Shown: positions 1 through 64,000 of the stretch, one piece after another | Layout of the letters: every line of letters starts with the position of its first letter | Numbering within the stretch: the stretch's first letter is position 1 | From: an uncultured archaeon | GTDB lineage: Archaea > Aenigmatarchaeota > Aenigmatarchaeia > Aenigmatarchaeales > Aenigmatarchaeaceae | Direction of reading: 5' to 3' | NCBI GenBank assembly: GCA_964348065.1 | Contig: CAYGBE010000155.1 | Location: forward strand, 35,664 to 99,663 | Length of the DNA stretch: 64,000 nt | Notes under the pieces: generated by a model | What the model was told of the DNA's origin: nothing | Seen by the model: only the letters and a program-made list of their open reading frames with translations | The model's database searches: none | Position numbers and translations under genes: made by a program

Positions 1-2
1 CA

Positions 3-146
3 CGTAAAAGGGAAATTGAAGTAGAAAAACTGCCACATACTGTAAATGAACTCTCAGTCATAGAAAAAATGCCTCTTGGTCAAGGCGCCAGATCATCTAG
101 TTATTATACTACTACAAAAGTTGCTAAAGTAGTAGTTGAAAAGTAA
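3..146 (+). CDS. C-terminal fragment of an upstream gene; product unknown
   Basis: Open frame running in from the window edge (…GQGARSSSYYTTTKVAKVVVEK) to TAA at 144-146. No recognisable motif. Confidence 0.3.
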   Translation, partial: RKREIEVEKLPHTVNELSVIEKMPLGQGARSSSYYTTTKVAKVVVEK

Positions 147-178
147 ATTTAATAAATATTTAATTATATTAACTTCTA

Positions 179-1114
179 ATGGAAGATTTACTTAAAAGAA
201 AAGTAGAAGACATGAATTTAGAAAAGATTAATTTTTCTGATTTAATTAAGCAGATGGATTTTTCAGGAGGTTTTTCAGCTAAAAATCTAGCCAGAGCAGT
301 TTCTATTTTAGAAGATATGATTAAAGAAAGGGATTGTAAAAAATTTCTCTCGTTTCCAGCATGCATAATTGCAACAGGCTTAAGAGGAGCTATTGCCCAA
401 GCAATTGAAAAGGGTTTTTTTGATATTTTAATAACAACTTGTGGAACCTTAGACCATGACTTGTCAAAGGCCTATGGTGGTGATTATTATCATGGTTCTT
501 TTGATTTGAATGATGCCGAACTACATAAAATAGGAATAAATAGACTAGGAAATGTCCTTGTTCCTAATAAGAGTCATGGCATAATATTAGAAAAGAAAAT
601 GAATCCTATTCTTGAAGAAATAGCAAAGATTAAAAATGAATGGTCTGGAAGAGAATTAATACATGAATTTGGTAAAAGACTAGATGATAAAAACTCTATT
701 CTTTATCAAGCGTCTAAAAAGAATATTCCAATTTATATTCCAGGAATAACAGATGGAACTTTTGGAACCAATTTGGTGTGGTTTTCACAAGATCATAATT
801 TTAAGGTTGATATTTTAAAAGATGAAAGAGAGTTAGCAGACATTGTTTTTAGTAATAAAAGAACAGGAGCTTTAATGATTGGAGGAGGAATCTCTAAACA
901 CCATACAATATGGTGGAATCAGTTTAAAGGTGGTTTAGATTATGCTGTTTTTATAACAACAGCCACCCAATATGATGGCAGTCTTTCAGGAGCTAGACTT
1001 AAAGAAGCTGTTTCTTGGGGCAAGATAAAAGAAAAAGCAAGATATGTTACTGTTGATGGCGATGCAACTATAATATTGCCAATAATTTTAGCTGCACTTT
1101 ACGAAAAATTCTAA
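179..1114 (+). CDS. dys: deoxyhypusine synthase
   Basis: 311-aa ORF with the DHS-like motif IPGITDGTFGTN and a Gly-rich GGGISKHH segment. Size and layout are typical of archaeal DHS. Confidence 0.75.
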   Translation: MEDLLKRKVEDMNLEKINFSDLIKQMDFSGGFSAKNLARAVSILEDMIKERDCKKFLSFPACIIATGLRGAIAQAIEKGFFDILITTCGTLDHDLSKAYGGDYYHGSFDLNDAELHKIGINRLGNVLVPNKSHGIILEKKMNPILEEIAKIKNEWSGRELIHEFGKRLDDKNSILYQASKKNIPIYIPGITDGTFGTNLVWFSQDHNFKVDILKDERELADIVFSNKRTGALMIGGGISKHHTIWWNQFKGGLDYAVFITTATQYDGSLSGARLKEAVSWGKIKEKARYVTVDGDATIILPIILAALYEKF

Positions 1115-1876
1115 TTATTCGCTCTCTGCTACTCTAGGGGCTAGAATCATACTCAAGAAAGTATTATCATTTTCAAAAACTAGTCTTAGTGGAAATTCTT
1201 TTCCAAGCATTAATTTTACTTTATCAGATATTCTAGAAGCTTTTATCATTTTCTTTAAATATTCTAAAGAATATCTTGCACTAACTATTTCTTTGGCATT
1301 TAAATTAGTCAAAATATCAGTTCCTTTAAAAAGTTTTAGTTCACTTTTACTACTATTGCCCTCTGCATACATCCTTAACTTATCAGGAGACAGTTCAACT
1401 ATAACTGAGTCAGCAATTATATCAGCATCATTTATTCCTTGCTCTAGAATACTAGAACTAACCTCTGCATCTGCAGTAAATTTCTTTAATAATTGATCCA
1501 CATCTGGGGTTTCTCTTTTTGAAATTTGTAGCAATGGCAAAGCAAATCTTCTAACAGAATTTCCTTCTAAAAGGATTTCAAGTTTATTTTCTTTTTCATC
1601 CAAACTAAGTGTTAACTTATCATCCAAATTAGCTCTTTTAAGAACTGTTAAAAGATTCAAAAGATTTATTCCAACATTAATGTCTTTATCACAAACATAT
1701 TTTTCAAAAGCAGATGATTTTAATTTAAAATCTACAAAGGACACCATAGTCCTATCAGCTGCTGTTAGTTCTATGCCTTTTTTATTAAAATTAAACAAAC
1801 CATCATCTATTAATTGAGAAATTATATCTATACTATCCTTTAGTAATTTAGGATCTTTTGTAACAGCTTTAAACAT
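1115..1876 (-). CDS. pcn: DNA polymerase sliding clamp (PCNA)
   Basis: 253 aa. The N-terminus (MFKAVTKDPKLLKDSIDIISQLIDDGLFNF…) and overall length match the archaeal PCNA fold. Confidence 0.8.
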   Translation of the reverse strand: MFKAVTKDPKLLKDSIDIISQLIDDGLFNFNKKGIELTAADRTMVSFVDFKLKSSAFEKYVCDKDINVGINLLNLLTVLKRANLDDKLTLSLDEKENKLEILLEGNSVRRFALPLLQISKRETPDVDQLLKKFTADAEVSSSILEQGINDADIIADSVIVELSPDKLRMYAEGNSSKSELKLFKGTDILTNLNAKEIVSARYSLEYLKKMIKASRISDKVKLMLGKEFPLRLVFENDNTFLSMILAPRVAESE

Positions 1877-1892
1877 AAAACCACCTTTTTCC

Positions 1893-2171
1893 TTAAAGAT
1901 AACTCCTATGAGTTCTTGTTTTATTTTTTTCTATTATTTTTTGAATGATTTTTTCACTATTTACACCAAGTATTTCACATAAACCTAAACAATAAATCAT
2001 TATATCTCCCACAGCATCGATCATTGCTTCTTTTTTATTGTCTCTAAAAGCTTTTGCAAGTTCTCCTAACTCTTCTGTTATCAATACTATTTCTTTTCCT
2101 ATATCTTTTACATTAAAACCTCTAGTTATTTTATTTTGATAAACCTCTTTTTGTGTTTTTTGCAAATCCAC
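1893..2171 (-). CDS. MazG-like nucleotide pyrophosphohydrolase (small all-alpha NTP-PPase)
   Basis: 92 aa. ITEELGELAKAF…DAVGDIMIYCLGLCEILGV matches the MazG/HisE-like EExxE…D motif architecture. Confidence 0.5.
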   Translation of the reverse strand: MDLQKTQKEVYQNKITRGFNVKDIGKEIVLITEELGELAKAFRDNKKEAMIDAVGDIMIYCLGLCEILGVNSEKIIQKIIEKNKTRTHRSYL

Positions 2172-2180
2172 TTAATTACC

Positions 2181-2510
2181 TCAAAGGTTTTTAGTTAATT
2201 TTCTAGCCTTTTTATATAAATCTAAATTAAAACCATCTAAAATTTGTAGTGCCTCACCTCTACATTCAAAACCATCTATTAGAGGCAGGATTCTTGTTAT
2301 TACTCTTACTAATTGGCCTTGTCTAATGTTTTTTTCTTCCCCAAAGTATATTTCTAATTTTCCTGTTCCATCATCAATAACAATTGAATTAGGGGTATTG
2401 TCAATCACAGTTCCTATTAATCTAACCCTAACATCAGTTTCAGACTGAATATCAGCTATGTTTTTTTCTATAGAAGGTAATCTTCTTTTTATGAGCCTTT
2501 CTTGGGCCAT
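2181..2510 (-). CDS. OB-fold nucleic-acid-binding protein (RPA-like)
   Basis: 109 aa. Beta-rich VRLIGTVID…IVIDDGTGKLEIYF…GQLVRV pattern typical of anticodon-binding and RPA OB folds. Confidence 0.4.
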   Translation of the reverse strand: MAQERLIKRRLPSIEKNIADIQSETDVRVRLIGTVIDNTPNSIVIDDGTGKLEIYFGEEKNIRQGQLVRVITRILPLIDGFECRGEALQILDGFNLDLYKKARKLTKNL

Positions 2511-2611
2511 ACAAAACTTATAGAGATATATTTATTTATATCTGATTGACTCCTTAAAAGGAGAAATGAACAAATTTATAAGCGAAGAAGTCAAATTTTA
2601 ATTGTGATTAA

Positions 2612-3100
2612 GTGGAAGAAGAATTTGTATATGAAAAGCCAAAAAAAACTAAAAAATCACATAAAAAATTGATTGGAGCCCTTATTTTAGTTATTGTTAT
2701 TGTTATAGTTTCTTATTTCATTCTTTTTCAAAACATAATAACACCAACAATAAAGGATTGTGGCACATATACAATAGGAGGTGAAATAGGAAGTGTAGAA
2801 GGAGGCGATGAAAAAAGTTTGAGTTGCTTTGAAAATGCGACTCTTGATTGCACTCCTGCAAAAATTGTTTTTGTTAATGCGTTTGGGCCCGGATTATCTA
2901 TACTAACTAAAATTAAAGACGCTAATAGTTCTCATTGTTTTGCTTACGATGAAGTTGTTGATGGACCTCAAAACATGATTGGTTTAAATGAAAATTGTGA
3001 TATACCAAGAGAAGTTATGGCTTCTGGGAGTATGTCATATCAACAAAGATTTGATTATTGTTCTGGTTCTTTGACAGAGTGGCTTAAACAAGGTTATTAA
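2612..3100 (+). CDS. membrane-anchored extracellular protein with 8 Cys, unknown function
   Basis: Basic N-terminus followed by one TM helix (LIGALILVIVIVIVSYFILF), then a Cys-containing soluble domain. Confidence 0.4.
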   Translation: MEEEFVYEKPKKTKKSHKKLIGALILVIVIVIVSYFILFQNIITPTIKDCGTYTIGGEIGSVEGGDEKSLSCFENATLDCTPAKIVFVNAFGPGLSILTKIKDANSSHCFAYDEVVDGPQNMIGLNENCDIPREVMASGSMSYQQRFDYCSGSLTEWLKQGY

Positions 3101-3132
3101 AATTTATATATCGATTTTCATTTATTATACAT

Positions 3133-3945
3133 ATGGTTTTAGAATCAATTTATCCTGTTAAGAAGGTTATAAAACACCCAATTGACATGTTTATTTTAGC
3201 TGCTATACTTTCTTTTGCTTCAATATCTATAGCTAATATTATATTCCCTGGAGTATCAACAGGAAAAATAATAACTTTATTCATTACAGTTGCCTTGGCA
3301 CCAGCGGTATATGGTGTTTTTAAAGAAGAGGAAGAAATAGAAAGAAAAGAAGCTGAACATAAGATACATAAAGACTTTTTTGATAGGCATGATGAGGCAA
3401 TGAAAATATTTACATTATTGTTTCTAGGAATTTTCATAGCTGTATTTTTAATAGCAATATTTGCTCCTGAAAACTATGTTGAATCAACATTTGATGACCA
3501 GATAAAAGAAATAGAAAGAATCACTTCTTTGTCTTCAGGACAATCTATAGGAAAGGCCCTTTCCCCCGAATTATTGGAATTAATATTAATGAATAATTTA
3601 AGAGTTATGGGCTTATCATTTGCTTTATCTTTCTTAATCGGAGTTGGTGCAGTTGTTATATTAGCTTGGAATGCCTCTATTTTAGCCATATATTTGGCTT
3701 CTTTTATTAGACAAGGTTTAATAGAAGAATTTATGGTTAGAACAGTTAGCATCATACCTCATGCACCAATTGAAATTTTTGGCTACTTCTTGGCTGGAAT
3801 AGCTGGTGGTGTTTTGTCTGTGGGTTTAATAAGAGAAAAGTTTATGGGCAGAGAATTCTTATTAGTTTTCAGGGATTCTTTAATACTGTTGTTTTTAGCA
3901 CTAGGCTCTATATTCTTAGGGGCTGTTGTTGAAGTATTTGTTTAA
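3133..3945 (+). CDS. polytopic membrane protein, unknown function
   Basis: 270 aa with at least 6 hydrophobic helices and an acidic loop (KEEEEIERKEAEH). Confidence 0.45.
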   Translation: MVLESIYPVKKVIKHPIDMFILAAILSFASISIANIIFPGVSTGKIITLFITVALAPAVYGVFKEEEEIERKEAEHKIHKDFFDRHDEAMKIFTLLFLGIFIAVFLIAIFAPENYVESTFDDQIKEIERITSLSSGQSIGKALSPELLELILMNNLRVMGLSFALSFLIGVGAVVILAWNASILAIYLASFIRQGLIEEFMVRTVSIIPHAPIEIFGYFLAGIAGGVLSVGLIREKFMGREFLLVFRDSLILLFLALGSIFLGAVVEVFV

Positions 3946-3971
3946 AAAATATTCTAAATAATCTAATATAG

Positions 3972-4045
3972 GGGCCTGTAGTTTAATTTGGTTAGAATTC
4001 CAGCTTCGGGAGCTGGCGATTCAGGTTCAAATCCTGGCAGGCCCA
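3972..4045 (+). tRNA. tRNA-Pro (anticodon CGG)
   Basis: Cloverleaf folds by hand. Acceptor GGGCCTG/CAGGCCC, anticodon stem CCAGC/GCTGG, loop TTCGGGA (CGG at 34-36, G37), T-loop TTCAAAT, discriminator A. No encoded CCA. Confidence 0.8.
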
Positions 4046-4103
4046 TTACACATGTAGTGCGTTTTCATCAAAGGATTTAAAGTTTGTTATTAATCTAATT
4101 CTT

Positions 4104-5732
4104 ATGAAAATTTTATCATTCAAGACAATAGTATTTGTTTTAGTTTTTGTTACATTTTTTAGTATTTTTGTTTATGCGACTTATTATGATTTCTGCAGTT
4201 TAGTGCCTTGTAATAATGATGCTGATTGTGTAGATACATGCGATGGAAGTTATTGGTATTATGGTGATGGAGAGTGTAGTTTAGGATGTTATTTTAATTG
4301 TTGTAAACATTGCAAATATGATAATAGGGTTTGTGCAGATTCAGATGCTTCAGACAATTTTCCAAAAATAGGCTGTTGCGTAAAGACTTGTAATGCAGAG
4401 TGTGATCAAGATTCAGATTGTTCATGTCCTGAAGATGAATGTATAGAACAAGACTATTATGATTATCCTGAACAGGGTGTTTGTAATGAGGCCTGTGAGT
4501 GTGATTGCGAACCTGATATACTAGTTAATGATACAAGATGCAAAGAACCTTATATAGAAGTTAATAAAACAGCAGAACCAGTTGAATTGCTTTGTGAAAA
4601 AACAATCATAACCCTTAGTGTTAAAGGAATTGGTACAGGTGCAGTAGGAACCAATGTAACAATAATAGACTTTCTACCATCTTTTGTGAGCTTAGAAAAT
4701 TTAACAGATGATTGTGAATATGACAATATCACAAAAAAAATAACATGCGACCTCAATAGTTTGAATGCTGATGAAACAAAAACAATTGAATTCAATGTGA
4801 GTTTAACCCAGCTTGGAAATGTTCTAATTGATCTTTATCCAGACTCAGGAGTTAGTTACATCAATTATTTGGGTAATGAAACTTTTGTTAGCTTTCCTGA
4901 AACTTATGTAAATGTTCTTGGTTATCCAGAAGCTGAAGAAATTTGTGATGATAATTATGATAATGATTGTGATGGTTTAGCCGATCTAAACGACACTGAT
5001 TGTTATCAATGCGAGGATAATGATGAAGACGGATACTATAGTTATTCTGTTAATTGTACTGAAGGTGATGATTGTAATGATTCTAATCCTAATATAAACC
5101 CAGGTGCTACAGAGGTTTGTAATGATGGAATAGACAACAATTGCAATGGCAAAACAGATTGTGATGATCCTAGTTGCTCTGGTCAAGCTTCATGTGTTGC
5201 ACCAAGTCCTCCTCCAGGAGGTGGTGGAATAATAACAGGAGGTTCACTTTTTGGAACTGGACAAATAAAAGAAGCTATTTGTGGTAATGGTATTTGTGAG
5301 GCTAGTGAAAAATGTTCAAGTTGTCCAGAAGATTGTTTGAAAGAAGGAGAAATATGCTGTGACAATATAACTTATGTTGGAAACTGTTGTGTAGACGCTG
5401 ATTGTGAAGAGGGTTATGAGTGTAATATAACCAAATATTGTTATCCTTTATACATTAAAGAAGAGATTGAAGAACCTGAAGTTTGTGAAGAAGATTGGCT
5501 ATGTACTGAATGGACTGAATGCGAAGAAAATATCCAAGCAAGAGGCTGTGTTGATAGAAACAATTGTGGAACAACGATAAATAAACCTGTAGAGGTTGAA
5601 GAATGTGAAATGCCACCAGAAGCTCCAACTGGATTATTTATATTTGATTCACCTAGTGATTTGGCATTTCTAATTGTTCTAATATTCTTGATAATTTTGA
5701 TAATTTTCTTATCAATAAGAACAAGAAAATGA
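4104..5732 (+). CDS. Cys-rich cell-surface protein with an N-terminal signal/TM, Myxococcus-type putative metal-binding Cys motifs and a C-terminal TM anchor
   Basis: 542 aa with more than 60 Cys. Repeated C-x-D-x-D-x-D-G / NPGATEVCNDGIDNNCNG motifs, a Gly tract PPPGGGG, and a C-terminal PTGLFIF…hydrophobic…RTRK tail. Confidence 0.6.
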   Translation: MKILSFKTIVFVLVFVTFFSIFVYATYYDFCSLVPCNNDADCVDTCDGSYWYYGDGECSLGCYFNCCKHCKYDNRVCADSDASDNFPKIGCCVKTCNAECDQDSDCSCPEDECIEQDYYDYPEQGVCNEACECDCEPDILVNDTRCKEPYIEVNKTAEPVELLCEKTIITLSVKGIGTGAVGTNVTIIDFLPSFVSLENLTDDCEYDNITKKITCDLNSLNADETKTIEFNVSLTQLGNVLIDLYPDSGVSYINYLGNETFVSFPETYVNVLGYPEAEEICDDNYDNDCDGLADLNDTDCYQCEDNDEDGYYSYSVNCTEGDDCNDSNPNINPGATEVCNDGIDNNCNGKTDCDDPSCSGQASCVAPSPPPGGGGIITGGSLFGTGQIKEAICGNGICEASEKCSSCPEDCLKEGEICCDNITYVGNCCVDADCEEGYECNITKYCYPLYIKEEIEEPEVCEEDWLCTEWTECEENIQARGCVDRNNCGTTINKPVEVEECEMPPEAPTGLFIFDSPSDLAFLIVLIFLIILIIFLSIRTRK

Positions 5733-6326
5733 TTAAATTATTTTCATTGCTTCCAAGTCTTTTTTTAATTTTGGAGCAGATTCAAATAATAAAGTTTCCA
5801 TTCCTATTTTTCTTCCTGTAACTAAACAATCTTCTTGATCATCAATAAGCAAGCATTCCTGGGATTCTAATCCTACTGTCTCTAATGCAACTTTGTATAT
5901 TCTTTCATCTGGTTTAATTATACCAACTTCGTGAGATAATATTAAATGATCAAAATAATCATACCAACCTTTCTTTCTATAAATTTCATCATTACTTGCA
6001 TCAGAGTTAGAAAAAATTGCTACTTTATAATTTTTCTTGAGTAATTCCACAAGCTCAACCATTTCTTCGTCTGCCACCCATGTACTATTCCATAAACTAA
6101 CTAACTTTTTCATTTGACTTTCTGAAATTGGAACTTGAAAATATTTTCTAAAACATTCTTCGACAGTCACCTTCCCCCTATTCAAATCAGGATCAAAAAC
6201 AACTTCTTTGGAAGTACTGAAGGTATCATCTATACCTAATACCTTATAACCCCTGTTAACAAAATCAACAAAACTGCCTTTCATATAAACTCCACTAGCA
6301 TCTAGTAAAATTTCCTTAATTTTCAT
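5733..6326 (-). CDS. HAD-superfamily hydrolase-like protein
   Basis: 197 aa. N-terminal hhhhDASG (motif I variant), KVAIFSNSD and LLIDDQED (motif IV-like). Confidence 0.5.
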   Translation of the reverse strand: MKIKEILLDASGVYMKGSFVDFVNRGYKVLGIDDTFSTSKEVVFDPDLNRGKVTVEECFRKYFQVPISESQMKKLVSLWNSTWVADEEMVELVELLKKNYKVAIFSNSDASNDEIYRKKGWYDYFDHLILSHEVGIIKPDERIYKVALETVGLESQECLLIDDQEDCLVTGRKIGMETLLFESAPKLKKDLEAMKII

Positions 6327-6378
6327 ATCTTAGATAATGTCTATAAACTTTAAATATTTTGGATTGAAATAGGATTAC

Positions 6379-7788
6379 ATGAAAAAGGTCTCTCAAGTCA
6401 TAAAGGTTGAACCACTAGACTATGCACCTAACTTTAAAGATTCTGGACCGGATAAAATTATAGCTGCTAGTGGAATTTTAACAATGAGGAATAAAGATTT
6501 TGCGAAAACCTTAAAAAAGATTGATGACAAAACTCTAAAAGGATTTCACAACGAGGCAACAAGACGTGGACATGCTTCTTTGACAACTTCTGCAAATTAT
6601 TATTTTTGGATAGAGGGCAGCAGGTTTATAGACTTCTATTTTTCAAGTTTCCCTTTTGGATCTTACTTAATATTTAGTTCCAGAAGGATTGATATAGGAA
6701 CTGAACATTTAATCATTCCAGATTCCATAGAGAATTCCAAATTTAAAAATGAATATGAAGAAATCTGTAAAAAAATGGTCGATCTTTATCATAGGGTTGA
6801 AGAAGAAACTGGTAGTAAAGATCGTGCAAGAAGAATACTTCCAATAGGTTTTATATCTAAAGTTTTTTTCAACCTCCCTCTACAAGTTGTTTTAGGAATA
6901 ATAAAGGAATTTAAAGAAGACGAAAAACGAAAAGATCCTGTTTTACCAAAGGAAATCTGGGAATTTGCCAAACTTTTAGAGCATCACATAAAAATCAACA
7001 CACAACATTTGACGAACGCTTCATTGAATCTAGCTTATAATACTAATTATCCCCATCCTAATTTGTTTAATAGTAATATTGGTTTTCAAGAACCTTATAC
7101 AAGAATTTTGCTTAAAGATGAAAATTTTGAAAAATTATTGAATGATGTGAAGAACAGATTAAGAATAGAAACAAAGGATTCAAAAGACCGAATAAAAAAA
7201 TCTTCCAGAATATGGAAGGAATTTGTAGAAAACATTCAAGATAAAATTTTGCTAGAGGTAAAAATTAAAGGCTCTCTATCAATATGGAATGACATTAAAA
7301 GGCATAGGACAGTAAGACAAAAGGTTGAGTCAATTTATCATGCTGTAGAGAGATGCCTAAAGAATTGGGATGAAAACAATTTTTACATACCACAAGTGGA
7401 AAGTCCAGAACTGAAAAAGGAAATTATTGATGTGTATAAGGAATCTCTTGAATTCTATAAGAAAATGGTAGAAAATGGCATAGAAAAAAGAGATGCAATA
7501 TACATAATTCCTCATGGAATAAATCTTGGAATAAGAATATTTTTAGATGGTTACCATATTTTTGACCCATTTGGTTTTATTGGAATTAGAGCATGTACTA
7601 ATACAGATCATGAAATTGTTAAAATAGTAAATAAAATTATCAATAATCTAAAAAAAGATTTGCCAGAAATTGAAAATCTATTGGGTCCAAAGTGTAAACT
7701 TGGATTTTGTCCTGAAAGAAATTTTTGTGGATTAGTTAAAAAATTTGTAAGAAATTATGATGAAAATTTACATTTAATTTTTCAATAA
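6379..7788 (+). CDS. thyX: flavin-dependent thymidylate synthase ThyX-like, apparent tandem two-domain form
   Basis: 469 aa, about twice the usual ThyX length. The C-terminal half has an intact RHRTVRQKVES (RHR-x7-S) signature. The N-terminal half has a degenerate TRRGHASLTTS in the equivalent position. Gene sits immediately upstream of glyA and tmk. Confidence 0.55.
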   Translation: MKKVSQVIKVEPLDYAPNFKDSGPDKIIAASGILTMRNKDFAKTLKKIDDKTLKGFHNEATRRGHASLTTSANYYFWIEGSRFIDFYFSSFPFGSYLIFSSRRIDIGTEHLIIPDSIENSKFKNEYEEICKKMVDLYHRVEEETGSKDRARRILPIGFISKVFFNLPLQVVLGIIKEFKEDEKRKDPVLPKEIWEFAKLLEHHIKINTQHLTNASLNLAYNTNYPHPNLFNSNIGFQEPYTRILLKDENFEKLLNDVKNRLRIETKDSKDRIKKSSRIWKEFVENIQDKILLEVKIKGSLSIWNDIKRHRTVRQKVESIYHAVERCLKNWDENNFYIPQVESPELKKEIIDVYKESLEFYKKMVENGIEKRDAIYIIPHGINLGIRIFLDGYHIFDPFGFIGIRACTNTDHEIVKIVNKIINNLKKDLPEIENLLGPKCKLGFCPERNFCGLVKKFVRNYDENLHLIFQ

Positions 7789-7808
7789 ATTTAATGCAAT
7801 GTGATTTT

Positions 7809-7964
7809 ATGGGAATAAAGGGTTTAATAAGAGATACTATTATGGCTTATGTGGGAATACAATTATTATTAGGAAATCCTGACGCAATAGGTTTAGGTGC
7901 TATATTAATAATTACAGCAATAATATTTACAATAATAGGTTTTTTAAGAATGAGGTTTGGTTAA
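7809..7964 (+). CDS. small hydrophobic peptide (51 aa), unknown
   Basis: ATG-initiated ORF filling the thyX-glyA gap, with two hydrophobic helices. Below the track size cutoff, so weakly supported. Confidence 0.25.
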   Translation: MGIKGLIRDTIMAYVGIQLLLGNPDAIGLGAILIITAIIFTIIGFLRMRFG

Positions 7965-9212
7965 ATGCTAGATGATATAATTAGGATCATTGAAACACAT
8001 AGTAAATGGAGAAGAAAGGAATGTATTAATTTGATTGCTTCTGAGAGTGTTATGTCTCCTTTAGCAGAAAAACTGTTTATTTCTGATTTTGGAGGAAGAT
8101 ATAATGAGCACACAGGAGAAGATTGCCATTATAAAGGTACTAAACACTCTTATGAAGTAGAAGAATTTTGTAATAATATTTTTAGAAAAAAATTTAACAC
8201 AAAATTTGCTGATGCAAGACCTCTTTCTGGAGGAATAGCCAATTTAACTGTTTATGCAGCATTCACAAAACCAGGAGACATTCTAGTTAGTCCAGGCATA
8301 CCAAATGGAGCCCATATAAGTCATACTAGGTGGGGTTTAGCAGGAGTAAGAGGATTAAAAAATATTGATATGTTTTTTGATCAAGAAAAAATGAATATTG
8401 ATATTGAAAAAACAATTGAAATAATCAAAAGAACTCATCCAAAAATAGTCATGTTTGGTGCTTCTATGTTTCTATTTCCACATCCAATAAGAGAGATAAG
8501 AGAAGCAATAGATGATGATATAAAAATTATTTATGATGCTGCTCATGTTTTTGGTCTTATTTATAATAAGGAGTTTCAAAGACCACTTAAAGAAGGTGCA
8601 GACATAATCACATCCTCAACTCACAAAACATTTCAAGGACCACAGGGCGGAATTATAATTGGAAATAATAATTTAGATAGAAAAGATTGGAAAAAAGTAG
8701 AAGCTGCTCTATTTCCAAAAATTGTTTCAAATAGCCATATTCATAGATTTCCTGCTTTAGCCGTTACTGCTTTAGAAATGAATGATTTTGGAGAAGAATA
8801 TTCGAAACAAGTCATAAAAAATGCAAAAACCTTCGCTAAGGCTTTAACTGACCAAGGGTTTATTGTTCTATGTCCTAATCTAGATTTTACAGAATCTCAT
8901 CAAGTCATAGTAGATGTTAAAGAATATGGTGGAGGAAAAGTTGTTGCTGATATTCTTGAAAATTGTAATTTAATATGCAACAAAATGGCCTTGCCTATGG
9001 ATTCTCATCATGATGCAACTAAAAATCCTTCTGGACTAAGATTAGGAGTTCAAGAAATGACAAGGTTTGGAATGAGAGAAAGAGACATGAAAATGATTTC
9101 AGCGTTTTTCAGAGATGCTTTAATTGATAATGTAAACCTTGAAAAAATTAAAAAAGATGTTATTGAATATAGAAAAGCATTTCAACAAATAAAATATTGT
9201 TTTAAGGCTTGA
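7965..9212 (+). CDS. glyA: serine hydroxymethyltransferase
   Basis: 415 aa with the PLP-lysine region SSTHKTFQGPQGG (compare THKTLRGPRGG). Confidence 0.85.
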   Translation: MLDDIIRIIETHSKWRRKECINLIASESVMSPLAEKLFISDFGGRYNEHTGEDCHYKGTKHSYEVEEFCNNIFRKKFNTKFADARPLSGGIANLTVYAAFTKPGDILVSPGIPNGAHISHTRWGLAGVRGLKNIDMFFDQEKMNIDIEKTIEIIKRTHPKIVMFGASMFLFPHPIREIREAIDDDIKIIYDAAHVFGLIYNKEFQRPLKEGADIITSSTHKTFQGPQGGIIIGNNNLDRKDWKKVEAALFPKIVSNSHIHRFPALAVTALEMNDFGEEYSKQVIKNAKTFAKALTDQGFIVLCPNLDFTESHQVIVDVKEYGGGKVVADILENCNLICNKMALPMDSHHDATKNPSGLRLGVQEMTRFGMRERDMKMISAFFRDALIDNVNLEKIKKDVIEYRKAFQQIKYCFKA

Positions 9213-9883
9213 GCATGAACGGAAAATTCATACTTTTTGAAGGTGCTGATTCTGTTGGTAAAAAAACTCAAGCTAACTTTCTTGCTGAAAGATTAAAAAA
9301 ATTAAATAAAAATGTTGAAATAATTAGTTTTCCAACTTATCAAAAAACATCCTTGGGAATATTTGTAGCAAAATATCTGAAAGGAGACTTTGGCTCTAAG
9401 GAAGAAGTAACGCCTGAAATAAGTTCTTTATTCTATTCTTTAGATAGATATCAGCTCCAAAAAGAGCTTAAAGAAAAATTAAAATCTGGGATAAATATTA
9501 TTGCTGACAGATATACTGCCTCTAACATATTCCAAGCAGCGAAGCTTGAGGGTAATAAAAGATTTGAAATGTGGAACTGGATAAAGGCTATAGATAGTAG
9601 ACTACCTCAGCCAGATGTGACAATAGTTTTAAATGTTCCAACTAAAATTTCAAAAAAATTGCTTTCTAGAAGAGAAAAGAAGAATCTATTAATAGAAGGT
9701 AAGAAAGACATTCATGAAGAAGATGAAAATTATCAGGAAAAGGTTAGAAAAACATATTTGGATATAGCAAAAAAAGAGGATTGGATAATAATAGATTGTT
9801 GTAAAGAAAACGGAGAATTTATTTCACCAAAAGAGATTCATGAAAAAATTTTTGAAAAATTAAAAGAAAAAAACATTATCTAA
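9209..9883 (+). CDS. tmk: thymidylate kinase
   Basis: P-loop FILFEGADSVGKKTQ and LID-region DRY motif. The likely real start is the ATG at 9215, 3 nt after the glyA stop. Confidence 0.85.
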   Translation: MSMNGKFILFEGADSVGKKTQANFLAERLKKLNKNVEIISFPTYQKTSLGIFVAKYLKGDFGSKEEVTPEISSLFYSLDRYQLQKELKEKLKSGINIIADRYTASNIFQAAKLEGNKRFEMWNWIKAIDSRLPQPDVTIVLNVPTKISKKLLSRREKKNLLIEGKKDIHEEDENYQEKVRKTYLDIAKKEDWIIIDCCKENGEFISPKEIHEKIFEKLKEKNII

Positions 9884-10395
9884 CCTATAGTCGTGTTAGT
9901 CATATTTGTAACATTGGTCATGTTAGCAGCTCCTCCTGTTACAGCTGTTGGTGGTTCAATTACTTTAGATTCTTCTTCAGATATTCTACTTTCTTCAAAG
10001 GGTTGGGCAGTTCCTTCAGTTGAAGGGATTGAAAATGTATCTGGTCTTCCAGCTGCCAAATTTGTATAATTATACATATAGTAATAAGAAAAACCAACAA
10101 TAACAACAAAAATGGTTAAACCTAAAACAATAATAAATTGAGTGGGAACCTTAGGTCTTACCAAACTTAAACCTTTTTTAGTAAGAGCATAATAAATCCA
10201 CTTATGCCCTGTTTCTTCTTTTCTAACTAATTCTGCTTTTTCTAGTTTATTCAAATGTTCAACAACAGTTGAAGGAGCTAGATGCAATTCTTTAGACAGT
10301 TCTGAGGGGGTTTTTCTTCTTTTGCCTAGACTCTTCAGTATATCTAGTCTGGTATCTGCTGATAATGCTTTTAGTGTTTTTCTATCTATCTCCAT
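9880..10395 (-). CDS. ArsR-family HTH transcription regulator with a C-terminal TM segment and Thr/Asn-rich tail
   Basis: LSADTRLDILKSL…PSELSKELHLAPSTVVEHLNKLEKAELV winged-helix signature, followed by a hydrophobic helix. Confidence 0.6.
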   Translation of the reverse strand: MEIDRKTLKALSADTRLDILKSLGKRRKTPSELSKELHLAPSTVVEHLNKLEKAELVRKEETGHKWIYYALTKKGLSLVRPKVPTQFIIVLGLTIFVVIVGFSYYYMYNYTNLAAGRPDTFSIPSTEGTAQPFEESRISEEESKVIEPPTAVTGGAANMTNVTNMTNTTIG

Positions 10396-10435
10396 ATTTT
10401 AGAATTAAATCTCAAGCCTTTATAAGTTTTCAATA

Positions 10436-10960
10436 TTATTCGGTTTCAGCCGAATCATCTTCTTTACTAACGTCTTCAAAAAATTTCTTTGCATCTTCTG
10501 GGTTTTCTAAACCAAAATAATTAGCAAATTCTTTAGTTGCAATTAGGGCTTTTGTTCTAGAATGCTTCATTGTTTTTATTAATCCTCTTTGTTCTAGCCT
10601 TTTTACATACTCATAGGTCCTATTTCCAATAACTTTAACGATTTCTGCTTGTGTAATTGGCTGCTTGTATGCCACCAAAGCTAGAACTCTTAATAATCCT
10701 CTTCCTAGATCTCTATAAGGAGTTAAAGTTTTGACGCTTGATGCTAATTCTGGCTTAACTCTTATTTGATAACCAGCAGAAGTTTCTATTACATGAACGC
10801 CATGTTCTGGTTTTCCAAATTCTTTTTTGAATTCTTCTATTATTTCCTTTATTTTTTCAGAATCAGTTTTAAACATTTTTGATAGTTTTTCTATTGGAAT
10901 CGGCTTATGGGTCATAAACAAAGCGGCTTCCACAGCTGATTTTAGCTTTTCATCTCTCAT
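10436..10960 (-). CDS. scpB: segregation and condensation protein B
   Basis: 174 aa. VEAALFMTHKPIPIEKLSKMF… tandem winged-helix pattern. Sits next to scpA and SMC. Confidence 0.7.
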   Translation of the reverse strand: MRDEKLKSAVEAALFMTHKPIPIEKLSKMFKTDSEKIKEIIEEFKKEFGKPEHGVHVIETSAGYQIRVKPELASSVKTLTPYRDLGRGLLRVLALVAYKQPITQAEIVKVIGNRTYEYVKRLEQRGLIKTMKHSRTKALIATKEFANYFGLENPEDAKKFFEDVSKEDDSAETE

Positions 10961-10977
10961 TCAATCCCATTATAATA

Positions 10978-11661
10978 TTATTTTCTTAATTTAACTAATA
11001 TTTCTTTAAATAGTTCTTCTTGATGTAAATGAATTTTTCCATCTTGAGACAAATGTAATAAAGGTATTAATGCTTCCACAATTTCTTTTTTACCCCATCT
11101 TTTTACTAGTCTAGAAAACTCGATATTATCTATATCTATTAAAGCCTCATTAATATGTGATAACAATTTATCTATTCTTTGAGTTATATCCTCTTCTGGA
11201 ACAGGAACTGCAAACTCAACAGCTCTTTTAACCCTCTTTCTTCTCTCAACCCTTCTTTCTTGGACCTGGTATGCCTTTCTTAGAGCGTTTATCAATTCAT
11301 TCAAAGTAACATTTCTTCTTGGAATTCTTTTAAGAGGTGGTTGTAATGGTGGAACAGAAGCCAAAATTCTTAGCATCTCATCAGGCTCTTTTTCTGATTC
11401 TGGAATAAAGATCTTCTGCCTTTTCTCAATTAAAATATCAGATTTCATTCTTAAAAGAATTGAAGCTATTAGAATGAATCTAGCTGGTATTCTTAGGTCT
11501 AGTTTTTCTATTTGCTTAAGATATATTAAAAATGAGTTTGAAAGTTTAATAATGTCTATAGACCAAGGGTCCATTTGCTCTTCTGCAACTATTTTTAGAA
11601 TTACGTCTTCCCAGCTTGGTTCAGTAACCATTAAATCAATTAGTTGTTGGTCTGATAGCAT
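10978..11661 (-). CDS. scpA: segregation and condensation protein A (kleisin)
   Basis: 227 aa. N-terminal kleisin motif (…DPWSIDIIKLSNSFLIYLKQ…ARFILIASILLRMKS) and C-terminal winged helix. Confidence 0.7.
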   Translation of the reverse strand: MLSDQQLIDLMVTEPSWEDVILKIVAEEQMDPWSIDIIKLSNSFLIYLKQIEKLDLRIPARFILIASILLRMKSDILIEKRQKIFIPESEKEPDEMLRILASVPPLQPPLKRIPRRNVTLNELINALRKAYQVQERRVERRKRVKRAVEFAVPVPEEDITQRIDKLLSHINEALIDIDNIEFSRLVKRWGKKEIVEALIPLLHLSQDGKIHLHQEELFKEILVKLRK

Positions 11662-11733
11662 ATGATCATCCTAAAATGATAATATAAAAAGACAAATAAA
11701 TTAATGCTTTTAATCATACAAAAAGTTTCTTCT

Positions 11734-11964
11734 TTATATATCAAGTTTTCTTCTAGCTGTTTTAATAGGAACATAAACAATTGATGAGACAATCACTCTT
11801 TCAAGAAGATTAAGATGAGGAGCTCCTAAATTCAAAAACGACATTATTACACAATCAGCAGGATCTGGCTTTAGGAAATCTTTTACTCTCTTCCCATACT
11901 CATAAACACGAGATTGATAAATATGAGACTCTAAGGAATCTCTAATTTGTCTTAATCTTTCCAT
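11734..11964 (-). CDS. hypothetical protein (76 aa)
   Basis: ORF only; no recognisable motif. Confidence 0.3.
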   Translation of the reverse strand: MERLRQIRDSLESHIYQSRVYEYGKRVKDFLKPDPADCVIMSFLNLGAPHLNLLERVIVSSIVYVPIKTARRKLDI

Positions 11965-12026
11965 ATTTAGTATTAAATAAAGTAAACCTTTAATTATTAA
12001 TGTCTTATAAATTTATCTAGAGGGTT

Positions 12027-13346
12027 ATGGTTAAACGAAGAAGAGTTATAATAATGGGAGCTCAGGGCAGAGATTATCACAATTTCAATGTTTTCTTTAG
12101 AAATAATAAAAAGTATGAAGTTGTTGCTTTCACAGTTGAACAAATCCAAATGAAAAACAAAATTTATCCTAGAGTATTAGCAGGAAGACTATATCCAAGA
12201 GGAATTCCTATTTATCCTGAAAAATCTTTGCCTAAATTGATCAAAAGATTCAATGTTGATGAAGTTGTTTTAGCATACTCAGACTTATCTCATGAAGAGG
12301 TTATGCAAAAAGCTTCTCTTGTTTTATCTTGTGGAGCTGATTTCAAGTTAATGGGACCTACAGCAACAATGTTAGAATCAAAAAAACCTGTAATAGCCAT
12401 TACAGGAGTGAGAACTGGAGCTGGAAAAAGTCCCACATCTAGAAGAATTTGCAGACAAATAAAATCAAGAGGAATTAAGTTTGTTGTTGTAAGACATCCT
12501 ATGCCTTATGGAAATCTTGAAAAAATGATAGTTCAAAGATTTTCTACTAAAACAGATTTGGATAGGCATCATTCCACAATTGAGGAAAGAGAAGAATATG
12601 AGCCCCATTTAGAAGAAGGTAATATTGTTTATGCTGGTGTTGATTTTGAAAAAATATTGAAACAGGCCGAAAAAGAGGCTGATCTAATAGTCTGGGATGG
12701 AGGAAACAATGATTTACCTTTCATTAAACCTGACCTACATATTGTGGTTGCTGATGCAAGAAGACCTGGACATGAATTATTGTTCTATCCTGGAGAAACC
12801 AATGTTAGAATGGCTGATGTTGTTATAGTCAACAAAGTTGGTACTGCTAACCAACTGCATGTTCAACAAGTTATTGAAAATATAAAATCAATAAATAAAA
12901 AAGCTGTTATAATAAAAACTGCAATGGACAGATTTGTTGATAGACCCGAATTGATAAGAGGAAAAAGAGTTTTAATTGTAGAAGATGGACCTACTCTGAC
13001 TCATGGTGGTTTAGGTTTTGGTGCTGCAACAATTGAAGCCAAAAATCTTGGTGCTTTTGTAATTAGTCCTAGGAACAAAGCTGTTGGATCAATAAAAGAT
13101 ATTTTTGCCAAGTATCCTCATTTGGGAACTGTTTTGCCTGCAATGGGTTATTCTAGAAAACAAATGGAAGAATTGCAAGAAACCATAAACAATGTGGATT
13201 GTGACAGTGTTTTAATTGGAACTCCTGTTGATTTAAGAAATCTTCTGAATATTAATAAACCAGCTGCCAGAGTTAGATACGAGATAAGGGAAATTGGAAA
13301 GCCTGATTTAGAAGATGTTTTGATAAAGTTCTTAAGAAAGATTTAA
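12027..13346 (+). CDS. COG2403-type P-loop GTPase (cyclic 2,3-diphosphoglycerate synthetase-like family)
   Basis: 439 aa with a Walker A motif ITGVRTGAGKSPTS plus NKVG/DG-type elements. Family assignment is made from memory of the fold. Confidence 0.4.
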   Translation: MVKRRRVIIMGAQGRDYHNFNVFFRNNKKYEVVAFTVEQIQMKNKIYPRVLAGRLYPRGIPIYPEKSLPKLIKRFNVDEVVLAYSDLSHEEVMQKASLVLSCGADFKLMGPTATMLESKKPVIAITGVRTGAGKSPTSRRICRQIKSRGIKFVVVRHPMPYGNLEKMIVQRFSTKTDLDRHHSTIEEREEYEPHLEEGNIVYAGVDFEKILKQAEKEADLIVWDGGNNDLPFIKPDLHIVVADARRPGHELLFYPGETNVRMADVVIVNKVGTANQLHVQQVIENIKSINKKAVIIKTAMDRFVDRPELIRGKRVLIVEDGPTLTHGGLGFGAATIEAKNLGAFVISPRNKAVGSIKDIFAKYPHLGTVLPAMGYSRKQMEELQETINNVDCDSVLIGTPVDLRNLLNINKPAARVRYEIREIGKPDLEDVLIKFLRKI

Positions 13347-13379
13347 ATAGTTTAATTTTTAATACTATTTAGTGATAAC

Positions 13380-13904
13380 ATGTCCAGTATAGCAGCTCAA
13401 TATGCGGTTGATAATGAACAGGACGAAGGTATTTGGAAGAGAGTGAGAAAAAAAGTTACAGGATTTGCTAAAGTAGTAAGAGAAGTAAGTCAGATTCCTA
13501 CATATCTTGTAAAAGATAAAGATGAGGAAAAAATTTTAGGTGGAATAAAAGAGGAAGAAAGTAGAGAAGAAGTTATTAAAGAAGCAGAACTTCCCAGCGA
13601 AACAGAGTGGCTAAAAACATCTATTATTGTTCCATATATTTCTAAGAACGGTAAAAAGAGGATAGCAAAAATTTGTGACAAACAAGAATTGGACTTAAGG
13701 TTTGACCGTATTAAAGGAGAAGAAGCTGAAAAACAATACCTTAAACCAGGAGAAATCTTTTTAGCTTCAGGTGACGGAAGAATTACTCAAATCACAATAA
13801 CAGGAGTTTCACCAGAATACTCGGGTATTGATATATTGGCTGATGTGGACACAGTACTAGGTTTTCCAACCTATAAAGCAGAAAAACCACATCCAATAAA
13901 TTAA
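13380..13904 (+). CDS. hypothetical acidic protein (174 aa)
   Basis: ORF with coherent codon usage; no motif recognised. Confidence 0.4.
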   Translation: MSSIAAQYAVDNEQDEGIWKRVRKKVTGFAKVVREVSQIPTYLVKDKDEEKILGGIKEEESREEVIKEAELPSETEWLKTSIIVPYISKNGKKRIAKICDKQELDLRFDRIKGEEAEKQYLKPGEIFLASGDGRITQITITGVSPEYSGIDILADVDTVLGFPTYKAEKPHPIN

Positions 13905-16382
13905 TTAAATAGGCATTCTAATAGCAACTAATTTAGATTCTCCTTCTTCCATGCTAACTCCATAAACAGACTCAGCCTCTTGAATTGTGGCCTCATTATG
14001 AGTAATTACAATAAATTGAGAATTAGCAGAATATTTCTTAATTAATTCAACAGTTTTCTTTGTATTGGGTTTATCTAATGCAGCATCAATTTCATCAAGA
14101 ACATAAAATGGAGCTGGACTAAACCTCTGAATAGCAAACAAGAAAGCCAGAGCAGTTAAAGTTTTTTCTCCACCAGACATTGCATCAATATTCATCATTT
14201 TTTTCCCTCTAGTACTGGCTTCTATTAACAATCCACTATCTAAACCGCCTAATAATCTTAAATCAGCTTCTCCTTTCATAAAGTCTCTAAAAACAATCTT
14301 AAACTCCTCTCTAACTCCCTCCAAAGTTTTCATAAAAACTTCTTTTCTTTTTCCCTCTATATCAGCTATTACTTCCAAAATTTTATTTCTCTCTTCAGTT
14401 AATTTATCAACTTTCTCTTTTAACTCATCGTAAACAATTTTCTGTTCTGCATACTCTTCCAAAGCCTTCATATTTATTGCTCCCAGAGTATTAATTCTAT
14501 CCATTGTTTCTCTAATCTTATTCTCTAAAGTTCTTGGAGACAATTGATAAGTTTCTGTTTTCTTATAGTTTTCGAATTCCAATTTAAGATTCTCTAATTC
14601 GGCCTCAAATCTTGCTTTTTTAATTCTTAACTTGTTTATCTGTTCTTGAAAAGTCATTTTTTCTTCAAACAATCTTTTTCTCTTATTTCTTAATGATTCG
14701 AATTTTTGTTCTAATTCTTCTCTCTGTTTTTGCATTCCTATTAGTTCTTTGCTCTCCACTTTCTCTTTTGCTGTAAGCTGTTCTAACTCTTTATTCAAAC
14801 TTATTATCTTATTTTCTGATTCCTCTATTTCTCTTTGAAGCTGAGTTTTATGAGTAGAATATTTTTCAATTTCATCTCTTTTGATAAACGCTTTTTTACG
14901 TGTATAATAACCTCCTATAACAGCTCCTGATCTCTCTACTAAATCTCCGTCTAGTGTAACAAATCTTGCATTTCCAAAACCAATTCTCTTGACTGTTGAA
15001 ATATCATCAACAATTAAAGTATCTCCAAAAACAAAAGAAAAAGCATTATAATATTCATTTTTAAATTCTATCAAATCTAAGGCTATTCCAACCACACCTT
15101 CTTTAAAAACAAATTTTTTCAATTTCTTACTATCTCTTGGTCTTATCTTATCTAAAGGAAGAAATGTTGCTCTTCCTATTTTGTTTTTCTTTAAATATCT
15201 AACACATTCTATTGCAACATCTTTATCAGAAACAACTATATCATTCAAATGGGATCCTGCTGCAACCTCAATTGCCTTTTCATGTTTTTTAGAAACCCTT
15301 GATAACGAAGCAATTGTTCCATAAACACCTGTCCAACCAAGGCTTAAAATTTCTTTAACTGCTTTACTAACAGAACCTTCCAATTCCTTTTGTTTTAAGA
15401 ATTCTAATCTCTTTATTATATCATTTATTCTTTCAATTTGGCTTTTATTCATTCCAATTTTGTCTTTATTTCTTCTGATATCAGCTTTTATTCTTTCTAC
15501 TTCTTTTATTATTGCAATATCCTTGCTTCTATCAAAGAGTCTTTTAGCAATTTTATCTTTTTTCTTTTCAATATCATCTAGTTCCTTGTCAATTTTTTCC
15601 AGTTTTTTGTCAATTTCCCCTGATTTTATTTTCTCGATTTTGTCATCAAGTCTTTTTATTGATTTCTCGGCAGCCTCTAGTTTTTCCTTTGCTAATGATG
15701 CCCTCAACTTGTCTAAATGAGCAGTTAATTTTTGATATTTTTGGGCAGCTTTTCTCTCTTCTTCTAATCTTCCTAAATTTGCTCTTTTTTCATTCAATAT
15801 TATATGAGATTCTTTAATTCGTTCTTCAACTGTTAAAAGTTCTCTTTGTGCTTTGTTTCTTTTTTCATCAAATTCCCTGATTCCTGAAATATCATCAATT
15901 ACTTCTCTTCTTTCTATTGGGCTCATTTCTATTACTTCTGTTACATCTCCTTGTAAGATTATGTTATGACCACCTGGCTTAATCAGTGCAGGTCTTAAGA
16001 TTTCTTGAATTGTTTCTCTTGTTACTGTTCTTCCATTGAGCTTGTAAATAGAAATTCCTTTTTTATTTATTCTTCTAGAAATGAATATTTTGTCCTCTTC
16101 AAATGGAAATATCTTTGCAGAGTTATCAAACCATAAGGTGATTTTTGCGAAATCTGATGCTGGTCTTCTTTTAGTTCCATGGAATATCATTTCTAGCATT
16201 CTGTCTGCTCTTAAACTTTTTGCAGAAGTTCTGCCCAAAACAAAACATATAGCATCTAGAATGTTTGACTTCCCAGAACCGTTTGGACCACAAACTACAG
16301 AAAAATTACTAGGAAAAGTTAATAAAGTCTTCTTAGCAAAAGACTTAAAACCCTGTAATTCAATTTTTTCTATTCTTGTCAT
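13905..16382 (-). CDS. smc: SMC chromosome segregation ATPase with shortened coiled-coil arms
   Basis: Walker A GPNGSGKSN, central hinge (GVYGTIASL…GRATFLPLD), signature LSGGEKTLTALAFLFAIQ, Walker B YVLDEIDAALD. Only 825 aa, against roughly 1150-1200 for typical SMC. Confidence 0.85.
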   Translation of the reverse strand: MTRIEKIELQGFKSFAKKTLLTFPSNFSVVCGPNGSGKSNILDAICFVLGRTSAKSLRADRMLEMIFHGTKRRPASDFAKITLWFDNSAKIFPFEEDKIFISRRINKKGISIYKLNGRTVTRETIQEILRPALIKPGGHNIILQGDVTEVIEMSPIERREVIDDISGIREFDEKRNKAQRELLTVEERIKESHIILNEKRANLGRLEEERKAAQKYQKLTAHLDKLRASLAKEKLEAAEKSIKRLDDKIEKIKSGEIDKKLEKIDKELDDIEKKKDKIAKRLFDRSKDIAIIKEVERIKADIRRNKDKIGMNKSQIERINDIIKRLEFLKQKELEGSVSKAVKEILSLGWTGVYGTIASLSRVSKKHEKAIEVAAGSHLNDIVVSDKDVAIECVRYLKKNKIGRATFLPLDKIRPRDSKKLKKFVFKEGVVGIALDLIEFKNEYYNAFSFVFGDTLIVDDISTVKRIGFGNARFVTLDGDLVERSGAVIGGYYTRKKAFIKRDEIEKYSTHKTQLQREIEESENKIISLNKELEQLTAKEKVESKELIGMQKQREELEQKFESLRNKRKRLFEEKMTFQEQINKLRIKKARFEAELENLKLEFENYKKTETYQLSPRTLENKIRETMDRINTLGAINMKALEEYAEQKIVYDELKEKVDKLTEERNKILEVIADIEGKRKEVFMKTLEGVREEFKIVFRDFMKGEADLRLLGGLDSGLLIEASTRGKKMMNIDAMSGGEKTLTALAFLFAIQRFSPAPFYVLDEIDAALDKPNTKKTVELIKKYSANSQFIVITHNEATIQEAESVYGVSMEEGESKLVAIRMPI

Positions 16383-16419
16383 TCTCCCACTAGAATAATT
16401 TATTATTTATAATAGAAAA

Positions 16420-17082
16420 TTGTTATGTAATAATAAAAAGATTTATATGAAAATAAATTCATTTGGTAAAACAGAGAAGGGAGAAGACCATTTAGAAAAT
16501 GAGGATGCTATTCTTATCGATGATAAGCTAAGGCTCTATGCTGTTGCAGATGGGGTTACCTTACCCTATGGAGGAAAAGAGGCTGCTCAAAGAGCAGTTA
16601 AATACCTAAAATCTTGTTTTAGGAGTAATTTAAAAAAAGCTATTGAAATTGTTAATAAAAAAATCTTTAATGAAAAAAAGGAAAATTCAGAAATTGGTCA
16701 TACAACTCTCACTTCTGTTCTTATTAAAGAAAAAATTGTGGAAATTGGTCATGTTGGAGATTCTTATGCTTTAATTATTAGAAAAAATAAGATAAAGGAA
16801 CTAACAATACCAGACGGTGTTAGAGGAACTAGTATATTATTACAAGCAGTTGGTCAACCACAAATTGATGTTCATATCTATAAAGAAAATCTACAAAAAG
16901 ATGATTATATAATACTTTCTTCAGATGGTGTGACAGATGTTTTGAAAAATAAAGAGATTTTGAATGCTGTTAAAAAATTTAAAAAACCCAAAGACATTGT
17001 GAATTCTTTGATTAAAAAAACAAAGGACAAACCAAGAATTTATAGAGATGATTTAAGTTTAATTGTTATTCTTGTTCAATGA
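16420..17082 (+). CDS. PP2C-family Ser/Thr protein phosphatase
   Basis: LENEDAIL…LYAVADGVTLPYGGKEAAQ, and a C-terminal DG/DD metal-ligand pattern (SSDGVTD). Confidence 0.6.
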   Translation: MLCNNKKIYMKINSFGKTEKGEDHLENEDAILIDDKLRLYAVADGVTLPYGGKEAAQRAVKYLKSCFRSNLKKAIEIVNKKIFNEKKENSEIGHTTLTSVLIKEKIVEIGHVGDSYALIIRKNKIKELTIPDGVRGTSILLQAVGQPQIDVHIYKENLQKDDYIILSSDGVTDVLKNKEILNAVKKFKKPKDIVNSLIKKTKDKPRIYRDDLSLIVILVQ

Positions 17083-17928
17083 TTCCCCTTTTTGAGAATC
17101 AGAAAGATTTACATGTGTTGCTACATGTTCAAAACCTAAGCTTTTTGCAACTCTTATTGAGGGTTCATTGCCTTCAACTATATACATAAGTGGAACCATA
17201 CCATGTTCTAATGAATATTCAACCATTGTAGAAGAAACAGATTTTTGCATTCCTTTTCCTCTAAGTTCTTCTTCTGTATTAGCAAAAGCAAGAAAAATAT
17301 AACCATGTTTAAAAATGGAACCAGGTGGCATTCTTAAAAAAGATCCAATATAAGATGATAGTTTTTCTTCTCCTTTTATTCCAAAGAATGGATTTTCTGT
17401 CATTCTTTCTTTTATAAATCTATCATCATCTGAATACTTCCAGTTTCTTGTTATTTGTCTAATGTATTCTGGTTCTGGAGTTAATTTTTCAACTTTATGT
17501 TCCGAGTTTTTAACAGTCTTAAAATTTTCTTTATCGGTCAATGTAAAAAGCAGGAAATTTTCTTTTTTCTTATGTGGAAATCTTTTTTCTACAACATGAG
17601 AAAATTCTGGTTTTACAAAAAAAGTATAACCTAAAAATTCTCCCTTATCTTCTTCCTCCTCATCTCCTAATAGGTCCAAAAGTTTTCCGACCTCTTCTTC
17701 TGATTCAGCCACTACAAAAGCATCGCGGATCCTCTTTCCTTTAACCTTAAAACCTTTCCAAAGTACTAAAACATTTTTATAATTGCCTTTCTCAACATTT
17801 TCTCCATTAATATAAACTTCTACATTATTTGATTTTTCAAGTGTTAAATCGACTAGAGGTAAGAAATTTTCTACTGGGTTCTTTTTTAATTCTTCTACTA
17901 TCTTACTGCAAATATTGGTTTCAGTCAT
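17059..17928 (-). CDS. GNAT-fold acetyltransferase-domain protein
   Basis: C-terminal RGKGMQKS…PLMYIVEGNEPSIRVAKSLGF resembles GNAT motifs A/B. N-terminal domain unknown. Confidence 0.45.
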   Translation of the reverse strand: MTETNICSKIVEELKKNPVENFLPLVDLTLEKSNNVEVYINGENVEKGNYKNVLVLWKGFKVKGKRIRDAFVVAESEEEVGKLLDLLGDEEEEDKGEFLGYTFFVKPEFSHVVEKRFPHKKKENFLLFTLTDKENFKTVKNSEHKVEKLTPEPEYIRQITRNWKYSDDDRFIKERMTENPFFGIKGEEKLSSYIGSFLRMPPGSIFKHGYIFLAFANTEEELRGKGMQKSVSSTMVEYSLEHGMVPLMYIVEGNEPSIRVAKSLGFEHVATHVNLSDSQKGESLNKNNN

Positions 17929-17953
17929 AGAAAAAATTAAATCCTAAAAGGAT

Positions 17954-19114
17954 TTATAGTAGATGTTTGGCTAGTTTTATTAACTTAGGTTTTCTCATCA
18001 AAACCTTTGCAAAAACAGATAATTTTGAGCCTCTAGCAAATTCTATAACATCTTCTGGTTTTAATAAATTTATCAAATCATCCAAATCTTTATCAGAAAG
18101 TTTTTCAACAACTTCTCTTAATTTCTCGATCTTTCTCATTTTCTCTCCTCTTTTTTCCCACCATAGCTCATTGAATTTTGACAAGGCTTTTTTAGAGACA
18201 TCTCCTTTTTTCAAACATTCAGAAATAACTTGTGCTGCCAATTGACCTGAAATTATAGATTCTTTTATTCCACCACCATGTATAGGATTAACATGATGAG
18301 CAGCTTCTCCACAAACCAAAAACCCATTATCAACCATATTCTTTTCCATTCCACCAACAGGAACACAACCAGCATTAACTTCTATTATTGAACCTTTTTT
18401 AATTTCAGGGCGCGAATTAATGAATTTCTCTAAATAAAATTTTGGGGTTTTTTCACCAGGTATTATTCCAAGTCCTACATTAGCTTTATTCTTTCCCTTA
18501 GGAAATATCCAAGCATAACCTCTAGGAGCTATTTCAAAACCTAAATAAATATGAATAAAATCTGGATCAGAATCTATTCCAGACATTTCATATTGCAAAC
18601 AAGAATCAATTAGATTTGGTTTAGAGAAAATATTCAATGCCTGTTTTCTTAAAGGAGATTCTGCACCAGTTGCACAAACAACCATTTTTGCTCTTTCATC
18701 AAAATCTTCTTCTAGAAATTGTCCTTTAACACCAACAAAATAATCATCTTTCTTAATTAAACCTGAAACAAATGAATTTGCTTGTATTACTGCACCAGCT
18801 TTTACAGCCTGTTCTGCTAGCCATTTGTCAAAAACCTTTCTATTAAGAACAATTCCTCCATAATCTAGAACAGCCTCAAGATATTTTCCGTTTGGAGCAT
18901 AAATTCTAGCACCTTTAACCTTTTGGTCAATGCATTTTTCTGGAATTTTGCCTATCAAATCTTGTGTAGACTCGCTTAAACCCTCCCCACACCTTTTGGG
19001 AGAGCCTATTTCTTGTCTTCTATCATAAATTTTAACAGAAAATCCATTTTCTGCTAATTTTTTTGCACAAGCAGTTCCTGCTGGACCTGCTCCTATTATT
19101 ATTATATCAGTCAT
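17954..19114 (-). CDS. geranylgeranyl reductase (digeranylgeranylglycerophospholipid reductase family)
   Basis: FAD-binding IIIIGAGPAGTACAKKLAENG…YDRR…PKRCGEGLS plus a conserved C-terminal helical domain. Confidence 0.8.
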   Translation of the reverse strand: MTDIIIIGAGPAGTACAKKLAENGFSVKIYDRRQEIGSPKRCGEGLSESTQDLIGKIPEKCIDQKVKGARIYAPNGKYLEAVLDYGGIVLNRKVFDKWLAEQAVKAGAVIQANSFVSGLIKKDDYFVGVKGQFLEEDFDERAKMVVCATGAESPLRKQALNIFSKPNLIDSCLQYEMSGIDSDPDFIHIYLGFEIAPRGYAWIFPKGKNKANVGLGIIPGEKTPKFYLEKFINSRPEIKKGSIIEVNAGCVPVGGMEKNMVDNGFLVCGEAAHHVNPIHGGGIKESIISGQLAAQVISECLKKGDVSKKALSKFNELWWEKRGEKMRKIEKLREVVEKLSDKDLDDLINLLKPEDVIEFARGSKLSVFAKVLMRKPKLIKLAKHLL

Positions 19115-19379
19115 TTTTTCGCCTCTTCTTGAGAATCAATATTACTACATCATAAACTACTATTATTAAACATGAAATGACATAACTCACTATAAAAAAA
19201 TATAAGAGGAAAAATGCAACAGGATTTAGCTCTCCAAAATATTCTGAAAACAATGTTAGATATAAATCATAAGGAACTATTTCATGCTTAAAAACAAAAA
19301 AAATCATTAAAAAAAGTAGAGTGAATGTTAAACTCATAAAAATTTTTCTGCCATCATAAAAAAATTCTAATAAACTCAT
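19107..19379 (-). CDS. small membrane protein (about 91 aa) between the ferredoxin and GGR genes
   Basis: Two TM helices. Its ATG overlaps the ferredoxin TGA as ATGA. The track gives a longer 19107-19409 version using an upstream in-frame ATG. Confidence 0.4.
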   Translation of the reverse strand: MSLLEFFYDGRKIFMSLTFTLLFLMIFFVFKHEIVPYDLYLTLFSEYFGELNPVAFFLLYFFIVSYVISCLIIVVYDVVILILKKRRKND

Positions 19380-19549
19380 TTTTTCACCTTTATTGCTTTT
19401 ACAGGGCAAACCTTTTCACAAATACCACATAAATTACATAATTTTTCATCAAAAATTATATGCTGTTTTAGTTCTAGGGCCCCAAATGGGCAAACACAAA
19501 CACAACCCCCACATCGCATGCACTTTTTATTATTAATAGACCATACCAT
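19376..19549 (-). CDS. 2x[4Fe-4S] ferredoxin (57 aa)
   Basis: Hand-translated: MVWSINNKKCMRCGGCVCVCPFGA…CNLCGICEKVCPV. Two CxxCxxCxxxCP motifs. Missed by the track because it is under 60 aa. Confidence 0.6.
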   Translation of the reverse strand: MVWSINNKKCMRCGGCVCVCPFGALELKQHIIFDEKLCNLCGICEKVCPVKAIKVKK

Positions 19550-19601
19550 GTTATCAATTTAATCGGCTGTATATATAAAACAGTGAAAAAATATAATTTA
19601 T

Positions 19602-22600
19602 ATGAATTTAAAGCCTTTTTTATTAATAGTTTTTTTATTATTAATATTATTATCTTATCCTGCTTATGCAGATATCTCTCAAGACATAAATAACTTTTTT
19701 GCTTCAATATTCAATTCAATAATCTCGTTCTTTAATTCCATATCTAGTGTATTATTTCCTACACCTCCTCCAACAGGAAATGGTGGAGGCAGTGGGAACG
19801 GTGATGGAGATGGCTTGGGATTACCACCTGGAGGATGTGCAATTGGTATGTCTTTCTCAACATCAGGAAAAGATACATGTAGTGTCAAAGCAACCATCAC
19901 TGCTAGAGATTGTGATGGTAAACCATATTCAATAAAAGATAATGGAAATACCAAATGCTCAGGAACCATATCTGGTGATAGCAGAACTATAGACTGTGAC
20001 TGGACAGTCACAACAGGTAGTTATACCTACAAATTATACGTTGATAATAAGTACAAAAGTTCTAAATCTGTTACTTGTTATGAAACACCTCCATGTTCTG
20101 CTTTTTTAACTTTAAATTCAATGGGAATTAATACATGCACTATAACAGCTACTATTAATGCCCAATACTGCAAGGATAAAATATACTCAATAGAAAGCAC
20201 TGCATGTTCAGGAACAATAGCTAGTGATAGCACTAGCTTTAATTGTGATTGGCAAGTTTCTTCAGCTGGTACTTATACATATAACTTATATATTGATGGC
20301 AGTCTTGAAACATCCAAGTCTGTCACATGCCCTGAACAAACATGTTCTTGTGGCAGTTGGCAGAATAAAGGTTGTGGAGAAGGAGGTTGTGCTTCTAATC
20401 AAATGTATCAAACAAGATCATGCAACCCATCTGCATGTGACACAGAAGAAAGATGTCAATCAGATGCAAGTTGTGAAACTGTATCAGATTGTGATTCTCA
20501 ATGTAAAGCACGAGAATTTGCCTCTGGAACTTGTAGACCCAGTATGAATGGAGAACTTATTTTCCGCTCTGGTTTTGAATCAGGTATTTATCTTGACAAT
20601 CCAACAACAGAAGGTGGTAATCAATGGTGGCAATGGCTAAAAGGAGAGGATGAAGGATACGCTTGGACAACAGATCTTCCATCACAATATGATTATGGAA
20701 GCCGTTTCCAATATCTAGTTTCATCAAGTCACAGCCAACAAGAACTAAACAATTATGTTGAAACACGAATTGATAATGTGATCGGACATGATGGTACATC
20801 TACAAGAGCTCTATATATGGATGTGAAAGATGACGATCCAGTTAATGATGGTTTAACTCGCAACCAATATAATGTGTATCTGGGCAATAGTCTTTCAGAA
20901 GCGTATGTTCGTTATTGGATAAAAATTCAACAAAACTTGAAAGATGTTATGCCTGAATCAAGTGGTTGGCGTATGATAATGGAGTGGAAAGAAACTGATG
21001 ATGATTATCGTTGGAACATTCACATCCAAAAAGATTCCAGTGGAAATTTATACTGGTATACCCAAGCACAATGGGGAACCTTGGGAAGTTCACCACAACA
21101 TTGGAATATAAAAAGTTACGATCCACAACCAGAATCTATTTTAGGAGAATGGGCCCTTCTTGAAGTATATTGGAAACACAGCACAGGTAGTGATGGTCGA
21201 GTTTGGGTTGCTATAAATGGTCAAACAGTGGCTGATTATCATGGTCAAAACAAAAAGAATAATGATGTATTTGGGTGGAATTTATTCAAAGTTTATACTG
21301 GTCCTTCACATCTTGCTTTAGGTAAACATTATCAATGGATAGATGATTTTGAACTTTGGAGTGAAATACCTACATCAACAGAAGCATGCCAACAAGGAGA
21401 AACTCCTATAGGACGGGGTGGTTGTTCTTTAGGAGAAACTTGTTGTTGTTCTGGAGTTCTTCAAAAATGTACAGATGGTACCATCTATGGTGAATGTTCA
21501 TCTACTAAACCAAAACACTGTGATAGTGGTAATCTAATTGATTATTGTTCTTACTGTGGCTGTGATATTGGATATGAATGTCAAGCTGATGAATCATGCA
21601 AGAAAAAGGAGGTTTCAACCTCGTTTAATATTTATCGTTATAAAAGTTTCGGGACAGCAGATAGTGTAGCAGATATTGCTGAATATTATGACATGACTCA
21701 AAGTTGGGGATATACCGGTTCAATGATTCCACAAATACATTCATTACGACCTGATTTCAAAGCCTTATTTTATCGTAATGTAAAGGCTGTTTATCCTTAT
21801 TGGGAAGATGAGTGGGAATTATTCAAGGCTAACAACTGGGTTTTGAAAGACTCAAGTGGAAATTATGTTTACTCTACTCATTATGGAGCAGAAAATTATA
21901 TGTTTGTAGACATTGGTAATTCTGACTATCAACAATGGGTATCAAACAAGATCAAAGAAGTATTAAATGAACATGGATTTGACGGAGTGTTTGCAGATGA
22001 AGGTCTATATGTTACTAGTAGTTGGGGATCTGCCTCTGGTGATCCAATTAATCCAAGAACAGGGAAAATATGGGAAGATGAGGAAGTTAAGAAAGCGTAT
22101 CTTGGTTTACACCAAAAAATTAAGCAAACTATTGGTTCTAAATTATTAATTGCCAATGGGATATGGCGTGGAAGAAGTTTTTATAATCATCAGAGCGATT
22201 TTTCTGAACTTTTGCAAAATTCACCTATGGATGGGTTCATGAGTGAAGGCATATGGTATACTTACAATGGATATTGGTTCAGCGAAGATTATTGGAAGAA
22301 AAGTCTTGATTTTTTGATTTGGGTCCAAGACAATTATTTGAGCACTAATAAGTACTTTGTACCTGTTTGCAGTCATCGTAACAATCCGAGTGGTGTTAGT
22401 AATGCTAAATTATCAAATTACTGCACAGCCTCACTTTTATTGGGTATAAAAGCTGGACAGAAAAACATATATTTCCACAATGGAGATATTGAATTCTTAA
22501 AAACTTATGGTCAAGAGCTTTTTGATAAGGCTAACAGTATTGGTGATCCTTCTGGAAGTTATTATATTGTTAATAAATTATATGTTCGTGATTTTTCTAA

Positions 22601-22739
22601 TGGAAAGGCTTTGGTCAATCCTACCTCATCAAGTTATACCATTAATCTTGGTCAAGAATATGAAAATTTAAATGGTCAAACAGTTTCTGGAACTTATACT
22701 GTGTATGCTCACACAGGAGAAATTTTAACAAAAGTATAA
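19602..22739 (+). CDS. secreted multidomain protein: Sec signal peptide, Gly-rich linker, two tandem Ig-like repeats, Cys-knot segment and a C-terminal TIM-barrel-like domain with a GFDGVFADEG motif (GH114-like?)
   Basis: 1045 aa. The signal peptide is MNLKPFLLIVFLLLILLSYPAYA, and two repeats of about 110 aa each end in TYTY[KN]LY[VI]D…KSVTC. Confidence 0.55.
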   Translation: MNLKPFLLIVFLLLILLSYPAYADISQDINNFFASIFNSIISFFNSISSVLFPTPPPTGNGGGSGNGDGDGLGLPPGGCAIGMSFSTSGKDTCSVKATITARDCDGKPYSIKDNGNTKCSGTISGDSRTIDCDWTVTTGSYTYKLYVDNKYKSSKSVTCYETPPCSAFLTLNSMGINTCTITATINAQYCKDKIYSIESTACSGTIASDSTSFNCDWQVSSAGTYTYNLYIDGSLETSKSVTCPEQTCSCGSWQNKGCGEGGCASNQMYQTRSCNPSACDTEERCQSDASCETVSDCDSQCKAREFASGTCRPSMNGELIFRSGFESGIYLDNPTTEGGNQWWQWLKGEDEGYAWTTDLPSQYDYGSRFQYLVSSSHSQQELNNYVETRIDNVIGHDGTSTRALYMDVKDDDPVNDGLTRNQYNVYLGNSLSEAYVRYWIKIQQNLKDVMPESSGWRMIMEWKETDDDYRWNIHIQKDSSGNLYWYTQAQWGTLGSSPQHWNIKSYDPQPESILGEWALLEVYWKHSTGSDGRVWVAINGQTVADYHGQNKKNNDVFGWNLFKVYTGPSHLALGKHYQWIDDFELWSEIPTSTEACQQGETPIGRGGCSLGETCCCSGVLQKCTDGTIYGECSSTKPKHCDSGNLIDYCSYCGCDIGYECQADESCKKKEVSTSFNIYRYKSFGTADSVADIAEYYDMTQSWGYTGSMIPQIHSLRPDFKALFYRNVKAVYPYWEDEWELFKANNWVLKDSSGNYVYSTHYGAENYMFVDIGNSDYQQWVSNKIKEVLNEHGFDGVFADEGLYVTSSWGSASGDPINPRTGKIWEDEEVKKAYLGLHQKIKQTIGSKLLIANGIWRGRSFYNHQSDFSELLQNSPMDGFMSEGIWYTYNGYWFSEDYWKKSLDFLIWVQDNYLSTNKYFVPVCSHRNNPSGVSNAKLSNYCTASLLLGIKAGQKNIYFHNGDIEFLKTYGQELFDKANSIGDPSGSYYIVNKLYVRDFSNGKALVNPTSSSYTINLGQEYENLNGQTVSGTYTVYAHTGEILTKV

Positions 22740-22743
22740 TTTT

Positions 22744-24081
22744 CTAGGGTAATAATCTTTCAGGATCCCTAGCAAAGAGAACAGCTTCTCTAATATTTTT
22801 CAGATTTAAAATTTTCATAGTAAATCTTTCTATTCCTAAGCAAAAACCTCCCATTGAAGGAGCTCCATATTTAAAGAATTCAGTAAACCATCTAAAATTG
22901 CTTAAATTTAATTTCTTTTCCCTTATGTTCTTAATTAATTCTTCGTATCTATGCTCTCTTTGTCCTCCAGAAGACATCTCTAATCCTTTGTATATCAAAT
23001 CAACACTTCTTGCATATTTGGGTTCTTCATCAACTCTCATAACATAAAATGGTTTTATAGCAAAGGGAAATCTATTTATGAAAAAGAAATCATTATCATA
23101 CTCTTTTCTAACATGTGCAGCAAGAAGATCTTCAGCTTCTCTGTTCAAATCAGATCCATCTTTGATTTTTAAACCTAGTTTTCTTAAAATCTTGTAAATT
23201 TCAGGAAATCTTAGTTCTGGAAAAGGTGTTTTTGGTATTGTTATTTTTTTATTTAATATTTCTAATTCATTTTTACAATTTTTCATTACAAATTTTATAC
23301 CTTCCACAATTACTTGCTCTTCTAGTCTCATCGTATCTATTTCATCTATTAAAAAACTTGTTTCTGGGGCCAAACCCCTGTGTTCGCATAAGTGAAAAGT
23401 TGTATGAGATTTTTCTGCTCTCCAATTGGGTCCCAAATCAAATATTTTATCAAATCCAGAAATTATTATTAATTCCCTATGCAATTGTGGGTCTTGTCTA
23501 AGGAATGATTCTTTATCAAAATAAGGAACAGCAAAAACATCAGACCCCCCCTCTGATATTCCTCCTATTAAACACGGAGTAAAAACTTGTAAAAATCCGT
23601 TTTTAATCAAGAAATTTTGCATTCCCTCAACAAGCTTTGATTGAATCTTAAATACGGCTTGGTTTTCAGGTCTTCTTAAATCCAATGGTCTTTGATCTAA
23701 TCTAGTATCTAAGAGAGCAGGGGTTTTCTTAGTTTCCATTTCTAAAGGTAATGGCTTTTCAGCTTTGTTAATTAATTTTATTTCAATTGGTATTATTTCT
23801 CTTCCTCCAGGAGCTTCTCCATTTTCCTTAACAGTTCCTTTAACAGCTATTACATCTTCTCTTCCCAAAGATTCAATCTTCTTTATAACAACTGGCAAAA
23901 CATCTTCATCTTTTGCAGTTATTTGAATAAACCCTTCTCTATCAGCTAGTTTAATGAATTTTAATTTTCCTATGTCTCTTAGTTCTCTTACCCATCCCAT
24001 TACAATAACTTTTTTATTGTCCATTTCTGGAACTACTTCTTTAGAATAATGAGTTCTTTTCCAATCTCCTAAATTTTCCAT
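22744..24081 (-). CDS. aspS: aspartyl-tRNA synthetase (class IIb, archaeal type; may be non-discriminating)
   Basis: 445 aa. N-terminal OB fold, motif 2 FRAE, motif 3 GGFCLGIERFTM. Confidence 0.75.
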   Translation of the reverse strand: MENLGDWKRTHYSKEVVPEMDNKKVIVMGWVRELRDIGKLKFIKLADREGFIQITAKDEDVLPVVIKKIESLGREDVIAVKGTVKENGEAPGGREIIPIEIKLINKAEKPLPLEMETKKTPALLDTRLDQRPLDLRRPENQAVFKIQSKLVEGMQNFLIKNGFLQVFTPCLIGGISEGGSDVFAVPYFDKESFLRQDPQLHRELIIISGFDKIFDLGPNWRAEKSHTTFHLCEHRGLAPETSFLIDEIDTMRLEEQVIVEGIKFVMKNCKNELEILNKKITIPKTPFPELRFPEIYKILRKLGLKIKDGSDLNREAEDLLAAHVRKEYDNDFFFINRFPFAIKPFYVMRVDEEPKYARSVDLIYKGLEMSSGGQREHRYEELIKNIREKKLNLSNFRWFTEFFKYGAPSMGGFCLGIERFTMKILNLKNIREAVLFARDPERLLP

Positions 24082-24089
24082 TTGAACAC

Positions 24090-24368
24090 CTAAAGAGCAT
24101 TAAATGGCGGATTGAAGAATATAATCCATGATATAAACCAGACAAACAAATATATCCAACCACCATTTGACCAAAACCATTTAAATTTCTCGTCAATCTT
24201 AAAGGCTTTTTTATTTAATTCAGCAACTATTACTAGAAATATCAATGCCAAACTTATTGCAATATAATTTCCTGATTCGCCGTACAAATTTCTTGCAAAT
24301 TGACTCAAATAACCTATTATTATTCCAACTATTATGTAAACGATCATTGATTTGTTTCCCTTTTTCAT
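24090..24368 (-). CDS. small membrane protein (92 aa)
   Basis: Three hydrophobic helices; no motif recognised. Confidence 0.35.
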   Translation of the reverse strand: MKKGNKSMIVYIIVGIIIGYLSQFARNLYGESGNYIAISLALIFLVIVAELNKKAFKIDEKFKWFWSNGGWIYLFVWFISWIIFFNPPFNAL

Positions 24369-24414
24369 ACTATCTTATTAAATGTACTAATATATAAATT
24401 CTTAAAGATTTGGA

Positions 24415-25068
24415 CTAGTAATCTTCTAATGATTTCTGTTCTTTTTCTGTTTTAATATTATTGACAGTTATCCAAGAATGTCTTATAAACTCCAAGTGCT
24501 TTTTCTCTTTTAGAGCCTTTTTAACAAATTCTATGCTTCTTTCATCATGGCTATAGCCAACTCCAAAATCAAAACCAACAATTTTCTTGATTTTCTCTAT
24601 TTCCTCATCTCTTTCATGTTTAGCAATCACAGAAGCTGCAGAACAAACAGGATATTTTAGATCAGCATAATTTTCAGCTACTATTTCTGTATTATTTTTA
24701 GCTAGTGCTAAAAGAATTGCTTTAAATTTTTCTGTTGAAACTTGTGGAGCATCAACATAAGCTATATCAGCCTTCATAGATTTTATAATTTGTGCCATTT
24801 TTTCTGCTTCTATTTTGTTCAAATTTGAAATTTTTCTTAATTCATCTATTTGTTTAGCAGAAATTTTTAAAGAAACATAATCTTTAGCAATTTTTTTAAT
24901 TAAAGAGTATAATTCTTTTCTTTTTGAGGGTGTTAGCAATTTACTATCTTTCACTCCAAATTTTCTAAGCTTAGCTTCATCCTCTTTTTCTATTAGCACT
25001 CCTGCTAAAACCATGGGCCCTATAACTGACCCTCTGCCTGCCTCATCTATACCTAATATTGTTGTCAA
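24415..25068 (-). CDS. rnhB: ribonuclease HII
   Basis: ILGIDEAGRGSVIGPMVLAGV catalytic motif; 217 aa. Confidence 0.85.
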   Translation of the reverse strand: MTTILGIDEAGRGSVIGPMVLAGVLIEKEDEAKLRKFGVKDSKLLTPSKRKELYSLIKKIAKDYVSLKISAKQIDELRKISNLNKIEAEKMAQIIKSMKADIAYVDAPQVSTEKFKAILLALAKNNTEIVAENYADLKYPVCSAASVIAKHERDEEIEKIKKIVGFDFGVGYSHDERSIEFVKKALKEKKHLEFIRHSWITVNNIKTEKEQKSLEDY

Positions 25069-25132
25069 TTTATTACCTCTTTAATAATTAACATAAGTTT
25101 ATATAACTTTTAAAGCCTTATAATTAAAACAT

Positions 25133-25224
25133 AGCGGGGTAGGGCAGCCAGGAGTGCCCGTCGGGCTCATAATTATTAATAAGAAACCCGAAGGTCGTAA
25201 GTTCAAATCTTACCCCCGCTACCA
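25133..25224 (+). tRNA. initiator-type tRNA-Met (CAT) with an approximately 14-nt intron at 37/38 and an encoded 3' CCA
   Basis: Acceptor AGCGGGG/CCCCGCT with A1:U72. Anticodon stem TCGGG/CCCGA (three G:C pairs next to the loop), loop CTCATA[intron ATTATTAATAAGAA]A. T-loop TTCAAAT, discriminator A, then CCA. Confidence 0.7.
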
Positions 25225-25226
25225 TA

Positions 25227-25379
25227 TTATTTTTTAAATCCTAAACTCTGAAAAACGTTAATCTCGTCTCCAATTTCTACTTCATCCTCAACATGAACTT
25301 CTTTCTTTCTCCCATTAACGAGAACAATAGCATTTTTATCTTTTATTTCAAGGACTTTCCCTTTTTGAACAAGACACAT
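25227..25379 (-). CDS. hypC: HypC/HupF-like hydrogenase maturation chaperone (short, 50 aa)
   Basis: Hand-translated: MCLVQKGKVLEIKDKNAIVLVNGRKKEVHVEDEVEIGDEINVFQSLGFKK. It has the N-terminal Met-Cys-Leu start and the …GDxxxV core typical of HypC. Under the track size cutoff. Confidence 0.45.
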   Translation of the reverse strand: MCLVQKGKVLEIKDKNAIVLVNGRKKEVHVEDEVEIGDEINVFQSLGFKK

Positions 25380-25383
25380 AATA

Positions 25384-25917
25384 TCATTTAGTTGTTTCGT
25401 CTTTAAATTTATTATAATAGTTTAATGCAGTTTCAAACTCTTTTTCATTCAAAATCATATGAATTTTATCTCTATGTAAAATTACCCAATTGCCAGTTTT
25501 TAATTCATTTTCAATTATTATTTCTGGATATGCTTCTGAATCTGTTTTTATTACTCTACCATCAACTGTTTCTACTATGAATTTAGAATCAAATTTATCA
25601 ACAATTTTAGCAGGATAAGCAGTACACCACTCAACTAATGTCTTATCATGTGTATATCTTTCTAACATTCTTATGTTTTTATTATGAACATAAAAAAAAT
25701 ATTCAAAGAAACCATATTTACTAACTCCTTCGTATGCCATTGGAAAAAATTTCTCTAATAAATTCTCATTAAAGTCTCCGGTTTTTAAAGAATTTTTAAT
25801 AACATCAATTTCTTCATTTGTCGGAACACTGGGACTAAATATTGATCTAGTTTCTCCTTCTCTTCTTAAGCAAGAAATAGCCATTTTTAAAAATCTTATC
25901 TTATCTTCTTTATTCAT
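25384..25917 (-). CDS. hypothetical protein directly upstream of and co-oriented with the hypC-like gene
   Basis: 177-aa ORF with no recognised motif. The 4-nt gap to hypC suggests co-transcription. Confidence 0.4.
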   Translation of the reverse strand: MNKEDKIRFLKMAISCLRREGETRSIFSPSVPTNEEIDVIKNSLKTGDFNENLLEKFFPMAYEGVSKYGFFEYFFYVHNKNIRMLERYTHDKTLVEWCTAYPAKIVDKFDSKFIVETVDGRVIKTDSEAYPEIIIENELKTGNWVILHRDKIHMILNEKEFETALNYYNKFKDETTK

Positions 25918-25952
25918 ATAATACTTAAGTATGTTTATAATTAATAAATTTT

Positions 25953-26360
25953 ATGAAAGCTGTTATGAGTTTAGGAAACCCAATCAAATCTGATGACAAT
26001 ATTGGAAACATTATTCTCGATAAATTAGATGATGATATAATCAAAATAAAAGCAGGAGTAATGCCTGAAAATTTTATTAAAGAATTGAAAGATTTTGATG
26101 AAATAATAATTATTGATGCTTTAGAGTTTGGAGGAGAAGTTGGTGAAGTTAGAACTTTTGAATTGAATGAAATTAAAGATAGTATAACATCAACTCATAA
26201 TATACCTATAAGTTTATTAAAAAATTTTTTACCTGATTCTAAAATTAAAATAATAGGAATTCAACCAAAAAATATTGAATTCGGAGAAAAATTGAGTGAA
26301 GAACTGGAAAGTAAAATCGAAGAAATAGTTGAAAGAGTTAACCTTTTTTTGAAACAATGA
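25953..26360 (+). CDS. hycI: hydrogenase maturation endopeptidase (HycI/HybD family)
   Basis: SLGNPIKSDDNIGNIILDKL … IIIIDALEFGGEVGEV matches the GNxxxxDDGxG … DA motifs of [NiFe] hydrogenase maturation proteases. Confidence 0.65.
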   Translation: MKAVMSLGNPIKSDDNIGNIILDKLDDDIIKIKAGVMPENFIKELKDFDEIIIIDALEFGGEVGEVRTFELNEIKDSITSTHNIPISLLKNFLPDSKIKIIGIQPKNIEFGEKLSEELESKIEEIVERVNLFLKQ

Positions 26361-27207
26361 ACGCTCCTAACAAAATTAAAACAGATCCTATGATTTGTAA
26401 TGGGAGTATAGTTTCTTCTAAAAATAAGTAAGATAGGAAAAGTGAAATTGGTGGAGATAATAAGAGTAAAGTAGAGGCTTTGGAAACTTTTATTAACTTT
26501 ATAGAATAATACCAAAAAAATACGTATAAAAACAAAATTGATACTGAAATTCCAATATAAAGAACTTGTTCAGATGTAAGTAATAGCAATTGATCAAATT
26601 TTCCTGTTAAAAGAACAATTGAAAACAGAACAATTGACGCAAAAAACATTCTACAAAAAGAAACAACAAAATTAGATTCCTTCTTTATCATTGCGTACTT
26701 TGATATAATATTTTCAACTGCAAAAAGAACTGTTGCAATAATAACTAGAAAATCTCCAATAGCAATATCAAAAGTTATTGCACTAGAAGATATTAGATAT
26801 GCTCCAATAATCATTACTATCATTGCATAAACTTGTATTCTATTTATTTTTTCTTTTAAAAAAGTAAAGGCAAGAACCGTAATGAACAAAGGCAAAAGTT
26901 TATGTAAAAAAGCTGTTCTTCCTGCAGTTGTTAATTTTAATCCATTAAAAAATGTTAAAAAACCAAAACCAGCAACAACACCTATTGATAAAAGAATTTT
27001 CCAAGGAACCTTGTTAAAGTTCTTAAAACTTAATTTATTTTTAAAAAATGAAATTATAAAAAATCCCAAACCAACAAAAAAAGTTCTTAATGAAGTAAAA
27101 AGAGTTGGATCTAATGACACAAGAAAAAACTTGTTTACCATAATGGCAAAACCACTCACTACAGCAGTTATTACAGCAAATAAAATTCCAATGTTTTCTT
27201 TATTCAT
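26338..27207 (-). CDS. EamA/DMT-family transporter (10-TM)
   Basis: 289 aa with a duplicated 5-TM architecture. Confidence 0.55.
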   Translation of the reverse strand: MNKENIGILFAVITAVVSGFAIMVNKFFLVSLDPTLFTSLRTFFVGLGFFIISFFKNKLSFKNFNKVPWKILLSIGVVAGFGFLTFFNGLKLTTAGRTAFLHKLLPLFITVLAFTFLKEKINRIQVYAMIVMIIGAYLISSSAITFDIAIGDFLVIIATVLFAVENIISKYAMIKKESNFVVSFCRMFFASIVLFSIVLLTGKFDQLLLLTSEQVLYIGISVSILFLYVFFWYYSIKLIKVSKASTLLLLSPPISLFLSYLFLEETILPLQIIGSVLILLGAFIVSKKG

Positions 27208-27538
27208 CTACAACATTTTTACTAACTTTCTTTTTATTCTTATCAGCATATTCAAAATCATTACTTAATTTTATTGCTTTAGGTTTGGCAGGACAATTAT
27301 CCTCACACAATTTACAGAATATGCATAAACCTTGATCGAAATCTATTTTTCCTTTTTTATGAAACTTAATAGCTCCAACAGGGCAGTATTTTTCACAAAG
27401 CCTACATCCTATGCATCTTTTAGGAAAATAATGAATTCTTCCTAAAAATCTAGGAAAGGGTATAACTCTTACTTTAGGATATCTTCTTGTAAAAGGTCTT
27501 TTGAAAAAATTCTTTATTGCTTCAATTTCTATTTTCAT
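27200..27538 (-). CDS. 2x[4Fe-4S] ferredoxin subunit of the membrane-bound hydrogenase (NuoI/EchF-like)
   Basis: CIGCRLCEKYCP and CIFCKLCEDNCP motifs. Confidence 0.75.
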   Translation of the reverse strand: MKIEIEAIKNFFKRPFTRRYPKVRVIPFPRFLGRIHYFPKRCIGCRLCEKYCPVGAIKFHKKGKIDFDQGLCIFCKLCEDNCPAKPKAIKLSNDFEYADKNKKKVSKNVVDE

Positions 27539-28383
27539 AAAATACCTCTCATTATTATTATAAAATCGATTAATGCCAATATCATAACTAGGAAATTAAC
27601 TTTGAAAGCTTGATCAACTCTATATCGTGGTGTGGTTGCCTGAGTATACGAATAAATAAATAAAAACAACAAACTCAAAGGTAAAATAACAAATATGTCT
27701 TTACCAAATAAAAGTAAGGGCATAAGAAAAACAAAAAATAATCTTTTCATGTAAGTGGCTAATTCAAAAAACGCTAAATTTTTTCCACTATATTCAGTTC
27801 CACTTCCACTCATTATTTCTGGGCCAGCTTCTGCAGTATCAAGAGGAGTTATGTGAAGTTCAACAATTAATATTGCAGCCAAAGCAGCAGAAGATATTGG
27901 AGCTGATAATAAAAGAAAAGTTGAATCAAAAAGACCCAAAGATAAAACGCCTGCTCTTATCATAAAATTAAAAACAACTATAACAAGTGCTATTTCATAA
28001 GCAAGCATCAATATCATTTCTCTCATAGAACCAACAATTCCAAAAGGATTATCAGAAGACAAACCAGCCAAAATGTAAAATGCACTTGATAAAATTGTGA
28101 TGTAAACTAAAATCACAAAATCAAAATTAAAAGCAATCAAAGAAAATGGAATAAACAAAAATAATGTGTAAGTTGAAAGAAAATAAAATAAAGGAGTATA
28201 ATTAAAAAAGGGATCATTCTGACTTCTTAATTTCTTTTTTTGAAAGAGTTTTATGATGTCATAAAAAGGCTGAATTATTGGTGGACCAATTCTGTTTTGT
28301 AATCTGGCATTTATTTTTCTATGCAAGCCTTCATAAAACATTGCAATAAATGGAATCAATAAAAAGAAAATTATTTCGTACAT
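27535..28383 (-). CDS. membrane subunit NuoH/EchB-like
   Basis: 282 aa polytopic protein with a conserved N-terminal RxxxRxGP-like region (QNRIGPPIIQPFYD). Confidence 0.65.
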   Translation of the reverse strand: MYEIIFFLLIPFIAMFYEGLHRKINARLQNRIGPPIIQPFYDIIKLFQKKKLRSQNDPFFNYTPLFYFLSTYTLFLFIPFSLIAFNFDFVILVYITILSSAFYILAGLSSDNPFGIVGSMREMILMLAYEIALVIVVFNFMIRAGVLSLGLFDSTFLLLSAPISSAALAAILIVELHITPLDTAEAGPEIMSGSGTEYSGKNLAFFELATYMKRLFFVFLMPLLLFGKDIFVILPLSLLFLFIYSYTQATTPRYRVDQAFKVNFLVMILALIDFIIIMRGIL

Positions 28384-29537
28384 GTATACTTCCTCCTAAA
28401 TTGGGCTTCATTTAAAACCTCTGTTTTTCCGTTTTTTACTATCATTACTCTTTCTAAACAGCTAAAGCAAGGATCCAAAGAACCAACTATAACTGGTATG
28501 TCCCCTATTTCTCTTTTTAACAAAATTTTTTCAACTATTTTTAATGTTGCAAAAGTTGGAGTTCTTATCTTAGCTCTCTCAATTTTATTATTCTTAAACT
28601 TAAGATAATAAAATAATTCTCCTCGTGGAGCTTCAACTCTCCCAACAGCTTCACCGTTTGGAATTTGTGTTAATGTAAATTTTGGTACAGGTTTTTTAGG
28701 TATCAATCTTAAAACTTGTTTTATTATTCTTATTGATTCTAAAATTTCTCTTAACCTAACAATAACTCTTGTTAAAGAATCACCATTATCTTCGATTATT
28801 TCTTCAAAATGAAATTTTTTGTATATGCCAAAGGGTGGATCTGTTTTTCTTATATCAGACTCTACACCACTTGCCCTAGCATTTGGTCCAACTATGCAGT
28901 ATCTTTTGGCATCTTCCTTTGTTATTACACCAACATCTTTTAATCTGGAAATTATTACATTGTCTTTTTTAATATCCCTAAGGTAATCTTCTGTTCTTTT
29001 TTTAAGAATCTCTAAATTTTTCAATATGAAAGCTTTGTCTTTTAAATCAAAATCATAGCTAACTGTTTTTATTTTATTAAAATTATGATGAACTCTTCCT
29101 CCTGTTAATTTTTCAAAAATATCAATTACCCTTTCTCTTTCTCTCCAGAAATACATAAACAAAGTTTCATAACCTATATCATGGGTTATTAAACCTAGCC
29201 AAAGAACATGGCTGTGCAATCTTTCTAGTTCCATCATCAAAGCCCTTATTAGTTTGACTTTTTCATTGAGTTTGAATTTCAAAATGTTTTCAACTGTTCT
29301 ACAATAAGCATTCTCATGAGCAGCAGAACAAATTCCACATATTCTTTGAGTCAAATACAAAGCTGAGTCAGGATTTTTTCCTTCTAAAATCTTTTCTATA
29401 CCTTTATGTGTATAACCCATTCTTATATTAACATCTTGGATATAGTTTCCATCTAGTTTAACCCTTATACACATTGGTTCCTTTAAAGCAGGATGCTGAG
29501 GACCTATTGGTATTATATAATCATGCATTCTTCTCAC
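28371..29537 (-). CDS. [NiFe] hydrogenase large subunit, group 4 (NuoD/EchE-like) with both Ni-binding Cys pairs
   Basis: N-terminal RICGICSAAH (RxCGxCxxxH) and C-terminal DPCFSCLER (DPCxxCxx[HR]). The Ni-ligand cysteines are retained, unlike in NuoD. Confidence 0.8.
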   Translation of the reverse strand: MRRMHDYIIPIGPQHPALKEPMCIRVKLDGNYIQDVNIRMGYTHKGIEKILEGKNPDSALYLTQRICGICSAAHENAYCRTVENILKFKLNEKVKLIRALMMELERLHSHVLWLGLITHDIGYETLFMYFWRERERVIDIFEKLTGGRVHHNFNKIKTVSYDFDLKDKAFILKNLEILKKRTEDYLRDIKKDNVIISRLKDVGVITKEDAKRYCIVGPNARASGVESDIRKTDPPFGIYKKFHFEEIIEDNGDSLTRVIVRLREILESIRIIKQVLRLIPKKPVPKFTLTQIPNGEAVGRVEAPRGELFYYLKFKNNKIERAKIRTPTFATLKIVEKILLKREIGDIPVIVGSLDPCFSCLERVMIVKNGKTEVLNEAQFRRKYTCTK

Positions 29538-29847
29538 TTTTTTTCAATAATGGTGGTTTTTTATTCCAATTATCTGGCAAGAATAATTTCAAATGTAATT
29601 TGGGATTTCCTTCAAACTCCACACCAAAAAAATCATGAATTTCTCTTTCATAATAATCTGCATTAGGAAAAATATCTACAATACTCTCGATAAATGGTTT
29701 CTTTTTTGAAATTTTAAATTTTAAAGCAATTATTTTTCCATTATCGTCAAAATAATAATTTAAAGCAAAATCTCCTTCATCTTTACAAACAATTGCTATT
29801 AGTCTTTTATCTTCAAACTTTCTTATTTCGTGTTTTGGGTCTTTCAT
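29521..29847 (-). CDS. NuoC/EchD-like subunit (very short, 108 aa)
   Basis: ADYYEREIHDFFGVEFEGNP resembles the NuoC signature ERExxDxxGxxF. Confidence 0.55.
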   Translation of the reverse strand: MKDPKHEIRKFEDKRLIAIVCKDEGDFALNYYFDDNGKIIALKFKISKKKPFIESIVDIFPNADYYEREIHDFFGVEFEGNPKLHLKLFLPDNWNKKPPLLKKSEKNA

Positions 29848-30238
29848 TTAACCTACCTAAAAGTTTTAATAAAGCATACATGATTGCTTCTGGTCTTGGT
29901 GGACATCCAGGAACATAAATATTAACAGGAATAACTTTGTCTGTTGGGCCTGCAAAATTGTATCCGGTTTTAAATGGACCACCGGTTATGGCACAAGAAC
30001 CAATTGCAACTACTACTTTGTTTTTTGCCATTTGATTATAGATGGTTTTTAATCTCTCTTTGTTTTGTTTATTAACAATTCCACTAACCAATAAAATGTC
30101 TGCATGTCTTGCACTTGCTCTTAACAAACAACCAAATCTTTCAATATCGTATCTAGGTGTTAGCAAAGCTGCTATTTCTATTATGCAACCATTACAACCT
30201 CCAACATCATAATTACAAATCCATGGTGATTTTTTCAT
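29813..30238 (-). CDS. [NiFe] hydrogenase small subunit, group 4 (NuoB/EchC-like)
   Basis: GGCNGCIIEI … GSCAITGG … GCPPRPE, the proximal-cluster Cys pattern of NuoB and group-4 small subunits. Confidence 0.8.
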   Translation of the reverse strand: MKKSPWICNYDVGGCNGCIIEIAALLTPRYDIERFGCLLRASARHADILLVSGIVNKQNKERLKTIYNQMAKNKVVVAIGSCAITGGPFKTGYNFAGPTDKVIPVNIYVPGCPPRPEAIMYALLKLLGRLNERPKTRNKKV

Positions 30239-30405
30239 AAACTAACACCTGCTAATAAAAGGAGAACAACCAAAACAAGGAATGTAATCCAAATCCATTT
30301 TTTATTAAAGAAATGTCCATATGCTTCTGGTGATAAATCTTCTGGATTATCTCTTTCTCCTCCTATGTAAAGATCTAAAACATGTTTTACTTTTTTCTTT
30401 TTCAT
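30235..30405 (-). CDS. 56-aa single-TM ORF translationally coupled between the antiporter-like and small-subunit genes
   Basis: Hand-translated: MKKKKVKHVLDLYIGGERDNPEDLSPEAYGHFFNKKWIWITFLVLVVLLLLAGVSL. ATGA overlaps at both ends (30402-30405 and 30235-30238). Confidence 0.35.
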   Translation of the reverse strand: MKKKKVKHVLDLYIGGERDNPEDLSPEAYGHFFNKKWIWITFLVLVVLLLLAGVSL

Positions 30406-31280
30406 ATTATCATCGATAATATTGCTAATTGTAATTGTGGAAGGAAACCTAAAACAATAAGAACAATAGCCAAAATTCCATTTAGAATTGTAATTTCTCT
30501 TGGTATATGTTTTTGTCTTGTTTTCCCTATCAACAAAAAGTAAACAACTTTATAATACATTATAAATAATAACAAAGCTGCAAAAACTCCAAGTATAGTT
30601 ATAACTGGTGTTATTACAAAACTTTTTGTAAATAACAACCATTCTGAAACAAACATATTAAAGGCTGGTAAACCTGCTAATGATAAGCATGCTATTGTTG
30701 CAAAAATATCATTCCACCTGTTAGCAAAATAAGAGCCTTCTAATTCATAAACATAAACTTTACCTCTTCCGAATATACCAATTGTTAAAAAGAAAGCTAA
30801 ACCAGCAAATGTGTAATTAAAGATTTGAATTGTACTTAATGGACCAAATCCACCGAATATTCTAGCAATTGACAAATCAGCCACAACAAACAAAATCTGA
30901 ATTGCATTTGATATTAACAAATATCTTTTCAACTTTCTTTCAAAAATTCCAAAAATTGCTAATGAGCATAAAACCAACAAAGACAACAAACCTATTAGCA
31001 AATAAAATCGAGAATGCATAAAAAACAAATTCAAAAAAAACCAAGAAAGAAGAACTGCTGTAAACATGTTAATTGTTATGAAGGTTGTCAGATTTAGTTT
31101 TTTATAAAATAACAAAACTATTAAAATCAAAAAAGATATTTGCCAATAAACAAATGAAATAAAAGAGAAAATTATTAGAAGTATAATTGAAAATAAGTTC
31201 TTTTTTTCATAAAAGAATGAAAATATTGATGTTGATATTCCTATTATTGAAATAAGAACTGCAAAAAAAGTTTGTATCAT
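30402..31280 (-). CDS. antiporter-like membrane subunit (NuoN/EchA/MbhH-like), short form
   Basis: 292 aa polytopic. The …LAGLPAFNMFVSEWLLF… segment resembles the GxPPxxGFxxK segment of Mrp/NuoLMN-type subunits. Confidence 0.45.
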   Translation of the reverse strand: MIQTFFAVLISIIGISTSIFSFFYEKKNLFSIILLIIFSFISFVYWQISFLILIVLLFYKKLNLTTFITINMFTAVLLSWFFLNLFFMHSRFYLLIGLLSLLVLCSLAIFGIFERKLKRYLLISNAIQILFVVADLSIARIFGGFGPLSTIQIFNYTFAGLAFFLTIGIFGRGKVYVYELEGSYFANRWNDIFATIACLSLAGLPAFNMFVSEWLLFTKSFVITPVITILGVFAALLLFIMYYKVVYFLLIGKTRQKHIPREITILNGILAIVLIVLGFLPQLQLAILSMII

Positions 31281-31315
31281 ACTTCTATTTTATAATGACT
31301 TGCTCTTATTATTAA

Positions 31316-32251
31316 CTATCTTAACAATATGCTAGTTATCACAAACAAAACATATAGTAATAGAAGTAATATTCCTTCTTTTCTTGTTATTTTTGCTTGT
31401 GTTTTAGCAAAAATAGCAAAAACTCCTATAATCAGCATTAAAAAGAATGCTCCAATAAGAAATGGCAGAAAACTTGCTCTAATTGGATATATTACAGCTG
31501 CCAAACCTAAAACAAGTGAAGAATTCATAACAACACTTCCTAATAAATCGCCTAATGCCATTCCACTAAAACCTTTTCTCACAGAATTAGTCTCAAAAGA
31601 CAATTCTGGCAGAGTCGTCCCTATGCCAACAATAACTAAACCAACTAAAATTTCTGGAAGTAATAATTCTATTGCTATTTGAGAAGCTATGTCAACAACA
31701 AATCTAGCAGAAATCAAAAGGATTATCAAACTCACTATAAATATCATAACTTGTATTAAAATTTGCATTTGTGATATACCATCTTTAAGAGACTTGAAAT
31801 GTTTTCTGTCTCTTATAAGTCTTATAATATACCAAGCAAAAACAACTAGTAATAAAACTCCGTCAATTCTTGACAATTCTTGATCTAAAAACAATAAAAT
31901 GGGCAAAAAAGCTATCATAGTAGTATAGAGTATATCTTTTCTGTTTATTTCCTTCTCAACTCTTACTTGTTTTCCTAATAAAGCTGCTGTTCCAATCACT
32001 ATAGTTAAATCAACTATATTAGCTCCTATTACATCGCCTAAAGAAATAGCAGATATTTGTTTAAGAGCAGAAAATATGCCAACAAAAAGTTCTGGTATTG
32101 AAGTTGAAAATGCTACTAAAACAAAACCAAGCACAAATTCTTTCATTTGATAATGTTTAGCTATTTGTGATAAGCTCTTTACAACCATATTTCCACTAAA
32201 AGCTAAAAAGACACATGCTATTAAAAAATATAGGAAGTAAAGGACTATCAT
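31316..32251 (-). CDS. Na+/Ca2+ exchanger-like CaCA-family antiporter
   Basis: Two alpha-repeats: GDVIGANIVDLTIVIGTAAL and GDLLGSVVMNSSLVLGLAAV, with STSIPELFV / GTTLPELSF. Confidence 0.7.
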   Translation of the reverse strand: MIVLYFLYFLIACVFLAFSGNMVVKSLSQIAKHYQMKEFVLGFVLVAFSTSIPELFVGIFSALKQISAISLGDVIGANIVDLTIVIGTAALLGKQVRVEKEINRKDILYTTMIAFLPILLFLDQELSRIDGVLLLVVFAWYIIRLIRDRKHFKSLKDGISQMQILIQVMIFIVSLIILLISARFVVDIASQIAIELLLPEILVGLVIVGIGTTLPELSFETNSVRKGFSGMALGDLLGSVVMNSSLVLGLAAVIYPIRASFLPFLIGAFFLMLIIGVFAIFAKTQAKITRKEGILLLLLYVLFVITSILLR

Positions 32252-32327
32252 AATAATTATGTTCTATTAGCCGGCTTATATTATTTTCTAATGATTAAAT
32301 TTAAGTTGGAGAAGATTAACAAATATT

Positions 32328-34979
32328 ATGAACAAATGGCATACAATGAGTGTTGATTCTGTTTTTAGTGCTCTAAAAACAAGTAAAAAAGGTCTTAGTA
32401 CATCTAAAGCTCAAAGCAGACTTAGAGAGTATGGGTTAAACAAACTAAAAGAGAAAAAGAGAAAAACAGCTTTATTGATTTTTATTGAACAATTCAAGAG
32501 TTTTTTAGTTATTTTATTGTTAGCTGCAGTAATAATATCGATCTTTCTTGGCGTTTTCTCAGATGAAAGTCATTTTATAGATGCAGCAGTTATAGGCGCA
32601 ATCATAATTCTAAATGCTATTTTAGGTTTTTATCAAGAATACAAAGCAGAAAAAACATTAGAAGCATTAAAAAGACTGGTTATAAGAAAAGTAGTAGTCG
32701 TAAGAAATGGAAAACATATTGAAATAAAAACTGAAGAGCTTGTTCCTGGTGATATTGTTCTTTTAGACGCTGGAAATAGAGTTCCAGCAGATTTAAGAAT
32801 TTTTGAAGCTCGTGAATTGAAAATTGATGAATCAGCATTAACAGGAGAATCTGTTCCTGTTAAAAAAGGAATTAATGTTTTAAAAGATGTAGCAGTTGCA
32901 GAAAGAAAAAACATGGCATTTATGGGAACTTTAATTACTTATGGTAGAGGATTGGGCATAGTTGTTTCAACTGGAATGGCAACTGAAATGGGAAAAATAG
33001 CTGGCATGGTTCAAGAAAAAGAAGAGATGACACCATTACAGAGGAAATTACAAAAATTCGGAAAATCTTTGGGAATTGTTGTTTTTGTAATTACTATGAT
33101 TATATTTTTTCTTGGGATTCTAAGAGCTGAGAGCATTGTTAATATGTTCATGACTGCAATGAGCTTGGCAATATCAGCTGTTCCAGAAGGCCTACCAGCT
33201 GTTATAACACTCACTCTAGCCCTGGGAACTCAAAGAATGTTAAAAAGAAACTCAATTGTTAAAAGACTGGCAGCAGTTGAGAGTTTAGGATCTACAACTA
33301 TTATATGTGCTGACAAAACTGGAACAATGACAACCAATGAAATGACTGTAAGAAAAGTTTGGGTTTCTGGAAAATTATTAAATGTTACTGGTGTTGGTTT
33401 TGAACCTAAAGGAGATTTTCTATTAAATAAAAAGAAAGTAGATACAAAAAGAGTAGGAAGTCTTGACTTATTATTAAAAATATCATCAATGTGTAATGAT
33501 TCTATTTTAAAGGAAAAACCAAGATGGCATATAATTGGTGATCCAACAGAAGGAGCATTAAAAGTTTTAGCATCAAAAGGAGGAATGAAAAAATATTATA
33601 AAAGAGTTGATGAAATTCCATTTTCTTCTGAAAGAAAGAAAATGACAACAATTCACAAAATTGATAAAGAATATATTGCTTACACAAAAGGTGCTCCAGA
33701 GATCATTCTTAATGATTGTAACAAAATCTACATTAACAAAACATTGAGTAAAAGAGAAAAAGAGAAAATATTAGAAACTGTTCATCAGCTTGCTTCAAAA
33801 GGCTTAAGAGTTTTAGCTTTTGCACACAAAAATCTAGGAAATAAATACTCTTTAAAATCTGTTGAAAAAGAAATGACCTTTGTTGGTTTAGCTGCAATGA
33901 TAGATCCACCAAGAAAAGAAACAACAAAAGCAATTGTATTATGTAAAAGAGCTGGAATAAGAATAGTAATGATAACTGGTGATCATAAATTAACTGCCAA
34001 AGCTATAGGAGCAGAAGTTGGTTTAATAGGAAAAGCAGTAATAGGAGATGAATTAGACAATTTTGATGATGAAAAATTAAAAGAAGTTGTAGAAGAAACT
34101 GTTATATATGCAAGAGTATCACCCCAACACAAATTAAAGATTGTGGAAGCTCTGAGATCAAAAGGCCATATAGTTGCCATGACAGGAGATGGGGTAAATG
34201 ATGCACCTGCTCTTAAAAAAGCAGATGTTGGAGTAGCAATGGGTATTAAAGGAACTGATGTTTCAAAAGAAGCTGCTGATATGATTCTAAAAGATGATAA
34301 TTTCTCTACAATAATATCTGCTGTTGAAGAAGGTAGAGGAATCTATGATAATATAAAGAAATTCGTAAGATTCCTTTTGGCAGCCAATTTTGCTGAACTA
34401 ATAACAATAACAGCAGCAATAGTAATAGGTCTTATAGATCCTATTACAGGAGCAATTGCACTACCTTTTTTACCTCTTCACTTATTATGGATTAATCTAA
34501 TTACAGACGGTGTCCCTGCTTTGGCATTAGGTGTTGATCCAAAAGATCCTAATATAATGAAAGAACCTCCTAGAGATCCTAAAAAAGGAATAGTAACAGG
34601 TTTGTTATTTTTCATAATAGCTGTATCAATATTAAATTTCATTGCATCTTTTGCTATTTTTATTCTAGAATTACCAAATGGTTTAGAAAAAGCAAGGACA
34701 ATGACTGTTACAACTACAATATTATTTGAAATGTTCTTTATATTTAATTGTAGATCTGAGAAAAAGGGTGCATTTAGATCCAACCCTCTAGCAAATAAAA
34801 AGTTATTTATTGCTGTAATAATATCTATTCTCTTACAGATAGTAATAATATATGTTCCATTTCTCCAAGGAATGTTCCATTTAACTGCATTAAATCTAAT
34901 GGATTGGGCAAAAGTATTGTTATTCGCCAGTCTAGGTTTCATAGCAATGCCCGAAATCTTCATAAGAAAGAAAAAATAA
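32328..34979 (+). CDS. P-type cation-transporting ATPase, type IIA (Ca2+-ATPase-like)
   Basis: Phosphorylation site ICADKTGTMTTN, plus TGDHKLTA, MTGDGVNDAPALKKADVGVAMG and 10 TM helices; 883 aa. Confidence 0.8.
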   Translation: MNKWHTMSVDSVFSALKTSKKGLSTSKAQSRLREYGLNKLKEKKRKTALLIFIEQFKSFLVILLLAAVIISIFLGVFSDESHFIDAAVIGAIIILNAILGFYQEYKAEKTLEALKRLVIRKVVVVRNGKHIEIKTEELVPGDIVLLDAGNRVPADLRIFEARELKIDESALTGESVPVKKGINVLKDVAVAERKNMAFMGTLITYGRGLGIVVSTGMATEMGKIAGMVQEKEEMTPLQRKLQKFGKSLGIVVFVITMIIFFLGILRAESIVNMFMTAMSLAISAVPEGLPAVITLTLALGTQRMLKRNSIVKRLAAVESLGSTTIICADKTGTMTTNEMTVRKVWVSGKLLNVTGVGFEPKGDFLLNKKKVDTKRVGSLDLLLKISSMCNDSILKEKPRWHIIGDPTEGALKVLASKGGMKKYYKRVDEIPFSSERKKMTTIHKIDKEYIAYTKGAPEIILNDCNKIYINKTLSKREKEKILETVHQLASKGLRVLAFAHKNLGNKYSLKSVEKEMTFVGLAAMIDPPRKETTKAIVLCKRAGIRIVMITGDHKLTAKAIGAEVGLIGKAVIGDELDNFDDEKLKEVVEETVIYARVSPQHKLKIVEALRSKGHIVAMTGDGVNDAPALKKADVGVAMGIKGTDVSKEAADMILKDDNFSTIISAVEEGRGIYDNIKKFVRFLLAANFAELITITAAIVIGLIDPITGAIALPFLPLHLLWINLITDGVPALALGVDPKDPNIMKEPPRDPKKGIVTGLLFFIIAVSILNFIASFAIFILELPNGLEKARTMTVTTTILFEMFFIFNCRSEKKGAFRSNPLANKKLFIAVIISILLQIVIIYVPFLQGMFHLTALNLMDWAKVLLFASLGFIAMPEIFIRKKK

Positions 34980-35027
34980 CTACTTAGAAGTGATTTTTTT
35001 TAAATACTAGTTTTCTAAATTAATATT

Positions 35028-35573
35028 ATGAAAGACTTCATCATAAAATTAGCAAGACAAACAATAGAAAACTATGTAAAAACAGGTAAACAAATTGATA
35101 TTCCTGAAAATTATCCTGAAGAATTAAATGAAAAAAAAGGAGTTTTTGTTACAATTTACAAGAAAAACACAAAACAACTAAGAGGATGCATAGGAATACC
35201 TTATCCTGAATTGCCTTTAATAGAAGCTTTAATACAAGCTGCTGTTTCTGCATGCTCAGACCCTAGATTTCAAATCTTAAAACAAGAAGAATTGGAAGAT
35301 ATATTTATTGAAATCTCTATTTTAACTAATCCAGAGCCATTAAAAACTAGAGATTTTGAAAAAGAAGTAGAAATTGGTAAACATGGCTTAATAATAAGAA
35401 AAGGTTTACGAGGAGGCTTGTTTTTACCTAAGGTTCCTGTGGAACAAAACTGGAATATGGAAGAGTATTTGGAAAATTTATGCTACAAAGCAGGATTAAC
35501 AACTGATTCTTGGCTAGATCCTAGTTCTAAACTATTCAAATTTGAAGCAAGTGTTTTTGAGGAAAAGCTTTAA
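35028..35573 (+). CDS. AMMECR1-domain protein
   Basis: LRGCIGIPYP signature (LRGCIG) and overall 181-aa length. Confidence 0.75.
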   Translation: MKDFIIKLARQTIENYVKTGKQIDIPENYPEELNEKKGVFVTIYKKNTKQLRGCIGIPYPELPLIEALIQAAVSACSDPRFQILKQEELEDIFIEISILTNPEPLKTRDFEKEVEIGKHGLIIRKGLRGGLFLPKVPVEQNWNMEEYLENLCYKAGLTTDSWLDPSSKLFKFEASVFEEKL

Positions 35574-35593
35574 AAACCTTTCTAATTCTGCAT

Positions 35594-35920
35594 ATGACGA
35601 AGATAAGCTTAAAACTCGCCTTTTCTAAACTTTTATTAGGTGAAAAAATGTCAGTAGAATTGATGTGGTTGGGATTAGTACTTTTAATTGCACCTGTTTT
35701 AGGAGCTTATGCCAAAATTATTAAAGATAAAAGGGGATTTGTTTGGTTAACAGGTGCAGGAGCCATGTACCTTTTAGCAGAGGCATTCAATGTTGGTCAA
35801 GTATATTTAACAGAGTGGATACCCTCTGGATTGAATTATGGAACAATGATATTTAACATAATAGGTTTGATAGCAACATTCATTGGAGCATTGATGGTAG
35901 CATCCAGTGTCTTCAAGTAG
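35594..35920 (+). CDS. small Ala/Gly-rich membrane protein (possible member of the LE-motif family)
   Basis: 108 aa, 3 TM. YLLAEAF motif; local GC is higher than in the flanks. Confidence 0.4.
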   Translation: MTKISLKLAFSKLLLGEKMSVELMWLGLVLLIAPVLGAYAKIIKDKRGFVWLTGAGAMYLLAEAFNVGQVYLTEWIPSGLNYGTMIFNIIGLIATFIGALMVASSVFK

Positions 35921-36010
35921 TTTTTTACTTTTCATCCCCTTTTATTTCTTTTATTTTTAAAGAGCGAAACTTTTAAGAGTCAGGAATTATAAGAAAATAT
36001 AGGTGAAATT

Positions 36011-36391
36011 ATGGCAAAAAAGAAAACAGGATGGGTAAAGGCTAGTGGATGGTTATTCATATTGGGTATAATAATATCCATCATAGCAGGTCTATTTCCA
36101 TCGATCGATCCCACTGCAGTAACAGGCGTCCTAGCAATACTAGGTTTTATTATTGGATTACTAGGAATAGCAGGCGTAGGCAGCATTGACAAAACAGAAA
36201 CTAACATGTTCTTATTAGCAGTTGTTGCATTAATGGCAGCTGGCGGTGCAGGAGCAGCATTTGCAAGACTTCCTGACCCAGTAGGCGGTTACTTAATGAA
36301 CATAGTCAATTACATTGGAATACTAGTTGTTCCAGCAGCAGTCTTAATGGCATTAGAAGCAATTTGGAAAGCAGGCTCAACAAAGTTCTAA
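36011..36391 (+). CDS. small Ala/Gly-rich 4-TM membrane protein (LE-motif family)
   Basis: 126 aa. AGGAGAAFARLPDP…LMALEAIWK resembles the paralogs at 41225-42883. AGGTGA Shine-Dalgarno-like motif 5 nt upstream. Confidence 0.45.
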   Translation: MAKKKTGWVKASGWLFILGIIISIIAGLFPSIDPTAVTGVLAILGFIIGLLGIAGVGSIDKTETNMFLLAVVALMAAGGAGAAFARLPDPVGGYLMNIVNYIGILVVPAAVLMALEAIWKAGSTKF

Positions 36392-36432
36392 TTACCTTTA
36401 TACTTTTATAACCTTCCCCTTTCTTTTTTTTA

Positions 36433-37302
36433 TTGTTAAAAATATTATTCTATATGAGCTTTAATACAAAATTAAGAAATAAGCTTAAGAATAAGCTTAA
36501 TAAAAAAGAACTAGATTATCTTCCTAAAGGATATCAAATTATTGGAAATATTCTTCTAATAAAACTTGATAAAAAACTGTTAAAACACAAAAAAATAATA
36601 GGAAAAGCAATAATTGGGATTTTGCCTTATCTTCACACAGTTTGTTTGATCAAAGAAATCAAAAAACAAGTAAGAAAGCCTAAAATAGAAGTAATATTTG
36701 GTTGTAAAAATACGCAAACTCTGCATAGAGTACATGGTTGCAAATTCTTGTTAGACGTTTCAGATATAATGTGGTCTCAAGGCAATAAACAAGAAAGAAT
36801 GAGGCTAGTAAAAAATGTTAAATCTAGGGAAACAATAGTTGACATGTTTGCAGGCATTGGATACTTTTCCATATTTTTAGCTAAATACTGCAAACCTAAG
36901 AAAATCTATGCAATAGACATTAATCCCAAAGCCATAGAATATCTAAGAAGAAATATCTGGTTAAATGATGTTGAAAATAAGATTGAGATCTTGCAAGGAG
37001 ATTGCAAAAAATTTGCTAAATTATTGAAAAACACAGCAGATAGAGTAATAATGGGTTATTTATTCAAAACTGAGCAATTCTTACCCCATGCTTTAAAAAT
37101 TGCTAAAAATAAAGCTGTTATTCACTTTCATAGAACTGTAAAACAAGAGGAAATTGATAAAATAAAAGAGAAAATCAAGAAAATTGGTGAGAAAAACAAA
37201 GTTAAAATAAAGGTTTTAAAAACCAAAAGAGTAAAGTCTTATGCTCCTAAGATTTGGCATGTTGTTTATGATTTGAAAGTGATTAAAAACCGAAGCATTT
37301 AA
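36433..37302 (+). CDS. Trm5/Tyw2-family (Met-10+) SAM-dependent tRNA methyltransferase
   Basis: DMFAGIGYFSIFLAK…AIDINPKAIEYLRRNIWLN matches the class I MTase motif of Trm5/Taw2. Confidence 0.65.
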   Translation: MLKILFYMSFNTKLRNKLKNKLNKKELDYLPKGYQIIGNILLIKLDKKLLKHKKIIGKAIIGILPYLHTVCLIKEIKKQVRKPKIEVIFGCKNTQTLHRVHGCKFLLDVSDIMWSQGNKQERMRLVKNVKSRETIVDMFAGIGYFSIFLAKYCKPKKIYAIDINPKAIEYLRRNIWLNDVENKIEILQGDCKKFAKLLKNTADRVIMGYLFKTEQFLPHALKIAKNKAVIHFHRTVKQEEIDKIKEKIKKIGEKNKVKIKVLKTKRVKSYAPKIWHVVYDLKVIKNRSI

Positions 37303-37337
37303 ATGTTTTTCTTTTAATAATAAAAACAAGTGATTTA

Positions 37338-37901
37338 ATGCCATGGCCTAAATTTAGAGGAAGAAAAAAAGAAACTCAACACAAAGAAACTCAACCCAAA
37401 GAAACTAGCAAACCCACAATTTATTTTGCAACTAGAGATGGTATTACAGATGGTGGAACTGGAGGAGGACTTTTTAATTATGTGGCTGGGTTAATGGATG
37501 GTAGGCGTAGTGTGGCAATGGATACTCTTGATGAAATGAAGAAAAAGGGATATGGACTTAAAATAATAAGTGATTTTAGCTATGAACCATCAATAGGTTT
37601 AATGTTTCAAGCAGAATCTATAGAAGATGCAAAAAATAAACTTCTTGAACAAAAAAATAATATAATAACTGGAAGCGATCTAGACAAGTTTGAAGAGAAA
37701 TTGATTGAAGAACAAAAATCTAAAGCCGAAGAAAAGAAAGCAAAGACTGAAGAAAAAATAGATTTAGAAAAATACAGAATACCCGAAGAATTGAAGAAGA
37801 AACTGGCTGGAAAAACTGGAATTGAAGTAAAATCTGGAATAAATTTAGATTATGAGAAAGCGATTAAAGGCTTACATGAATGGCGAAGATTTGAAAGCTA
37901 A
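37338..37901 (+). CDS. hypothetical Lys/Glu-rich protein (187 aa)
   Basis: ORF only. Basic N-terminus and Gly-rich TDGGTGGGLFNY. Confidence 0.4.
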   Translation: MPWPKFRGRKKETQHKETQPKETSKPTIYFATRDGITDGGTGGGLFNYVAGLMDGRRSVAMDTLDEMKKKGYGLKIISDFSYEPSIGLMFQAESIEDAKNKLLEQKNNIITGSDLDKFEEKLIEEQKSKAEEKKAKTEEKIDLEKYRIPEELKKKLAGKTGIEVKSGINLDYEKAIKGLHEWRRFES

Positions 37902-38665
37902 ATTATCTTAATATCTAATCTAACTTTTAGAATTCTAGGAGCATAAGGCAAAACCTTCTGTCTTTTAACAATCTTATATTTCTTATTGAAAATTTCAGCT
38001 TTTTCTCTAACTTTTTCTTCTAAATCTTTAAAATTATTCTTCTCATTAGACAAACCATACAAATGAATTATGGTTCCTTTTTTAGAATGTAAAAAAGCTA
38101 CATCTAGATACTCTATAGCTGTTTCAACCAAAGGCATTATGATCCTATCAAATTTACCAATGTTTCTAACGCTCCTAACATCTCCACAAATGTTCTTTAT
38201 ATTGTGTAATTTGTTCAATCTAACATTTTTTTCAGAATATTCTATGCCCTTTACATTTATTTCTATGCAAGTTATTTTGCAATCAGGATGTTTTTTACCA
38301 ATTATTATAGCATAAGGAGCTACTCCAGAAAACATTACTAAAACCTTTTCTCCTGATTTTACCATTTTGGCAATTCTCTGTCTTTCAGTCCCTTCTCTTG
38401 GAGAAAAATAAACTTTTTGGGGATCAATTTTTATTGAATAACCATGTTCTCTATGAATCACTTCTGTGTTTTTATCTCCTAATAATAATTTACAGGGATA
38501 CAATCTGTAGGTGTCTTTTCTTTCAGCCAGTTTTTGAAGAACAGATTTAACAGAATTGTGTCTTCTCATTATTTCTTTTGCAACTTTTTTTGGATTTTTA
38601 GTATTAATTCCTATTATTGCAACTGATTTTTCCTTATCTCCAATGATGTCATAGGCTATTCGCAT
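37898..38665 (-). CDS. second Trm5/Tyw2-family methyltransferase (paralog)
   Basis: VLVMFSGVAPYAIIIGK…CIEINVKGIEYSEKNVRLN has the same motif order as 36433-37302. Confidence 0.6.
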   Translation of the reverse strand: MRIAYDIIGDKEKSVAIIGINTKNPKKVAKEIMRRHNSVKSVLQKLAERKDTYRLYPCKLLLGDKNTEVIHREHGYSIKIDPQKVYFSPREGTERQRIAKMVKSGEKVLVMFSGVAPYAIIIGKKHPDCKITCIEINVKGIEYSEKNVRLNKLHNIKNICGDVRSVRNIGKFDRIIMPLVETAIEYLDVAFLHSKKGTIIHLYGLSNEKNNFKDLEEKVREKAEIFNKKYKIVKRQKVLPYAPRILKVRLDIKII

Positions 38666-38699
38666 ATACTATTTATTTTAATTAATATACATTAAAATT

Positions 38700-39416
38700 A
38701 TGCTTTATCTCATAGGACTAGGCTTAAATGATGAAAACGATTTAACATTGAAAGCAGTAGAAATTGCTAAGAAATGCGAGTGTTTTATTGAATTATACAC
38801 TTCTATTTGGAAAGGCTCTTTAGAAAACTTAAAAGAAATCATAAAAAAGGATATTAATGTTTTAAACAGAAAGGATTTGGAAGAAAATCTAGAATTATTC
38901 ATTGAAAAAGCCAAGAATAATGATATTGCTTTATTTGTTCCAGGTGACCCATTAGCTGCCACTACTCATATTGATATTGTTTTTGAAGCAAGAAGAAAGA
39001 AAGTTCCTGTTAAAATAATTCATAATGCTTCTATATTCTCTGCAATAGGTGAAACTGGACTTCAAATATACAAATTTGGTAAAACAGCCACAATTCCCTT
39101 ATCTGGAAAGATGAAAAATGTTAAGAACACTGTTAGTATAAATAAGAAAAGAAGATTGCATACTTTGTTGTTATTAGATATTGATCATGAAAATAAGATA
39201 TTCATGAATGTTTCTGATGCTTTGAAAATGCTTTTAAATAAAAAAATAGTTAAAGAAACAGACCAAATAATTGCTTTTTCCAATGCTGGTGGTGATTCTA
39301 AGATACATTATGATAGTGTTAGGGGTTTAAGAATGAGGGGGATTGAGAACCCTGCTGTTCTAATAATTCCTGGTAGACTGCATTTCAGAGAAAAAGACTT
39401 TTTAGATGTGATTTAA
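38700..39416 (+). CDS. dph5: diphthine synthase
   Basis: MLYLIGLGLNDENDLTLKAVE… tetrapyrrole-methylase-fold N-terminus typical of Dph5/DphB; 238 aa. Confidence 0.8.
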   Translation: MLYLIGLGLNDENDLTLKAVEIAKKCECFIELYTSIWKGSLENLKEIIKKDINVLNRKDLEENLELFIEKAKNNDIALFVPGDPLAATTHIDIVFEARRKKVPVKIIHNASIFSAIGETGLQIYKFGKTATIPLSGKMKNVKNTVSINKKRRLHTLLLLDIDHENKIFMNVSDALKMLLNKKIVKETDQIIAFSNAGGDSKIHYDSVRGLRMRGIENPAVLIIPGRLHFREKDFLDVI

Positions 39417-39655
39417 TGGAAGAACTAAGAGAAGAAACCATGAAAATGTTAGATAAAATCAAACCTTTAATTGAAAAAATAAAAATTAATGATGAAAAAG
39501 GCAAAGAAATGCTTACCAACATGAAAGCCTATATTTCTGATTCTGAGCATTTTTTAGAACAGAAAGATTTTGTCAAAGCCTTTGAGAGTATTGTTTGGGG
39601 TTGGGCAATACTTGAGATATGTGAAGATTTGGGCGTCTTTAAAGTCGAAATATAA
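39416..39655 (+). CDS. hypothetical small protein (79 aa)
   Basis: ORF only. Confidence 0.35.
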   Translation: MEELREETMKMLDKIKPLIEKIKINDEKGKEMLTNMKAYISDSEHFLEQKDFVKAFESIVWGWAILEICEDLGVFKVEI

Positions 39656-39726
39656 TATCACTCTAAAGTAGTAAAAAATAGTAAGTTTTATATAGTTATT
39701 GTATATTATTATTTAATAGTGAAAAT

Positions 39727-40428
39727 ATGGTCGACGGTGTGGAATATTTAACTCAAAGTTTAGCACAATTAGCTGCACATCAGCAAAAAATAGGTGAATT
39801 TATAGGACAGCTTCATCAAAGAATGAGTGAACGTGAGTTACCTACAACAATTGGTTCAATAGAACAACAACAAAAATTATTGCAGAGATTGGGAGAGTGG
39901 GAAAGGTATGCAAAAGGAATTCCAGGAAAGATTTCTGATGATGTTCTTGCTTATTATGTTGAAGGTGCTCCAGGTCGTGTAATAACTGGAAGAGATCTTG
40001 GTGATAATACACCAGTTGGTTTAGTACCTCACCCAGTACCTTTAGACCCAACATCCGCATTTTATGTGTTAACACTTGCTGCTCAAACTACTGAAGAAGC
40101 AATCGATTCTGCAAGGTTAAAATATAATGCTAAAGATATAGAAGAATTAGATGGATTTGAAAAAGAATTAAATAAAGCAGTTGGTGATGCTTTAGTGGGG
40201 GGTGAAGGTAGACCACCCGGTGCTGGAGAAACTGGTAGTGGTAGAAGTTCTTATCCATCAATTATTTTTGGGGATATGGGAGATAATAATCAAATATATT
40301 TTGGTTTGCCAGATGCAACACCACCAAGTGGCAGAACAAGACTCCCAGTAAGTGGAGAATTTCCACTAAATGAAGTGGATCGAATAATTGTAGAAAGAGA
40401 GAGAGAAACATACCAAAGAGGAGGTTAA
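39727..40428 (+). CDS. soluble Gly/Pro/Ala-rich hypothetical protein; first gene of the compositionally distinct island
   Basis: 233 aa with no TM segment. Amino-acid and GC composition are unlike the flanking genes. Ends …ERERETYQRGG, with a GGAGGT motif inside its last codons. Confidence 0.45.
   Translation: MVDGVEYLTQSLAQLAAHQQKIGEFIGQLHQRMSERELPTTIGSIEQQQKLLQRLGEWERYAKGIPGKISDDVLAYYVEGAPGRVITGRDLGDNTPVGLVPHPVPLDPTSAFYVLTLAAQTTEEAIDSARLKYNAKDIEELDGFEKELNKAVGDALVGGEGRPPGAGETGSGRSSYPSIIFGDMGDNNQIYFGLPDATPPSGRTRLPVSGEFPLNEVDRIIVERERETYQRGG
40420..40425 (+). promoter_or_regulatory. Shine-Dalgarno-like GGAGGT 7 nt upstream of the ATG at 40432
   Basis: Seen directly in the sequence. Similar AGGTGGT and GGTGA motifs precede 41777 and 42374. 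Confidence 0.4.
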
Positions 40429-40431
40429 AAT

Positions 40432-40566
40432 ATGGCTGAAGAAAGAAGAAGAGTAATGACAATTGGAATTGATAAAACTGAAATTCCAACATCAGGAGAA
40501 TATGACCTTAGCAACGTGGATATAGAAGTACAAAGACAAAAAGAAAAATACACAAGAAAACAATAA
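40432..40566 (+). CDS. 44-aa basic ORF translationally coupled to 39727-40428
   Basis: Hand-translated: MAEERRRVMTIGIDKTEIPTSGEYDLSNVDIEVQRQKEKYTRKQ. Under the track cutoff. Confidence 0.3.
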   Translation: MAEERRRVMTIGIDKTEIPTSGEYDLSNVDIEVQRQKEKYTRKQ

Positions 40567-40623
40567 AACAAATGAAAAAGTGTATTTATTAAATTTATAT
40601 ATGCGGTTATCTATATTTTTCTT

Positions 40624-41223
40624 ATGGCATTTGAATATTTAGGTTCAGGAACTGTAGACTTAACTAATCTGATATTTAGAGAAATATTAAAAATTAGTCC
40701 TACTCTTATGTCTAGATACTTTACTCTTCAAGATCAAGTTTTATATTTAATCTTAATTCCTTCTGTTATTATTATTTTATTCATCTGGACTTTTGGTTAC
40801 TGGATTGTTGGAAGTGCTCACAGAGGTCTTAGACTTCTAATTTCAATGATTGCTTATATTTACATTGTTTATTCTGGGTGGTATGGTTCATTCATTATTC
40901 CGATAATATTGGCTTGGTTCCCAATGGTATTACTGTCATTTTTCCTATTCTTTATAATGACAAGAATATTCCATCCATTGAATATTAGTGGAGCATCAAA
41001 AATTATTAGTGCAGGTTTTGAAAAAGGTAGTAGAAAAGGGAGAGACATTAAAAAATTAGAACATAAAATAGATATGGTCCAAAGAAAGATTACAAAAACT
41101 AGACAACAAGAAGCATCAGCACAAGATAATGAAACAAGAGCTCGCCTAAGAAGAGTAAGAATAGCACTAGAGCATAAAAAAATGGATTTAGAAGACAAAC
41201 TTGACAGAGTAGAAGGCGGCTAA
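40624..41223 (+). CDS. membrane protein (3-4 TM) with a C-terminal charged coiled-coil tail
   Basis: 199 aa. TM block followed by …KKLEHKIDMVQRKITKTRQQEASAQDNETRARLRRVRIALEHKKMDLEDKLDRVEGG. Confidence 0.5.
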   Translation: MAFEYLGSGTVDLTNLIFREILKISPTLMSRYFTLQDQVLYLILIPSVIIILFIWTFGYWIVGSAHRGLRLLISMIAYIYIVYSGWYGSFIIPIILAWFPMVLLSFFLFFIMTRIFHPLNISGASKIISAGFEKGSRKGRDIKKLEHKIDMVQRKITKTRQQEASAQDNETRARLRRVRIALEHKKMDLEDKLDRVEGG

Positions 41224-41224
41224 C

Positions 41225-41704
41225 ATGGCTCTTCCGTTTGATATAACAATGTTCCAATCAGAAGAGATTCTAGTACCATTTCTATTTATTTTAGCAGTTG
41301 TTTTTGGTGCTGTTAATAAAACCAATGTTTTTAGAAACAGAGGTGTTAATTTTCTAGTCTCTTTGGCATTAGCATTTTTTGCAGTTTCCAACACAGCCTT
41401 CATTGATTTTCTCTGGTCCCAATTTGGAAGCATAACAATATTCTTTATTGCCATGTTTTTCATAATTTTTGTACTTGAAGCTTTTGGAGTAAGAAAAGGG
41501 CCAGGAGGAAACGGTGCAGATGCCTTAATAATAAATGCTGGCGTACTTTTTGTTTTATTGTCAATAGGTTATTTGTACACAGACTTTTTCCCAAGGCTTC
41601 CAATAATAGGTGGGGGTCAGAATCTTCTACTTCTTATTCTAGTAGTGTTTATAGTACTAATTTTCTGGTTTGCCTATAAGTCTGGATCACCACAAAGACG
41701 TTAA
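41225..41704 (+). CDS. small 4-TM membrane protein, LE-motif family paralog 1
   Basis: LAVVFGA…IFVLEAFGVRKGPGGNGADALIINAG aligns with 41777 and 42374. Confidence 0.5.
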   Translation: MALPFDITMFQSEEILVPFLFILAVVFGAVNKTNVFRNRGVNFLVSLALAFFAVSNTAFIDFLWSQFGSITIFFIAMFFIIFVLEAFGVRKGPGGNGADALIINAGVLFVLLSIGYLYTDFFPRLPIIGGGQNLLLLILVVFIVLIFWFAYKSGSPQRR

Positions 41705-41776
41705 TTATCGTAGAGTAGTGAAAAAAGATAGTTTTATATACTAGTTCTATTCAATATATTACTAGGTGGTAGTAAT

Positions 41777-42355
41777 ATGAAATTAACCGAAAACATAGAA
41801 AAAACCTGGGCATTTTTGTTAGGGTTTTTAGTAGCCGCAACTCCAGCATTGGCAAACCCCATTGAATCAATGATAGTTACATTAAGAGATGCTGGGTTTC
41901 AATTAGTTTTGTTATGGCTATTAACCTTAGCAGTAGTCTATGGTATATTATCTCATGTAGAGTTACCTAAATCAATAACAGCCAGAGGAGTGATATCAAT
42001 AGTTGCTTCATTCCTAGTTTTAGTGGCTGCTGCAGGAACACAAGCTGCTACATTCCTTAGCTCTATGACCACAGGAGCAATAGTGGTTGCTTTTGGATTA
42101 ATGATTACAATGATCTTCCTTGAAATAACTCAAACCAAAGCTGAAGGAGAACATATATTTTCCAAACATCCAAGATTTTTTGGAGCAGCTTTAATAGCAA
42201 TTGCAATAATGGTGTTCGTTGGAGCAGGTGGATTGAATTTCATAGCAATTCCAATGATATCAATCTCAGCACCAGTAATGGCAATTGGAGTTTTTTTAAT
42301 CGTTATGGTGGCAAGTGTATGGATATTAGTTAAAGAAACAGGTGAAAGTAAATAA
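41777..42355 (+). CDS. small membrane protein, LE-motif family paralog 2 (with N-terminal signal-like segment)
   Basis: LVLLWLLTLAVVYGIL…ISIVASFLVLVA…IFLEITQTKAEGE…VGAGGL. Clear alignment to 42374. Confidence 0.5.
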   Translation: MKLTENIEKTWAFLLGFLVAATPALANPIESMIVTLRDAGFQLVLLWLLTLAVVYGILSHVELPKSITARGVISIVASFLVLVAAAGTQAATFLSSMTTGAIVVAFGLMITMIFLEITQTKAEGEHIFSKHPRFFGAALIAIAIMVFVGAGGLNFIAIPMISISAPVMAIGVFLIVMVASVWILVKETGESK

Positions 42356-42373
42356 AAAAATTGGTGAAAAAAT

Positions 42374-42883
42374 ATGCCAGATGGAATATTTGCATTCCTA
42401 GCGGGATTAGGTCTACCTCATTTACTATTGTGGGTATTGACATTCGCAGTGGTCTTTGCAGTATTAACAAAGCTTAAAGTGTTCGGTAGAGCACCAGCTA
42501 CTTTGATTTCAATAGTTGCAGGTGTTTTCGTATTAATGGCAGTTCCAGCTGCTTTGGTAACAGTAATTGCCGGTATGTCAACAGGTTTAGTTGCAGTTGC
42601 TATAGGTGTAATTACCTTAATAGCATTACTAGAAATTGCTGGAGCTAAACATGAAGTAAGAGATAAAGATGGTAATGTAACTGGTTACGCACCTTGGACT
42701 CATGGACATGGAACTGCAATGGCTGCAATAATGATAGTAGTTGCATTATTGATATTCAATGCTGTAGGCGGACTTGCATTACTTGGAATTAGTATACCTA
42801 CATTTGGTTATGGAACATGGCTTTTAATCCTAGTAGGAATAGCTGTATTGTGGATGATGTCAGAATCTCCTAAAGCAGTTTAG
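42374..42883 (+). CDS. small membrane protein, LE-motif family paralog 3
   Basis: HLLLWVLTFAVVFAVL…ISIVAGVFVLMA…ALLEIAGAKHEVR…AVGGLALLG. Confidence 0.5.
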   Translation: MPDGIFAFLAGLGLPHLLLWVLTFAVVFAVLTKLKVFGRAPATLISIVAGVFVLMAVPAALVTVIAGMSTGLVAVAIGVITLIALLEIAGAKHEVRDKDGNVTGYAPWTHGHGTAMAAIMIVVALLIFNAVGGLALLGISIPTFGYGTWLLILVGIAVLWMMSESPKAV

Positions 42884-42901
42884 TGACTTTCAGTGACTTT
42901 T

Positions 42902-43681
42902 TTATTTTTCTTTTTTTAATTTTTCTACCAAATTAGACATGGTTCTAATATTACCTGTTAATTCTGGAAGAAAATCTTTGAAAACTCTTTCAATAGATCC
43001 TATTCTTCCTTGTATTCCTTCTACAGATTCTCCAAATTCTTCAAGCTTAGAAATCATGGTTTTTTCTTTTTCTTCTAAAACACTTTCAATACTATTCATT
43101 TCTTTTCTCAAAGATTCAATCTGATTTTGCAATTGTATGTCTCTTTTTTCAAAACTTTCTAATCTTTTTTCAAATTCATCCCATCTTTCAGCAACTATTG
43201 CCTCAATTATTTCTTCAACAGTTATTTCAGTTGCTGGTGGTAATTGAGATCTTTTTACTTCTGGTTGTTCTGGTATTCTATGCTCAGGTACTACGTGTTC
43301 TACAGGAGGTGGTACTTGAACAACTCTTTCAGGTGGATAACCCATAGGCATTGGCCTTCTTGTAACTTCTCCCATTGGAACTGGTCCGCCAAAAGTTTCT
43401 TCTGCAGCAGTTCCTAAACCAGATGCAGTTGGTGTTGGTGCTTCTGGTACAGGTGCCTCAGCCGCTGTTAATGGTGATGGCGGTGCTCCAGAAACAACTC
43501 TTTCTTTTAGAGCAATTCTTAAAGCTTTATCAATATGCTCAGGAGTAAACCCTTGAGCTTCCAATCTAGCAATTATATCAGGTTCAGAAAGACCTTGAGC
43601 AGAATATCTTAAAACAAGATCAACTGGAATATAAATTTTTTTCTTTTCTTTTTTCTTTTTACCTAAACTAAACGGAAACAT
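42902..43681 (-). CDS. coiled-coil protein with a small N-terminal helical domain and a Pro-rich linker
   Basis: 259 aa. Lys-rich start, a PPSPLTAAEAPVPEAPTPTA linker and a C-terminal heptad-rich region. Divergent from the ATPase gene. Confidence 0.45.
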   Translation of the reverse strand: MFPFSLGKKKKEKKKIYIPVDLVLRYSAQGLSEPDIIARLEAQGFTPEHIDKALRIALKERVVSGAPPSPLTAAEAPVPEAPTPTASGLGTAAEETFGGPVPMGEVTRRPMPMGYPPERVVQVPPPVEHVVPEHRIPEQPEVKRSQLPPATEITVEEIIEAIVAERWDEFEKRLESFEKRDIQLQNQIESLRKEMNSIESVLEEKEKTMISKLEEFGESVEGIQGRIGSIERVFKDFLPELTGNIRTMSNLVEKLKKEK

Positions 43682-44057
43682 CTCTTAACCTCTCTTCTAT
43701 TATATTTTCTGCTTCTTCCCTTGTTATAAATTTTGTTCTTATTGGGTTATAAATCGATATTATATTCTCTAATTCTCTTAACTCTGTTTTCTTGGCTACC
43801 TTCTCTAAATTCTTATTAATCCTTAATAATTCATTGTCAATCTTAATTATATTTTTTTCTATTTCTTCGATTTTTGCTGTTAACTTCTCATTAATAGTCT
43901 TCTTCTCTTCTTCTAATCTTAAAACAATGTTTTCTAAAGTGTTAATTCGGTTTTCAATTAAAGAATCTCTTTCTTCTAATGATCTTAATCTTCTTACAGT
44001 CTCATTGGTTCTTCTTACAATTTCATTTAAAACTGGCTGAATGTCTTTTTCTGCCAT
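43668..44057 (-). CDS. small coiled-coil protein (129 aa)
   Basis: Continuous heptad-like E/K/L/I-rich sequence. Overlaps the upstream gene by 14 nt. Confidence 0.4.
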   Translation of the reverse strand: MAEKDIQPVLNEIVRRTNETVRRLRSLEERDSLIENRINTLENIVLRLEEEKKTINEKLTAKIEEIEKNIIKIDNELLRINKNLEKVAKKTELRELENIISIYNPIRTKFITREEAENIIEERLRDVSV

Positions 44058-44123
44058 TAAATCAACAAATATTATTATTAAACTCTTAATATAAATATTG
44101 AATATAAAATATAGGGTGTCTTA

Positions 44124-46361
44124 GTGGTTTTTGAGGGTGAAGTCACAGATGGAATCTTGAGAGTAAATTGTTTAGGGTCTATTTTTGGTTTTACTCTTGA
44201 AGATTCTGATGTTGTGATGGCTAGAGTTATTGAAAAGCTAATTGAAGAAAGAAAAGTTGTTGGTATTGTTTTAGCAGAAACAAGAGAATATGAATATGAT
44301 TATGAACAAACAAAAATGTTAACACAAATTGCCAATGCCATCATGAAAGCTTTAAGAGAAGAAAGAATAGTTTCAATAAAAAATATTGCAACTGGCAAAT
44401 GTGCAAAATATTTAGGGGTTTGGTATACATGGTTAAGGGATTTGGTAACATTGCAATTAAGAGGAGACCCAATAGGTGCTTATTTAAATTTAACAAGAGA
44501 GATCAGACACTTGAAAACTAAAGCTAAAACTTCAGAAGAATATGCAAGATGCGTAGATCATTATCTTAAGAATGCTTTGTTTCCTTTGAAAGAGCTTCTA
44601 GATGCTTGTGAATTAATTCAAAAAGCAAAACCATTTCTAGTTGGTTATCATATTGGCGACAGGAAACTTTATAGAAAGTTTTTCAGACCAACAACAAGAC
44701 CAAATTTCATGTACACAAAATTCATGACGCAAGCACCTCCAGGAGAACCAATTGATAAATATAAAGTTGAGAATATAGACATTGAGATATTTAAGGTTCC
44801 TGGAAAGATAAGGTATATTTATCATGTTGTTCCTCCTGAATTTAAATTAAGTGAGGAAGAATATACTCTCTTAGACGCTGCAAGAAGAATCTTAGAAAGA
44901 AGAAGACCAAGAGAACTAGAAATAGCAGAACAAGAAAAAATGAGAGAGCTCTTTCATACTCTAAGTTTAGATTTATTAGAAGACTTGTCAGAAGAAATGG
45001 GAAAACCTTTTGAAAAAGGAAAAATGGAAGCATTGGCAGCAATGCTAACAAGACATACTGCAGGTCTAGGAATATTAGAAATTTTATTAAGAGACAGTAA
45101 AATAGAAGATATTTTTATTAATTCTCCTTTAGGCAATTTACCAATTTTTATTAATCATCAAGAGTTTGAAGAATGTGAAACAAACTTAGTTCCTACACAA
45201 GCAGATGGTAACAGATGGTCAACAAGGTTTAAACTTATATCAGGAAGACCTTTGGATGAGGCAAATCCTGTTTTAGACGCAGAAGTTACTGTACCTGGCG
45301 GAGTTGCAAGAATTGCTGCAATATATCCAAGATTATCTCCTGATGGATTGGGTTTTGCAATAAGAAGACACAGATTTAAACCATGGACATTTCCCTTGTT
45401 CCTAAATGAAAAGTTTTTGAATGGTTTATTTGGAGGATTAATTTGGTTTTTAGCTTCATATGGAAGAACTTATTTGGTTGCTGGTTCAAGAGGTGCTGGA
45501 AAAACTTCTTTTCTTGGATCAACCATGTTACAAATATTACCTTACTATAGAATCTTAATCTCAGAAGATACTTTGGAACTTCCTGTTGAACAACTAAGAA
45601 ATTTGGGTTATAATATTCAAAGACTAAAATCAAGGTCTGTTATAACAAGAGTTGAATTAGAGCTGCCTGCAGAAGAGGTTGTTAGAACTGCACTAAGATT
45701 AGGAGATTCTTGCTTATTCATAGGAGAAATTAGAAGTGTAGAAGCAAAAGCTTTGTTTGAAGCTATGAGAATTGGAGCAATGGCAAATGTTGTTGCTGGA
45801 ACAATTCACGGAGAATCTGCTTACGGAGTCTTTGATAGAATTGTAAATGATTTAGGAGTTCCTCCAACAAGTTTCAAAGCAACAGACTTGGTCATTGTTT
45901 GTAACAAACTAAAAACTCCAGATGGTTTAAAAACATTTAGAAGAATAACAGAGGTAACAGAAGTCAGAAAGCACTGGAAAAAAGATCCTGCTGATGAAGG
46001 TGGTTTTGTAAATCTTATGGAATATCATGCTGGAGAAGATACCTTGAAAGCAACTGACACTTTATTAAATGGTGAATCACAAATTTTAAACCAAATTGCT
46101 GAAAGGGTTCCTGGATGGACTGGAAGGTGGGAACGTGTTTGGGATAACATTCTATTAAGAGCCAAAATTTTAGATACTGTTGTTGATATTGCTAAAAAAG
46201 TTAATAACCTAGATCTGCTAGAAGCCGAAACAACAATAAAAGTAAATGAAATGTTTCATGAATTCGCTGAAAAATCCAGAAAGGAGATAGGAGTTGTTGA
46301 TAGTAAAAGAGTTTATGAAAACTGGTTGGATTGGTTTAAGAAATACGCAAAGGCTGTTTAA
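44124..46361 (+). CDS. secretion/pilus-assembly ATPase of the FlaI/TadA/VirB11 (GspE) superfamily with a long N-terminal extension
   Basis: Walker A LVAGSRGAGKTSFLGS, Asp box ILISEDTLEL, Walker B RLGDSCLFIGEIRSVEA, His box AGTIHG. Walker A sits near residue 455, against about 265 in FlaI. Confidence 0.85.
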   Translation: MVFEGEVTDGILRVNCLGSIFGFTLEDSDVVMARVIEKLIEERKVVGIVLAETREYEYDYEQTKMLTQIANAIMKALREERIVSIKNIATGKCAKYLGVWYTWLRDLVTLQLRGDPIGAYLNLTREIRHLKTKAKTSEEYARCVDHYLKNALFPLKELLDACELIQKAKPFLVGYHIGDRKLYRKFFRPTTRPNFMYTKFMTQAPPGEPIDKYKVENIDIEIFKVPGKIRYIYHVVPPEFKLSEEEYTLLDAARRILERRRPRELEIAEQEKMRELFHTLSLDLLEDLSEEMGKPFEKGKMEALAAMLTRHTAGLGILEILLRDSKIEDIFINSPLGNLPIFINHQEFEECETNLVPTQADGNRWSTRFKLISGRPLDEANPVLDAEVTVPGGVARIAAIYPRLSPDGLGFAIRRHRFKPWTFPLFLNEKFLNGLFGGLIWFLASYGRTYLVAGSRGAGKTSFLGSTMLQILPYYRILISEDTLELPVEQLRNLGYNIQRLKSRSVITRVELELPAEEVVRTALRLGDSCLFIGEIRSVEAKALFEAMRIGAMANVVAGTIHGESAYGVFDRIVNDLGVPPTSFKATDLVIVCNKLKTPDGLKTFRRITEVTEVRKHWKKDPADEGGFVNLMEYHAGEDTLKATDTLLNGESQILNQIAERVPGWTGRWERVWDNILLRAKILDTVVDIAKKVNNLDLLEAETTIKVNEMFHEFAEKSRKEIGVVDSKRVYENWLDWFKKYAKAV

Positions 46362-48451
46362 TGATTTTAAAAAAAAAGGACAAGAAAACAAAGAAACTTG
46401 CAAAAGCTTTAATGAAGGCCGAGGAAGCAAAAAGAATAGAAATGCAAAAAGTTTTGAAAATAAGTGAAATAAAAATTCCTGAAAAAAGAGAATTCTATCC
46501 TTATCCACGAGAGTACATGACATTTTTAGAAGAAGTTAAAATAAAACCAAAAACCCTTTATGAAAAAGCATGCCATTTTGCAGAAGGTTTATTCCCAATA
46601 GAGCCTGGAGGAAAGACAAGGGAAAAAATTTTAGAAAGTTTAAGGGCTGCTTACATTAATTCAACCCCTAGAGGATCATTCTCTTTGGCAATCTTAATAA
46701 CAATGTTCATGATCGTATTTGCCATGTTTTATATTGTATTCATAGGTACTGATGTTTTTGGTTTCTTTGGTTTTGGTTTTGCTTTCGTAGTATTTTGGTA
46801 TTTCTACAATTATCCAGCTGCCAGAGCCAAAACAATTAGTGTGAGAATGTCTTCTGATGCTGTTCTTGCAATTTTATACATGGTCATTTACATGAGAGCT
46901 TCTCCTAATTTGGAGGGAGCAATAAAATTTGCATCTAAAAATTTGGACAGTCCTTTAGGATGGGACTTAAGAAAATTGTTGTGGGACATAGAAATTGGAA
47001 GATATTCTTCAGGCAATGAGGCTTTGGTTGTCTATGTAACAAAATGGAAGGAAAAAAACAAAGAATTTGCAGAAGCTTTGAATTTACTAAGAGGTTCCGC
47101 AGTTGAAATGAAGAGAAGAAAAATGGTTTATGATGAAACAATAGATGTTATATTAAATGGAACACTAGAAAGGGCAAAACATTATGCAGCAGAACTAAGA
47201 ATGCCAATGATGCTTATTTATGCTGTTGGTGTTTTGCTTCCTGTTATGGGTTTGGTTTTGTTTCCAATAATCTTAATATTTATTTCAGACGTTGTGAAAC
47301 CAAGTTTTGTGATTTTTGGTTATGATATTCTTTTGCCGTTATTTCTTTACTTTATTGTTAATCATATACTATCAACCAAACCTCCAACCTTTTCTCCGCC
47401 AAACATATCTAAAGCAAAAGGGGTTCCCCCAATGGGAAAATTTGCCTTGGGAAATGCTTTGATTCCAATATGGCCTATAGCCCTACTAGTATCTTTACCA
47501 TTTATATTCGCAGGATTGATGGGATTGTCAGACCCTGACCCTTATTATTCTGTTACATTTTCTATTGTAATTATTTTTGGGATTGCAATGATAGTATCTA
47601 CTTATGCGTTTTTAGATTCTTATCAAAAAAACAGAGTCAGAAAGGATATAGAAAAAATTGAAAATGAGTTTGCAGTAGCATTGTTCCAGCTTGGTAATAT
47701 AATTGCAGGAGGTACTCCTCTTGAAAAGGCTATTGATCAAGTAAAAGTAAATCTAAAAGAATTAAAGATTGTTGATATGTTTGATTTAATAAGTCTGAAC
47801 ATAAAAAAGTTTGGTTATACTTTTGAACAAGCTCTGTTTGACAAAGAGGTTGGAGCAATATGGTACTATCCATCAAGCTTAATTCAATCAATAATGAAAA
47901 CTGTGATAGAGTCTTCAAAGAAAAACATTAGAACAGCCGCAAACTCAATGGTTGTAATATCAAGATATTTGAAAGGAGTTCATGAAGTTAAAGAAGAGAT
48001 AAACGAAATTTTAGGTGAAACAGTTTCTAGCATGAAATTTTTAGCAATGTTTCTATCTCCAATGGTTGCAGGTGTTACTGTAACTTTGGCTGTAATTATA
48101 TTAAGAATATTAGAAAACTTAGGGGCTGCCATGGAAGGCATAATGGGAACAGCTGGTGCTACTGGTAGTTTAAACGCAGCACAAACAATGTTAATGATTC
48201 CTTGGGCAATGGGAGGAGAATTACCAATCTCGCCCACATCATTTCAGTTGATTGTTGGTGTTTACATGATTGAAACTGCTATTTTATTAGCCGTATTTTT
48301 AAATGGAATTCAATATGGAGAAGACCCTGTTGGCATGAGGAACAATGTCTGGAATATTCTATTAATTGGTATAATATTGTACACTATAAGTTGGTTTGTC
48401 ACATATTCTATGTTTGGAGGAACAATAGAGGGTTTGTTAGCCCCGGTATAA
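46361..48451 (+). CDS. FlaJ/TadC-like polytopic membrane platform protein (two T2SSF-like cytoplasmic domains)
   Basis: 696 aa. Basic cytoplasmic N-terminus and two helical cytoplasmic domains between TM bundles. Start overlaps the ATPase stop (TAATGA). Confidence 0.7.
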   Translation: MILKKKDKKTKKLAKALMKAEEAKRIEMQKVLKISEIKIPEKREFYPYPREYMTFLEEVKIKPKTLYEKACHFAEGLFPIEPGGKTREKILESLRAAYINSTPRGSFSLAILITMFMIVFAMFYIVFIGTDVFGFFGFGFAFVVFWYFYNYPAARAKTISVRMSSDAVLAILYMVIYMRASPNLEGAIKFASKNLDSPLGWDLRKLLWDIEIGRYSSGNEALVVYVTKWKEKNKEFAEALNLLRGSAVEMKRRKMVYDETIDVILNGTLERAKHYAAELRMPMMLIYAVGVLLPVMGLVLFPIILIFISDVVKPSFVIFGYDILLPLFLYFIVNHILSTKPPTFSPPNISKAKGVPPMGKFALGNALIPIWPIALLVSLPFIFAGLMGLSDPDPYYSVTFSIVIIFGIAMIVSTYAFLDSYQKNRVRKDIEKIENEFAVALFQLGNIIAGGTPLEKAIDQVKVNLKELKIVDMFDLISLNIKKFGYTFEQALFDKEVGAIWYYPSSLIQSIMKTVIESSKKNIRTAANSMVVISRYLKGVHEVKEEINEILGETVSSMKFLAMFLSPMVAGVTVTLAVIILRILENLGAAMEGIMGTAGATGSLNAAQTMLMIPWAMGGELPISPTSFQLIVGVYMIETAILLAVFLNGIQYGEDPVGMRNNVWNILLIGIILYTISWFVTYSMFGGTIEGLLAPV

Positions 48452-48483
48452 TAAATATAAGTAAAAATAAGAAACTTTAATAT

Positions 48484-50010
48484 ATGAAAGCAATTATGGT
48501 TAGTCTTGTTAAAAATCTTATTATTGTTTTAATAGTGTTTCTTTTGGGTCTTGGATTGCTTCTTTTAGCACGTGATGCTTTTTTAGGAAAATCCCTCGAA
48601 CAATTTAAAAGATTCAAAGTTTACAAACCTTACATTTTTAACGTAAATGATTTGTTAGTAGATCCAAATGACCCAGATGTTTTTGATGCAGGTGAATTAA
48701 GTAATTACCTTTCAACAACTTTTTGCAGTGATCTTAAAAATTGTTTAGAAGTGAATGCCAGAGGCGGAGAAAAATGCGTTATAAGTTATAAAGTTGAACC
48801 TAATGTAGATCTTGATCCTGATGACATTAGAATTGCCATAAACAACTGCCCCACAGAAGATATAAAGGAAGAGTTGTACGGTGGAATAGGAAGAAAGGTA
48901 TGTGGATTTAAGAGTGATTCGCTCAACCCAAATATAGACAGAATCAGAGAAGATAACATAACAATTGTGGATTATCAACCTTATTTGCATAACTGTTATC
49001 TTCCAGAAAGTCTTGGGACAAAAAATATTTTTGATGAAAAAGATAAGATTTATTATTTTTATAGTGGTAGGGGAGATGTGAGTGGATATGATTTTGAAAA
49101 CGGCGGAATAGTAAGAATAGTTATAACTAATGTTAGTGTAGTAGGTCTTTATGCAGACTGCTCTTATAGTGTTTATGTTTGTGGACAAAATGCCATAGCA
49201 GAATCTGAAGACGAAACACCAGTTGATGTTTTTAGAACTGTTCAGAACTTGCCTGAAGAAGAGCTCTACTATAATGAAACAGTCATTTGGAAGGGTGATA
49301 CACCTCAGGATTTTTTACAAATTTCTTTATGGTGGCTTCTTTGTAAGCCTTTTGAACTAATTGTTCCATTTCTAGATTGTGGAGATCTACCAAATCCAAT
49401 AAATTACAATATTTATGGCTATCACCCACGTACTTATGAATTTACATTTAATTCAAGCGGTTGTCTTTCACGCGGGACTTGTAGGGAAGCTTTAATTGAT
49501 GCTGCAGACGCTGGAATATGGGAATGGGGTAAAAAAAATTATAAAAAAGATAAAACAATGAAATACTTTAGAGATTCTTATTATCCAGACATAATGCGCA
49601 ATTATTTCAGCTATTCACCTATTGATATTAATAACATTTCGTATGATTCGGCAATAGCCTTTGGCTCAGGATGTTGGAATGTTAACTATGAAAATACAAA
49701 CACTGTTTACAGGCAAAGATTAATTTTTGGTGATGATGTTTTTATTGATTCAAATAGTCTATATCATATTTTTAATTTCAGTTCGCCTTTTAATCTAAAC
49801 GCAAACGAAAAATTAAGAATGAGTCTGGGAATTAAAAAAATATTTATTACGGGTAAGATGTATCATATTTTAATTGAAATGCCACCACTTATAATTTTAG
49901 ATAAAGAATCATCCAGACTTAAAGATGTTAAAGATACATATAATCTAAGAGATGATTTCGAATCAAGAACAATATTAGTTATGGATCCCATAACATTTTG
50001 TAGTGAATAA
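48484..50010 (+). CDS. giant-adhesin family paralog 1: pilin-like N-terminus (MKA + hydrophobic helix), Cys-containing extracellular protein
   Basis: 508 aa. N-terminus MKAIMVSLVKNLIIVLIVFLLGLGLLLLA. Shared signature DCSYSVYVCGQNAIAESEDE. N-terminal domain (GGIGRKVCGFKSDSLN) aligns with paralog 2. Confidence 0.6.
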   Translation: MKAIMVSLVKNLIIVLIVFLLGLGLLLLARDAFLGKSLEQFKRFKVYKPYIFNVNDLLVDPNDPDVFDAGELSNYLSTTFCSDLKNCLEVNARGGEKCVISYKVEPNVDLDPDDIRIAINNCPTEDIKEELYGGIGRKVCGFKSDSLNPNIDRIREDNITIVDYQPYLHNCYLPESLGTKNIFDEKDKIYYFYSGRGDVSGYDFENGGIVRIVITNVSVVGLYADCSYSVYVCGQNAIAESEDETPVDVFRTVQNLPEEELYYNETVIWKGDTPQDFLQISLWWLLCKPFELIVPFLDCGDLPNPINYNIYGYHPRTYEFTFNSSGCLSRGTCREALIDAADAGIWEWGKKNYKKDKTMKYFRDSYYPDIMRNYFSYSPIDINNISYDSAIAFGSGCWNVNYENTNTVYRQRLIFGDDVFIDSNSLYHIFNFSSPFNLNANEKLRMSLGIKKIFITGKMYHILIEMPPLIILDKESSRLKDVKDTYNLRDDFESRTILVMDPITFCSE

Positions 50011-50164
50011 AAATGAGAGGTCTTGATAAGGGTACAATCATAGCAATATTTGTTTTAGTCTTATGTTTATTAATTTTCTTTTTGATCTTAATAGATGTTT
50101 TTAATTTTGATATAACAAATCTAATACCACTCTGATATTTATATCCGTAATTTAAAATAAAATT

Positions 50165-52660
50165 ATGAAAGGCATATCACTTATTATTAGTGTATTCGTT
50201 CTTGTTATAACACTTTTTTTGGTTCTTACTTTTGCATCTATATTTGGTTTTTTTTCTGGAGAAGAAGACACTTCTATAGAACCATCTGATTCAATTGTAA
50301 TGGGTGATTATTCAACTTATATATTGGATGAAAATCCTGTTGATCCAAATACATATGATGAGTGCGACAAGTTAAAAAAAGCTATAAAATATACCATATT
50401 AAATGAAAGGTCTTATAAAATCGATGAAATAGCATATGGAGATGATCTTTATAGTCCTATTCCGTTTCCTTTTATAGGAGATTGTGCTGGTGAAGAAATT
50501 TTAACAGATATTGGGGGTGGACTATCACAAAAAGTATGTACATTTAGAACAATAAACTTAAATGATGTGCAAGGCAATGGTGCTGCTGGAAGCCCATATG
50601 GTGGAATAAGTGATTCTTTAAATCTTTCTTTTGATGTATGCTCTTATGGTAATGCTAATGATCCTTTTTTATTAGTAGCAGGTAATACAGGACCATTTCC
50701 TGAAGAAATTGATGCTGCCCCTAATATAGCTAAATTATATTATTCTCCTGATTATCTTTATCAAAGGGATGGAAATTACGTGCATCATCCATCACTAAAC
50801 GACAACAGTGCATTTGGTAATACCTATAATGGTCCAGGAAGATTAAAAATGTATGTTGGTAATGCAACATTTTTAGGTATTGCTCCGTTTTCTGGTGGTG
50901 ATTGTAGATTTAATCTTTATTTTTGCCCACGGCCAGCAATAGCAAGATCAAAAGAAAATGCAACAATAAAAATTTTTGATTTGTTTAAGAATTTAGAGTT
51001 ATTTTATTTTGATGTACTTGGCTTTATTCCAGACCACGTTAGAGATCAAACTGAATTGGCTGTACCTATGCCTGGTTATGATAAAAGGTTTTATAATTGG
51101 AACTACTATGATGTGCCTTTAGATGGTGAATATAAAGTTGAGACCATAATAAATGCCATTAAAGAAGGTTTGTATATAAGTACTAGAGCAAAAAATTATT
51201 TTTGGTCACATCCTCATTGGGATATTGAAAGAGACATTAATATAAATATGCCCGGAGAATGTTGGAATCCATCTTACACTAGCCGACTCACATCTAATAA
51301 TCCTGATGATCGTTCACACTCTATAAGATTTAATTGTGATGATGATAACATCTGCGCTGGCACTTTAAGAATAAAAATAGGTATAAGACATGACAATATT
51401 ACTCAAAACGTAGATGGTGAAGATAAAAATTTAAAATATGTTTCAGGAATAATTGGCTTTTGTAGTAGTCTTAGACCAGTGGCAAATTTCCTAGAATCTG
51501 CAACAATAGTAGCTGTTGGTGAATCTATTAATTTTGATGCAAGCGGTAGCTATGATGATGGCACTATTGTAAGTTATGAGTGGGATTTTGGTGATGGAAG
51601 TACTGGTACTGGTGTATTAATCAGTCATGCCTATTCAGCTGTTGGAACTTATACTGTAACACTAAATGTAACAGATGATGAAGGATTATCACGAACAATA
51701 AGTGCAACAAAAACTGTTTATGAGTGTGGAAACGGTATTTTAGAAGCTGGAGAAGTGTGTGATGATGGAAATACTATAGATTGTAATCCGTATCCTGGAT
51801 GTACTGCTGATTGTTCGAGATGGCAATCTTGTGGGGATGGTATATCAGAGTGTACTGATGTTTGTGATGATGGAAACAATGTTAATTGTGATTCATACCC
51901 TGGTGGATGTAGAGGTGATTGTAGTAGAATAGAAGAGTGTGACAACAATATAGTAGAGTGTGGAGAAGAGTGTGACGGTACTACTATACCTTCAACTTGT
52001 TTAGCAGAGGGTTTTGTTGGAGGTGTCTTAGATTGTTATGCAGGAAGTTGTACATTTGATTATACTAATTGTGTTTGTGCTGATAAATGTGAACTTGGAT
52101 TTGAATATAGGAATGGTCTAGGTGATCCATGTGTATATTCTTTAATGAGAGATTGTAGATATGGTTGTAGTGGGGATAACTTGAACTGTATACCTGGAGA
52201 ATGGTGTCCCTCAGAAACTTGTTCAGGTGGTAGCTGTCCTTTCCCAGGTCCTTATGGAGAAACAGTTTCAACAGTAGCACAATGTATAAAACAAGGTGAT
52301 CCAGCACCTACTGAAACATATGAAAATAGATGGGCAACTAATCTTATTGATTGTTTAGGAAGTTGTGGGGGAGGAGGTAATTGGTGTAATATAGGCTTTT
52401 GGTATTGTTGTGGATCTAACGAGATATGTACTGCTACATGTGCAGTAGACACAACATGTACTTATGAATGTTATGACACGGGAGGTGGTTTGAACCAACA
52501 ATACACTTGTACAGATGGAGGTGCTTGTATTAATGGTTGTGATGATTTTTGCTTTGGAAATAATAAAGTTGGATTCGGTTGTGTACTCGATACATGTAAC
52601 ATGCTAGTTGGAATTGCCTGCCCTGCAGGAACAAATTGTGTTAATGGCGCTTGTGTATAA
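50165..52660 (+). CDS. giant-adhesin family paralog 2: MKG class-III-like N-terminus, PKD domain, three Myxococcus-type Cys repeats and a Cys-rich C-terminus
   Basis: 831 aa. MKGISLIISVFVLVITLFLVLTF. PKD motif …YEWDFGDGSTGTG…GTYTVTLNVTDDEG. Three repeats of CG[ND]G…GE.CDDGN. Signature DCRFNLYFCPRPAIA. Confidence 0.7.
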   Translation: MKGISLIISVFVLVITLFLVLTFASIFGFFSGEEDTSIEPSDSIVMGDYSTYILDENPVDPNTYDECDKLKKAIKYTILNERSYKIDEIAYGDDLYSPIPFPFIGDCAGEEILTDIGGGLSQKVCTFRTINLNDVQGNGAAGSPYGGISDSLNLSFDVCSYGNANDPFLLVAGNTGPFPEEIDAAPNIAKLYYSPDYLYQRDGNYVHHPSLNDNSAFGNTYNGPGRLKMYVGNATFLGIAPFSGGDCRFNLYFCPRPAIARSKENATIKIFDLFKNLELFYFDVLGFIPDHVRDQTELAVPMPGYDKRFYNWNYYDVPLDGEYKVETIINAIKEGLYISTRAKNYFWSHPHWDIERDININMPGECWNPSYTSRLTSNNPDDRSHSIRFNCDDDNICAGTLRIKIGIRHDNITQNVDGEDKNLKYVSGIIGFCSSLRPVANFLESATIVAVGESINFDASGSYDDGTIVSYEWDFGDGSTGTGVLISHAYSAVGTYTVTLNVTDDEGLSRTISATKTVYECGNGILEAGEVCDDGNTIDCNPYPGCTADCSRWQSCGDGISECTDVCDDGNNVNCDSYPGGCRGDCSRIEECDNNIVECGEECDGTTIPSTCLAEGFVGGVLDCYAGSCTFDYTNCVCADKCELGFEYRNGLGDPCVYSLMRDCRYGCSGDNLNCIPGEWCPSETCSGGSCPFPGPYGETVSTVAQCIKQGDPAPTETYENRWATNLIDCLGSCGGGGNWCNIGFWYCCGSNEICTATCAVDTTCTYECYDTGGGLNQQYTCTDGGACINGCDDFCFGNNKVGFGCVLDTCNMLVGIACPAGTNCVNGACV

Positions 52661-52944
52661 AAACATTTATAATTTTAAATAAAAAAATTATCCTGGTCTT
52701 TTATAAACATACTTAACTTCACTTTTTCTCTTTTTATAGAATAACCAAATTAAGTAAATGGCAAGTATAATGAGTAAAGGTAGAAAAACAAGGAAAGATA
52801 AAATAAGTAGTAAAATTATAATCTTTTTTTGGTTTGACTTAAAAAATTCTTTTATACCCATATATATTCTTAAATAACAGCGGTTTAAATATTTTTTGAA
52901 ACAATATCAACACTAATTTATATACGGAAAATTAAAAATAAAAT

Positions 52945-53580
52945 ATGGAAAAGGGGCAATTCGTTCTTTATATTGTTTTGACAGTTGTACTTTTGGCACT
53001 TGTTTTTGTTTTTGTTACTCAAATGTTGTCTTTATCAGAAAGGGCTGAAGAAGAGCTCTCACCCACACTTGAAGAACCAGAAGAAGTTTTAGAATCCAGA
53101 TACACTTCATTGGTCTTATCTCCTGAAGATTTACCAGAAGATATAATTTACAAACTGTTTAGACATTTTGATCCAGTATTTTTAAATGAAACAAGTGGTC
53201 CAATAGTACTTTATAATGTATTTATATTGGACCTCAAAGGAAATGAGTATGATGATACTACTGGTTTTTTGATAGAAAACTTAACAGAAGGTATAGAAGA
53301 CTTTAGTGCTTATGATAATCTCTATCAAATAGGTAGGGATGCTCAACAACCACCAAATTGTGGAGCTGTACAAAGAACTAATGTTATAAATTATAATAAT
53401 GACTGTTGGAGTGGCGTTTTAGCCCTTGTTGGGCCCTGCAGTATTTATGTGAATGGTGATGCAAACGATAAATTTAATGATAGAATAAAAATAAGAGTAA
53501 TGTGGCGATTTACAGGATTAACATCACCTATTACAGATAGAGAAATAATTCGCCCCATAGTAACAATATGTGATGGTTGA
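52945..53580 (+). CDS. pilin-like protein (211 aa) with a class-III-signal-like N-terminus
   Basis: MEKGQFVLYIVLTVVLLALVFVFV: K-G followed immediately by a 20-residue hydrophobic helix, as in archaeal prepilins. Confidence 0.5.
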   Translation: MEKGQFVLYIVLTVVLLALVFVFVTQMLSLSERAEEELSPTLEEPEEVLESRYTSLVLSPEDLPEDIIYKLFRHFDPVFLNETSGPIVLYNVFILDLKGNEYDDTTGFLIENLTEGIEDFSAYDNLYQIGRDAQQPPNCGAVQRTNVINYNNDCWSGVLALVGPCSIYVNGDANDKFNDRIKIRVMWRFTGLTSPITDREIIRPIVTICDG

Positions 53581-53957
53581 TTTTAGTGGAAATAGAAGAA
53601 ACATTCAAAACCCTTATGGGAGTAATGATGGTGCTGGCAGTTATAATAGTAGTGGCTGTAGTAGGAGGAGGTTTAGTAAGAGGAAGCACATATATAAAAG
53701 AGTGTAATCCTGCTGAGTACGATGCAACACGTCTTGCTCCTAGTGTTGAGCCATGTGGTTTTGTCGACAGTGGTTTGGGGCCTGAACGTGTTTATTGCGA
53801 AGAAATAATAAAAATTATTGAGGGAGTTCCAGTACCCTTTGCTGACAAATGTATGGATGCAGGAAAAAATAAATGTTGCCCTATAGTAACTGAAACAGGC
53901 TATGATTGGTATGTAGAGGTAATTGGAAATCGCTGTTGTAAGGTAACGGTGCTTTAG
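53577..53957 (+). CDS. small membrane-anchored Cys-containing protein (126 aa)
   Basis: N-terminal hydrophobic helix (VMMVLAVIIVVAVVGGGLV), then a soluble domain with 6 Cys. Confidence 0.35.
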   Translation: MILVEIEETFKTLMGVMMVLAVIIVVAVVGGGLVRGSTYIKECNPAEYDATRLAPSVEPCGFVDSGLGPERVYCEEIIKIIEGVPVPFADKCMDAGKNKCCPIVTETGYDWYVEVIGNRCCKVTVL

Positions 53958-54136
53958 TGTCTGAAGAACTTATTGAAATGGTACTTATATTTATAATAGC
54001 GGGCGCACTTCTCGCAATGATAATTTTATTTTTAATGAATGTAAGATTAACAAGCGGTTTATTTGGAAACATGTTTTGGATAAGGGCGGGCATAGAAGCA
54101 CTTCTTGCCATATTAGGCATAAGAGGCGCTTTTTAA
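53957..54136 (+). CDS. 59-aa hydrophobic ORF (GTG start; alternative ATG at 53975)
   Basis: Hand-translated: …MVLIFIIAGALLAMIILFLMN…GIEALLAILGIRGAF. Not in the track. Confidence 0.25.
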   Translation: MSEELIEMVLIFIIAGALLAMIILFLMNVRLTSGLFGNMFWIRAGIEALLAILGIRGAF

Positions 54137-54181
54137 AATAATCATAATGGTATCTAATAATGCCATATATAGTGGTGTAAA

Positions 54182-54409
54182 ATGGATCAAGCTATAAAGA
54201 GTGCTGTTATAGTTATTGTATTTGTTATAGCTTTTGCACTAATAATTTTGATAATTCGTAGTGTATTAACAGGAGAAAGATTAGCAAACCAGTCATGTAA
54301 AGTGGTAACAAAATTCTTTGATCCGGTCTTATGGGTCCTTATAAGTAATGCAATAGACGTTTCTTTAAGGCCCTCAGATTTTATATGTGACACAATGGTA
54401 CCGTTTTAA
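54182..54409 (+). CDS. small membrane protein (75 aa)
   Basis: MDQAIKSAVIVIVFVIAFALIILII N-terminal helix. Confidence 0.3.
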   Translation: MDQAIKSAVIVIVFVIAFALIILIIRSVLTGERLANQSCKVVTKFFDPVLWVLISNAIDVSLRPSDFICDTMVPF

Positions 54410-54626
54410 TGGTGTAAAAATGGAATTTGAACTCGAACAAGAGACTTTTAGTAAAATTATTTATATTTTATTAGGGGTGATGGTATTAATAGCATTCGCA
54501 TTTATTTTAGATGTTATATTTTTTGGTGGGAATGTATTTGTCAGAAATATAGCTTGTTTGCTTGTGTGGTTTAATCCTATTAATATATTACCAGGTTATT
54601 TGGGTTGCGAAGCAATCCCATTTTAA
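54387..54626 (+). CDS. small membrane protein (probable start at ATG 54420, MEFELEQ…)
   Basis: A hydrophobic helix (IIYILLGVMVLIAFAFIL) follows the short polar N-terminus. Confidence 0.3.
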   Translation: MTQWYRFNGVKMEFELEQETFSKIIYILLGVMVLIAFAFILDVIFFGGNVFVRNIACLLVWFNPINILPGYLGCEAIPF

Positions 54627-54671
54627 AAACGATTTAGTTAATTTTATATTAAAAGAAGAGAAATTGAAAAT

Positions 54672-57600
54672 ATGAAAGCTGACGTTTTAATTACATTGCT
54701 TGTAATATTTATAATTGTTGTTGTTGGTTTTCTAGGCGTTTTTATTATTGGGCAAGTTTTTGGTTCAGACATAGAACGTTACTTTCAATCAACTTTCACT
54801 GGTTGCGGCAGGGAAGGACAAGAGTGTTGCCCTCAAAAGTGGTGTGACGCTGGATTAGAATGTTCTGAAATTAATATTTGTGTAGAAAAATTTGGCTATG
54901 AAGCAGGACCTAGTAATATCTATCTAATATACAATAGTACAGAATTTTTCAATAGTAGTCAAAGAGAAGATTTTTTCTACCTTAAAACTGGATTGGGTGG
55001 GGAAGATTGTTCAAATGCAATCAACTGCATTAATTGTACTAAATTATATCATTTTTCCAATGCTTTAACTTGTACAGATTGTGACTATTGTAATATAACA
55101 GACAACACTTGTGAGGACTGTTTTGTATGTGATTCTGCAGAAGGTGGCAATTATCAAGAACTTTTTGATTGTTATGATTGTGGTGGCTGTAATGTAGACA
55201 TCTCTAATTATATGGCTGATAGCTGTTCTCAATGCTCATTCTGTAATGGAGCAAACATATCAACCTATGAGAATGGTTTAAGTTGCTCTTATTGTAATGG
55301 TTGTGAACCTAATGTTGGTGATGATTGTTATTTTTGTTATGAGTGCGGTGGTTCAGAATATAAAGTATGTGAAAAATGTGAAAGAATAGCAGCAACAACA
55401 TGTGAAATTACGTCTGACTATGAATTGTGCCAAGCAGCTAAAGAAGAGGTAATGCTTTTTGATGGAGGGGGGGAGCCGATTGAAAGTTTTTTGCCTGTAC
55501 CATGGGAAACTACATATTCATTTTATACAACGGTTTCAAATGTTTTAGGTAATTGCCCTGTAACAGGAGACCTTAAAAAATTCATTGCTGAAGGTGGTAG
55601 ACAAAAAATATGTGAATACGAAAACAGTAATTTCGTAGAAAGATATTTTGAAAGTGATGACACAGCATACGTACCAGCAGATCTAATAAGAATGATCACA
55701 TCAGGAAGTATAACAGGTGAAAACAAAAAAGGAATTTTATTTAATAGTTGTGGTCCTCCACCACTCCCAGAAGAATATATAATGGGTAAATGTATTGACA
55801 CAGATGGTGGTTATAATAATTTAGTAAAGGGAACTTGTAAAGATGAAAGTACTTGTATTAATGGTTGCACTGATTATTGTAATGGGAATGCAATAGTCGA
55901 ATATGTTTGTGAATTCGATGATTGTATTCCTTTACTCCCTGAACCTCCTTGTCCTGCTGTTGAACCTCTTAATCCAAGTTGTGTTGATGGTGCTTGTGTT
56001 GGTGCTCTTGGCACTATTTATCATAATGATCCCCAAATATTTGGTAGTTCTGGAACAACTCCAAAAACTCCAGAAGATGATGTGCCTGTTAATTTACAAA
56101 TAGTAATTTCTGATGTATTGTGGAATGAAAATAGCACAAATGATTGTTCTTATAATGTTCATATTTGTTCACAAGAAGCTTTAGCAGAATCTGAAGATGA
56201 TGCTATTCTTGGTTTTTGGAACCTCTCTGCTTATTTTGATTTAAATGCTTATGAGGTAGAAATAAATGAGTGGCCACCTTTTGATTTAATTGATCCTATA
56301 TTTGAAGATGTCCAAATAAATGTGACAGCTTTTAGATACAGACCAACATTTAAAATATATGTAAATGCTAACTACGATGTACAACATATTGCAAAAGCGA
56401 TTGTAGCAGGTTTAAGAGACTATATGATTTATAATTCTTTTAATAATAAGACTGTTGAATTCTTTTGCACAAATAATAATTTACATCCAAATCTAGAAAC
56501 CTGTGTTCAAAATGATGTTTCTGTCCATCTAAATGATAAAGTTTCTTGGAATTTAGAAAGCTTTGCCTCAACTGTTGATACTTTAGCAAGTATTCCTGTT
56601 TATAAAAACATTTATTACAACTCGACCAAGACTTCTTACTCTAATGAAGAAGTTCCAATCCAGATAACATTCTTTGCTTATACAACAAACTATTCATTTA
56701 ATTATAATAATGAAAATCTATCAAGAAAAATACTTGTTTCACCAGTAATAGTTATTGGTCGTAATAGAGCAGCTGCTCCTACAGGATTATCTTTTGTTTG
56801 GGATTGTAGCAACTGGGATGAGGGAGATAAACACGATTTCTATAGCCCAACTTGCAGTGGAGACGAACCCTATGCTATTTCATGTGTATCTGAAAATTAT
56901 TATCCGACCCAAAGCACTGATGAAGGTGATTATGGTGAGGATTTAATTCAAAAAATAAAAATTAGAAACGATGAAAGTTGTGTGGTCAGATCTAGAGATA
57001 CGAGTGGTGGTAATGAACAGGGAAGAAGGGTATGTGTTTTATGTTCTAACAGAACACCCTCAATTGTTTGGGGATTAACTTCACCTTATGATCAGGATTG
57101 GTACACAACAACATGGGAAGTCGGAGAACCATGGTATATGTCTGTAGAAAGCAAAGAATGTCCTTCAGGTCATTATCCCATTTCTTGTTTGGCTGATATT
57201 GATGAATTAGATCCTAATCGGGGTGATGAGTTTGATGAAGTTGTATTAACAGATTTGTATTTAGAAGATAATAAATGCAAAGGAACGTTTCGTGATTTGT
57301 ATGGTGATGGGCCTTGGTTTAATAAGGGTGGCTATCACTGGTTTAGAATTACATTAGGTATAGTATGTTTTGATGAATATTTGGGAACTCCTAAATGGAC
57401 TGGTTATGTAAGCAAGGATGAAGGAACAGGACCTTCAGAAATTTGGCCCCTTACAATATCTGGTCATCCTATACAAAATTTCTCAAGTCTAGAATGTAAT
57501 GCAGCAGAATTTCCAGTTTCTGTTTTTTCTAGAGTAGATAGCTCAGACGCTGGAGCTTATACTGAAGACATATTGCAAAGCACGTATTTAGATGGACAAC

Positions 57601-57701
57601 GTTTTAATGTTAGTGCACGGGATATTGGACATTGTCCTTGGCATTCTCCCTGGTGTGACTGGACTGAACAAAAAAGAGATGTTGGTGTGTTATGTGTATA
57701 A
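54672..57701 (+). CDS. giant-adhesin family paralog 3: MKA class-III-like N-terminus, tandem CxxCxxC array, conserved ESED domain
   Basis: 1009 aa. MKADVLITLLVIFIIVVVGF. Seven CxxCxxC units between residues 113 and 236. Signature DCSYNVHICSQEALAESEDD. Confidence 0.65.
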   Translation: MKADVLITLLVIFIIVVVGFLGVFIIGQVFGSDIERYFQSTFTGCGREGQECCPQKWCDAGLECSEINICVEKFGYEAGPSNIYLIYNSTEFFNSSQREDFFYLKTGLGGEDCSNAINCINCTKLYHFSNALTCTDCDYCNITDNTCEDCFVCDSAEGGNYQELFDCYDCGGCNVDISNYMADSCSQCSFCNGANISTYENGLSCSYCNGCEPNVGDDCYFCYECGGSEYKVCEKCERIAATTCEITSDYELCQAAKEEVMLFDGGGEPIESFLPVPWETTYSFYTTVSNVLGNCPVTGDLKKFIAEGGRQKICEYENSNFVERYFESDDTAYVPADLIRMITSGSITGENKKGILFNSCGPPPLPEEYIMGKCIDTDGGYNNLVKGTCKDESTCINGCTDYCNGNAIVEYVCEFDDCIPLLPEPPCPAVEPLNPSCVDGACVGALGTIYHNDPQIFGSSGTTPKTPEDDVPVNLQIVISDVLWNENSTNDCSYNVHICSQEALAESEDDAILGFWNLSAYFDLNAYEVEINEWPPFDLIDPIFEDVQINVTAFRYRPTFKIYVNANYDVQHIAKAIVAGLRDYMIYNSFNNKTVEFFCTNNNLHPNLETCVQNDVSVHLNDKVSWNLESFASTVDTLASIPVYKNIYYNSTKTSYSNEEVPIQITFFAYTTNYSFNYNNENLSRKILVSPVIVIGRNRAAAPTGLSFVWDCSNWDEGDKHDFYSPTCSGDEPYAISCVSENYYPTQSTDEGDYGEDLIQKIKIRNDESCVVRSRDTSGGNEQGRRVCVLCSNRTPSIVWGLTSPYDQDWYTTTWEVGEPWYMSVESKECPSGHYPISCLADIDELDPNRGDEFDEVVLTDLYLEDNKCKGTFRDLYGDGPWFNKGGYHWFRITLGIVCFDEYLGTPKWTGYVSKDEGTGPSEIWPLTISGHPIQNFSSLECNAAEFPVSVFSRVDSSDAGAYTEDILQSTYLDGQRFNVSARDIGHCPWHSPWCDWTEQKRDVGVLCV

Positions 57702-57718
57702 ATTAAAAGAGATAGTTC

Positions 57719-60700
57719 ATGGTTGGTTATAGAGAAAAAATAATAATAGCAGTAGTAGTAATTGTTATTGGTTTATTAATAGGTCTTTATTTCCTTGAAA
57801 CTGCATTTGGTTTTGATTTAATAAGACACATATCAAGCCTTCCACTTGACATAGAAGATATTGAACAGCCTTTAGACATATCACAAATACCTGAATACGA
57901 AGAATATAGGGGCTCGGGACATGACGGTATGATTCTTGAAAGAGACGCTGGTGAGGATGAAATTAATAATAATTTTTTAATGGAAAGAATTCTTGTTACA
58001 GATTGTAGTGGCTGCTCTTCTTGCAATGGTGTTGATTTTGACAGTCCCCCTGATGGAGTGGTTGATGCTTATCTTTGCGATGATTGTAGTACTTGTGAAG
58101 GGATAACAGAAGCTAATAGGTTTGAAAATTGTATTGAATGTGAACCGGCTTTAGGAGATTGTTCAATCTGTGAAGACGTACAAGAAGAATATTCTTTATG
58201 TAAAGATGTAAAAAAATGCATTCTTGAGTACACAGGAAATCCAGAATATTATAAAAAATATGGTTGTATTATAAGTGAAATAGATCGCAATGAAAATGTT
58301 CATTTTGATATTAACACTCTAATAAATGTTTTATCGTCTTGCAAAAATGAATTAATAACACTTAACGTAGGTCACAATGCTACAAGAGAATTATGTTTTT
58401 TTAATAACGCATCTATATCCTATTATGATTTTGAAAGACCACAAGATTTTTATGTTAAAACTGATAAGCTGTTTTATAGGGCTTCTCTGCCTTCATTACA
58501 GTGGACTCTTTGTATTGAGGAGGGTTCAATTCTAACACCCTTTAAGCAAGTGGGGGGAGATCTTATTGAAAATTATAGAGCTTATGTGGCAATAGAAGGA
58601 AGTCCTGATGGAGAATGGGAGGTTTTTGCAGGACTTTTTGAAAACTATATCAACCCACTAACTTGTACCAATGCTGGACCTTATTACAAACTCGGGAATA
58701 TGAAAACCGATGAGAATGGTTTTGGACATGCAGAATTTATTGATTTTCCACAACAATGGAAAGATGATGTAGCAGATGATCCTGAATTAAATAGAATGAC
58801 TGGAATATTTGTAAAAAAGGTAGGAAGTGCAACATTTGACAGCGTATATGCTGCTTTTTATGCCAACGAACCTGAAAGTAGTGGAACATGGTCTGGAGAT
58901 CTTAGATATGCGAATTGTAATTTTAACACAGACCCAGAACCATATTTAGAAGAAAGACCATGGTGGGTTCTTCTTCCTGATGATTTAGATTCACCCTGGT
59001 CTCTTATTGAAGGAAACGTAGATTCATCAGTAAAGGTTTTTTATGATTCAACAATGCCTGGAGGAGGATTTTCTAAAAAACTTGATGGCGATGTAGATAA
59101 AGATGGCATGGTTAATATTCTTGATGTTTTGCTCTGTAATCTACATTGGGGTGAAGATTGGCCACCTTGTGATTGGGATAATGATGGTATAATAGGTGTA
59201 GATGACGTAATGTTTGTGGGTGCCAGATTTGGTGATACACTTGAGTTCAGTAGAGGTAATTTAAAACTATCTCTTGGAAGATTGGATACAGACTTTATGA
59301 GAAATTGTAAATTTGATATTTATATTTGTGGTCAGGAAGCATTTGCAGAATACGAAGAGGAATTGATACTAACTCTATCTGATTTTTTAATGAATTTTAA
59401 TCCTACAAATGTTTACAAAAAAAAACCAACACCCAACAATGAAATAATCATAATTTACAATTATTTTGAATTTGATTTGGATAAAGATTATACTATTGAA
59501 GAAATAGAGTCTGCAATAAAAACAGGATTTAGACTTTGGGAACAAGACCAATTTATCTTTACTAGCTATTTTACTGGTTTAGATTGGTTAAGCAGCGACA
59601 ATAATGATGGAATTTATGAAAATGATTGGTATAAAATACCCGGAGTAGTTTCATACGGTCAAGACTGTTGGAGTGCAGCTGTAGAGAATTTTATAGAAAA
59701 TAATGAAGAAAAAGCTATAATAGGTAATTGTCCTAGCGATGTTTGCGGACAAAAGTTAAAAGTTAGGGTAGCATTTAAATATAAAGAACCTAATGTAAAT
59801 GATCCATGGAAAACTCCTCTTTATCCAACAATAACATTTTGTGGTTTAGGAGCTACAGCAGCTGCTGTTTGTGGAAATGGAGTTTGTGAATCTGGAGAAG
59901 ATATTTCTAATTGTCCAGCTGATTGTTTAGCAAATAACCTAGAAGTTTTTGCATTTGAAAATAGTATTCCAGTTGGTGCAATGGTTGCAATAGGATTAGG
60001 AGATGTTAACTGGGGTGGTGTTGTTAATGATAATGATATATGGTTCTTCAATACTACTCATAATCCTAATAGTTGTTTTAATACAGCTCCAGGACATGCT
60101 AACTGGAATATTGATTGTGATATGAATTTGGATAACAGGGTAAATGCTTTGGATCAAGGAATTGTAAATGGTGCATATGGAAACACAATACCGATTTTCA
60201 CAACTACATTTGCTACTGATTTGGCTGCTGGAACATATGAACTAAGAGCAAAATATAAAAATCAGATTCAAAACAATACTAGTGTTCAAGTATTTTCAAA
60301 TCAAATAACAACAGTATACTTTAACTTTACAATAGATAACCTAGAAGTTCATGCATTTGAAAATAATATTCCAGTTGGTGCAATGGTTGCAATAGGATTA
60401 GGAGATGTTAACTGGGATGGTGTTGTTAATGATAATGATATATGGTTCTTCAATACTACTCATAATCCTAATAGTTGTATGTGGACAGCTCCAGGAGATG
60501 CTAACTGGAGTATTGATTGTGATATGAATTTGGATAATGTTATAAATTTTAGGGATATTATTATTGTAGCATTTAATTATGGGAAAACAAGACCAATTCT
60601 CACAACTACATTTGTTACTAATTTATCTATTGGAACATATGAACTAAGAGCAAAATACAAGAATCAGATTCAAAACAATACTAGTGTTGTTATACTTCCA

Positions 60701-62089
60701 GGTGAAAAAACAACAGTATACTTTAATTTTACAGCACCAATTTGTGTAGATTTTGTAAGTGAAAACGATCCGCCTGGAGCTATACCATTATCTGATTATT
60801 TAAATGCAGGTTATGAACATTGTATTCTAATACAAAATAGTAATAAGATAAACATAACTGAATTAAGCTTTTTGACCAATAGCAATAATCTTGCCACTTT
60901 CCAAGTTAGGAACACAATAATGGTATTAGGAGAACAGCAGCCTGGAAGTGTTATTGGAACAAGTTCAGAATGTAATCTGATACCTCAAACATGGGTATCA
61001 TGTCCTGTTTTTGCAGAAGTTAATAGTAATTTCTTTATATGTGAAGCAAATTCTTCAGGTCCTCCTGCAACTTGGATATATCCTGCAAGAAATTCAACTG
61101 GCACAACACCTTACGTAGCTTGGTATTATCACCCAGTTAATGGTTGGGAAAAATGGGCACCAAACCAAATGTGGGTCTTTAAATATAGATATTGTACTTC
61201 CAATCTTGTGTATGTGGCTGATGGCATATTTGGTGGTCTACGAATTATTGATGCGGCTGATTCAACTAATCCAGTTTTTGTTGGTAGTACAGACACACCA
61301 GGTTTGTGTTTTGATGTTTATGTTTCTGGAGATTATGCGTATGTGGCTGATGGTATTGGCGTTGGTGCTGGTCTAAGAATTTATGATGTAGCTGATCCAA
61401 CTAATCCAACTTTTGTTAGTAATTTAAGTTCACTATTTGGTGCTCGAGGTGTTTATGTTTCTGGAGATTATGCGTATGTGGCTGATGCATCAAATGGTCT
61501 GCGGATATTTGATGTTTCTGATCCAAGTAGTCCTGTTATTGTTGGAGGTATTATGGGCGTATTTCTTAATGACCTCTATGTGTCTGGACAGTATGCTTAT
61601 TTAGCACATGGCACTTCAGGTTTTCGTATTGTTAATGTGGCTGATCCAAGTAATCCAACTCTTGTTAGTACTATTCTTATGGGTATTGATGTTCGTGATG
61701 TTCATGTTTCTGGAAATTATGCATATTTGGCTGATAGTGATGGTTTAAAAATAGTTAACATAGCTAATAAAAACAATCCTACAGTTATTAGTAGTGTTGC
61801 AGTTCCAACTATTGCTCAAGCGATATTTTTGTCTGGACAGTATGCTTATTTAGTAGATCAAATAAATGGTCTGCGGATAGTTGATGTTTCTGATCCGAAC
61901 AACCCTGTTGTTGTTGGGAGTCGTGCAACAGGCGGGAGCGGTTGGGACGTTCATGTTTCTGGAGATTATGCATATGTTGTAGAACGTGTTGCTGGTCTGC
62001 GGATAGTTGATGTTTCTGATCCAAGTAGTCCTGTTATTGTTGGTACTTATGATGGGCCTGGCATAACTAGTGGTGTTTTTATCGTTTAG
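57719..62089 (+). CDS. giant-adhesin family paralog 4: N-terminal TM, CxxCxxC units, dockerin-like Ca-binding module, duplicated 134-aa module and eight C-terminal LVIVD repeats
   Basis: 1456 aa. CSGCSSC…CDDCSTC. DVDKDGMVNILDVLL…DWDNDGIIGVDDVMFV. Signature NCKFDIYICGQEAFAEYEEE. Eight repeats of YAY[VL]AD…GLRI[VIF]DVSDP. Confidence 0.7.
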   Translation: MVGYREKIIIAVVVIVIGLLIGLYFLETAFGFDLIRHISSLPLDIEDIEQPLDISQIPEYEEYRGSGHDGMILERDAGEDEINNNFLMERILVTDCSGCSSCNGVDFDSPPDGVVDAYLCDDCSTCEGITEANRFENCIECEPALGDCSICEDVQEEYSLCKDVKKCILEYTGNPEYYKKYGCIISEIDRNENVHFDINTLINVLSSCKNELITLNVGHNATRELCFFNNASISYYDFERPQDFYVKTDKLFYRASLPSLQWTLCIEEGSILTPFKQVGGDLIENYRAYVAIEGSPDGEWEVFAGLFENYINPLTCTNAGPYYKLGNMKTDENGFGHAEFIDFPQQWKDDVADDPELNRMTGIFVKKVGSATFDSVYAAFYANEPESSGTWSGDLRYANCNFNTDPEPYLEERPWWVLLPDDLDSPWSLIEGNVDSSVKVFYDSTMPGGGFSKKLDGDVDKDGMVNILDVLLCNLHWGEDWPPCDWDNDGIIGVDDVMFVGARFGDTLEFSRGNLKLSLGRLDTDFMRNCKFDIYICGQEAFAEYEEELILTLSDFLMNFNPTNVYKKKPTPNNEIIIIYNYFEFDLDKDYTIEEIESAIKTGFRLWEQDQFIFTSYFTGLDWLSSDNNDGIYENDWYKIPGVVSYGQDCWSAAVENFIENNEEKAIIGNCPSDVCGQKLKVRVAFKYKEPNVNDPWKTPLYPTITFCGLGATAAAVCGNGVCESGEDISNCPADCLANNLEVFAFENSIPVGAMVAIGLGDVNWGGVVNDNDIWFFNTTHNPNSCFNTAPGHANWNIDCDMNLDNRVNALDQGIVNGAYGNTIPIFTTTFATDLAAGTYELRAKYKNQIQNNTSVQVFSNQITTVYFNFTIDNLEVHAFENNIPVGAMVAIGLGDVNWDGVVNDNDIWFFNTTHNPNSCMWTAPGDANWSIDCDMNLDNVINFRDIIIVAFNYGKTRPILTTTFVTNLSIGTYELRAKYKNQIQNNTSVVILPGEKTTVYFNFTAPICVDFVSENDPPGAIPLSDYLNAGYEHCILIQNSNKINITELSFLTNSNNLATFQVRNTIMVLGEQQPGSVIGTSSECNLIPQTWVSCPVFAEVNSNFFICEANSSGPPATWIYPARNSTGTTPYVAWYYHPVNGWEKWAPNQMWVFKYRYCTSNLVYVADGIFGGLRIIDAADSTNPVFVGSTDTPGLCFDVYVSGDYAYVADGIGVGAGLRIYDVADPTNPTFVSNLSSLFGARGVYVSGDYAYVADASNGLRIFDVSDPSSPVIVGGIMGVFLNDLYVSGQYAYLAHGTSGFRIVNVADPSNPTLVSTILMGIDVRDVHVSGNYAYLADSDGLKIVNIANKNNPTVISSVAVPTIAQAIFLSGQYAYLVDQINGLRIVDVSDPNNPVVVGSRATGGSGWDVHVSGDYAYVVERVAGLRIVDVSDPSSPVIVGTYDGPGITSGVFIV
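59940..60743 (+). repeat. near-identical 402-bp direct tandem duplication inside 57719-62089 (2 x 134 codons)
   Basis: Copy 1 spans 59940-60341 and copy 2 spans 60342-60743. They share long identical stretches (ccagttggtgcaatggttgcaataggattaggagatgttaactgg…) and each encodes a dockerin-like CDMNLDN loop. Confidence 0.8.
61195..62086 (+). repeat. eight tandem LVIVD-type beta-propeller repeats (about 36-40 aa each), repetitive at the nucleotide level
   Basis: Repeated gtttctggagattatgcgtatgtggctgatg… and ggtctgcggata[gt]ttgatgtttctgatcc blocks. Confidence 0.7.
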
Positions 62090-62286
62090 CTGATAGTAGT
62101 GATGATCTAAGGATTATTGACATTTCTATTTTTTGCAGAAAAATCAAGGAATAGTAAGAATATCTACCATAGTAGCTAATGCTGATGAAAAAAATCCACT
62201 GTGGATAGTCCAAAAAATTAATAGTATAATAGCAGCAACAATTAAAGCAGCTATTAAAGCACGAGTAAAATTAATAACAGATTTCA

Positions 62287-62562
62287 TTATTGACACCTGT
62301 TATAAATACAAGTTCCACCACCACAATCTGGATCATTAGTTAAACAACCACAAAAAGTTGGTTCATTATTTATACTTAAACAATACGGACCAGTAGGTTT
62401 CGTATTACAATCTGAATTATCTCTACATTCAACCTCTTCTATTGCTAAAACAGTTCCCATCTCAACTCTTCCTGAAAATAAAAAGTTAAGATGAAATGTT
62501 AGAACTATGATAGCAAGGATTAAAGCCATAACATACCACACGTTAACTTTAAATCCTTTCAT
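62287..62562 (-). CDS. small Cys-rich pilin-like protein (91 aa) with an MKG N-terminus, opposite strand
   Basis: MKGFKVNVWYVMALILAIIVLTF followed by an 11-Cys domain (…CGCLTNDPDCGGGTCIYNRCQ). Confidence 0.45.
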   Translation of the reverse strand: MKGFKVNVWYVMALILAIIVLTFHLNFLFSGRVEMGTVLAIEEVECRDNSDCNTKPTGPYCLSINNEPTFCGCLTNDPDCGGGTCIYNRCQ

Positions 62563-62624
62563 AAAATTAATTAAAATTTTTTATATATAAAACTTTTATA
62601 CTGGATTTCACTTAATAAATATGT

Positions 62625-62975
62625 ATGAAAGGCGCTGTTGCAACAGACACTTTAGTGGCTATTGGTATAATGCTACTTATAATTTTAATACTTGCAATAA
62701 TTGCATATTTTTATATTTGGGGGCAATTTCATGAGATTTCATTAGAATCTTATATAAGTCAAAATTGTGGTGAATGGGTAAAAGAAGGATGCACTAAACG
62801 TTCTGCTTTACCTCCTGATGGTATAAGAATAGAAGTAGGAACTGAGACAAAATATTTGGGTGAATTATGTGTAGCCAATTATGGTGGAGATGTAAGTAAT
62901 TGGGAAAGTGAATTTGATAGTGACCCAAAATATTATGAAAATTGTAAAGCATTTTGTATGGGTTGTCCGGAGTGA
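62625..62975 (+). CDS. pilin/archaellin-like protein (116 aa) with a class-III-signal-like N-terminus
   Basis: MKGAVATDTLVAIGIMLLIILILAIIAYF resembles archaellin and pilin N-termini (KG then A…GTL-type hydrophobic helix). The C-terminal domain has 6 Cys. Confidence 0.55.
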   Translation: MKGAVATDTLVAIGIMLLIILILAIIAYFYIWGQFHEISLESYISQNCGEWVKEGCTKRSALPPDGIRIEVGTETKYLGELCVANYGGDVSNWESEFDSDPKYYENCKAFCMGCPE

Positions 62976-62979
62976 TAAA

Positions 62980-63288
62980 ATGAAAGGCGATTTATTAATG
63001 ACATTTGTTGTTGTTGTTGTAATAGCAATTGCTGTTTTATTGATTTGGTATTTGTGGTTACAGCTACAAAAGGGAACTGTTGATATAGTTGCAGCCCAGA
63101 ATATTTTAAGAAATTGTTGCACTGATAGAAGTAGATGGGATTGTGATATGACTAATTTAAATGTTAATTGTAATGTTCCTTGGAATGAAAATCCTGAAAC
63201 TCTACAGCAGGTAGCAACCAGAGCACAAATTGATTTAACTGACCCAAACGCACTTTGTAACTTTTGTAATTGCCAAACATGCTCATAA
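62980..63288 (+). CDS. pilin-like Cys-rich protein (102 aa), MKG N-terminus
   Basis: ATG at 62980, 4 nt after the previous stop: MKGDLLMTFVVVVVIAIAVLLIWYLW, then a 10-Cys domain. The track's longer 62908 start overlaps the upstream gene. Confidence 0.5.
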   Translation: MKGDLLMTFVVVVVIAIAVLLIWYLWLQLQKGTVDIVAAQNILRNCCTDRSRWDCDMTNLNVNCNVPWNENPETLQQVATRAQIDLTDPNALCNFCNCQTCS

Positions 63289-63301
63289 ATTAGGTGTTCT
63301 A

Positions 63302-64000
63302 ATGGTAGTAATATCACAGGCCTTGGAGATTGTAATAGGTTTAGCTATTCTTATTTTATTAGTCATGTTTTTTTTTAACATATTTGGAACACCAGAATGC
63401 AATGCTTTTGCAAATACAACTGCAGTACAACTTAAGCAAGCAATAGACAAGGTTGCTTTAGAAAATGGTGTGGCTCCTTGGCCAGGAGATGATGTTCCCC
63501 CTGATGAAAAAGGAGAATATTATGCTGCTGTTCCAATTAGACTTTGTGAACAAAGAGGAGACGCGTGGAAAGCTGCTCTCTGGGGTCATCTACCAACACA
63601 TGAAATAGTTTATGAAACATTTCCTCAAAGTGCTGGTGCATGGATGGAAAGCACGCCTTTTGGTGGGGGTGCAATGTCTTCATTAATGTTCTATGGGGCC
63701 TTGAAGATTGCCCCAAAAGCCATTAGTTGGGGCAGAACGCTTGCAGGATATGGAACAAAATTTATTAAAGGAGCAATTAAAGTTATTAATCCACTAGAAT
63801 GGGCAACACATATAGGAAGACTTCGAAGAGCTCTGGATTACGTCAGAAGAAGTAGAGCATATAAATGGTTTGCTAGAAGATTTAGTGCTTCTTCAAGATT
63901 AAGATCTGTTTTAGATAGTGTTCCGGACAGATTTAATTATAGATATTTTTCGAAAAAATGGAAAAACGTAGCAACAAGTCTAAAAAACTCAAGAGCTAGA
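63302..64000 (+). CDS. N-terminal part of a further secreted or membrane protein that runs off the window end
   Basis: ATG at 63302 preceded by AGGTG. 233 codons without a stop. Hydrophobic N-terminus (IVIGLAILILLVMFFF), then a Gly/Ala/Trp-rich domain. Composition is again GC-richer. Confidence 0.45.
   Translation, partial: MVVISQALEIVIGLAILILLVMFFFNIFGTPECNAFANTTAVQLKQAIDKVALENGVAPWPGDDVPPDEKGEYYAAVPIRLCEQRGDAWKAALWGHLPTHEIVYETFPQSAGAWMESTPFGGGAMSSLMFYGALKIAPKAISWGRTLAGYGTKFIKGAIKVINPLEWATHIGRLRRALDYVRRSRAYKWFARRFSASSRLRSVLDSVPDRFNYRYFSKKWKNVATSLKNSRAR

Follow-up and report, generated by a model that had tools for sequence, protein, structure and literature searches.

The closest described relatives of the locus reported here are found among group 4 [NiFe] hydrogenases and other enzymes of the complex I family. 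The membrane-bound hydrogenase (MBH) of P. furiosus (MbhA-N; PDB 6CFW; Mrp-linked, group 4d) contains a Mrp Na+ module, MbhA-G, and an antiporter-like subunit, MbhH, of 510 aa with 14 transmembrane (TM) helices. MbhI, a small membrane protein with a gene of its own between those of H and J, has about 115 aa, with two TM helices and a lateral helix. The Ech hydrogenases (group 4e; EchA-F of Methanosarcina barkeri, Ech2 of Thermoanaerobacter kivui) are simple ferredoxin-dependent enzymes with a six-subunit core and no Mrp components, and EchA is a NuoL-like protein of about 640 aa. Canonical operon orders are mbhH-I-J-K-L-M-N and echA-B(NuoH)-C-D-E-F. Hydrogenase 3 of the E. coli formate hydrogenlyase (FHL; HycB-G; PDB 7Z0S) has a minimal two-subunit membrane arm, in which HycC possesses 16 TM helices with an ND3-like loop fused at the C-terminus; a C-terminal extension of its large subunit, HycE, is processed by HycI. 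The sulfane reductase MBS (PDB 6U8Y) is not a hydrogenase and has no NiFe ligands, but its full-length MbsH', with TMH15-16 fused, carries an ND3-loop element immediately after the antiporter-like module. An ND3-type loop is present in all solved members (PMC7684303, PMC8165549, bioRxiv 10.1101/2022.03.21.484881), being supplied by TM1-2 of NuoA, TM1-2 of MbhI, or TMH15-16 of MbsH' and HycC.

In the 64-kb stretch of DNA analysed here (the window), which comes from an archaeon of the Aenigmarchaeota (DPANN), seven overlapping ORFs on the minus strand, at positions 27200-31280, constitute a strongly conserved group 4 [NiFe] hydrogenase cluster (Table 1). Their order (antiporter-like, small membrane protein, NuoB, NuoC, large subunit, NuoH, NuoI) is that of the seven distal mbh genes, and successive genes from H' to N overlap by 4, 4, 35, 17 (8 with the ATG start of L), 13 and 4 nt. 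An alternative start of L, an ATG at 29528, would yield a protein of 385 aa. Mrp-like small membrane genes, or a Mrp Na+ module corresponding to MbhA-G, were found neither in the window nor in related loci. The probable product of the locus is a compact membrane-bound [NiFe] hydrogenase of seven subunits that depends on ferredoxin and evolves H2, with Mbh architecture (H'-I'-J-K-L-M-N) but without the sodium module. Upstream of the cluster are genes for a Na+/Ca2+ exchanger and a P-type ATPase. At the other end a gene for an EamA/DMT-family transporter, possibly co-transcribed with the hydrogenase genes, overlaps the end of N by 8 nt; this arrangement is shared with five related loci (L001, L007, L010, L012, L015), and in three others an EamA gene is nearby (L005, L025, L037).

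Table 1. Coordinates of the hydrogenase genes and neighbouring genes in the window
Feature	Position	Strand	Length	Description	Profile matches
H'	30402..31280	-	292 aa	truncated antiporter-like (MrpD/MbhH/NuoN-type) membrane subunit, about 9 TM helices	
I'	30235..30405	-	56 aa	basic N-terminus, cytoplasmic loop, one C-terminal TM helix	
J	29813..30238	-	141 aa	NuoB/MbhJ-like hydrogenase small subunit	Oxidored_q6 1.4e-33 (Pfam)
K	29521..29847	-	108 aa	short NuoC/MbhK-like subunit	Complex1_30kDa 4.6e-22 (Pfam)
L	28371..29537	-	388 aa (GTG start)	[NiFe] large subunit	Complex1_49kDa 1.1e-62, NiFeSe_Hases 1.8e-21
M	27535..28383	-	282 aa	NuoH/MbhM-like membrane anchor	NADHdh 2.8e-52 (Pfam)
N	27200..27538	-	112 aa	NuoI/MbhN-like 2x[4Fe-4S] ferredoxin-type subunit	two Fer4 motifs; TIGR01971 NuoI 2.2e-21
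EamA/DMT-family transporter	26338..27207	-			EamA Pfam matches recorded on the L001 orthologue
HycI-type maturation endopeptidase	25953..26360	+	135 aa		PF01750 1.5e-16; TIGR00072 87 bits (cut-off 47)
Protein with weak C-terminal HypC-like domain	25384..25917	-	177 aa		HupF_HypC 7.8e-4 over residues 98-167, below Pfam cut-off
HypC-like protein	25227..25379	-	50 aa	begins MCL	HupF_HypC 2.8e-5, below Pfam cut-off

The translation of L contains the motifs RICGICSAAH and DPCFSCLER, i.e., both pairs of Ni-ligating cysteines. In an alignment with 6cfw_L (MbhL), which was its best PDB match (3.7e-67), C67, C70, C357 and C360 correspond to C68, C71, C374 and C377, and E20 to E21, the position of the relay Glu; a NiFe site with this Glu is shared with MBH. 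The identity to HycE of E. coli is 35%. Beyond DPCFSCLER follows a C-terminal extension of 25 aa, and every relative with a complete large-subunit ORF has kept CGIC..H, DPCxxCxER and an extension of 22-33 aa. The original prediction of a genuine group 4 [NiFe] hydrogenase, not a NuoD-type protein, is thus borne out by both Cys pairs, their alignment with MbhL and their retention in relatives. [quoted passage not shown] NuoC-, NuoI- and NuoH-like partners were all found, as had been proposed, and their assignments agree with Pfam and NCBIfam. The short K is common: equivalents in most relatives have at most about 95-126 aa, values which are longest-ORF lengths and hence upper bounds; in HycE, unlike here, the NuoC domain is fused. 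For M, 6cfw_M (MbhM) was the best PDB match (4e-21), with E130 aligned to E141 and E197 to E221 of MbhM. On the level of sequence the catalytic and electron-transfer parts are complete, with four Cys and the relay Glu in L, the proximal cluster in J and two [4Fe-4S] clusters in N.

The membrane arm is less conventional. The antiporter-like subunit, noted earlier for having only 292 aa, is abnormally short, and this is a property of a whole family: it includes at least 140 homologues of about 290-305 aa, with conservation that extends over the entire length, down to about 38% identity. To one of them JGI has given the label "energy-converting hydrogenase B subunit F". Pfam gave no match for H'; in NCBIfam, an MrpD-type model of 521 positions was matched (8e-9), but solely in its C-terminal part, from 293 to 495. 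Among solved chains, the family profile matched residues 206-478 of MbsH' (2.2e-13, the top match) and residues 279-482 of MbhH (1.3e-12). In the AF2 model of H' (pLDDT 93, pTM 0.91), which shows the antiporter-like fold with its broken TM7 and TM12, helices are kinked or interrupted at 28-44/46-57 and 188-201/208-223. Foldseek aligned about 250 columns at approximately 3 Å with NuoN, NdhB, HycC and MbhH; the query-normalised TM-score was about 0.7 against NuoN, NdhB and HycC. Roughly TM6 to TM14 of the canonical 14 helices appear to be kept, TM1-5 being lost, and the protein ends right after TM14. Metazoan ND2 of complex I, chains of which (345-347 aa) are also among the Foldseek matches, is a precedent for natural N-terminal truncation of an antiporter-like subunit; however, ND2 lost only TM1-3, whereas H' lacks about five helices and most charged residues.

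In H', E213 occupies the Lys/Glu site of the broken TM12, is conserved in at least 90% of the members, and aligns with K409 of MbhH and with a Glu of HycC (GFAGEW against FVSEW); the Glu of the motif LEGSY (E180, counted on the translation) corresponds to E375 of MbhH. The canonical axis consists of a Glu in TM5, a Lys each in TM7 and TM8, and His/Lys in TM11. Its Lys and His residues in TM7, TM8 and TM11 are absent from H': no Lys is conserved in the equivalents of TM7 and TM8, and the TM11 positions are Q152, Y156 and G160. Invariant or nearly invariant polar intramembrane residues are S124, Q128, D135, Q152, N155, Y156, N208 and E213.

The gene for I' had been proposed as a translationally coupled additional subunit. 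Three observations identify it as a real, coupled gene and more than a chance ORF: it has ATGA overlaps at both junctions; each of the 35 distinct related loci contains an equivalent ORF, placed after the antiporter-like gene and before that of the small subunit and mostly overlapping the former by the same 4 nt; and dN/dS values are 0.10-0.19 (informative pairs). In related NCBI MAGs it was called, but only as a hypothetical protein. The family shares an invariant motif, Y13-x-G15-G16-E17 ... P26 ... F32-F33, followed by one TM helix. An exhaustive HMM search returned 53 matches, essentially all of 43-117 aa; beyond this family, which has about 50 clusters, no homologue was detected. Likewise, I' had no match in Pfam or PDB, nor to MbhI, NuoA/ND3 or the C-terminus of HycC. 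MbhI, a Thermococci-specific family (PMC9258230), is itself not detectable from NuoA by sequence search. In an AF2 prediction of I' in isolation, the TM helix (35-55) was confident and the loop had a pLDDT of about 50-60. Resemblance to the known loops is at the level of motifs only (Y-x-[G/C]-G-E-x-D compared with PYECGFDP, PFESGIDS and WVCGYD), and the TM helix which precedes the loop in NuoA and MbhI, as well as a clear lateral helix, are lacking. Position and topology nevertheless fit the slot of MbhI: I' is encoded exactly there or, in comparison with HycC and MbsH', at the place of their fused ND3-like extension. Since all solved members have the loop and H' ends after TM14, I' most likely supplies, by elimination, the "ND3/MbhI loop" which the enzyme would otherwise lack, as a functional analogue.

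Genes for maturation are also nearby. The hycI gene lies within about 1 kb of the 3' end of the operon and flanks the cassette in most related loci; together with the C-terminal extension of L, it leads us to expect maturation by C-terminal cleavage, as in Hyd-3. The 177-aa gene is syntenic with hycI in Aenigmarchaeota loci (52-81% identity), and the 50-aa gene is conserved beside it; the 177-aa protein, for which no PDB match was found, is a possible accessory or maturation factor. The two weak HypC-like ORFs are the only Hyp-type genes of the window. A tblastn search for HypA, B, D, E and F, which covered the window and about 500 kb of related loci, gave no matches, and HypA and HypD Pfams were scored 0 in eight related MAGs (PMC8407114 Data Set S1).

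Including members of Aenigmatarchaeota, Woesearchaeota, Iainarchaeum, Micrarchaeota, Nanoarchaeota and Theionarchaea, the cassette was found in about 35 loci. The importance of an energy-converting hydrogenase for energy supply in a reduced genome had been pointed out; such genomes are not the only ones to carry the cassette, which is also present in Theionarchaea, in one case on a 573-kb contig. Group 4 hydrogenases in non-thermal Aenigmarchaeota have already been published (PMC8407114), although a description of the compact H'/I' anatomy was not found in the literature. Eight MAGs of Aenigmarchaeota from groundwater, which contain this class of enzyme, possess acdA and, in all cases, porA, porD and porG, with porB missing from one (PMC8407114 Data Set S1).

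The type of the enzyme may be considered first. The locus had been called "minimal Ech-type", and of this designation the six-subunit energy-converting core stands, that core being the published minimum for Ech complexes (PMC9356269). Also the absence of a Mrp module, and a group 4e enzyme reported from Micrarchaeota, another DPANN group (as cited in PMC8561730), would suit an Ech-type (group 4e) hydrogenase with a lineage-specific extra peptide. But in the Ech operon the NuoH-like gene directly follows the antiporter-like one and a seventh small subunit is lacking, whereas here, as in mbh, a small membrane gene separates the antiporter-like gene from that of the small subunit, and H' is half the size of a full-length EchA. 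Among solved structures, chains of P. furiosus MBH or MBS come closest to L, M and H', and no Ech chain was among the PDB matches of L, the comparison set containing no Ech structure. An Ech-type enzyme is therefore unlikely, and gene order and solved relatives point to an architecture that is Mbh-like rather than Ech-like, albeit without the upstream MbhA-G.

Regarding the function, ion pumping may be absent, because H' is devoid of nearly all residues deemed essential for antiporter-like proton transfer. The complex would then be a membrane-anchored ferredoxin:H+ oxidoreductase which vents electrons without forming an ion gradient, with H' and I' as structural remnants stabilising the NuoH-like anchor. 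The loss of TM1-5, of the Lys in TM7 and TM8 and of His/Lys in TM11, flanks without Mrp genes, and the very small energy yield of the ferredoxin/H+ couple (PMC9356269) are in accordance with this possibility. Purely structural remnants, however, usually drift more than H', with its full-length conservation and its polar intramembrane residues, and the acid of TM12 and its partner Glu in M are retained; we regard a non-pumping enzyme as possible but somewhat doubtful. Reverse operation, in which an ion gradient drives ferredoxin reduction by H2 as in the Eha, Ehb and Ech enzymes of methanogens, appears very unlikely: group 4 enzymes are reversible (PMC9356269), Theionarchaea also carry Ehb (PMC9635834), and the JGI label mentioned above points in the same direction, but the numerous small membrane subunits of Ehb or Eha are missing from the cluster, which does contain NuoC- and NuoI-like subunits; the host MAGs, which have POR and ACD, are those of fermenters; and reversal driven by a gradient would hardly be expected of a degenerate channel. 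The original prediction had taken a lack of maturation genes as the sign of a degenerate relic. That lack may hold for HypA and HypD in relatives, and without HypD, E and F no NiFe(CN)2CO cofactor would be made and the genes would be decaying; yet a relic does not follow, because the enzyme is under strong purifying selection. Over distances as large as those between phyla, all Cys ligands, the relay Glu, the cleavage extension and hycI have been retained; even the 56-aa gene has a dN/dS well below 1; and the intein in J of one relative sits at a place typical of functionally constrained sites. An inactive relic is thus extremely improbable.

For the H2-evolving enzyme of Mbh architecture, the following course may be envisaged. 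Ferredoxin, reduced perhaps by pyruvate:ferredoxin oxidoreductase in a metabolism with ADP-forming acetyl-CoA synthetase, as in related MAGs, would dock on N (the input module of FHL is HycB and FdhF); electrons would pass from N via J to the NiFe site, where protons would be reduced to H2. The minimal membrane arm would comprise about 18 TM helices, contributed by M as the NuoH-like anchor, by H' as a remnant with 9 TM helices, and by I' with a single one. H' would keep the half which faces MbhM in MBH, including the broken TM12, with Glu213 in place of Lys409 of MbhH; I' would reach into the interface of L, J and M with its conserved cytoplasmic loop, while its TM helix would lie packed against M and H', between the two. 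For a coupling of H2 formation to ion translocation, a single proton path could be available at most, from the E-channel of M (Glu130) to Glu213 of H'. The membrane arm may be the smallest in the complex I family.

The cassette consists of seven overlapping open reading frames, H'-I'-J-K-L-M-N, in which consecutive members share 4, 4, 35, 17, 13 and 4 nt, both edges of the 56-aa ORF I' being ATGA stop/start overlaps. Five of the seven products were identified by Pfam and NCBIfam, i.e., the NuoB-type small subunit (J), the short NuoC-type protein (K), the large subunit (L), the NuoH-type anchor (M) and the NuoI-type 2x[4Fe-4S] protein (N); L matches both Complex1_49kDa and NiFeSe_Hases. The motifs RICGICSAAH and DPCFSCLER of L correspond residue for residue with Cys68, 71, 374 and 377 of MbhL from the membrane-bound hydrogenase (MBH) of P. 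furiosus, and Glu20 of L aligns with MbhL Glu21, the proton-relay glutamate (PMC7684303; bioRxiv 10.1101/2024.03.16.585322). Since the ORFs, the domain matches and the ligand motifs of L are all present, the seven-ORF cluster with NiFe-ligand motifs described in the original prediction is confirmed. The enzyme class is genuine and already broadly reported in the phylum; its mere presence is not new, since "membrane-bound hydrogenases (group 4)" were reported from non-thermal Aenigmarchaeota MAGs by Li et al. 2021 (PMC8407114), and the searchable literature gives no subgroup finer than "group 4" for Aenigmarchaeota. The anatomy of the cassette is a conserved variant, combining an Mbh-type core with a half-sized antiporter-like subunit and a dedicated subunit of roughly 50 residues; a description of this combination was not found in the searchable literature.

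Coordinates of the cassette, its surroundings and features of related loci (window positions unless a locus is named)
Feature	Position	Strand	Remarks
Seven cassette ORFs	27200-31280	-	292, 56, 141, 108, 388, 282, 112 aa
hycI	25953-26360		adjacent to cassette; syntenic in Aenigmarchaeota
177-aa protein	25384-25917	-	weak internal HypC-like domain; syntenic with hycI in Aenigmarchaeota
Truncated 50-aa HypC-like protein, MCLVQKG…	25227-25379	-	syntenic with hycI in Aenigmarchaeota
EamA/DMT-family transporter gene	26338-27207	-	8-nt overlap with last hydrogenase gene
tRNA, 89 nt	25133-25221	+	Rfam, 52 bits; absent from ARAGORN output
Several predicted surface proteins, very large, rich in Cys or in repeats	4104-5732, 19602-22739, 48484-62089 (+)
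Archaeal type-IV-pilus/archaellum-like ATPase and membrane gene pair	44124-48451
J-type small subunit, uncultured archaeon MAG, CAYZVE010000031.1	L034:3569-5650	+	693 aa, apparent intein
Small-subunit gene, close-relative Aenigmatarchaeota MAG GCA_011773475.1	L001:6950-8126		shortened or split
Small-subunit gene, close-relative Aenigmatarchaeota MAG GCA_012975005.1	L002:5030-6130		shortened or split
Gene for unrelated 293-aa membrane-anchored protein	L007:10895-11776		inserted between M and N
Gene for unrelated 385-aa protein	L038:8793-9950		inserted between K and L
Gene for unrelated 1356-aa PKD/beta-helix surface protein	L001:11619-15689		between EamA and hycI

The G+C content is about 0.27–0.30 within and around the cluster, which gives no hint of a recent import. 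Near homologues were found in Candidatus Aenigmatarchaeota MAGs, with identities of 82–91% for H' and I', and a copy of H' with 100% identity exists in NCBI, carried by a contig of 113 kb; synteny with these MAGs spans the whole cluster and the flanking genes for a Na+/Ca2+ exchanger, a P-type ATPase, the EamA transporter, hycI and RNase HII. An EamA gene lies also beside the cassette in the related loci L001, L007, L010, L012 and L015, and nearby in L005, L025 and L037; it is thus a recurrent neighbour in several lineages and, if linked to the hydrogenase, might transport, e.g., a metal or a metabolite. The tRNA of the window is possibly an intron-containing archaeal tRNA. The predicted surface proteins and the pilus/archaellum-like pair would fit a lifestyle that is cell-surface-intensive and possibly host-attached.

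Species-representative genomes were scanned with an H' profile, which yielded 35 distinct loci, in which all ORFs were re-annotated by BLAST; essentially all of those long enough to contain it have the same cassette, usually with hycI immediately past N on the opposite strand. The carriers are labelled Aenigmatarchaeota, Woesearchaeota, Iainarchaeum (Diapherotrites), Micrarchaeota, Nanoarchaeota or "archaeon"; a label of Methanosarcinales is doubtful. Theionarchaea DG-70 carries it as well, as does a 573-kb contig in synteny with DG-70, and the cassette is therefore not simply a product of genome reduction in DPANN archaea. Both Cys pairs are kept in all relatives whose large-subunit ORF is complete, together with a conserved C-terminal extension of 22–33 aa (consensus V.VVKDGK.E.L.E..FRRKY), which is the expected substrate of HycI. 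Several loci showed peculiarities. The small subunit of L034 contains an insert which begins with CITGDTEV, has LAGLIDADG-type blocks (LGLIESDGY, GGYFDGDGS) and ends with ...FLISN|C, exactly ahead of the leading Cys in the motif for the proximal cluster (…NCSG|CNGC…); for a hydrogenase small subunit, an intein seems unusual. The small subunit of L001 and L002 is encoded as 119 aa in one and as fragments of 60 and 82 aa in the other, and one of the two also has an H' that is shortened at its N-terminus; either the assemblies contain frameshifts or these are incipient pseudogenes. Unrelated genes were found within the cassette in L007 and L038, and next to it in L001.

The order of genes in mbh operons is mbhH-I-J-K-L-M-N, and in ech operons the NuoH-like echB is located directly after echA. 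The cassette, with its order of antiporter-like subunit, small membrane protein, NuoB, NuoC, large subunit, NuoH and NuoI, is identical to the former and differs from the latter, the antiporter-like gene not being directly followed by the NuoH-like gene. In searches against the PDB the best solved relative of L was MbhL (3.7e-67), ahead of HycE, the large subunit of E. coli formate hydrogenlyase (FHL), at 9.7e-63; that of M was MbhM (4e-21), and the profile of the H' family matched best MbsH' of the sulfane reductase MBS (2.2e-13) and MbhH (1.3e-12). By these comparisons of sequence and gene order, the architecture is Mbh-like and not Ech-like. The MbhA-G Mrp-type module of MBH is without a counterpart: none is encoded near the cassette, in the window or in the relatives. 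The label "Ech-type" of the original prediction is partly right, since the six-subunit core meets the broad definition of Ech complexes as having "a minimum of six subunits" (Katsyv and Mueller, PMC9356269), but the gene order is that of mbh, and the best solved relatives are chains of MBH and MBS.

In the databases at least 140 clusters, about 290–305 aa in length, align with subunit H' from end to end, down to identities of about 38–40%; its short length is therefore ancestral to the family and not an artefact of truncation. The AlphaFold2 (AF2) model (pLDDT 93, pTM 0.91) has nine long helices, two of which are kinked or broken (28–44/46–57 and 188–201/208–223), and in Foldseek comparisons about 250 residues superposed at about 3 Å on NuoN, NdhB, HycC and MbhH. 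Profile alignments matched H' 94–286 with MbhH 279–482, and H' 37–290 with MbsH' 206–478, which places H' roughly at TM6/7 to TM14. Invariant or near-invariant intramembrane polar residues in the family alignment (A1) are S124, Q128, D135, Q152, N155, Y156, N208, E213 and W214; a conserved Lys was found at neither the TM7 nor the TM8 position, and the TM11 His/His/Lys positions are occupied by Q152, Y156 and G160. Glu213 is located at the TM12 position of MbhH Lys409, and E. coli HycC has a Glu at the same site (GFAGEW versus FVSEW). In the LEGSY motif the Glu, counted here as E180, aligns with MbhH Glu375, which in simulations contacts the MbhI loop (bioRxiv 10.1101/2024.03.16.585322). MbhM Glu141 and MbhH Lys409 lie opposite one another in MBH, where a lipid-filled cleft separates MbhM from the TM12 side of MbhH (PMC8679088); this Glu141 is kept in M as E130. 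From the region and residues thus aligned, H' would correspond to that half of an antiporter-like subunit which is in contact with the NuoH-like anchor, having lost most of the canonical proton wire. A lead to EhbF/EhaH, from one JGI label, was dropped: the cluster is without small Ehb subunits, and published accounts lacked lengths and sequences for comparison.

An ORF of 47–59 aa equivalent to I' was found between H' and J in every related locus, including three in which BLAST had missed it. In the alignment, a basic N-terminus is followed by [IV]-Y-[ILM]-G-G-E-x-D, a conserved Pro and [YF]-x-x-F-F-x-K, after which comes a single hydrophobic helix; G16, E17, P26 and F32 are invariant in a set of 27 sequences, and dN/dS is 0.10–0.19 where synonymous sites are unsaturated. 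When 1.84 billion cluster representatives were searched exhaustively with the I' HMM, only 53 proteins were obtained at E ≤ 1e-3, all but two of them small proteins of the family, the named ones being "hypothetical protein"; the two long matches were rejected, being leucine-rich-repeat proteins in which a repeat, TLYIGGxKVEGELVIP, resembles the motif by chance. A scan of 27 family members detected no Pfam domain, and a profile search of the PDB only chance matches to RPB12 and EMC10 at E > 1. Homology to NuoA, ND3 and the C-terminus of HycC was not detected by targeted hmmsearch, nor homology to MbhI by Pfam, the PDB profile and the exhaustive search. Apparent fusions of the motif to NuoB in L022 and L027 proved on re-translation to be separate ORFs in another frame. 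The AF2 model from the family alignment has a confident TM helix (35–55), two short juxtamembrane helices and an N-terminal loop of low confidence, as is expected of a segment ordered only inside a complex.

All solved members of the superfamily have three or four interface loops at the active site or Q site, one of which, the "ND3 loop" (Loop 1), is provided by TM1-2 of NuoA/ND3 in complex I, by TM1-2 of MbhI in MBH, and by TMH15-16 of MbsH' in MBS and of HycC in FHL (PMC7684303, PMC8165549, bioRxiv 10.1101/2022.03.21.484881). In MBS and FHL the antiporter-like subunit itself carries the element as a C-terminal fusion, whereas H' stops right after TM14; in mbh the element is encoded directly 3' of mbhH, and the I' gene is colinear with that arrangement. 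Since I', translationally coupled to H', is the only remaining membrane protein and is colinear, it is by elimination most likely the ND3-loop element, cut down to the loop and one TM helix. The variant Y-x-C-G-E of some members (L005, L017, P0201) recalls PYECGFDP of ND3, PFESGIDS of NuoA and WVCGYD of HycC, a resemblance that can serve as a lead only, since the statistics were negative. The missing similarity is no argument against functional equivalence, since MbhI, a Thermococci-specific family (PMC9258230), was itself not detectable from NuoA by sequence search.

It had been proposed that a lack of maturation genes would point to a degenerate relic. In tblastn searches of the window and all loci with E. 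coli HypA-F, only HycI and weak HypC matches were obtained; HypA, B, D, E and F were detected neither in the window of 64 kb nor across related loci amounting to about 500 kb, except HypA beside the Diapherotrites cluster. HypA and HypD were scored absent in eight of eight groundwater MAGs with the enzyme (Li et al., Data Set S1, PMC8407114), and the KEGG table of that study has hypD and hypE in a single MAG. On paper such a lack is thus seen, but a relic is very unlikely, because the ligands and extension of L, the cassette as a whole and I' are conserved across loci. Incompleteness of MAGs or annotation thresholds may account for the missing genes; alternatively, Aenigmarchaeota might mature this conserved enzyme without HypD, E and F, by means of other factors, e.g., the 177-aa HypC-like protein, or in dependence on a host. 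The HypC-like domain of that protein starts at an internal Cys (…EWCTAYPAKIV…) after a domain of about 97 aa of unknown type, and a match in the PDB was not found; neither it nor the 50-aa protein reached the Pfam cut-off. If real, the lack of HypD, E and F in the relatives would challenge the view that the six Hyp proteins are needed by all [NiFe] hydrogenases.

The cassette totals about 1,380 residues, with a membrane arm of about 18 TM helices (9 + 1 + 8), compared with 24 in FHL, whose membrane arm was called minimal by its authors. It offers at most one composite ion path, which would be formed by the NuoH-like subunit, the half antiporter-like subunit and the 50-residue ND3-loop peptide. 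That no natural member of the complex I/energy-converting hydrogenase superfamily is smaller, and that the cassette still couples H2 formation to ion translocation via that single path, is a tentative and rather unlikely proposal; if true, it would make the cassette the superfamily's minimal coupling unit. With its small membrane arm, a conserved half-sized antiporter-like subunit keeping only the side which faces the anchor, and the ND3-loop element as a free peptide, it can be regarded as a natural deletion experiment on the parts needed for coupling, and its small size is attractive for heterologous expression and cryo-EM. As to metabolism, pyruvate would be converted to acetyl-CoA and reduced ferredoxin, acetyl-CoA to acetate with formation of ATP, and the cassette enzyme would reoxidise the ferredoxin with release of H2; this scheme is supported by the presence of acdA and porA, D and G, with porB absent from one, in the eight groundwater MAGs which have the NiFe large-subunit and HycI Pfams (PMC8407114). 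In this way a genome-reduced DPANN archaeon would gain a route for reoxidation of the ferredoxin from pyruvate oxidation, and might gain a small ion gradient too, which bears on its energy independence from a host.

Follow-up and report, generated by a model that had tools for sequence, protein, structure and literature searches.

A conserved membrane and coiled-coil gene module beside a type IV filament locus in Aenigmatarchaeota

The genes at 39727-44057 of the 64-kb stretch of DNA analysed here (the window) may form a vertically inherited, lineage-specific accessory module, a membrane and cytoplasmic scaffold, of a pilus-type, non-archaellum type IV filament locus of Aenigmatarchaeota (DPANN). 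We put the probability of this reading at roughly one half. The link to the filament rests on gene neighbourhood; none of the proteins is homologous to a known component of pili or archaella. What is new is a coherent and, in our computational survey, deeply conserved set of six genes without homolog in Pfam-A, NCBIfam or solved structures. DPANN archaea need physical contact with a host, for which type IV filaments are prime candidates, and the accessory parts of these filaments are still uncharacterised 'hypothetical' proteins.

Results

The ORF listing of the window places seven genes in the region (Table 1), six of which travel together, encoding a protein with three transmembrane (TM) helices, the 5-TM paralogs and two soluble coiled-coil proteins. 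The genes are tightly packed: the stop codon of the 3-TM gene lies 1 nt before the start of paralog A, the 129-aa and 259-aa genes share 14 nt, and the ATPase gene is only 66 nt away from the former. The TATA-like motif 'tttatata' is located ~25 nt upstream of the ATG of the 3-TM gene. The seventh gene, encoding the 233-aa protein, is possibly the first gene of the + strand operon, while its membership in the module is doubtful. Its ortholog was found only in an L003-type relative (E 3e-16), fragmented or different soluble proteins occupy the position in other lineages, and the protein has no Pfam or NCBIfam match.

Table 1. Genes of the region and of the adjoining filament locus (window coordinates)
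Feature	Coordinates	Strand	Basis or remark
233-aa soluble Ala/Gly/Glu-rich protein	39727..40428	+	without TM segment (hydropathy)
199-aa 3-TM protein with coiled-coil tail	40624..41223	+	hydropathy, charge distribution
5-TM paralog A, 159 aa, position-1 type	41225..41704	+	hhalign, neighbour-joining tree
5-TM paralog B, 192 aa	41777..42355	+	BLASTP and hhalign against 42374
5-TM paralog C, 169 aa, reference protein for family search and structure model	42374..42883	+	
259-aa cytoplasmic protein, C-terminal coiled coil	42902..43681	-	convergent with paralog operon
129-aa cytoplasmic coiled-coil protein	43668..44057	-	divergent from ATPase gene
745-aa FlaI/VirB11-type secretion ATPase	44124..46361	+	Pfam T2SSE match
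696-aa polytopic protein, presumed FlaJ/TadC-like platform	46361..48451	+	position; weak T2SSF matches of orthologs
Pilin-like and adhesin-like gene set, filament-locus context	48484..63288	.	N-termini, domain matches

That the three consecutive genes A, B and C are related, as a preliminary description had proposed, was confirmed: they are true paralogs, at hhalign probabilities of 96-99%. B and C match directly (BLASTP E 3e-12, 29% identity; hhalign 99.0%, E 2.3e-18), and A, not significantly similar to the other two in pairwise comparison, is joined to them through the profile of its orthologs, which aligns with that of B at 96.1% (E 3.1e-9, 139 columns). The motifs said to be shared by all three (LAVV[FY]G, ISIVA and GGL) each fit just two, and instead of the four TM helices described, both hydropathy and an AF2 model of paralog C (pLDDT 85.2) gave five plus a short N-terminal helix. 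The model places helices at residues 13-33, 39-56, 59-88, 113-130 and 146-163 and a β-hairpin at 92-107. Paralog B carries an additional N-terminal segment resembling a signal peptide (…ATPALA|NP), with hydrophobic residues 10-27. The predicted topology of the proteins is N-out, C-in, which would put every Lys/Arg-rich loop, as well as the coiled-coil tail of the 3-TM protein, in the cytoplasm.

The family is indeed an unknown one, without match in Pfam-A, NCBIfam, PDB sequences or, in a Foldseek search with the model of paralog C (best E 3.0), PDB structures. Over TM regions, a weak likeness to Pfam DUF2070, an archaeal predicted membrane protein ~560 aa long, was seen in the 3-TM protein (E 0.023) and in 4 of 39 family members (best E 1.5e-4); all these scores lie far under the 30-bit cut-off, and the likeness is most likely noise from hydrophobic composition. 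A kinship of the family with the 3-TM protein and with the two small proteins at 35594-36391 (genes 35594 and 36011), also suggested earlier, was not recovered (hhalign probability <2%). A search with paralog C returned 50 close homologs, the named ones all from Aenigmatarchaeota, and in the full library the family comprises 305 clusters (E≤1e-3). Named members come from Aenigmatarchaeota or are labelled only 'archaeon', except for one Woesearchaeota entry, which is present once, on a short contig and surrounded by housekeeping genes. In a neighbour-joining tree the position-1 copies of all lineages form one cluster, and the type represented by paralog A is an ancient orthogroup; this clade, together with the fixed gene order, suggests that the paralogs are distinct subunits.

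The 3-TM protein ends in a strongly charged coiled-coil tail of ~80 aa, predicted to be cytoplasmic, and its gene always lies 5′ of the 5-TM paralogs. Across its orthologs in 10 lineages F18, P46, L72 and G85 are invariant, and 9 aa ahead of P46 there is an acidic residue, which the topology prediction puts at the outer edge of TM1. The 259-aa protein starts with a small three-helix domain, continues with a Pro-rich linker and ends in a coiled coil; its hydropathy profile shows no TM segment. Proteins of this type range from ~240 to 360 aa across lineages and have conserved motifs including GRIGSIEKVFKDFLPELT; database matches are limited to generic coiled coil and a sub-threshold hit to DUF7310 (26 bits against a cut-off of 40). 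The alignment of the 129-aa protein, whose gene accompanies that of the 259-aa protein in each of the 10 lineages, reads ELVRRxNExxRRLRxLEER … ELKELE…NP…T.F.T.

The pair of FlaI/FlaJ-like genes reported beside the paralogs is present directly after 44057. The ATPase has an N-terminal extension of ~220 aa and matches Pfam T2SSE at 45.5 bits (cut-off 24.9), whereas the NCBIfam archaellum FlaI model scores 128.7 bits over residues 217-689, against a cut-off of 550, and the protein is thus not an archaellum FlaI. Pfam and NCBIfam revealed no archaellum accessory families (ArlF/G/H) and no archaellins among the neighbouring genes. The start of the presumed platform gene overlaps the ATPase stop codon; the protein itself has no Pfam match, and its orthologs have just faint or weak precomputed T2SSF matches. 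Seven ORFs further downstream begin with N-termini resembling class III signals (MKG|ISLII…, MEKG|QFVLY…, MKA|DVLIT…), by a pattern-based criterion ([KR][GA]|hydrophobic at residues 2-3) and not by FlaFind, and the large proteins of this gene set carry PKD, LVIVD and dockerin-like domains detected with Pfam.

The module, with two to four tandem copies of the 5-TM paralog, is present in all 10 lineages examined. In nine of them it adjoins the FlaI/FlaJ-like pair, pilin-like genes or both, and the suspected link to a pilus locus has held up, surviving rearrangements in distant relatives. Gene order is identical in the window, L001, L003, L009-L011 and L013, the last having different upstream housekeeping neighbours (GatD/GatE). 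The block is rearranged in L017, with the coiled-coil pair still divergent from the ATPase gene; in L015 pilin-like genes follow the module and no ATPase gene occurs within 10 kb, and in L018 neither an ATPase nor recognised pilin genes lie within reach. A search from the 259-aa protein alone brought up homologs of 20-25% identity in L019 and L020, convergent to 5-TM paralogs that were confirmed by hmmsearch (E 1e-12 to 2e-33). Immediately upstream of these homologs are genes with [KR]G|Q-type pilin N-termini, and no ATPase gene occurs within 10 kb. Sampling being almost wholly from one phylum, inherited synteny could explain some of the conserved order.

The region had been described as a compositional island of 38-45% GC. 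Its 500-bp windows range from 0.28 to 0.40, never reaching 0.45, and its genes from 0.27 to 0.39, the mean of the window being 0.317 (sd 0.033); the window has stretches just as rich in GC at 20.2, 51.5, 53.3, 61 and 63 kb (maximum 0.412). The accompanying switch to Ala/Gly/Val-rich proteins applies to four of the seven genes (0.25-0.39), which are also Ile/Lys/Asn-poor, but the 3-TM and 129-aa proteins are ordinary. GC per gene departs from that predicted by amino-acid composition by only -0.024 to +0.032 (for 39727..40428, 0.38 against 0.393, with GC3 0.134), and the GC3 of the genes, 0.116-0.234, is native to the window (0.188±0.037). The raised GC is thus wholly accounted for by Ala/Gly/Val/Glu/Pro-rich proteins in a genome with 19% GC3. 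No tRNA flanks the region (the sole one in the window is at 3972), and there is no integrase-type Pfam match and no exact flanking repeat, just imperfect AT-rich chance repeats. In L001, L002 and L003 the block is flanked by the same housekeeping genes as here. Preservation of its gene order in Aenigmatarchaeota relatives down to ~20-25% identity argues against an acquired island, and since all but one of the named homologs are from the same phylum or labelled 'archaeon', no donor is visible. Horizontal acquisition is therefore not upheld, and the sequences point to a vertically inherited module rather than a horizontally acquired ion-conducting island.

The Glu on which an ion-conducting or stator-like role had been based belongs to an E-x-x-G-x-[KR] motif where TM3 ends on the cytoplasmic side; a conserved Gly follows three residues later and Lys/Arg five residues later. 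All three paralogs of the window carry the Glu in a hydrophobic context, but it is found in just 114 of 221 family members (52%) and is missing from every paralog of loci L013, L015, L017 and L018. The best-conserved positions of the family are hydrophobic residues, Gly or Pro, and its alignment shows no conserved polar or charged residue inside any TM helix. The MotA_ExbB profile (PF01618) had no match at E≤1 among the window proteins and none at E≤0.01 among 39 diverse members, and Pfam scans of the same two sets matched no other channel family. The family is not MotA/TolQ, a match to which the preliminary description had named among the outcomes that would speak against it. Nor is there a bitopic partner of MotB/ExbD/TolR type with an invariant intramembrane Asp, the sole membrane neighbour having three TM helices. 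The proteins do resemble MotA, TolQ and ExbB in being small and polytopic, beside a motor-like machine and with an acidic residue near a membrane helix, but they have five TM helices, no large cytoplasmic domain and no bitopic Asp partner, and their Glu, at a helix end, is dispensable across the family.

Discussion

If the module serves the filament, the 5-TM paralogs would be non-redundant subunits of a hetero-oligomeric membrane complex, which may use the tail of the 3-TM protein to hold both coiled-coil proteins of the cytoplasm in place at the foot of the filament machine. The complex would then be a scaffold or positioning element, not an ion-conducting stator, with a role possibly analogous, though not by sequence, to that of ArlX/ArlCDE in archaella or PilMNO in bacterial pili. 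A scaffold or regulatory ring is the presumed role of ArlX/ArlCDE and of the coiled-coil arCOG07564 (subclade 4F). Like these, the module has cytoplasmic or membrane-anchored coiled-coil proteins encoded next to a filament ATPase, but the sequences showed no similarity to them, the ATPase falls short of the archaellum FlaI model, and neither ArlF/G/H nor archaellins were seen in the locus.

Parallels are also offered by archaeal type IV filament loci of Makarova clade 2 / 'system 2' (PMC4858521; bioRxiv 10.64898/2026.04.22.720090); for 'system 2' loci the latter source describes ATPases extended at the N-terminus, one platform gene, large adhesins and membrane proteins that are uncharacterised. 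The locus shares with them a FlaI/VirB11-type ATPase with extended N-terminus, a single large overlapping gene for the presumed platform, several subsequent pilin-like genes with class III signals, including very large adhesin-like proteins, and uncharacterised membrane proteins, a resemblance at the level of locus features. Neither source was found to describe a tandem 5-TM family or the 129/259-aa coiled-coil pair, and the module has so far been seen only in Aenigmatarchaeota and close kin.

It could also be that the 5-TM paralogs form a small-solute channel, a transporter or a membrane-homeostasis complex functionally unrelated to the filament, the neighbourhood reflecting inherited synteny within a single phylum. 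We regard this as rather unlikely. Small polytopic proteins with Gly-rich loops and multiple paralogs would fit such a function, as would L018 and the Woesearchaeota contig, where no filament genes are nearby, and two members bear the automatic JGI labels 'amino acid transporter' and 'small-conductance mechanosensitive channel'. These labels, however, are not backed by a Pfam or NCBIfam match, and conserved polar or charged intramembrane residues were not found. Transporters are not usually coupled, as the module always is, to a pair of cytoplasmic coiled-coil proteins and to a membrane protein with a coiled-coil tail, and the ATPase or pilin genes remain associated with the module through three different rearrangements and where the flanking genes have changed.

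Another possibility, to which we give little weight, is a membrane-anchored coiled-coil cytoskeletal or positioning module, concerned with cell shape, division-site marking or the organisation of host-contact sites, that came to lie beside pilus genes secondarily. In its favour are the presence of two conserved coiled-coil proteins that are soluble and of a membrane anchor with a coiled-coil tail, and the succession of small N-terminal domain, Pro-rich linker and coiled coil recalls membrane-tethered organisers. However, the matches to EzrA, CdvA and TolA-binding coiled coils are generic ones far under the family cut-offs, and the neighbourhood contains no division genes, its constant partners being filament genes. 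A horizontally acquired compositional island encoding stator-like 4-TM proteins that conduct ions through a conserved membrane-embedded Glu is highly improbable, and its transfer part already counts as refuted: GC locally above the upstream flank, the hydrophobic context of the Glu and the adjacent FlaI/FlaJ-like motor pair speak for it, but GC follows amino-acid expectation with native GC3, order is kept with housekeeping neighbours, mobility hallmarks and a donor are not seen, and the Glu, at a cytoplasmic helix end, is absent from whole lineages, with no channel family or fold match. A false lead is thereby removed: the region is no island gained by horizontal transfer, nor is the Glu a conserved ion-binding residue.

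Returning to the accessory scaffold reading, a bolder version of it, which we consider a long shot, is that the six genes encode an unrecognised base complex of a DPANN host-attachment filament, in which a 5-TM/3-TM hetero-oligomer would hold a cytoplasmic coiled-coil ring coupled to the extended N-domain of the ATPase. Through this coupling the pilus would gain a new property, for example torque resistance, retraction or force sensing, and the complex would amount to a stator or anchor invented independently of ArlF/G/X and MotAB. With the six-gene module, specialists have concrete candidates for a part still missing from an archaeal non-archaellum filament, its base or scaffold.

Organization and composition of the region

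Seven genes occupy the region 39727-44057: five lie on the + strand and, convergent with them, two on the − strand. One nucleotide separates the stop codon of the 3-TM protein gene (40624) from the start of paralog A (41225), the gaps between successive paralogs are 72 and 18 nt, the convergent gene ends lie 18 nt apart, and the coiled-coil genes share 14 nt. A further 66 AT-rich nt with TATA-like elements lead from the 129-aa gene to the divergent gene of a FlaI/VirB11-type ATPase (T2SSE, 45.5 bits), which itself overlaps the presumed platform gene. The 44-aa ORF between the 233-aa and 199-aa genes was not found conserved in any relative locus compared and is therefore probably not a gene.

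Features of the region and its surroundings (window coordinates unless L019 is indicated; a single number is a gene start)
Position	Strand	Feature	Length (aa)	Remarks
35594-35920		Small membrane protein	108	Position kept in relatives; unrelated to the 126-aa protein and to the 5-TM family; GC3 of this and the next gene 0.28-0.30, highest in neighbourhood
36011-36391		Small membrane protein	126	Position kept in relatives; unrelated to the 5-TM family
36433-37302	+	Trm5/TYW2-type paralog		With the next, flanks a 187-aa unknown protein; housekeeping block collinear in relatives
37898-38665	−	Trm5/TYW2-type paralog
38700-39416		Diphthine synthase		Follows the methyltransferases
39416-39655		DUF357
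39727	+	Soluble protein	233
40432-40566		ORF (MAEERRRVMTIGIDK…)	44	GGAGGT 7 nt upstream
40624	+	3-TM protein, charged coiled-coil tail	199
41225	+	5-TM paralog A	159	No signal peptide
41777	+	5-TM paralog B	192
41777-41870		Cleavable-looking signal peptide of paralog B		…ATPALA↓NP
42374	+	5-TM paralog C	169	No signal peptide
42902-43681	−	Coiled-coil protein	259
43668-44057	−	Coiled-coil protein	129
44124		ATPase	745
46361		Polytopic protein, presumed platform	696
48484-63288		ORFs with class-III-signal-like N-termini		At least seven; MKG↓, MEKG↓Q or MKA↓, then hydrophobic stretch
57719-62089		Cys-rich protein	1456	LVIVD repeats, dockerin-like
~59950-60750		Internal tandem duplication		~400 nt
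60003-60125, 60405-60527		Twin spurious ORFs		Reflect the duplication
L019, 5193-9129		Paralog cluster		Interrupted by a radical-SAM/SPASM gene
L019, 6198-6371		N-terminal paralog fragment	57	Apparently a remnant of duplication

Against the archaellum FlaI equivalog, whose cut-off is 550, the ATPase reaches 128.7 bits, so this is a filament locus of pilus type and not an archaellum. With the ATPase, the presumed platform and the pilin-like genes downstream of it in the neighbourhood, the placement of the paralogs beside a pilus locus is borne out. Three large Cys-rich proteins encoded among these downstream genes (831 aa with PKD, 1009 aa and 1456 aa) are candidate host-adhesion tip proteins; the duplication in the last is visible as near-identical segments 'LEV[FH]AFENxIPVGAMVAIGLGDVNW…'. 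For archaeal 'system 2' filament loci, the literature describes ATPases with an N-terminal extension, a single platform gene, large adhesins and membrane proteins that are uncharacterised, and the six-gene module (3-TM protein, 5-TM paralogs and two soluble coiled-coil proteins) has no description in the portions consulted of these sources (bioRxiv 10.64898/2026.04.22.720090; PMC4858521).

The preliminary description had presented the region as a compositional island of roughly 38-45% GC and as a candidate for horizontal acquisition. The GC content of the window is 31.7%, and per 500 bp the region varies from 0.28 to 0.40, 45% being reached nowhere; stretches as GC-rich occur in five more places in the window. 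When amino-acid content and the synonymous codon usage of the window itself were used to predict the GC of each gene, prediction and observation agreed over 57 ORFs (r = 0.94, residual sd 0.013), the seven genes deviating by −0.024 to +0.032. Their GC3 (0.116-0.234) is in the range of the window (0.188±0.037). The rise in GC is seen at the first and second codon positions only and stems from the richness of membrane proteins in Ala, Gly and Val and of soluble ones in Ala, Gly, Glu and Pro. The claimed switch to Ala/Gly/Val-rich products holds for four of the seven genes; 40624 and 43668 have an ordinary composition.

No flanking tRNA, exact flanking repeat or integrase was found around the region. 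In the related loci L001 and L002 (57% identity in the 169-aa protein) and L003 (38%), the entire stretch is collinear with the window: AMMECR1 comes first, then the pair of small membrane proteins, both Trm5/TYW2 methyltransferases, diphthine synthase and DUF357, followed by the seven genes, the ATPase, the platform and a group of small pilin-like genes. Every named homolog of the 5-TM family is from Aenigmatarchaeota, except one Woesearchaeota entry, whose context is uninformative because its contig is short, and entries labelled just 'archaeon'; no foreign donor lineage is visible among them. Given native GC3, amino-acid-explained GC, collinearity in relatives and no visible donor, a horizontally acquired island is rejected.

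The 5-TM protein family

Paralog C matches an NCBI protein at 100% identity, and its named close homologs are all annotated as Candidatus Aenigmarchaeota/Aenigmatarchaeota. An exhaustive profile search retrieved 305 clusters, formed at 50% identity, with E≤1e-3, of which 93 reach E≤1e-10; most full-length members measure ~150-210 aa. Scanning GTDB genomes for a degenerate pattern drawn from one alignment of the family gave only seven loci, all in Aenigmatarchaeota. Profile searches of Pfam, NCBIfam and PDB sequences with the seven proteins and diverse family members returned just sub-threshold or generic coiled-coil matches. A single family member, P0215, carries the precomputed label PF27133.1, which is absent from the Pfam release searched and for which no explanation was found in the searched literature; a very recent DUF may therefore already cover the family. 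The family appears from these searches to be new and phylum-restricted, its novelty being judged against a Pfam release without PF27133.1.

An AlphaFold2 model of paralog C (67-sequence alignment; pLDDT 85.2, pTM 0.60) has a short N-terminal helix, helices at 13-33, 39-56, 59-88, 113-130 and 146-163, and a β-hairpin at 92-107, so that five TM helices are predicted, as by hydropathy, in place of the four first described. Foldseek comparison of two models (pLDDT 72.8 and 85.2) with the PDB gave nothing under E 3, the better model reaching E 3.0 at best with TM ≤0.29. That label apart, the family is thus without a match in Pfam-A, NCBIfam, PDB sequences or PDB structures, in keeping with the preliminary view of an unknown family. 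Hydropathy and Lys/Arg distribution fit a topology in which the N-terminus faces outward and the C-terminus inward, with which the signal-peptide-like extension of paralog B and several relatives agrees. Several paralog C orthologs (P0022, P0033, P0041-P0045) have an N-terminal 'CPPGxxCP' Cys pair that is predicted to be extracellular. The strongest family signature is 'LLPW-LTFAIVYG-L' in TM1 (A 90%, L 90%, F 86%), followed by 'F--SGG----G' in the TM4-TM5 loop. Kinship with DUF2070 was rejected at scores far under the cut-off, a pilin identity because the [KR][GA]+hydrophobic pattern of paralogs A and C lies at residue 39, after TM1 and not N-terminally, and a prepilin peptidase because the conserved Asp pair is missing.

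That the three proteins form one paralog set is confirmed. By BLASTP paralogs B and C match at E 3e-12 (29% identical across 164 residues), and A has no significant pairwise match to the others. Between profiles built separately from the orthologs of each protein, hhalign gave 99.0% for B and C (E 2e-18), 96.1% for A and B (E 3e-9, 139 columns) and 85.9% for A and C, in the N-terminal part only. The 3-TM protein and the small proteins of 35594-36391 all scored <2% against these profiles; their 'LLAEAF/LMALEAIWK' resemblance, once read as wider kinship, is therefore not homology. In a rough neighbour-joining tree without support values, position-1 paralogs from all lineages form one clade and later-position paralogs were duplicated within lineages. 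The tandem paralogy is ancient.

The Glu described as a conserved membrane residue belongs to an E-x-x-G-x-[KR] motif, which is predicted to lie where TM3 ends on the cytoplasmic side. This Glu is present in 114 of 221 aligned members, and is missing from several orthologs of paralog C itself and from all paralogs of four loci (L013, L015, L017 and L018). No conserved charged residue was found within any TM helix of the family, which, together with the distribution of the Glu, argues against a general ion-binding role.

Conservation of the module

In ten lineages the constant set comprises a 3-TM protein (~200-255 aa) whose coiled-coil tail is highly charged, two to four tandem 5-TM paralogs, and coiled-coil proteins of the 129-aa and 259-aa types; contig ends truncate loci L016 and L020. 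The pairing of the 5-TM family with its three coiled-coil-bearing partners is thus obligatory, and its linkage to filament genes is persistent. Locus L013 has other upstream housekeeping genes (GatD/GatE), yet the same module with ATPase and platform, and in the rearranged L017 the coiled-coil pair is still divergent from the ATPase, with four paralogs 5 kb off. No ATPase lies within 10 kb in L015 and L018; in L015 pilin-like genes directly follow the module. As an independent test, homologs were sought from the 259-aa family alone. Its farthest matches, L019 and L020 (20-25% identity), have a 129-aa type gene upstream and convergent 5-TM paralogs downstream (hmmsearch E 1e-12 to 2e-33), L019 also having the 3-TM protein, and the genes immediately upstream of both modules bear RKG↓Q-type pilin N-termini. 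A link of the 259-aa protein through DUF7310 to haloarchaeal coiled-coil proteins was discarded, the profile search giving almost exclusively Aenigmatarchaeota. Residue D37 of the 3-TM protein lies 9 aa before the invariant P46, where TM1 is predicted to meet the outer face; this position is acidic in 10/10 lineages and is the module's sole near-universal charged one at any TM-helix edge.

Possible role of the module

We propose that the 5-TM paralogs and the 3-TM protein would form a hetero-oligomer, which by way of the latter's tail would keep both soluble coiled-coil proteins in place on the cytoplasmic side of the filament machine. The resulting complex could be a scaffold or positioning element, comparable by analogy of role, not of sequence or fold, to ArlX/ArlCDE and PilMNO.

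A transporter or channel independent of the filament is an unlikely alternative. That the genes encode a coiled-coil cytoskeletal module seems more doubtful still. An acquired stator island, as first suggested, is highly improbable in view of composition and gene order.

From the preliminary description, real paralogs of an unknown family beside a pilus locus stand. Its main features, namely a compositional island, proteins with four TM helices, a Glu conserved in the membrane and kinship beyond the three paralogs, are not supported. Left standing, and of moderate interest, is an accessory module, as yet uncharacterised, in the type IV filament locus of a DPANN archaeon.

Follow-up and report, generated by a model that had tools for sequence, protein, structure and literature searches.

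A probable type IV filament cluster with giant Cys-rich surface proteins in an Aenigmatarchaeota-type archaeon

Described systems closest to the locus

Archaeal type IV pili (T4P) of the afGspE/Haloferax PilB-PilC type (clade 2 of Makarova et al. 2016; 'system 2' of Sivabalasarma & Albers 2026) possess a secretion ATPase with extended ends and a single platform gene, and combine class-III and non-class-III small proteins with extra membrane proteins and large adhesin-like proteins. The locus presented here, from an uncultured archaeon and part of a 64,000-nucleotide stretch of DNA (the window), shares these traits, and afGspE is the best match of its ATPase in sequence as well as in structure. 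It differs in a distinct 745-aa ATPase family, conserved in Aenigmatarchaeota, Woesearchaeota and Pacearchaeota, in putative leaders of three residues, in a 5-TM accessory family and a 'g508' domain without described counterparts, and in that the pilin families PilA, Pilin_N and Class III signal are undetectable among its products. Large Cys-rich class-III proteins ('adhesin or minor pilin') have already been described from archaeal T4P loci (PMC4858521), as have large adhesin-like proteins from 'system 2' loci (10.64898/2026.04.22.720090).

Unannotated signal-peptide proteins beside FlaI-like and TadC-like genes likewise form the DPANN 'dark-matter' pilin islands (Makarova, Wolf & Koonin 2019, PMC6393860, Fig. 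2A), where they are interpreted as fast-evolving pilins. This account comprises a general statement and one figure panel, without a three-residue leader, giant modular members, a shared domain or an upstream module. Bacterial modular type IV pilins (S. sanguinis PilB/PilC; Raynaud et al. 2021, PMC8179133) and large minor pilins (GspK, CofB) also carry bulky adhesive modules on a class III leader and helix, and display at the tip or at low abundance has been proposed for the modular pilins (PMC8179133). Their modules are of vWA or lectin type, those of the locus and its relatives are PKD, propeller and lectin. Bacterial modular pilins have a recognisable pilin module (IPR012902), whereas none is detectable here, and the largest one cited in PMC8179133 has 860 aa, whereas motif-positive proteins of the locus and its relatives reach 1009-1226 aa; the context here is, furthermore, archaeal and of A24/PibD type. 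The Sulfolobus bindosome (BasEF plus class-III sugar-binding proteins) resembles the locus in its large globular class-III proteins, T4P-like ATPase and platform, and small pilin-like proteins. In the ultra-small, host-dependent CPR/Patescibacteria episymbionts, type IV pili with conserved machinery and varying pilins are reported to be involved in attachment to the host; that machinery is bacterial (PilB/PilC/PilD), and the likeness is an ecological analogy only.

The sequence-only reading of this DNA had held that pilins of such size and domain combination are not a described feature of archaeal type IV pili, which is too strong given the precedents in PMC4858521, PMC6393860, 10.64898/2026.04.22.720090 and PMC8179133. 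The kind of system is known and the details are new. Because variable pilins and large adhesin-like proteins beside archaeal T4P motors are already published, the gain lies in these specifics and not in a new principle.

Motor genes, accessory module and conservation

The locus encodes a hexameric-type secretion ATPase and a T2SSF-type platform protein beside a conserved module of 5-TM and coiled-coil accessory proteins (Table 1).

Table 1. Features of the locus in window coordinates
Feature	Position (nt)	Strand	Description
Four small polytopic membrane proteins (199, 159, 192, 169 aa)	40624..42883	+	5 TM segments each
259-aa cytoplasmic protein	42902..43681	-	Divergently transcribed accessory protein; small N-terminal helical domain, Pro-rich linker, C-terminal coiled coil
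129-aa coiled-coil protein	43668..44057	-	Paralog of the C-terminal part of the 259-aa protein
ATPase, 745 aa	44124..46361	+	Type-IV-filament assembly ATPase, GspE/FlaI/TadA superfamily
Platform protein, 696 aa, polytopic	46361..48451	+	Probable FlaJ/TadC/T2SSF type; start overlaps ATPase stop
508-aa protein	48484..50010	+	Putative MKA leader; minimal member of the lineage-specific 'g508' extracellular domain family
831-aa protein	50165..52660	+	Putative MKG leader; g508-like domain, PKD (aa 437-516, nt 51473-51712), then Cys-rich repeats (56 Cys)
Five small proteins (211, 126, 59, 75, 79 aa)	52945..54626	+	One N-terminal hydrophobic helix each
1009-aa protein	54672..57701	+	Putative MKA leader; six CxxCxxC units (aa 134-225, nt 55071-55346), g508-like core motif CSYNVHICSQEALAESEDD, 62 Cys
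1456-aa protein	57719..62089	+	N-terminal helix without K-[GA] (MVGYREK/III); CxxCxxC units, g508-like domain, dockerin-like insert (aa 457-492)
1456-aa protein, continued	propeller about 61286-62086	+	Two ~190-aa repeats, C-terminal LVIVD beta-propeller
91-aa protein	62287..62562	-	Opposite strand; putative MKG leader, Cys-rich, small pilin-like
Two small proteins (116 aa, 62625-62975; 102 aa, 62980-63288)	62625..63288	+	Cys-rich, pilin-like; putative MKG leaders
Large protein, N-terminal 233 aa	63302..64000	+	Runs off the window; starts MVVISQALEIVIGL; full-length homologs 824-932 aa

The ATPase has a ~220-aa N-terminal and a C-terminal helical extension, matches Pfam T2SSE (5.4e-12), and its closest PDB sequence is afGspE (2OAP, 4e-29), followed by FlaI and CpaF. 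Foldseek matches of its AF2 model are 2OAP (2.6e-17), 4II7 (7e-16) and CpaF (1.8e-10). Walker A (G454..GKS462), Asp box (E481-D-T), Walker B (D528..GE535-R537) and His box (T560-H562-G) are without variation among 30 orthologs, which bears out the FlaI/TadA-type ATPase with four visible motifs that had been read from the sequence. Identity is 100% to the ATPase of P0001, 87-88% to L001 and L002, 60-75% to Aenigmatarchaeota MAGs and 42-46% to Woese- and Pacearchaeota. The platform protein's own T2SSF match (0.0048) is under the Pfam cutoff, but 11 of 20 orthologs match the family, at best with 4.3e-7, and its gene adjoins the ATPase gene in 52 of 77 related loci. The FlaJ/TadC-type assignment of the sequence-only reading thus holds, and a T2SSF-type identity can be assigned with moderate confidence.

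The filament system reaches upstream beyond the ATPase gene, at which the sequence-only reading had begun, to the conserved 5-TM and coiled-coil genes. The four small membrane proteins have no Pfam match; those of 159, 192 and 169 aa are paralogs within one 5-TM family, and an HMM of this family finds 1-4 copies in 59 of the 77 related loci, always immediately 5' of the ATPase gene. The family was considered as a divergent prepilin peptidase and rejected, since its 124 members lack a conserved Asp or other acidic residue. Homologs of the 259-aa protein occupy the same position in 46 of 77 loci; it has a weak match, under cutoff, to the DUF7310 coiled coil (1.1e-5), as have 7 of 21 orthologs. 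The 129-aa protein aligns with residues 163-235 of its 259-aa paralog at 31% identity, and has homologs in 28 of 77 loci and no family over cutoff. Matches of both coiled-coil proteins in Pfam and PDB are generic coiled coils.

Nine Woese- and Pacearchaeota loci contain ATPase and platform followed by canonical pilins (KKG/Q, KRG/Q, KKG/D; here and below a slash marks the putative cut or boundary) and an A24 peptidase; in Aenigmatarchaeota loci the leader is down to three residues and giant substrates are added. Pairs of genomes that share the motor at 73-88% identity have substrates with no more than 30-45%, and the substrate genes appear to be exchanged as cassettes between genomes. This pattern would fit surface proteins under diversifying, host-specific selection.

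N-termini, giant proteins and small products

Products of the downstream array mostly begin with M-[KR]-[GA] and a long hydrophobic helix. Seven are motif-positive, namely MKA/IMVSL (48484), MKG/ISLII (50165), MEKG/QFVL (52945), MKA/DVLIT (54672), MKG/FKVNV (62287-62562), MKG/AVATD (62625) and MKG/DLLMT (62980), each followed by 26-33 residues with at most one charge. At least eight on one strand had been claimed; the count is seven, six of which lie on the plus strand and one, MKG/FKVNV, on the minus strand, and the layout stands for these seven and not for the 1456-aa protein, which has no G/A at the boundary. A hydrophobic N-terminal helix without K-[GA] is found in the small products at 53577, 53957, 54387 and 63302; in the group of five small proteins one starts MEKG/Q (52945), one has IKS/AVIV (54182), and the remaining three are without K-[GA].

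Seven of the 16 locus genes have the motif, as opposed to none of the 57 ORFs elsewhere in the window (Fisher p=7e-6), and among MK-starting ORFs position 3 is G/A in 6 of 6 inside the locus versus 1 of 10 outside (p=9e-4). A strict FlaFind-like regular expression recovers only 3 of the 7 N-termini, the others failing on F, K, D or T at positions +2 to +5; comparative counts employ a relaxed rule with a hydrophobicity window. Across the 77 related loci, the side of the ATPase that bears the platform gene, i.e. downstream, shows a 4-14-fold enrichment of the motif over the upstream side. Among ORFs with an N-terminal hydrophobic segment it is present in 66 of 164 downstream versus 12 of 91 upstream in the Aenigmatarchaeota group (p=4e-6) and in 80 of 166 versus 6 of 98 in the Woese/Pace group (p=8e-14), counts that are approximate, since ORFs of the related loci were called crudely as the longest ORF from its first start codon. 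Leader length varies in other homologs and in deeper lineages, with [KR]G kept beside the helix (MKKG, MNSKG, MKRKG, MNAVKG, MTKKMKG). These comparisons support the view that the M-K-[GA] N-termini behave as class III signals.

The 508-aa form of the first giant is the gene call in the source contig. Its g508 homologs (n=34) nearly always start with M-[KR]-[AGS] and ~25 hydrophobic residues, and the family is rare, with only 65 representatives in 1.84 billion proteins. In the AF2 model (pLDDT 75.7, pTM 0.76) a TM helix is joined to a globular domain through a linker of low confidence; the helix does not pack against a beta-sheet as in pilins, and a PDB fold search with the model returns no match, pilin-like or other. 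The designation of the giants as 'pilins' is not borne out by this model.

The domain modules and the paralogy of the four giants claimed from the sequence are both real, the latter weak. PKD in the 831-aa protein (1e-23) and LVIVD (4.3e-64) and Dockerin_1 (1.3e-6) in the 1456-aa protein are Pfam matches, the latter protein also matches choice-of-anchor B in NCBIfam (7.8e-15), the 1009-aa protein has six CxxCxxC units and the 1456-aa protein two, and a myxo-type cysteine-rich repeat is also detected. The 1009-aa protein has no family in Pfam or NCBIfam. Orthologs in L005 and L015 are 40-43% identical for the 831-aa protein, and 33% (L005) and 37% (L015) for the 1009-aa protein. Giants of relatives carry a ConA-like lectin and GHL15. 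Among themselves the four giants show 22-25% identity in BLASTP (1e-4 to 1e-7), and an HMM of the 508 family has colinear matches in the 831- and 1456-aa proteins; the four appear from these alignments to have in common a colinear, lineage-restricted domain with neither a Pfam nor a PDB fold match. The Cys content of the giants is 2.8-6.7%; Cys-richness as a pilus-specific trait was rejected because further secreted proteins encoded in the window contain just as much Cys.

The 59-, 75- and 79-aa proteins correspond to a small-protein trio located after the platform gene in relatives (directly 3' of it in L001, L002, L003 and L082). The L003 homolog of the 91-aa protein starts MKKG/FEW, its leader therefore being one residue longer with KG kept, and the 116- and 102-aa proteins have neither family matches nor detectable homologs in related loci. 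A search with the partial last protein gives a single 180-aa match, its homologs being taken from an alignment-based metagenome scan. In relatives the homolog of the partial last protein is followed by more giants and then, at the distal cluster end, by 3-6 tandem copies of a small KG/xELPIN family (110-150 aa). The KG/xELPIN proteins are candidate major pilins and would here lie past the window end; no obvious abundant major pilin is present in the window, and no product matches a Pfam pilin or archaellin family.

Filament reading, alternatives and significance

The region probably makes up the proximal two-thirds of the principal type IV filament (T4P-like) gene cluster in a tiny symbiotic DPANN archaeon of Aenigmatarchaeota type, with giants as tip or low-abundance subunits. 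An A24 prepilin peptidase, its gene lying elsewhere in the genome, would cut after G/A, and the leader would then have three residues, the shortest that PibD, which cuts leaders of 3-4 residues (PMC4187195), is known to accept. The motor would pull the hydrophobic N-terminal helices out of the membrane and polymerise them, the filament being built by small subunits, i.e. the 91-, 102- and 116-aa proteins and, beyond the window end, possibly the KG/xELPIN family of the relatives. The 508-, 831- and 1009-aa giants would join through the same helix as low-abundance or tip subunits, the 1456-aa and the partial last protein possibly likewise, and would display the lineage-specific globular domain with PKD, Cys-rich, dockerin-like and LVIVD-propeller modules that attach to a host cell or polymer. 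The sequence-only reading, a pilus-associated adhesin repertoire, is partly supported, in its motor and its class-III-like N-termini; its term pilins for the giants goes beyond the evidence. Cleavage after three residues is deduced from sequence, and MK plus a long hydrophobic segment also resembles an uncleaved signal anchor, which counts against the filament reading.

The giants, and perhaps many of the small proteins, could instead be N-terminally anchored or Sec-exported surface proteins (S-layer-like adhesins, envelope) encoded beside the motor, M-K-[GA] being no peptidase site and the proteins never polymerised; we consider this unlikely. The 508-aa model with helix, floppy linker and non-pilin globular domain agrees with it and counts against the filament reading; so do possible SPase I sites read after the helix in some proteins (e.g. 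TFA/S in the 831-aa, VFG/S in the 1009-aa protein) and the lack of the motif in the 1456-aa protein. That several small proteins lack the motif as well, and that products match no Pfam pilin or archaellin family, also counts against the filament reading. Cys-rich Sec-signal proteins elsewhere in the window (4104-5732, 19602-22739) likewise favour anchoring. Searches with phmmer and an HMM of nine A24 peptidases find no such peptidase among the window ORFs, nor, for any locus of Aenigmatarchaeota type, in the 10 kb to either side of the ATPase and of the last gene, which favours anchoring and counts against the filament reading too. A Peptidase_A24 gene (Pfam, 1.3e-13) is present in the nine orthologous Woese/Pacearchaeota loci, and the family is reported from nearly all Aenigmarchaeota MAGs (PMC8407114, supplementary file 3); its presence in the source genome is suggested only by this published phylum table. 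Against mere anchoring stand the nearly invariant G/A at position 3 in the 34 g508 homologs and in all six MK starts of the locus, the association of the enrichment with the platform-gene side, the longer canonical class III leaders at the same gene positions in deeper lineages, and hydrophobic stretches that are long for Sec h-regions.

Equally improbable is a short, non-protruding assembly of small pilins that positions or releases large binding proteins, as in the Sulfolobus bindosome or a type II pseudopilus, with no long adhesive pilus. Large globular class-III-type substrates with binding modules beside several small pilin-like proteins would suit it, as would the lack of an obvious abundant major pilin in the window, and class III signals on large binding proteins are known in archaea (10.64898/2026.04.22.720090; PMC4858521). 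However, the BasE model scores 53 bits, far below its cutoff of 1000, no solute-binding-protein family is found among the locus products, large ones included, in Pfam and NCBIfam, the gene set is another, and the tandem KG/xELPIN copies of relatives resemble a major-pilin set.

An archaellum core (FlaI/FlaJ) with archaellins elsewhere is highly improbable: KEGG-style labels of Aenigmarchaeota MAGs list FlaI and FlaJ for most of them (PMC8407114), JGI homolog names include 'FlaI', and FlaI is the top NCBIfam model by E-value (2.8e-37), yet it scores 129 bits (128.7) against an equivalog cutoff of 550, afGspE is closer in sequence (4e-29 versus 3e-14) and in structure, family profile searches find no archaellin (PF01917), FlaH or FlaF/FlaG among the locus products, none is seen among scanned gene products of related loci, and orthologous loci encode short pilins plus peptidase. 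The sequence-only reading had itself named this alternative, and the evidence supports a type-IV-filament motor.

Within the filament reading, a bolder version is tentative and rather doubtful. Aenigmatarchaeota may have remodelled a DPANN-wide filament into an adhesin-display machine with near-universal MKG/MKA/MRG leaders, in which one third of the substrates would be 'mega-pilins' of 400 to >1200 residues with a PDB-novel lineage fold and interchangeable binding modules, their cassettes being swapped between lineages; they would then exceed in size all pilin-type subunits described so far and determine the host range of these symbionts, and the 5-TM and coiled-coil genes would be new core parts.

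DPANN archaea need physical host contact, and no account of Aenigmatarchaeota host-contact molecules was found in the published literature; the locus offers a concrete, testable candidate set. Its very conserved motor is useful as a marker, and the accessory module is conserved as well. Which host or substrate is recognised could depend on its hypervariable set of surface proteins, small and giant, and the locus is a natural test case for the minimum length of a class III leader and the maximum cargo size of a filament subunit.

Motor genes and accessory module

The gene layout described in the sequence-only reading, with an ATPase and a platform gene followed by an array of surface-protein genes that includes four giants of 508, 831, 1009 and 1456 aa, is found in the window. 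The 745-aa product, read there as a FlaI/TadA-type ATPase, is a member of the GspE/FlaI/TadA family (Pfam T2SSE, 5.4e-12), and the residues of the Walker A, Asp box, Walker B and His box that had been pointed out are invariant in 30 ATPase orthologs. Its nearest solved structure is Archaeoglobus afGspE (2OAP, 4e-29), above FlaI and CpaF, and Foldseek ranks the three likewise for the AlphaFold model (pLDDT 75.7). The gene of the 696-aa protein overlaps the ATPase gene. Its own T2SSF score lies under the Pfam cutoff, but it is taken as the proposed FlaJ/TadC-type platform protein because 11/20 of its orthologs match T2SSF (best 4.3e-7). Many ATPase orthologs contain an intein (Pfam Intein_splicing and LAGLIDADG_3), which brings their length to about 1250 aa. 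It occurs in the related proteins P0010, P0031, P0037, P0055, P0067 and P0070 and in the loci L082, L083 and L105 (1258 aa); the ATPase of the window lacks it.

Upstream of the ATPase, four membrane-protein genes and two divergently transcribed coiled-coil genes belong to its conserved neighbourhood. The 5-TM family, with three paralogs in the window, is present in 1-4 copies in 59/77 loci, and homologs of the 259-aa and 129-aa coiled-coil proteins in 46/77 and 28/77; giants are detectable in only 3-5 of the 77. None of the upstream membrane and coiled-coil genes has a described function, and the coiled-coil protein yields a weak DUF7310 match only. In L023 and L026 (loci of Aenigmatarchaeota / Nanoarchaeota MAGs) the ATPase keeps the upstream 5-TM and coiled-coil genes, with no adjoining platform gene. 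The motor may be tied to the accessory module more closely than it is to the platform gene.

The ATPase is 100% identical to an NCBI protein, 87-88% to those of "uncultured archaeon" MAGs, 60-75% to those of many Candidatus Aenigmatarchaeota MAGs and 42-46% to those of Woesearchaeota, Pacearchaeota and Nanoarchaeota MAGs, the taxon names being depositors' labels with two evident mis-binnings. These are the orthologs in the locus L076 (titled Omnitrophota bacterium) and P0004 (named Heimdallarchaeaceae, Asgard), whose bacterial and Asgard labels most likely reflect binning contamination. On the ATPase identities, the organism belongs to the DPANN archaea and is of the Aenigmatarchaeota type. 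Among the archaeal housekeeping genes of the window, which is AT-rich (G+C about 30-35%), are those for SMC, ThyX, Trm5/Tyw2 methyltransferases and a diphthine-synthase-like methylase. An 89-nt tRNA, called by Rfam at 52 bits and not reported by ARAGORN, is probably of the archaeal, intron-containing kind. Membrane and Fe-S-type subunits of 282 aa (6 TM), 388 aa, 141 aa and 292 aa (9 TM) are encoded in one block, which is reminiscent of a membrane-bound hydrogenase or an Mrp-like complex; the 292-aa protein, the sole member scanned, has no Pfam match.

Positions of features in the window and in related loci
Feature	Sequence	Position	Strand
542-aa Cys-rich protein	window	4104-5732	+
1045-aa GHL15 protein	window	19602-22739	+
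tRNA	window	25133-25221	+
Membrane and Fe-S-type block	window	27200-31280	-
Four membrane-protein genes	window	40624-42883	
Two coiled-coil genes	window	42902-44057	
ATPase	window	44124-46361	+
Platform protein	window	46361-48451	+
Cassette	window	48484-57701	
508-aa giant	window	from 48484	
831-aa giant	window	from 50165	
Putative 57-aa ORF	window	52688-52861	-
1009-aa giant	window	from 54672	
1456-aa giant	window	from 57719	
Minus-strand MK[GA] gene	window	62287-62562	-
Gene of about 100 aa	L082	21211-21522	
Gene of about 100 aa	L098	18416-18718	
Gene of about 100 aa	L105	18702-19013	

N-terminal signals and prepilin peptidase

The M-K-[GA] motif noticed in the sequence-only reading is real, although the number of products is seven rather than at least eight, and most but not all of the genes lie on the strand of the motor (see table for the exception). 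Seven locus products start with M(E)K[GA], after which a stretch of 26-33 residues carries no more than one charge; the 1456-aa protein starts with MVGYREK/III (the slash marks the helix boundary), without G/A. The motif with its helix is found in 7/16 locus genes vs 0/57 other window ORFs (p=7e-6), and MK-starting ORFs have G/A at position 3 in 6/6 cases inside the locus vs 1/10 outside (p=9e-4), so that the pattern is beyond chance.

Almost all of 34 homologs of the 508-aa protein start with M-[KR]-[AGS], followed by about 25 hydrophobic residues, and the annotation of the source contig itself puts the start of the 508-aa protein at MKA. [KR]G remains constant at the helix boundary despite differing leader lengths: the homolog of the 91-aa protein in locus L003 reads MKKG/FEW, deeper loci of the Aenigmatarchaeota group possess the leaders MNSKG/, MKRKG/ and KNKKG/, and a small-protein family possesses MKG/, MKKG/, MNAVKG/, MKLVKG/ and MTKKMKG/ before xELP[IV]N. 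In 77 loci around orthologous ATPases, counting ORFs whose N-terminus has a hydrophobic segment, the motif occurs in 66/164 downstream (platform side) vs 12/91 upstream of the ATPase in the Aenigmatarchaeota group, and in 80/166 vs 6/98 in the Woese/Pace group, according to crude gene calls in the related loci (longest ORF, first start codon) and a FlaFind-like class III pattern. In Pace/Woesearchaeota loci, products with textbook pilin N-termini (KKG/Q, KRG/Q and KKG/D) are encoded after the orthologous ATPase and platform genes, and nine of these loci have a Peptidase_A24 gene (Pfam, 1.3e-13) after the pilin genes. Given the homolog starts, the fixed [KR]G, the platform-side enrichment and these textbook pilins with their A24 peptidase, the MK[GA] N-termini are probably class III (prepilin-type) signals.

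The leader comprises three residues in 43/66 motif-positive proteins of the Aenigmatarchaeota group vs 5-12 residues in Woese/Pace. It is compatible with known enzymology, since PibD cuts engineered leaders that are three to four residues long, according to the statement in PMC4187195 that cites Ng et al. 2009. An A24 peptidase is absent from the window ORFs and, in Aenigmatarchaeota-type loci, from the 10 kb around the ATPase and the last gene. PF01478 (Peptidase_A24) is present in nearly all of 24 published Aenigmarchaeota MAGs, which have 1-3 copies of FlaI and 1-4 of FlaJ (PMC8407114, supplementary file 3); it is therefore unlikely that the genome of this organism is entirely without a prepilin peptidase.

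Giant proteins and cassettes

The PKD, LVIVD, dockerin-like and CxxCxxC modules ascribed to the giants are all confirmed, as is a myxo-type Cys-repeat. Their proposed paralogy also holds: a colinear region is common to all four (22-25% identity), with the signature C-x-[YF]-x-[VIL]-[YH]-[IVF]-C-x-Q-x-A-x-A-E and, later, a C-W motif. The 508-aa protein consists of little more than this domain. Its family, which has no model in Pfam or NCBIfam, is very narrow: 1.84 billion proteins contain 65 cluster representatives at E<=0.001. In relatives, giants also carry ConA-like lectin and GHL15 modules; modules such as PKD, Cys-rich repeats, dockerin-like loops, LVIVD propeller, lectin and GHL15 are typical of adhesion or carbohydrate binding. 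Motif-positive proteins of at least 400 aa make up 24/66 in the Aenigmatarchaeota group vs 2/80 in Woese/Pace; the longest motif-positive giant has 1009 aa in the window, and one in locus L001 has 1226 aa. Elsewhere in the window, a 542-aa protein has 54 Cys, MopE-like metal-binding motifs, a C-terminal TM anchor and a Sec-type N-terminus, not MK[GA]; high Cys content, as in this protein, is a general trait of the organism's secreted proteins. The large, secreted, GHL15 glycoside-hydrolase-like protein of 1045 aa likewise has a Sec-type N-terminus, not MK[GA], and the GHL15 domain recurs in a 2955-aa pilus-cluster protein of L083.

The cassette order 508, 831, 211, 126, ..., 79, 1009 is common to the window and the loci L015 and L005 (ATPases 73-75% identical to that of the window), and absent from L001 and L002 despite ATPase identities of 87-88%. 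Cassette proteins are only 30-45% identical between loci. These identities, with synteny to loci of more distant ATPases, indicate that cassette proteins diverge fast and suggest that whole pilin/adhesin cassettes are exchanged between lineages. A 57-aa ORF with one TM segment, possibly a gene, lies on the opposite strand in the 285 bp that separate the 831-aa gene from the 211-aa gene.

The last gene is cut off by the window end; its full-length homologs have 824-932 aa. Beyond the homolog of this gene, the cluster of metagenomic relatives runs on for >10 kb, with proteins of 869-2955 aa and then 3-6 tandem genes for 110-150-aa products starting with [KR]G/xELP[IV]N. These are the best candidates for major pilins; the window contains none of their genes. 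Between the tandem KG/xELPIN pilin genes, at the distal cluster end, three relatives have a gene of about 100 aa (VFVGKKPAMSYVLACVTQF), whose product may be the chromatin protein Alba, which it resembles.

Known systems and proposed assembly

Several archaeal T4P loci have been predicted to encode "adhesin or minor pilin" proteins that are large, rich in Cys and equipped with signal peptides, and a coiled-coil accessory protein has been described for one halobacterial system, the ATPase clade of which extends to nanoarchaea (Makarova et al. 2016, PMC4858521). DPANN dark-matter islands beside FlaI/TadC genes have been read as diverse pilins (Makarova, Wolf and Koonin 2019, PMC6393860). According to a 2026 preprint, the ATPases of "system 2" loci have extended termini and are accompanied by a single platform gene, pilins of class III and of other types, membrane proteins and large proteins resembling adhesins (10.64898/2026.04.22.720090). 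In bacteria, modular pilins are an established class, the extreme being 860 residues (PMC8179133). The claim that giant pilins are undescribed thus falls for large adhesin/minor-pilin proteins as such and stands for the size and abundance of the motif-positive giants. Also new are the 745-aa ATPase family common to Aenigmatarchaeota, Woesearchaeota and Pacearchaeota, together with its 5-TM and coiled-coil module, the three-residue leader prevailing in Aenigmatarchaeota, and the giants' common domain, which has no fold match in the PDB.

In the AlphaFold model of the 508-aa protein (pLDDT 75.7, pTM 0.76), residues 2-34 form an N-terminal helix, residues 36-49 a linker of low confidence, and the globular body is mixed alpha/beta. 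The model hence shows no pilin module; on this model, the giants are unproven as structural pilins. They might be ordinary anchored or Sec-exported surface proteins and mere neighbours of the motor, which we consider improbable, and we give just as little credence to a short bindosome- or pseudopilus-like device for display or secretion. The FlaI score (129 bits vs a cutoff of 550) and the absence of archaellin, FlaH and FlaF/G among the locus products searched virtually rule out an archaellum.

The locus encodes a T4F motor together with a conserved accessory module and a series of products that bear the class III motif; for these products we infer cleavage, polymerisation and binding from sequence. 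It is fairly probable that they build a filament: an A24 peptidase encoded elsewhere would take off M-K-G/A, the motor would polymerise the N-terminal helices, and small subunits would form the filament, which the giant modular proteins would enter via the same helix as minor or tip subunits, presenting their binding modules to a host cell or polymer.
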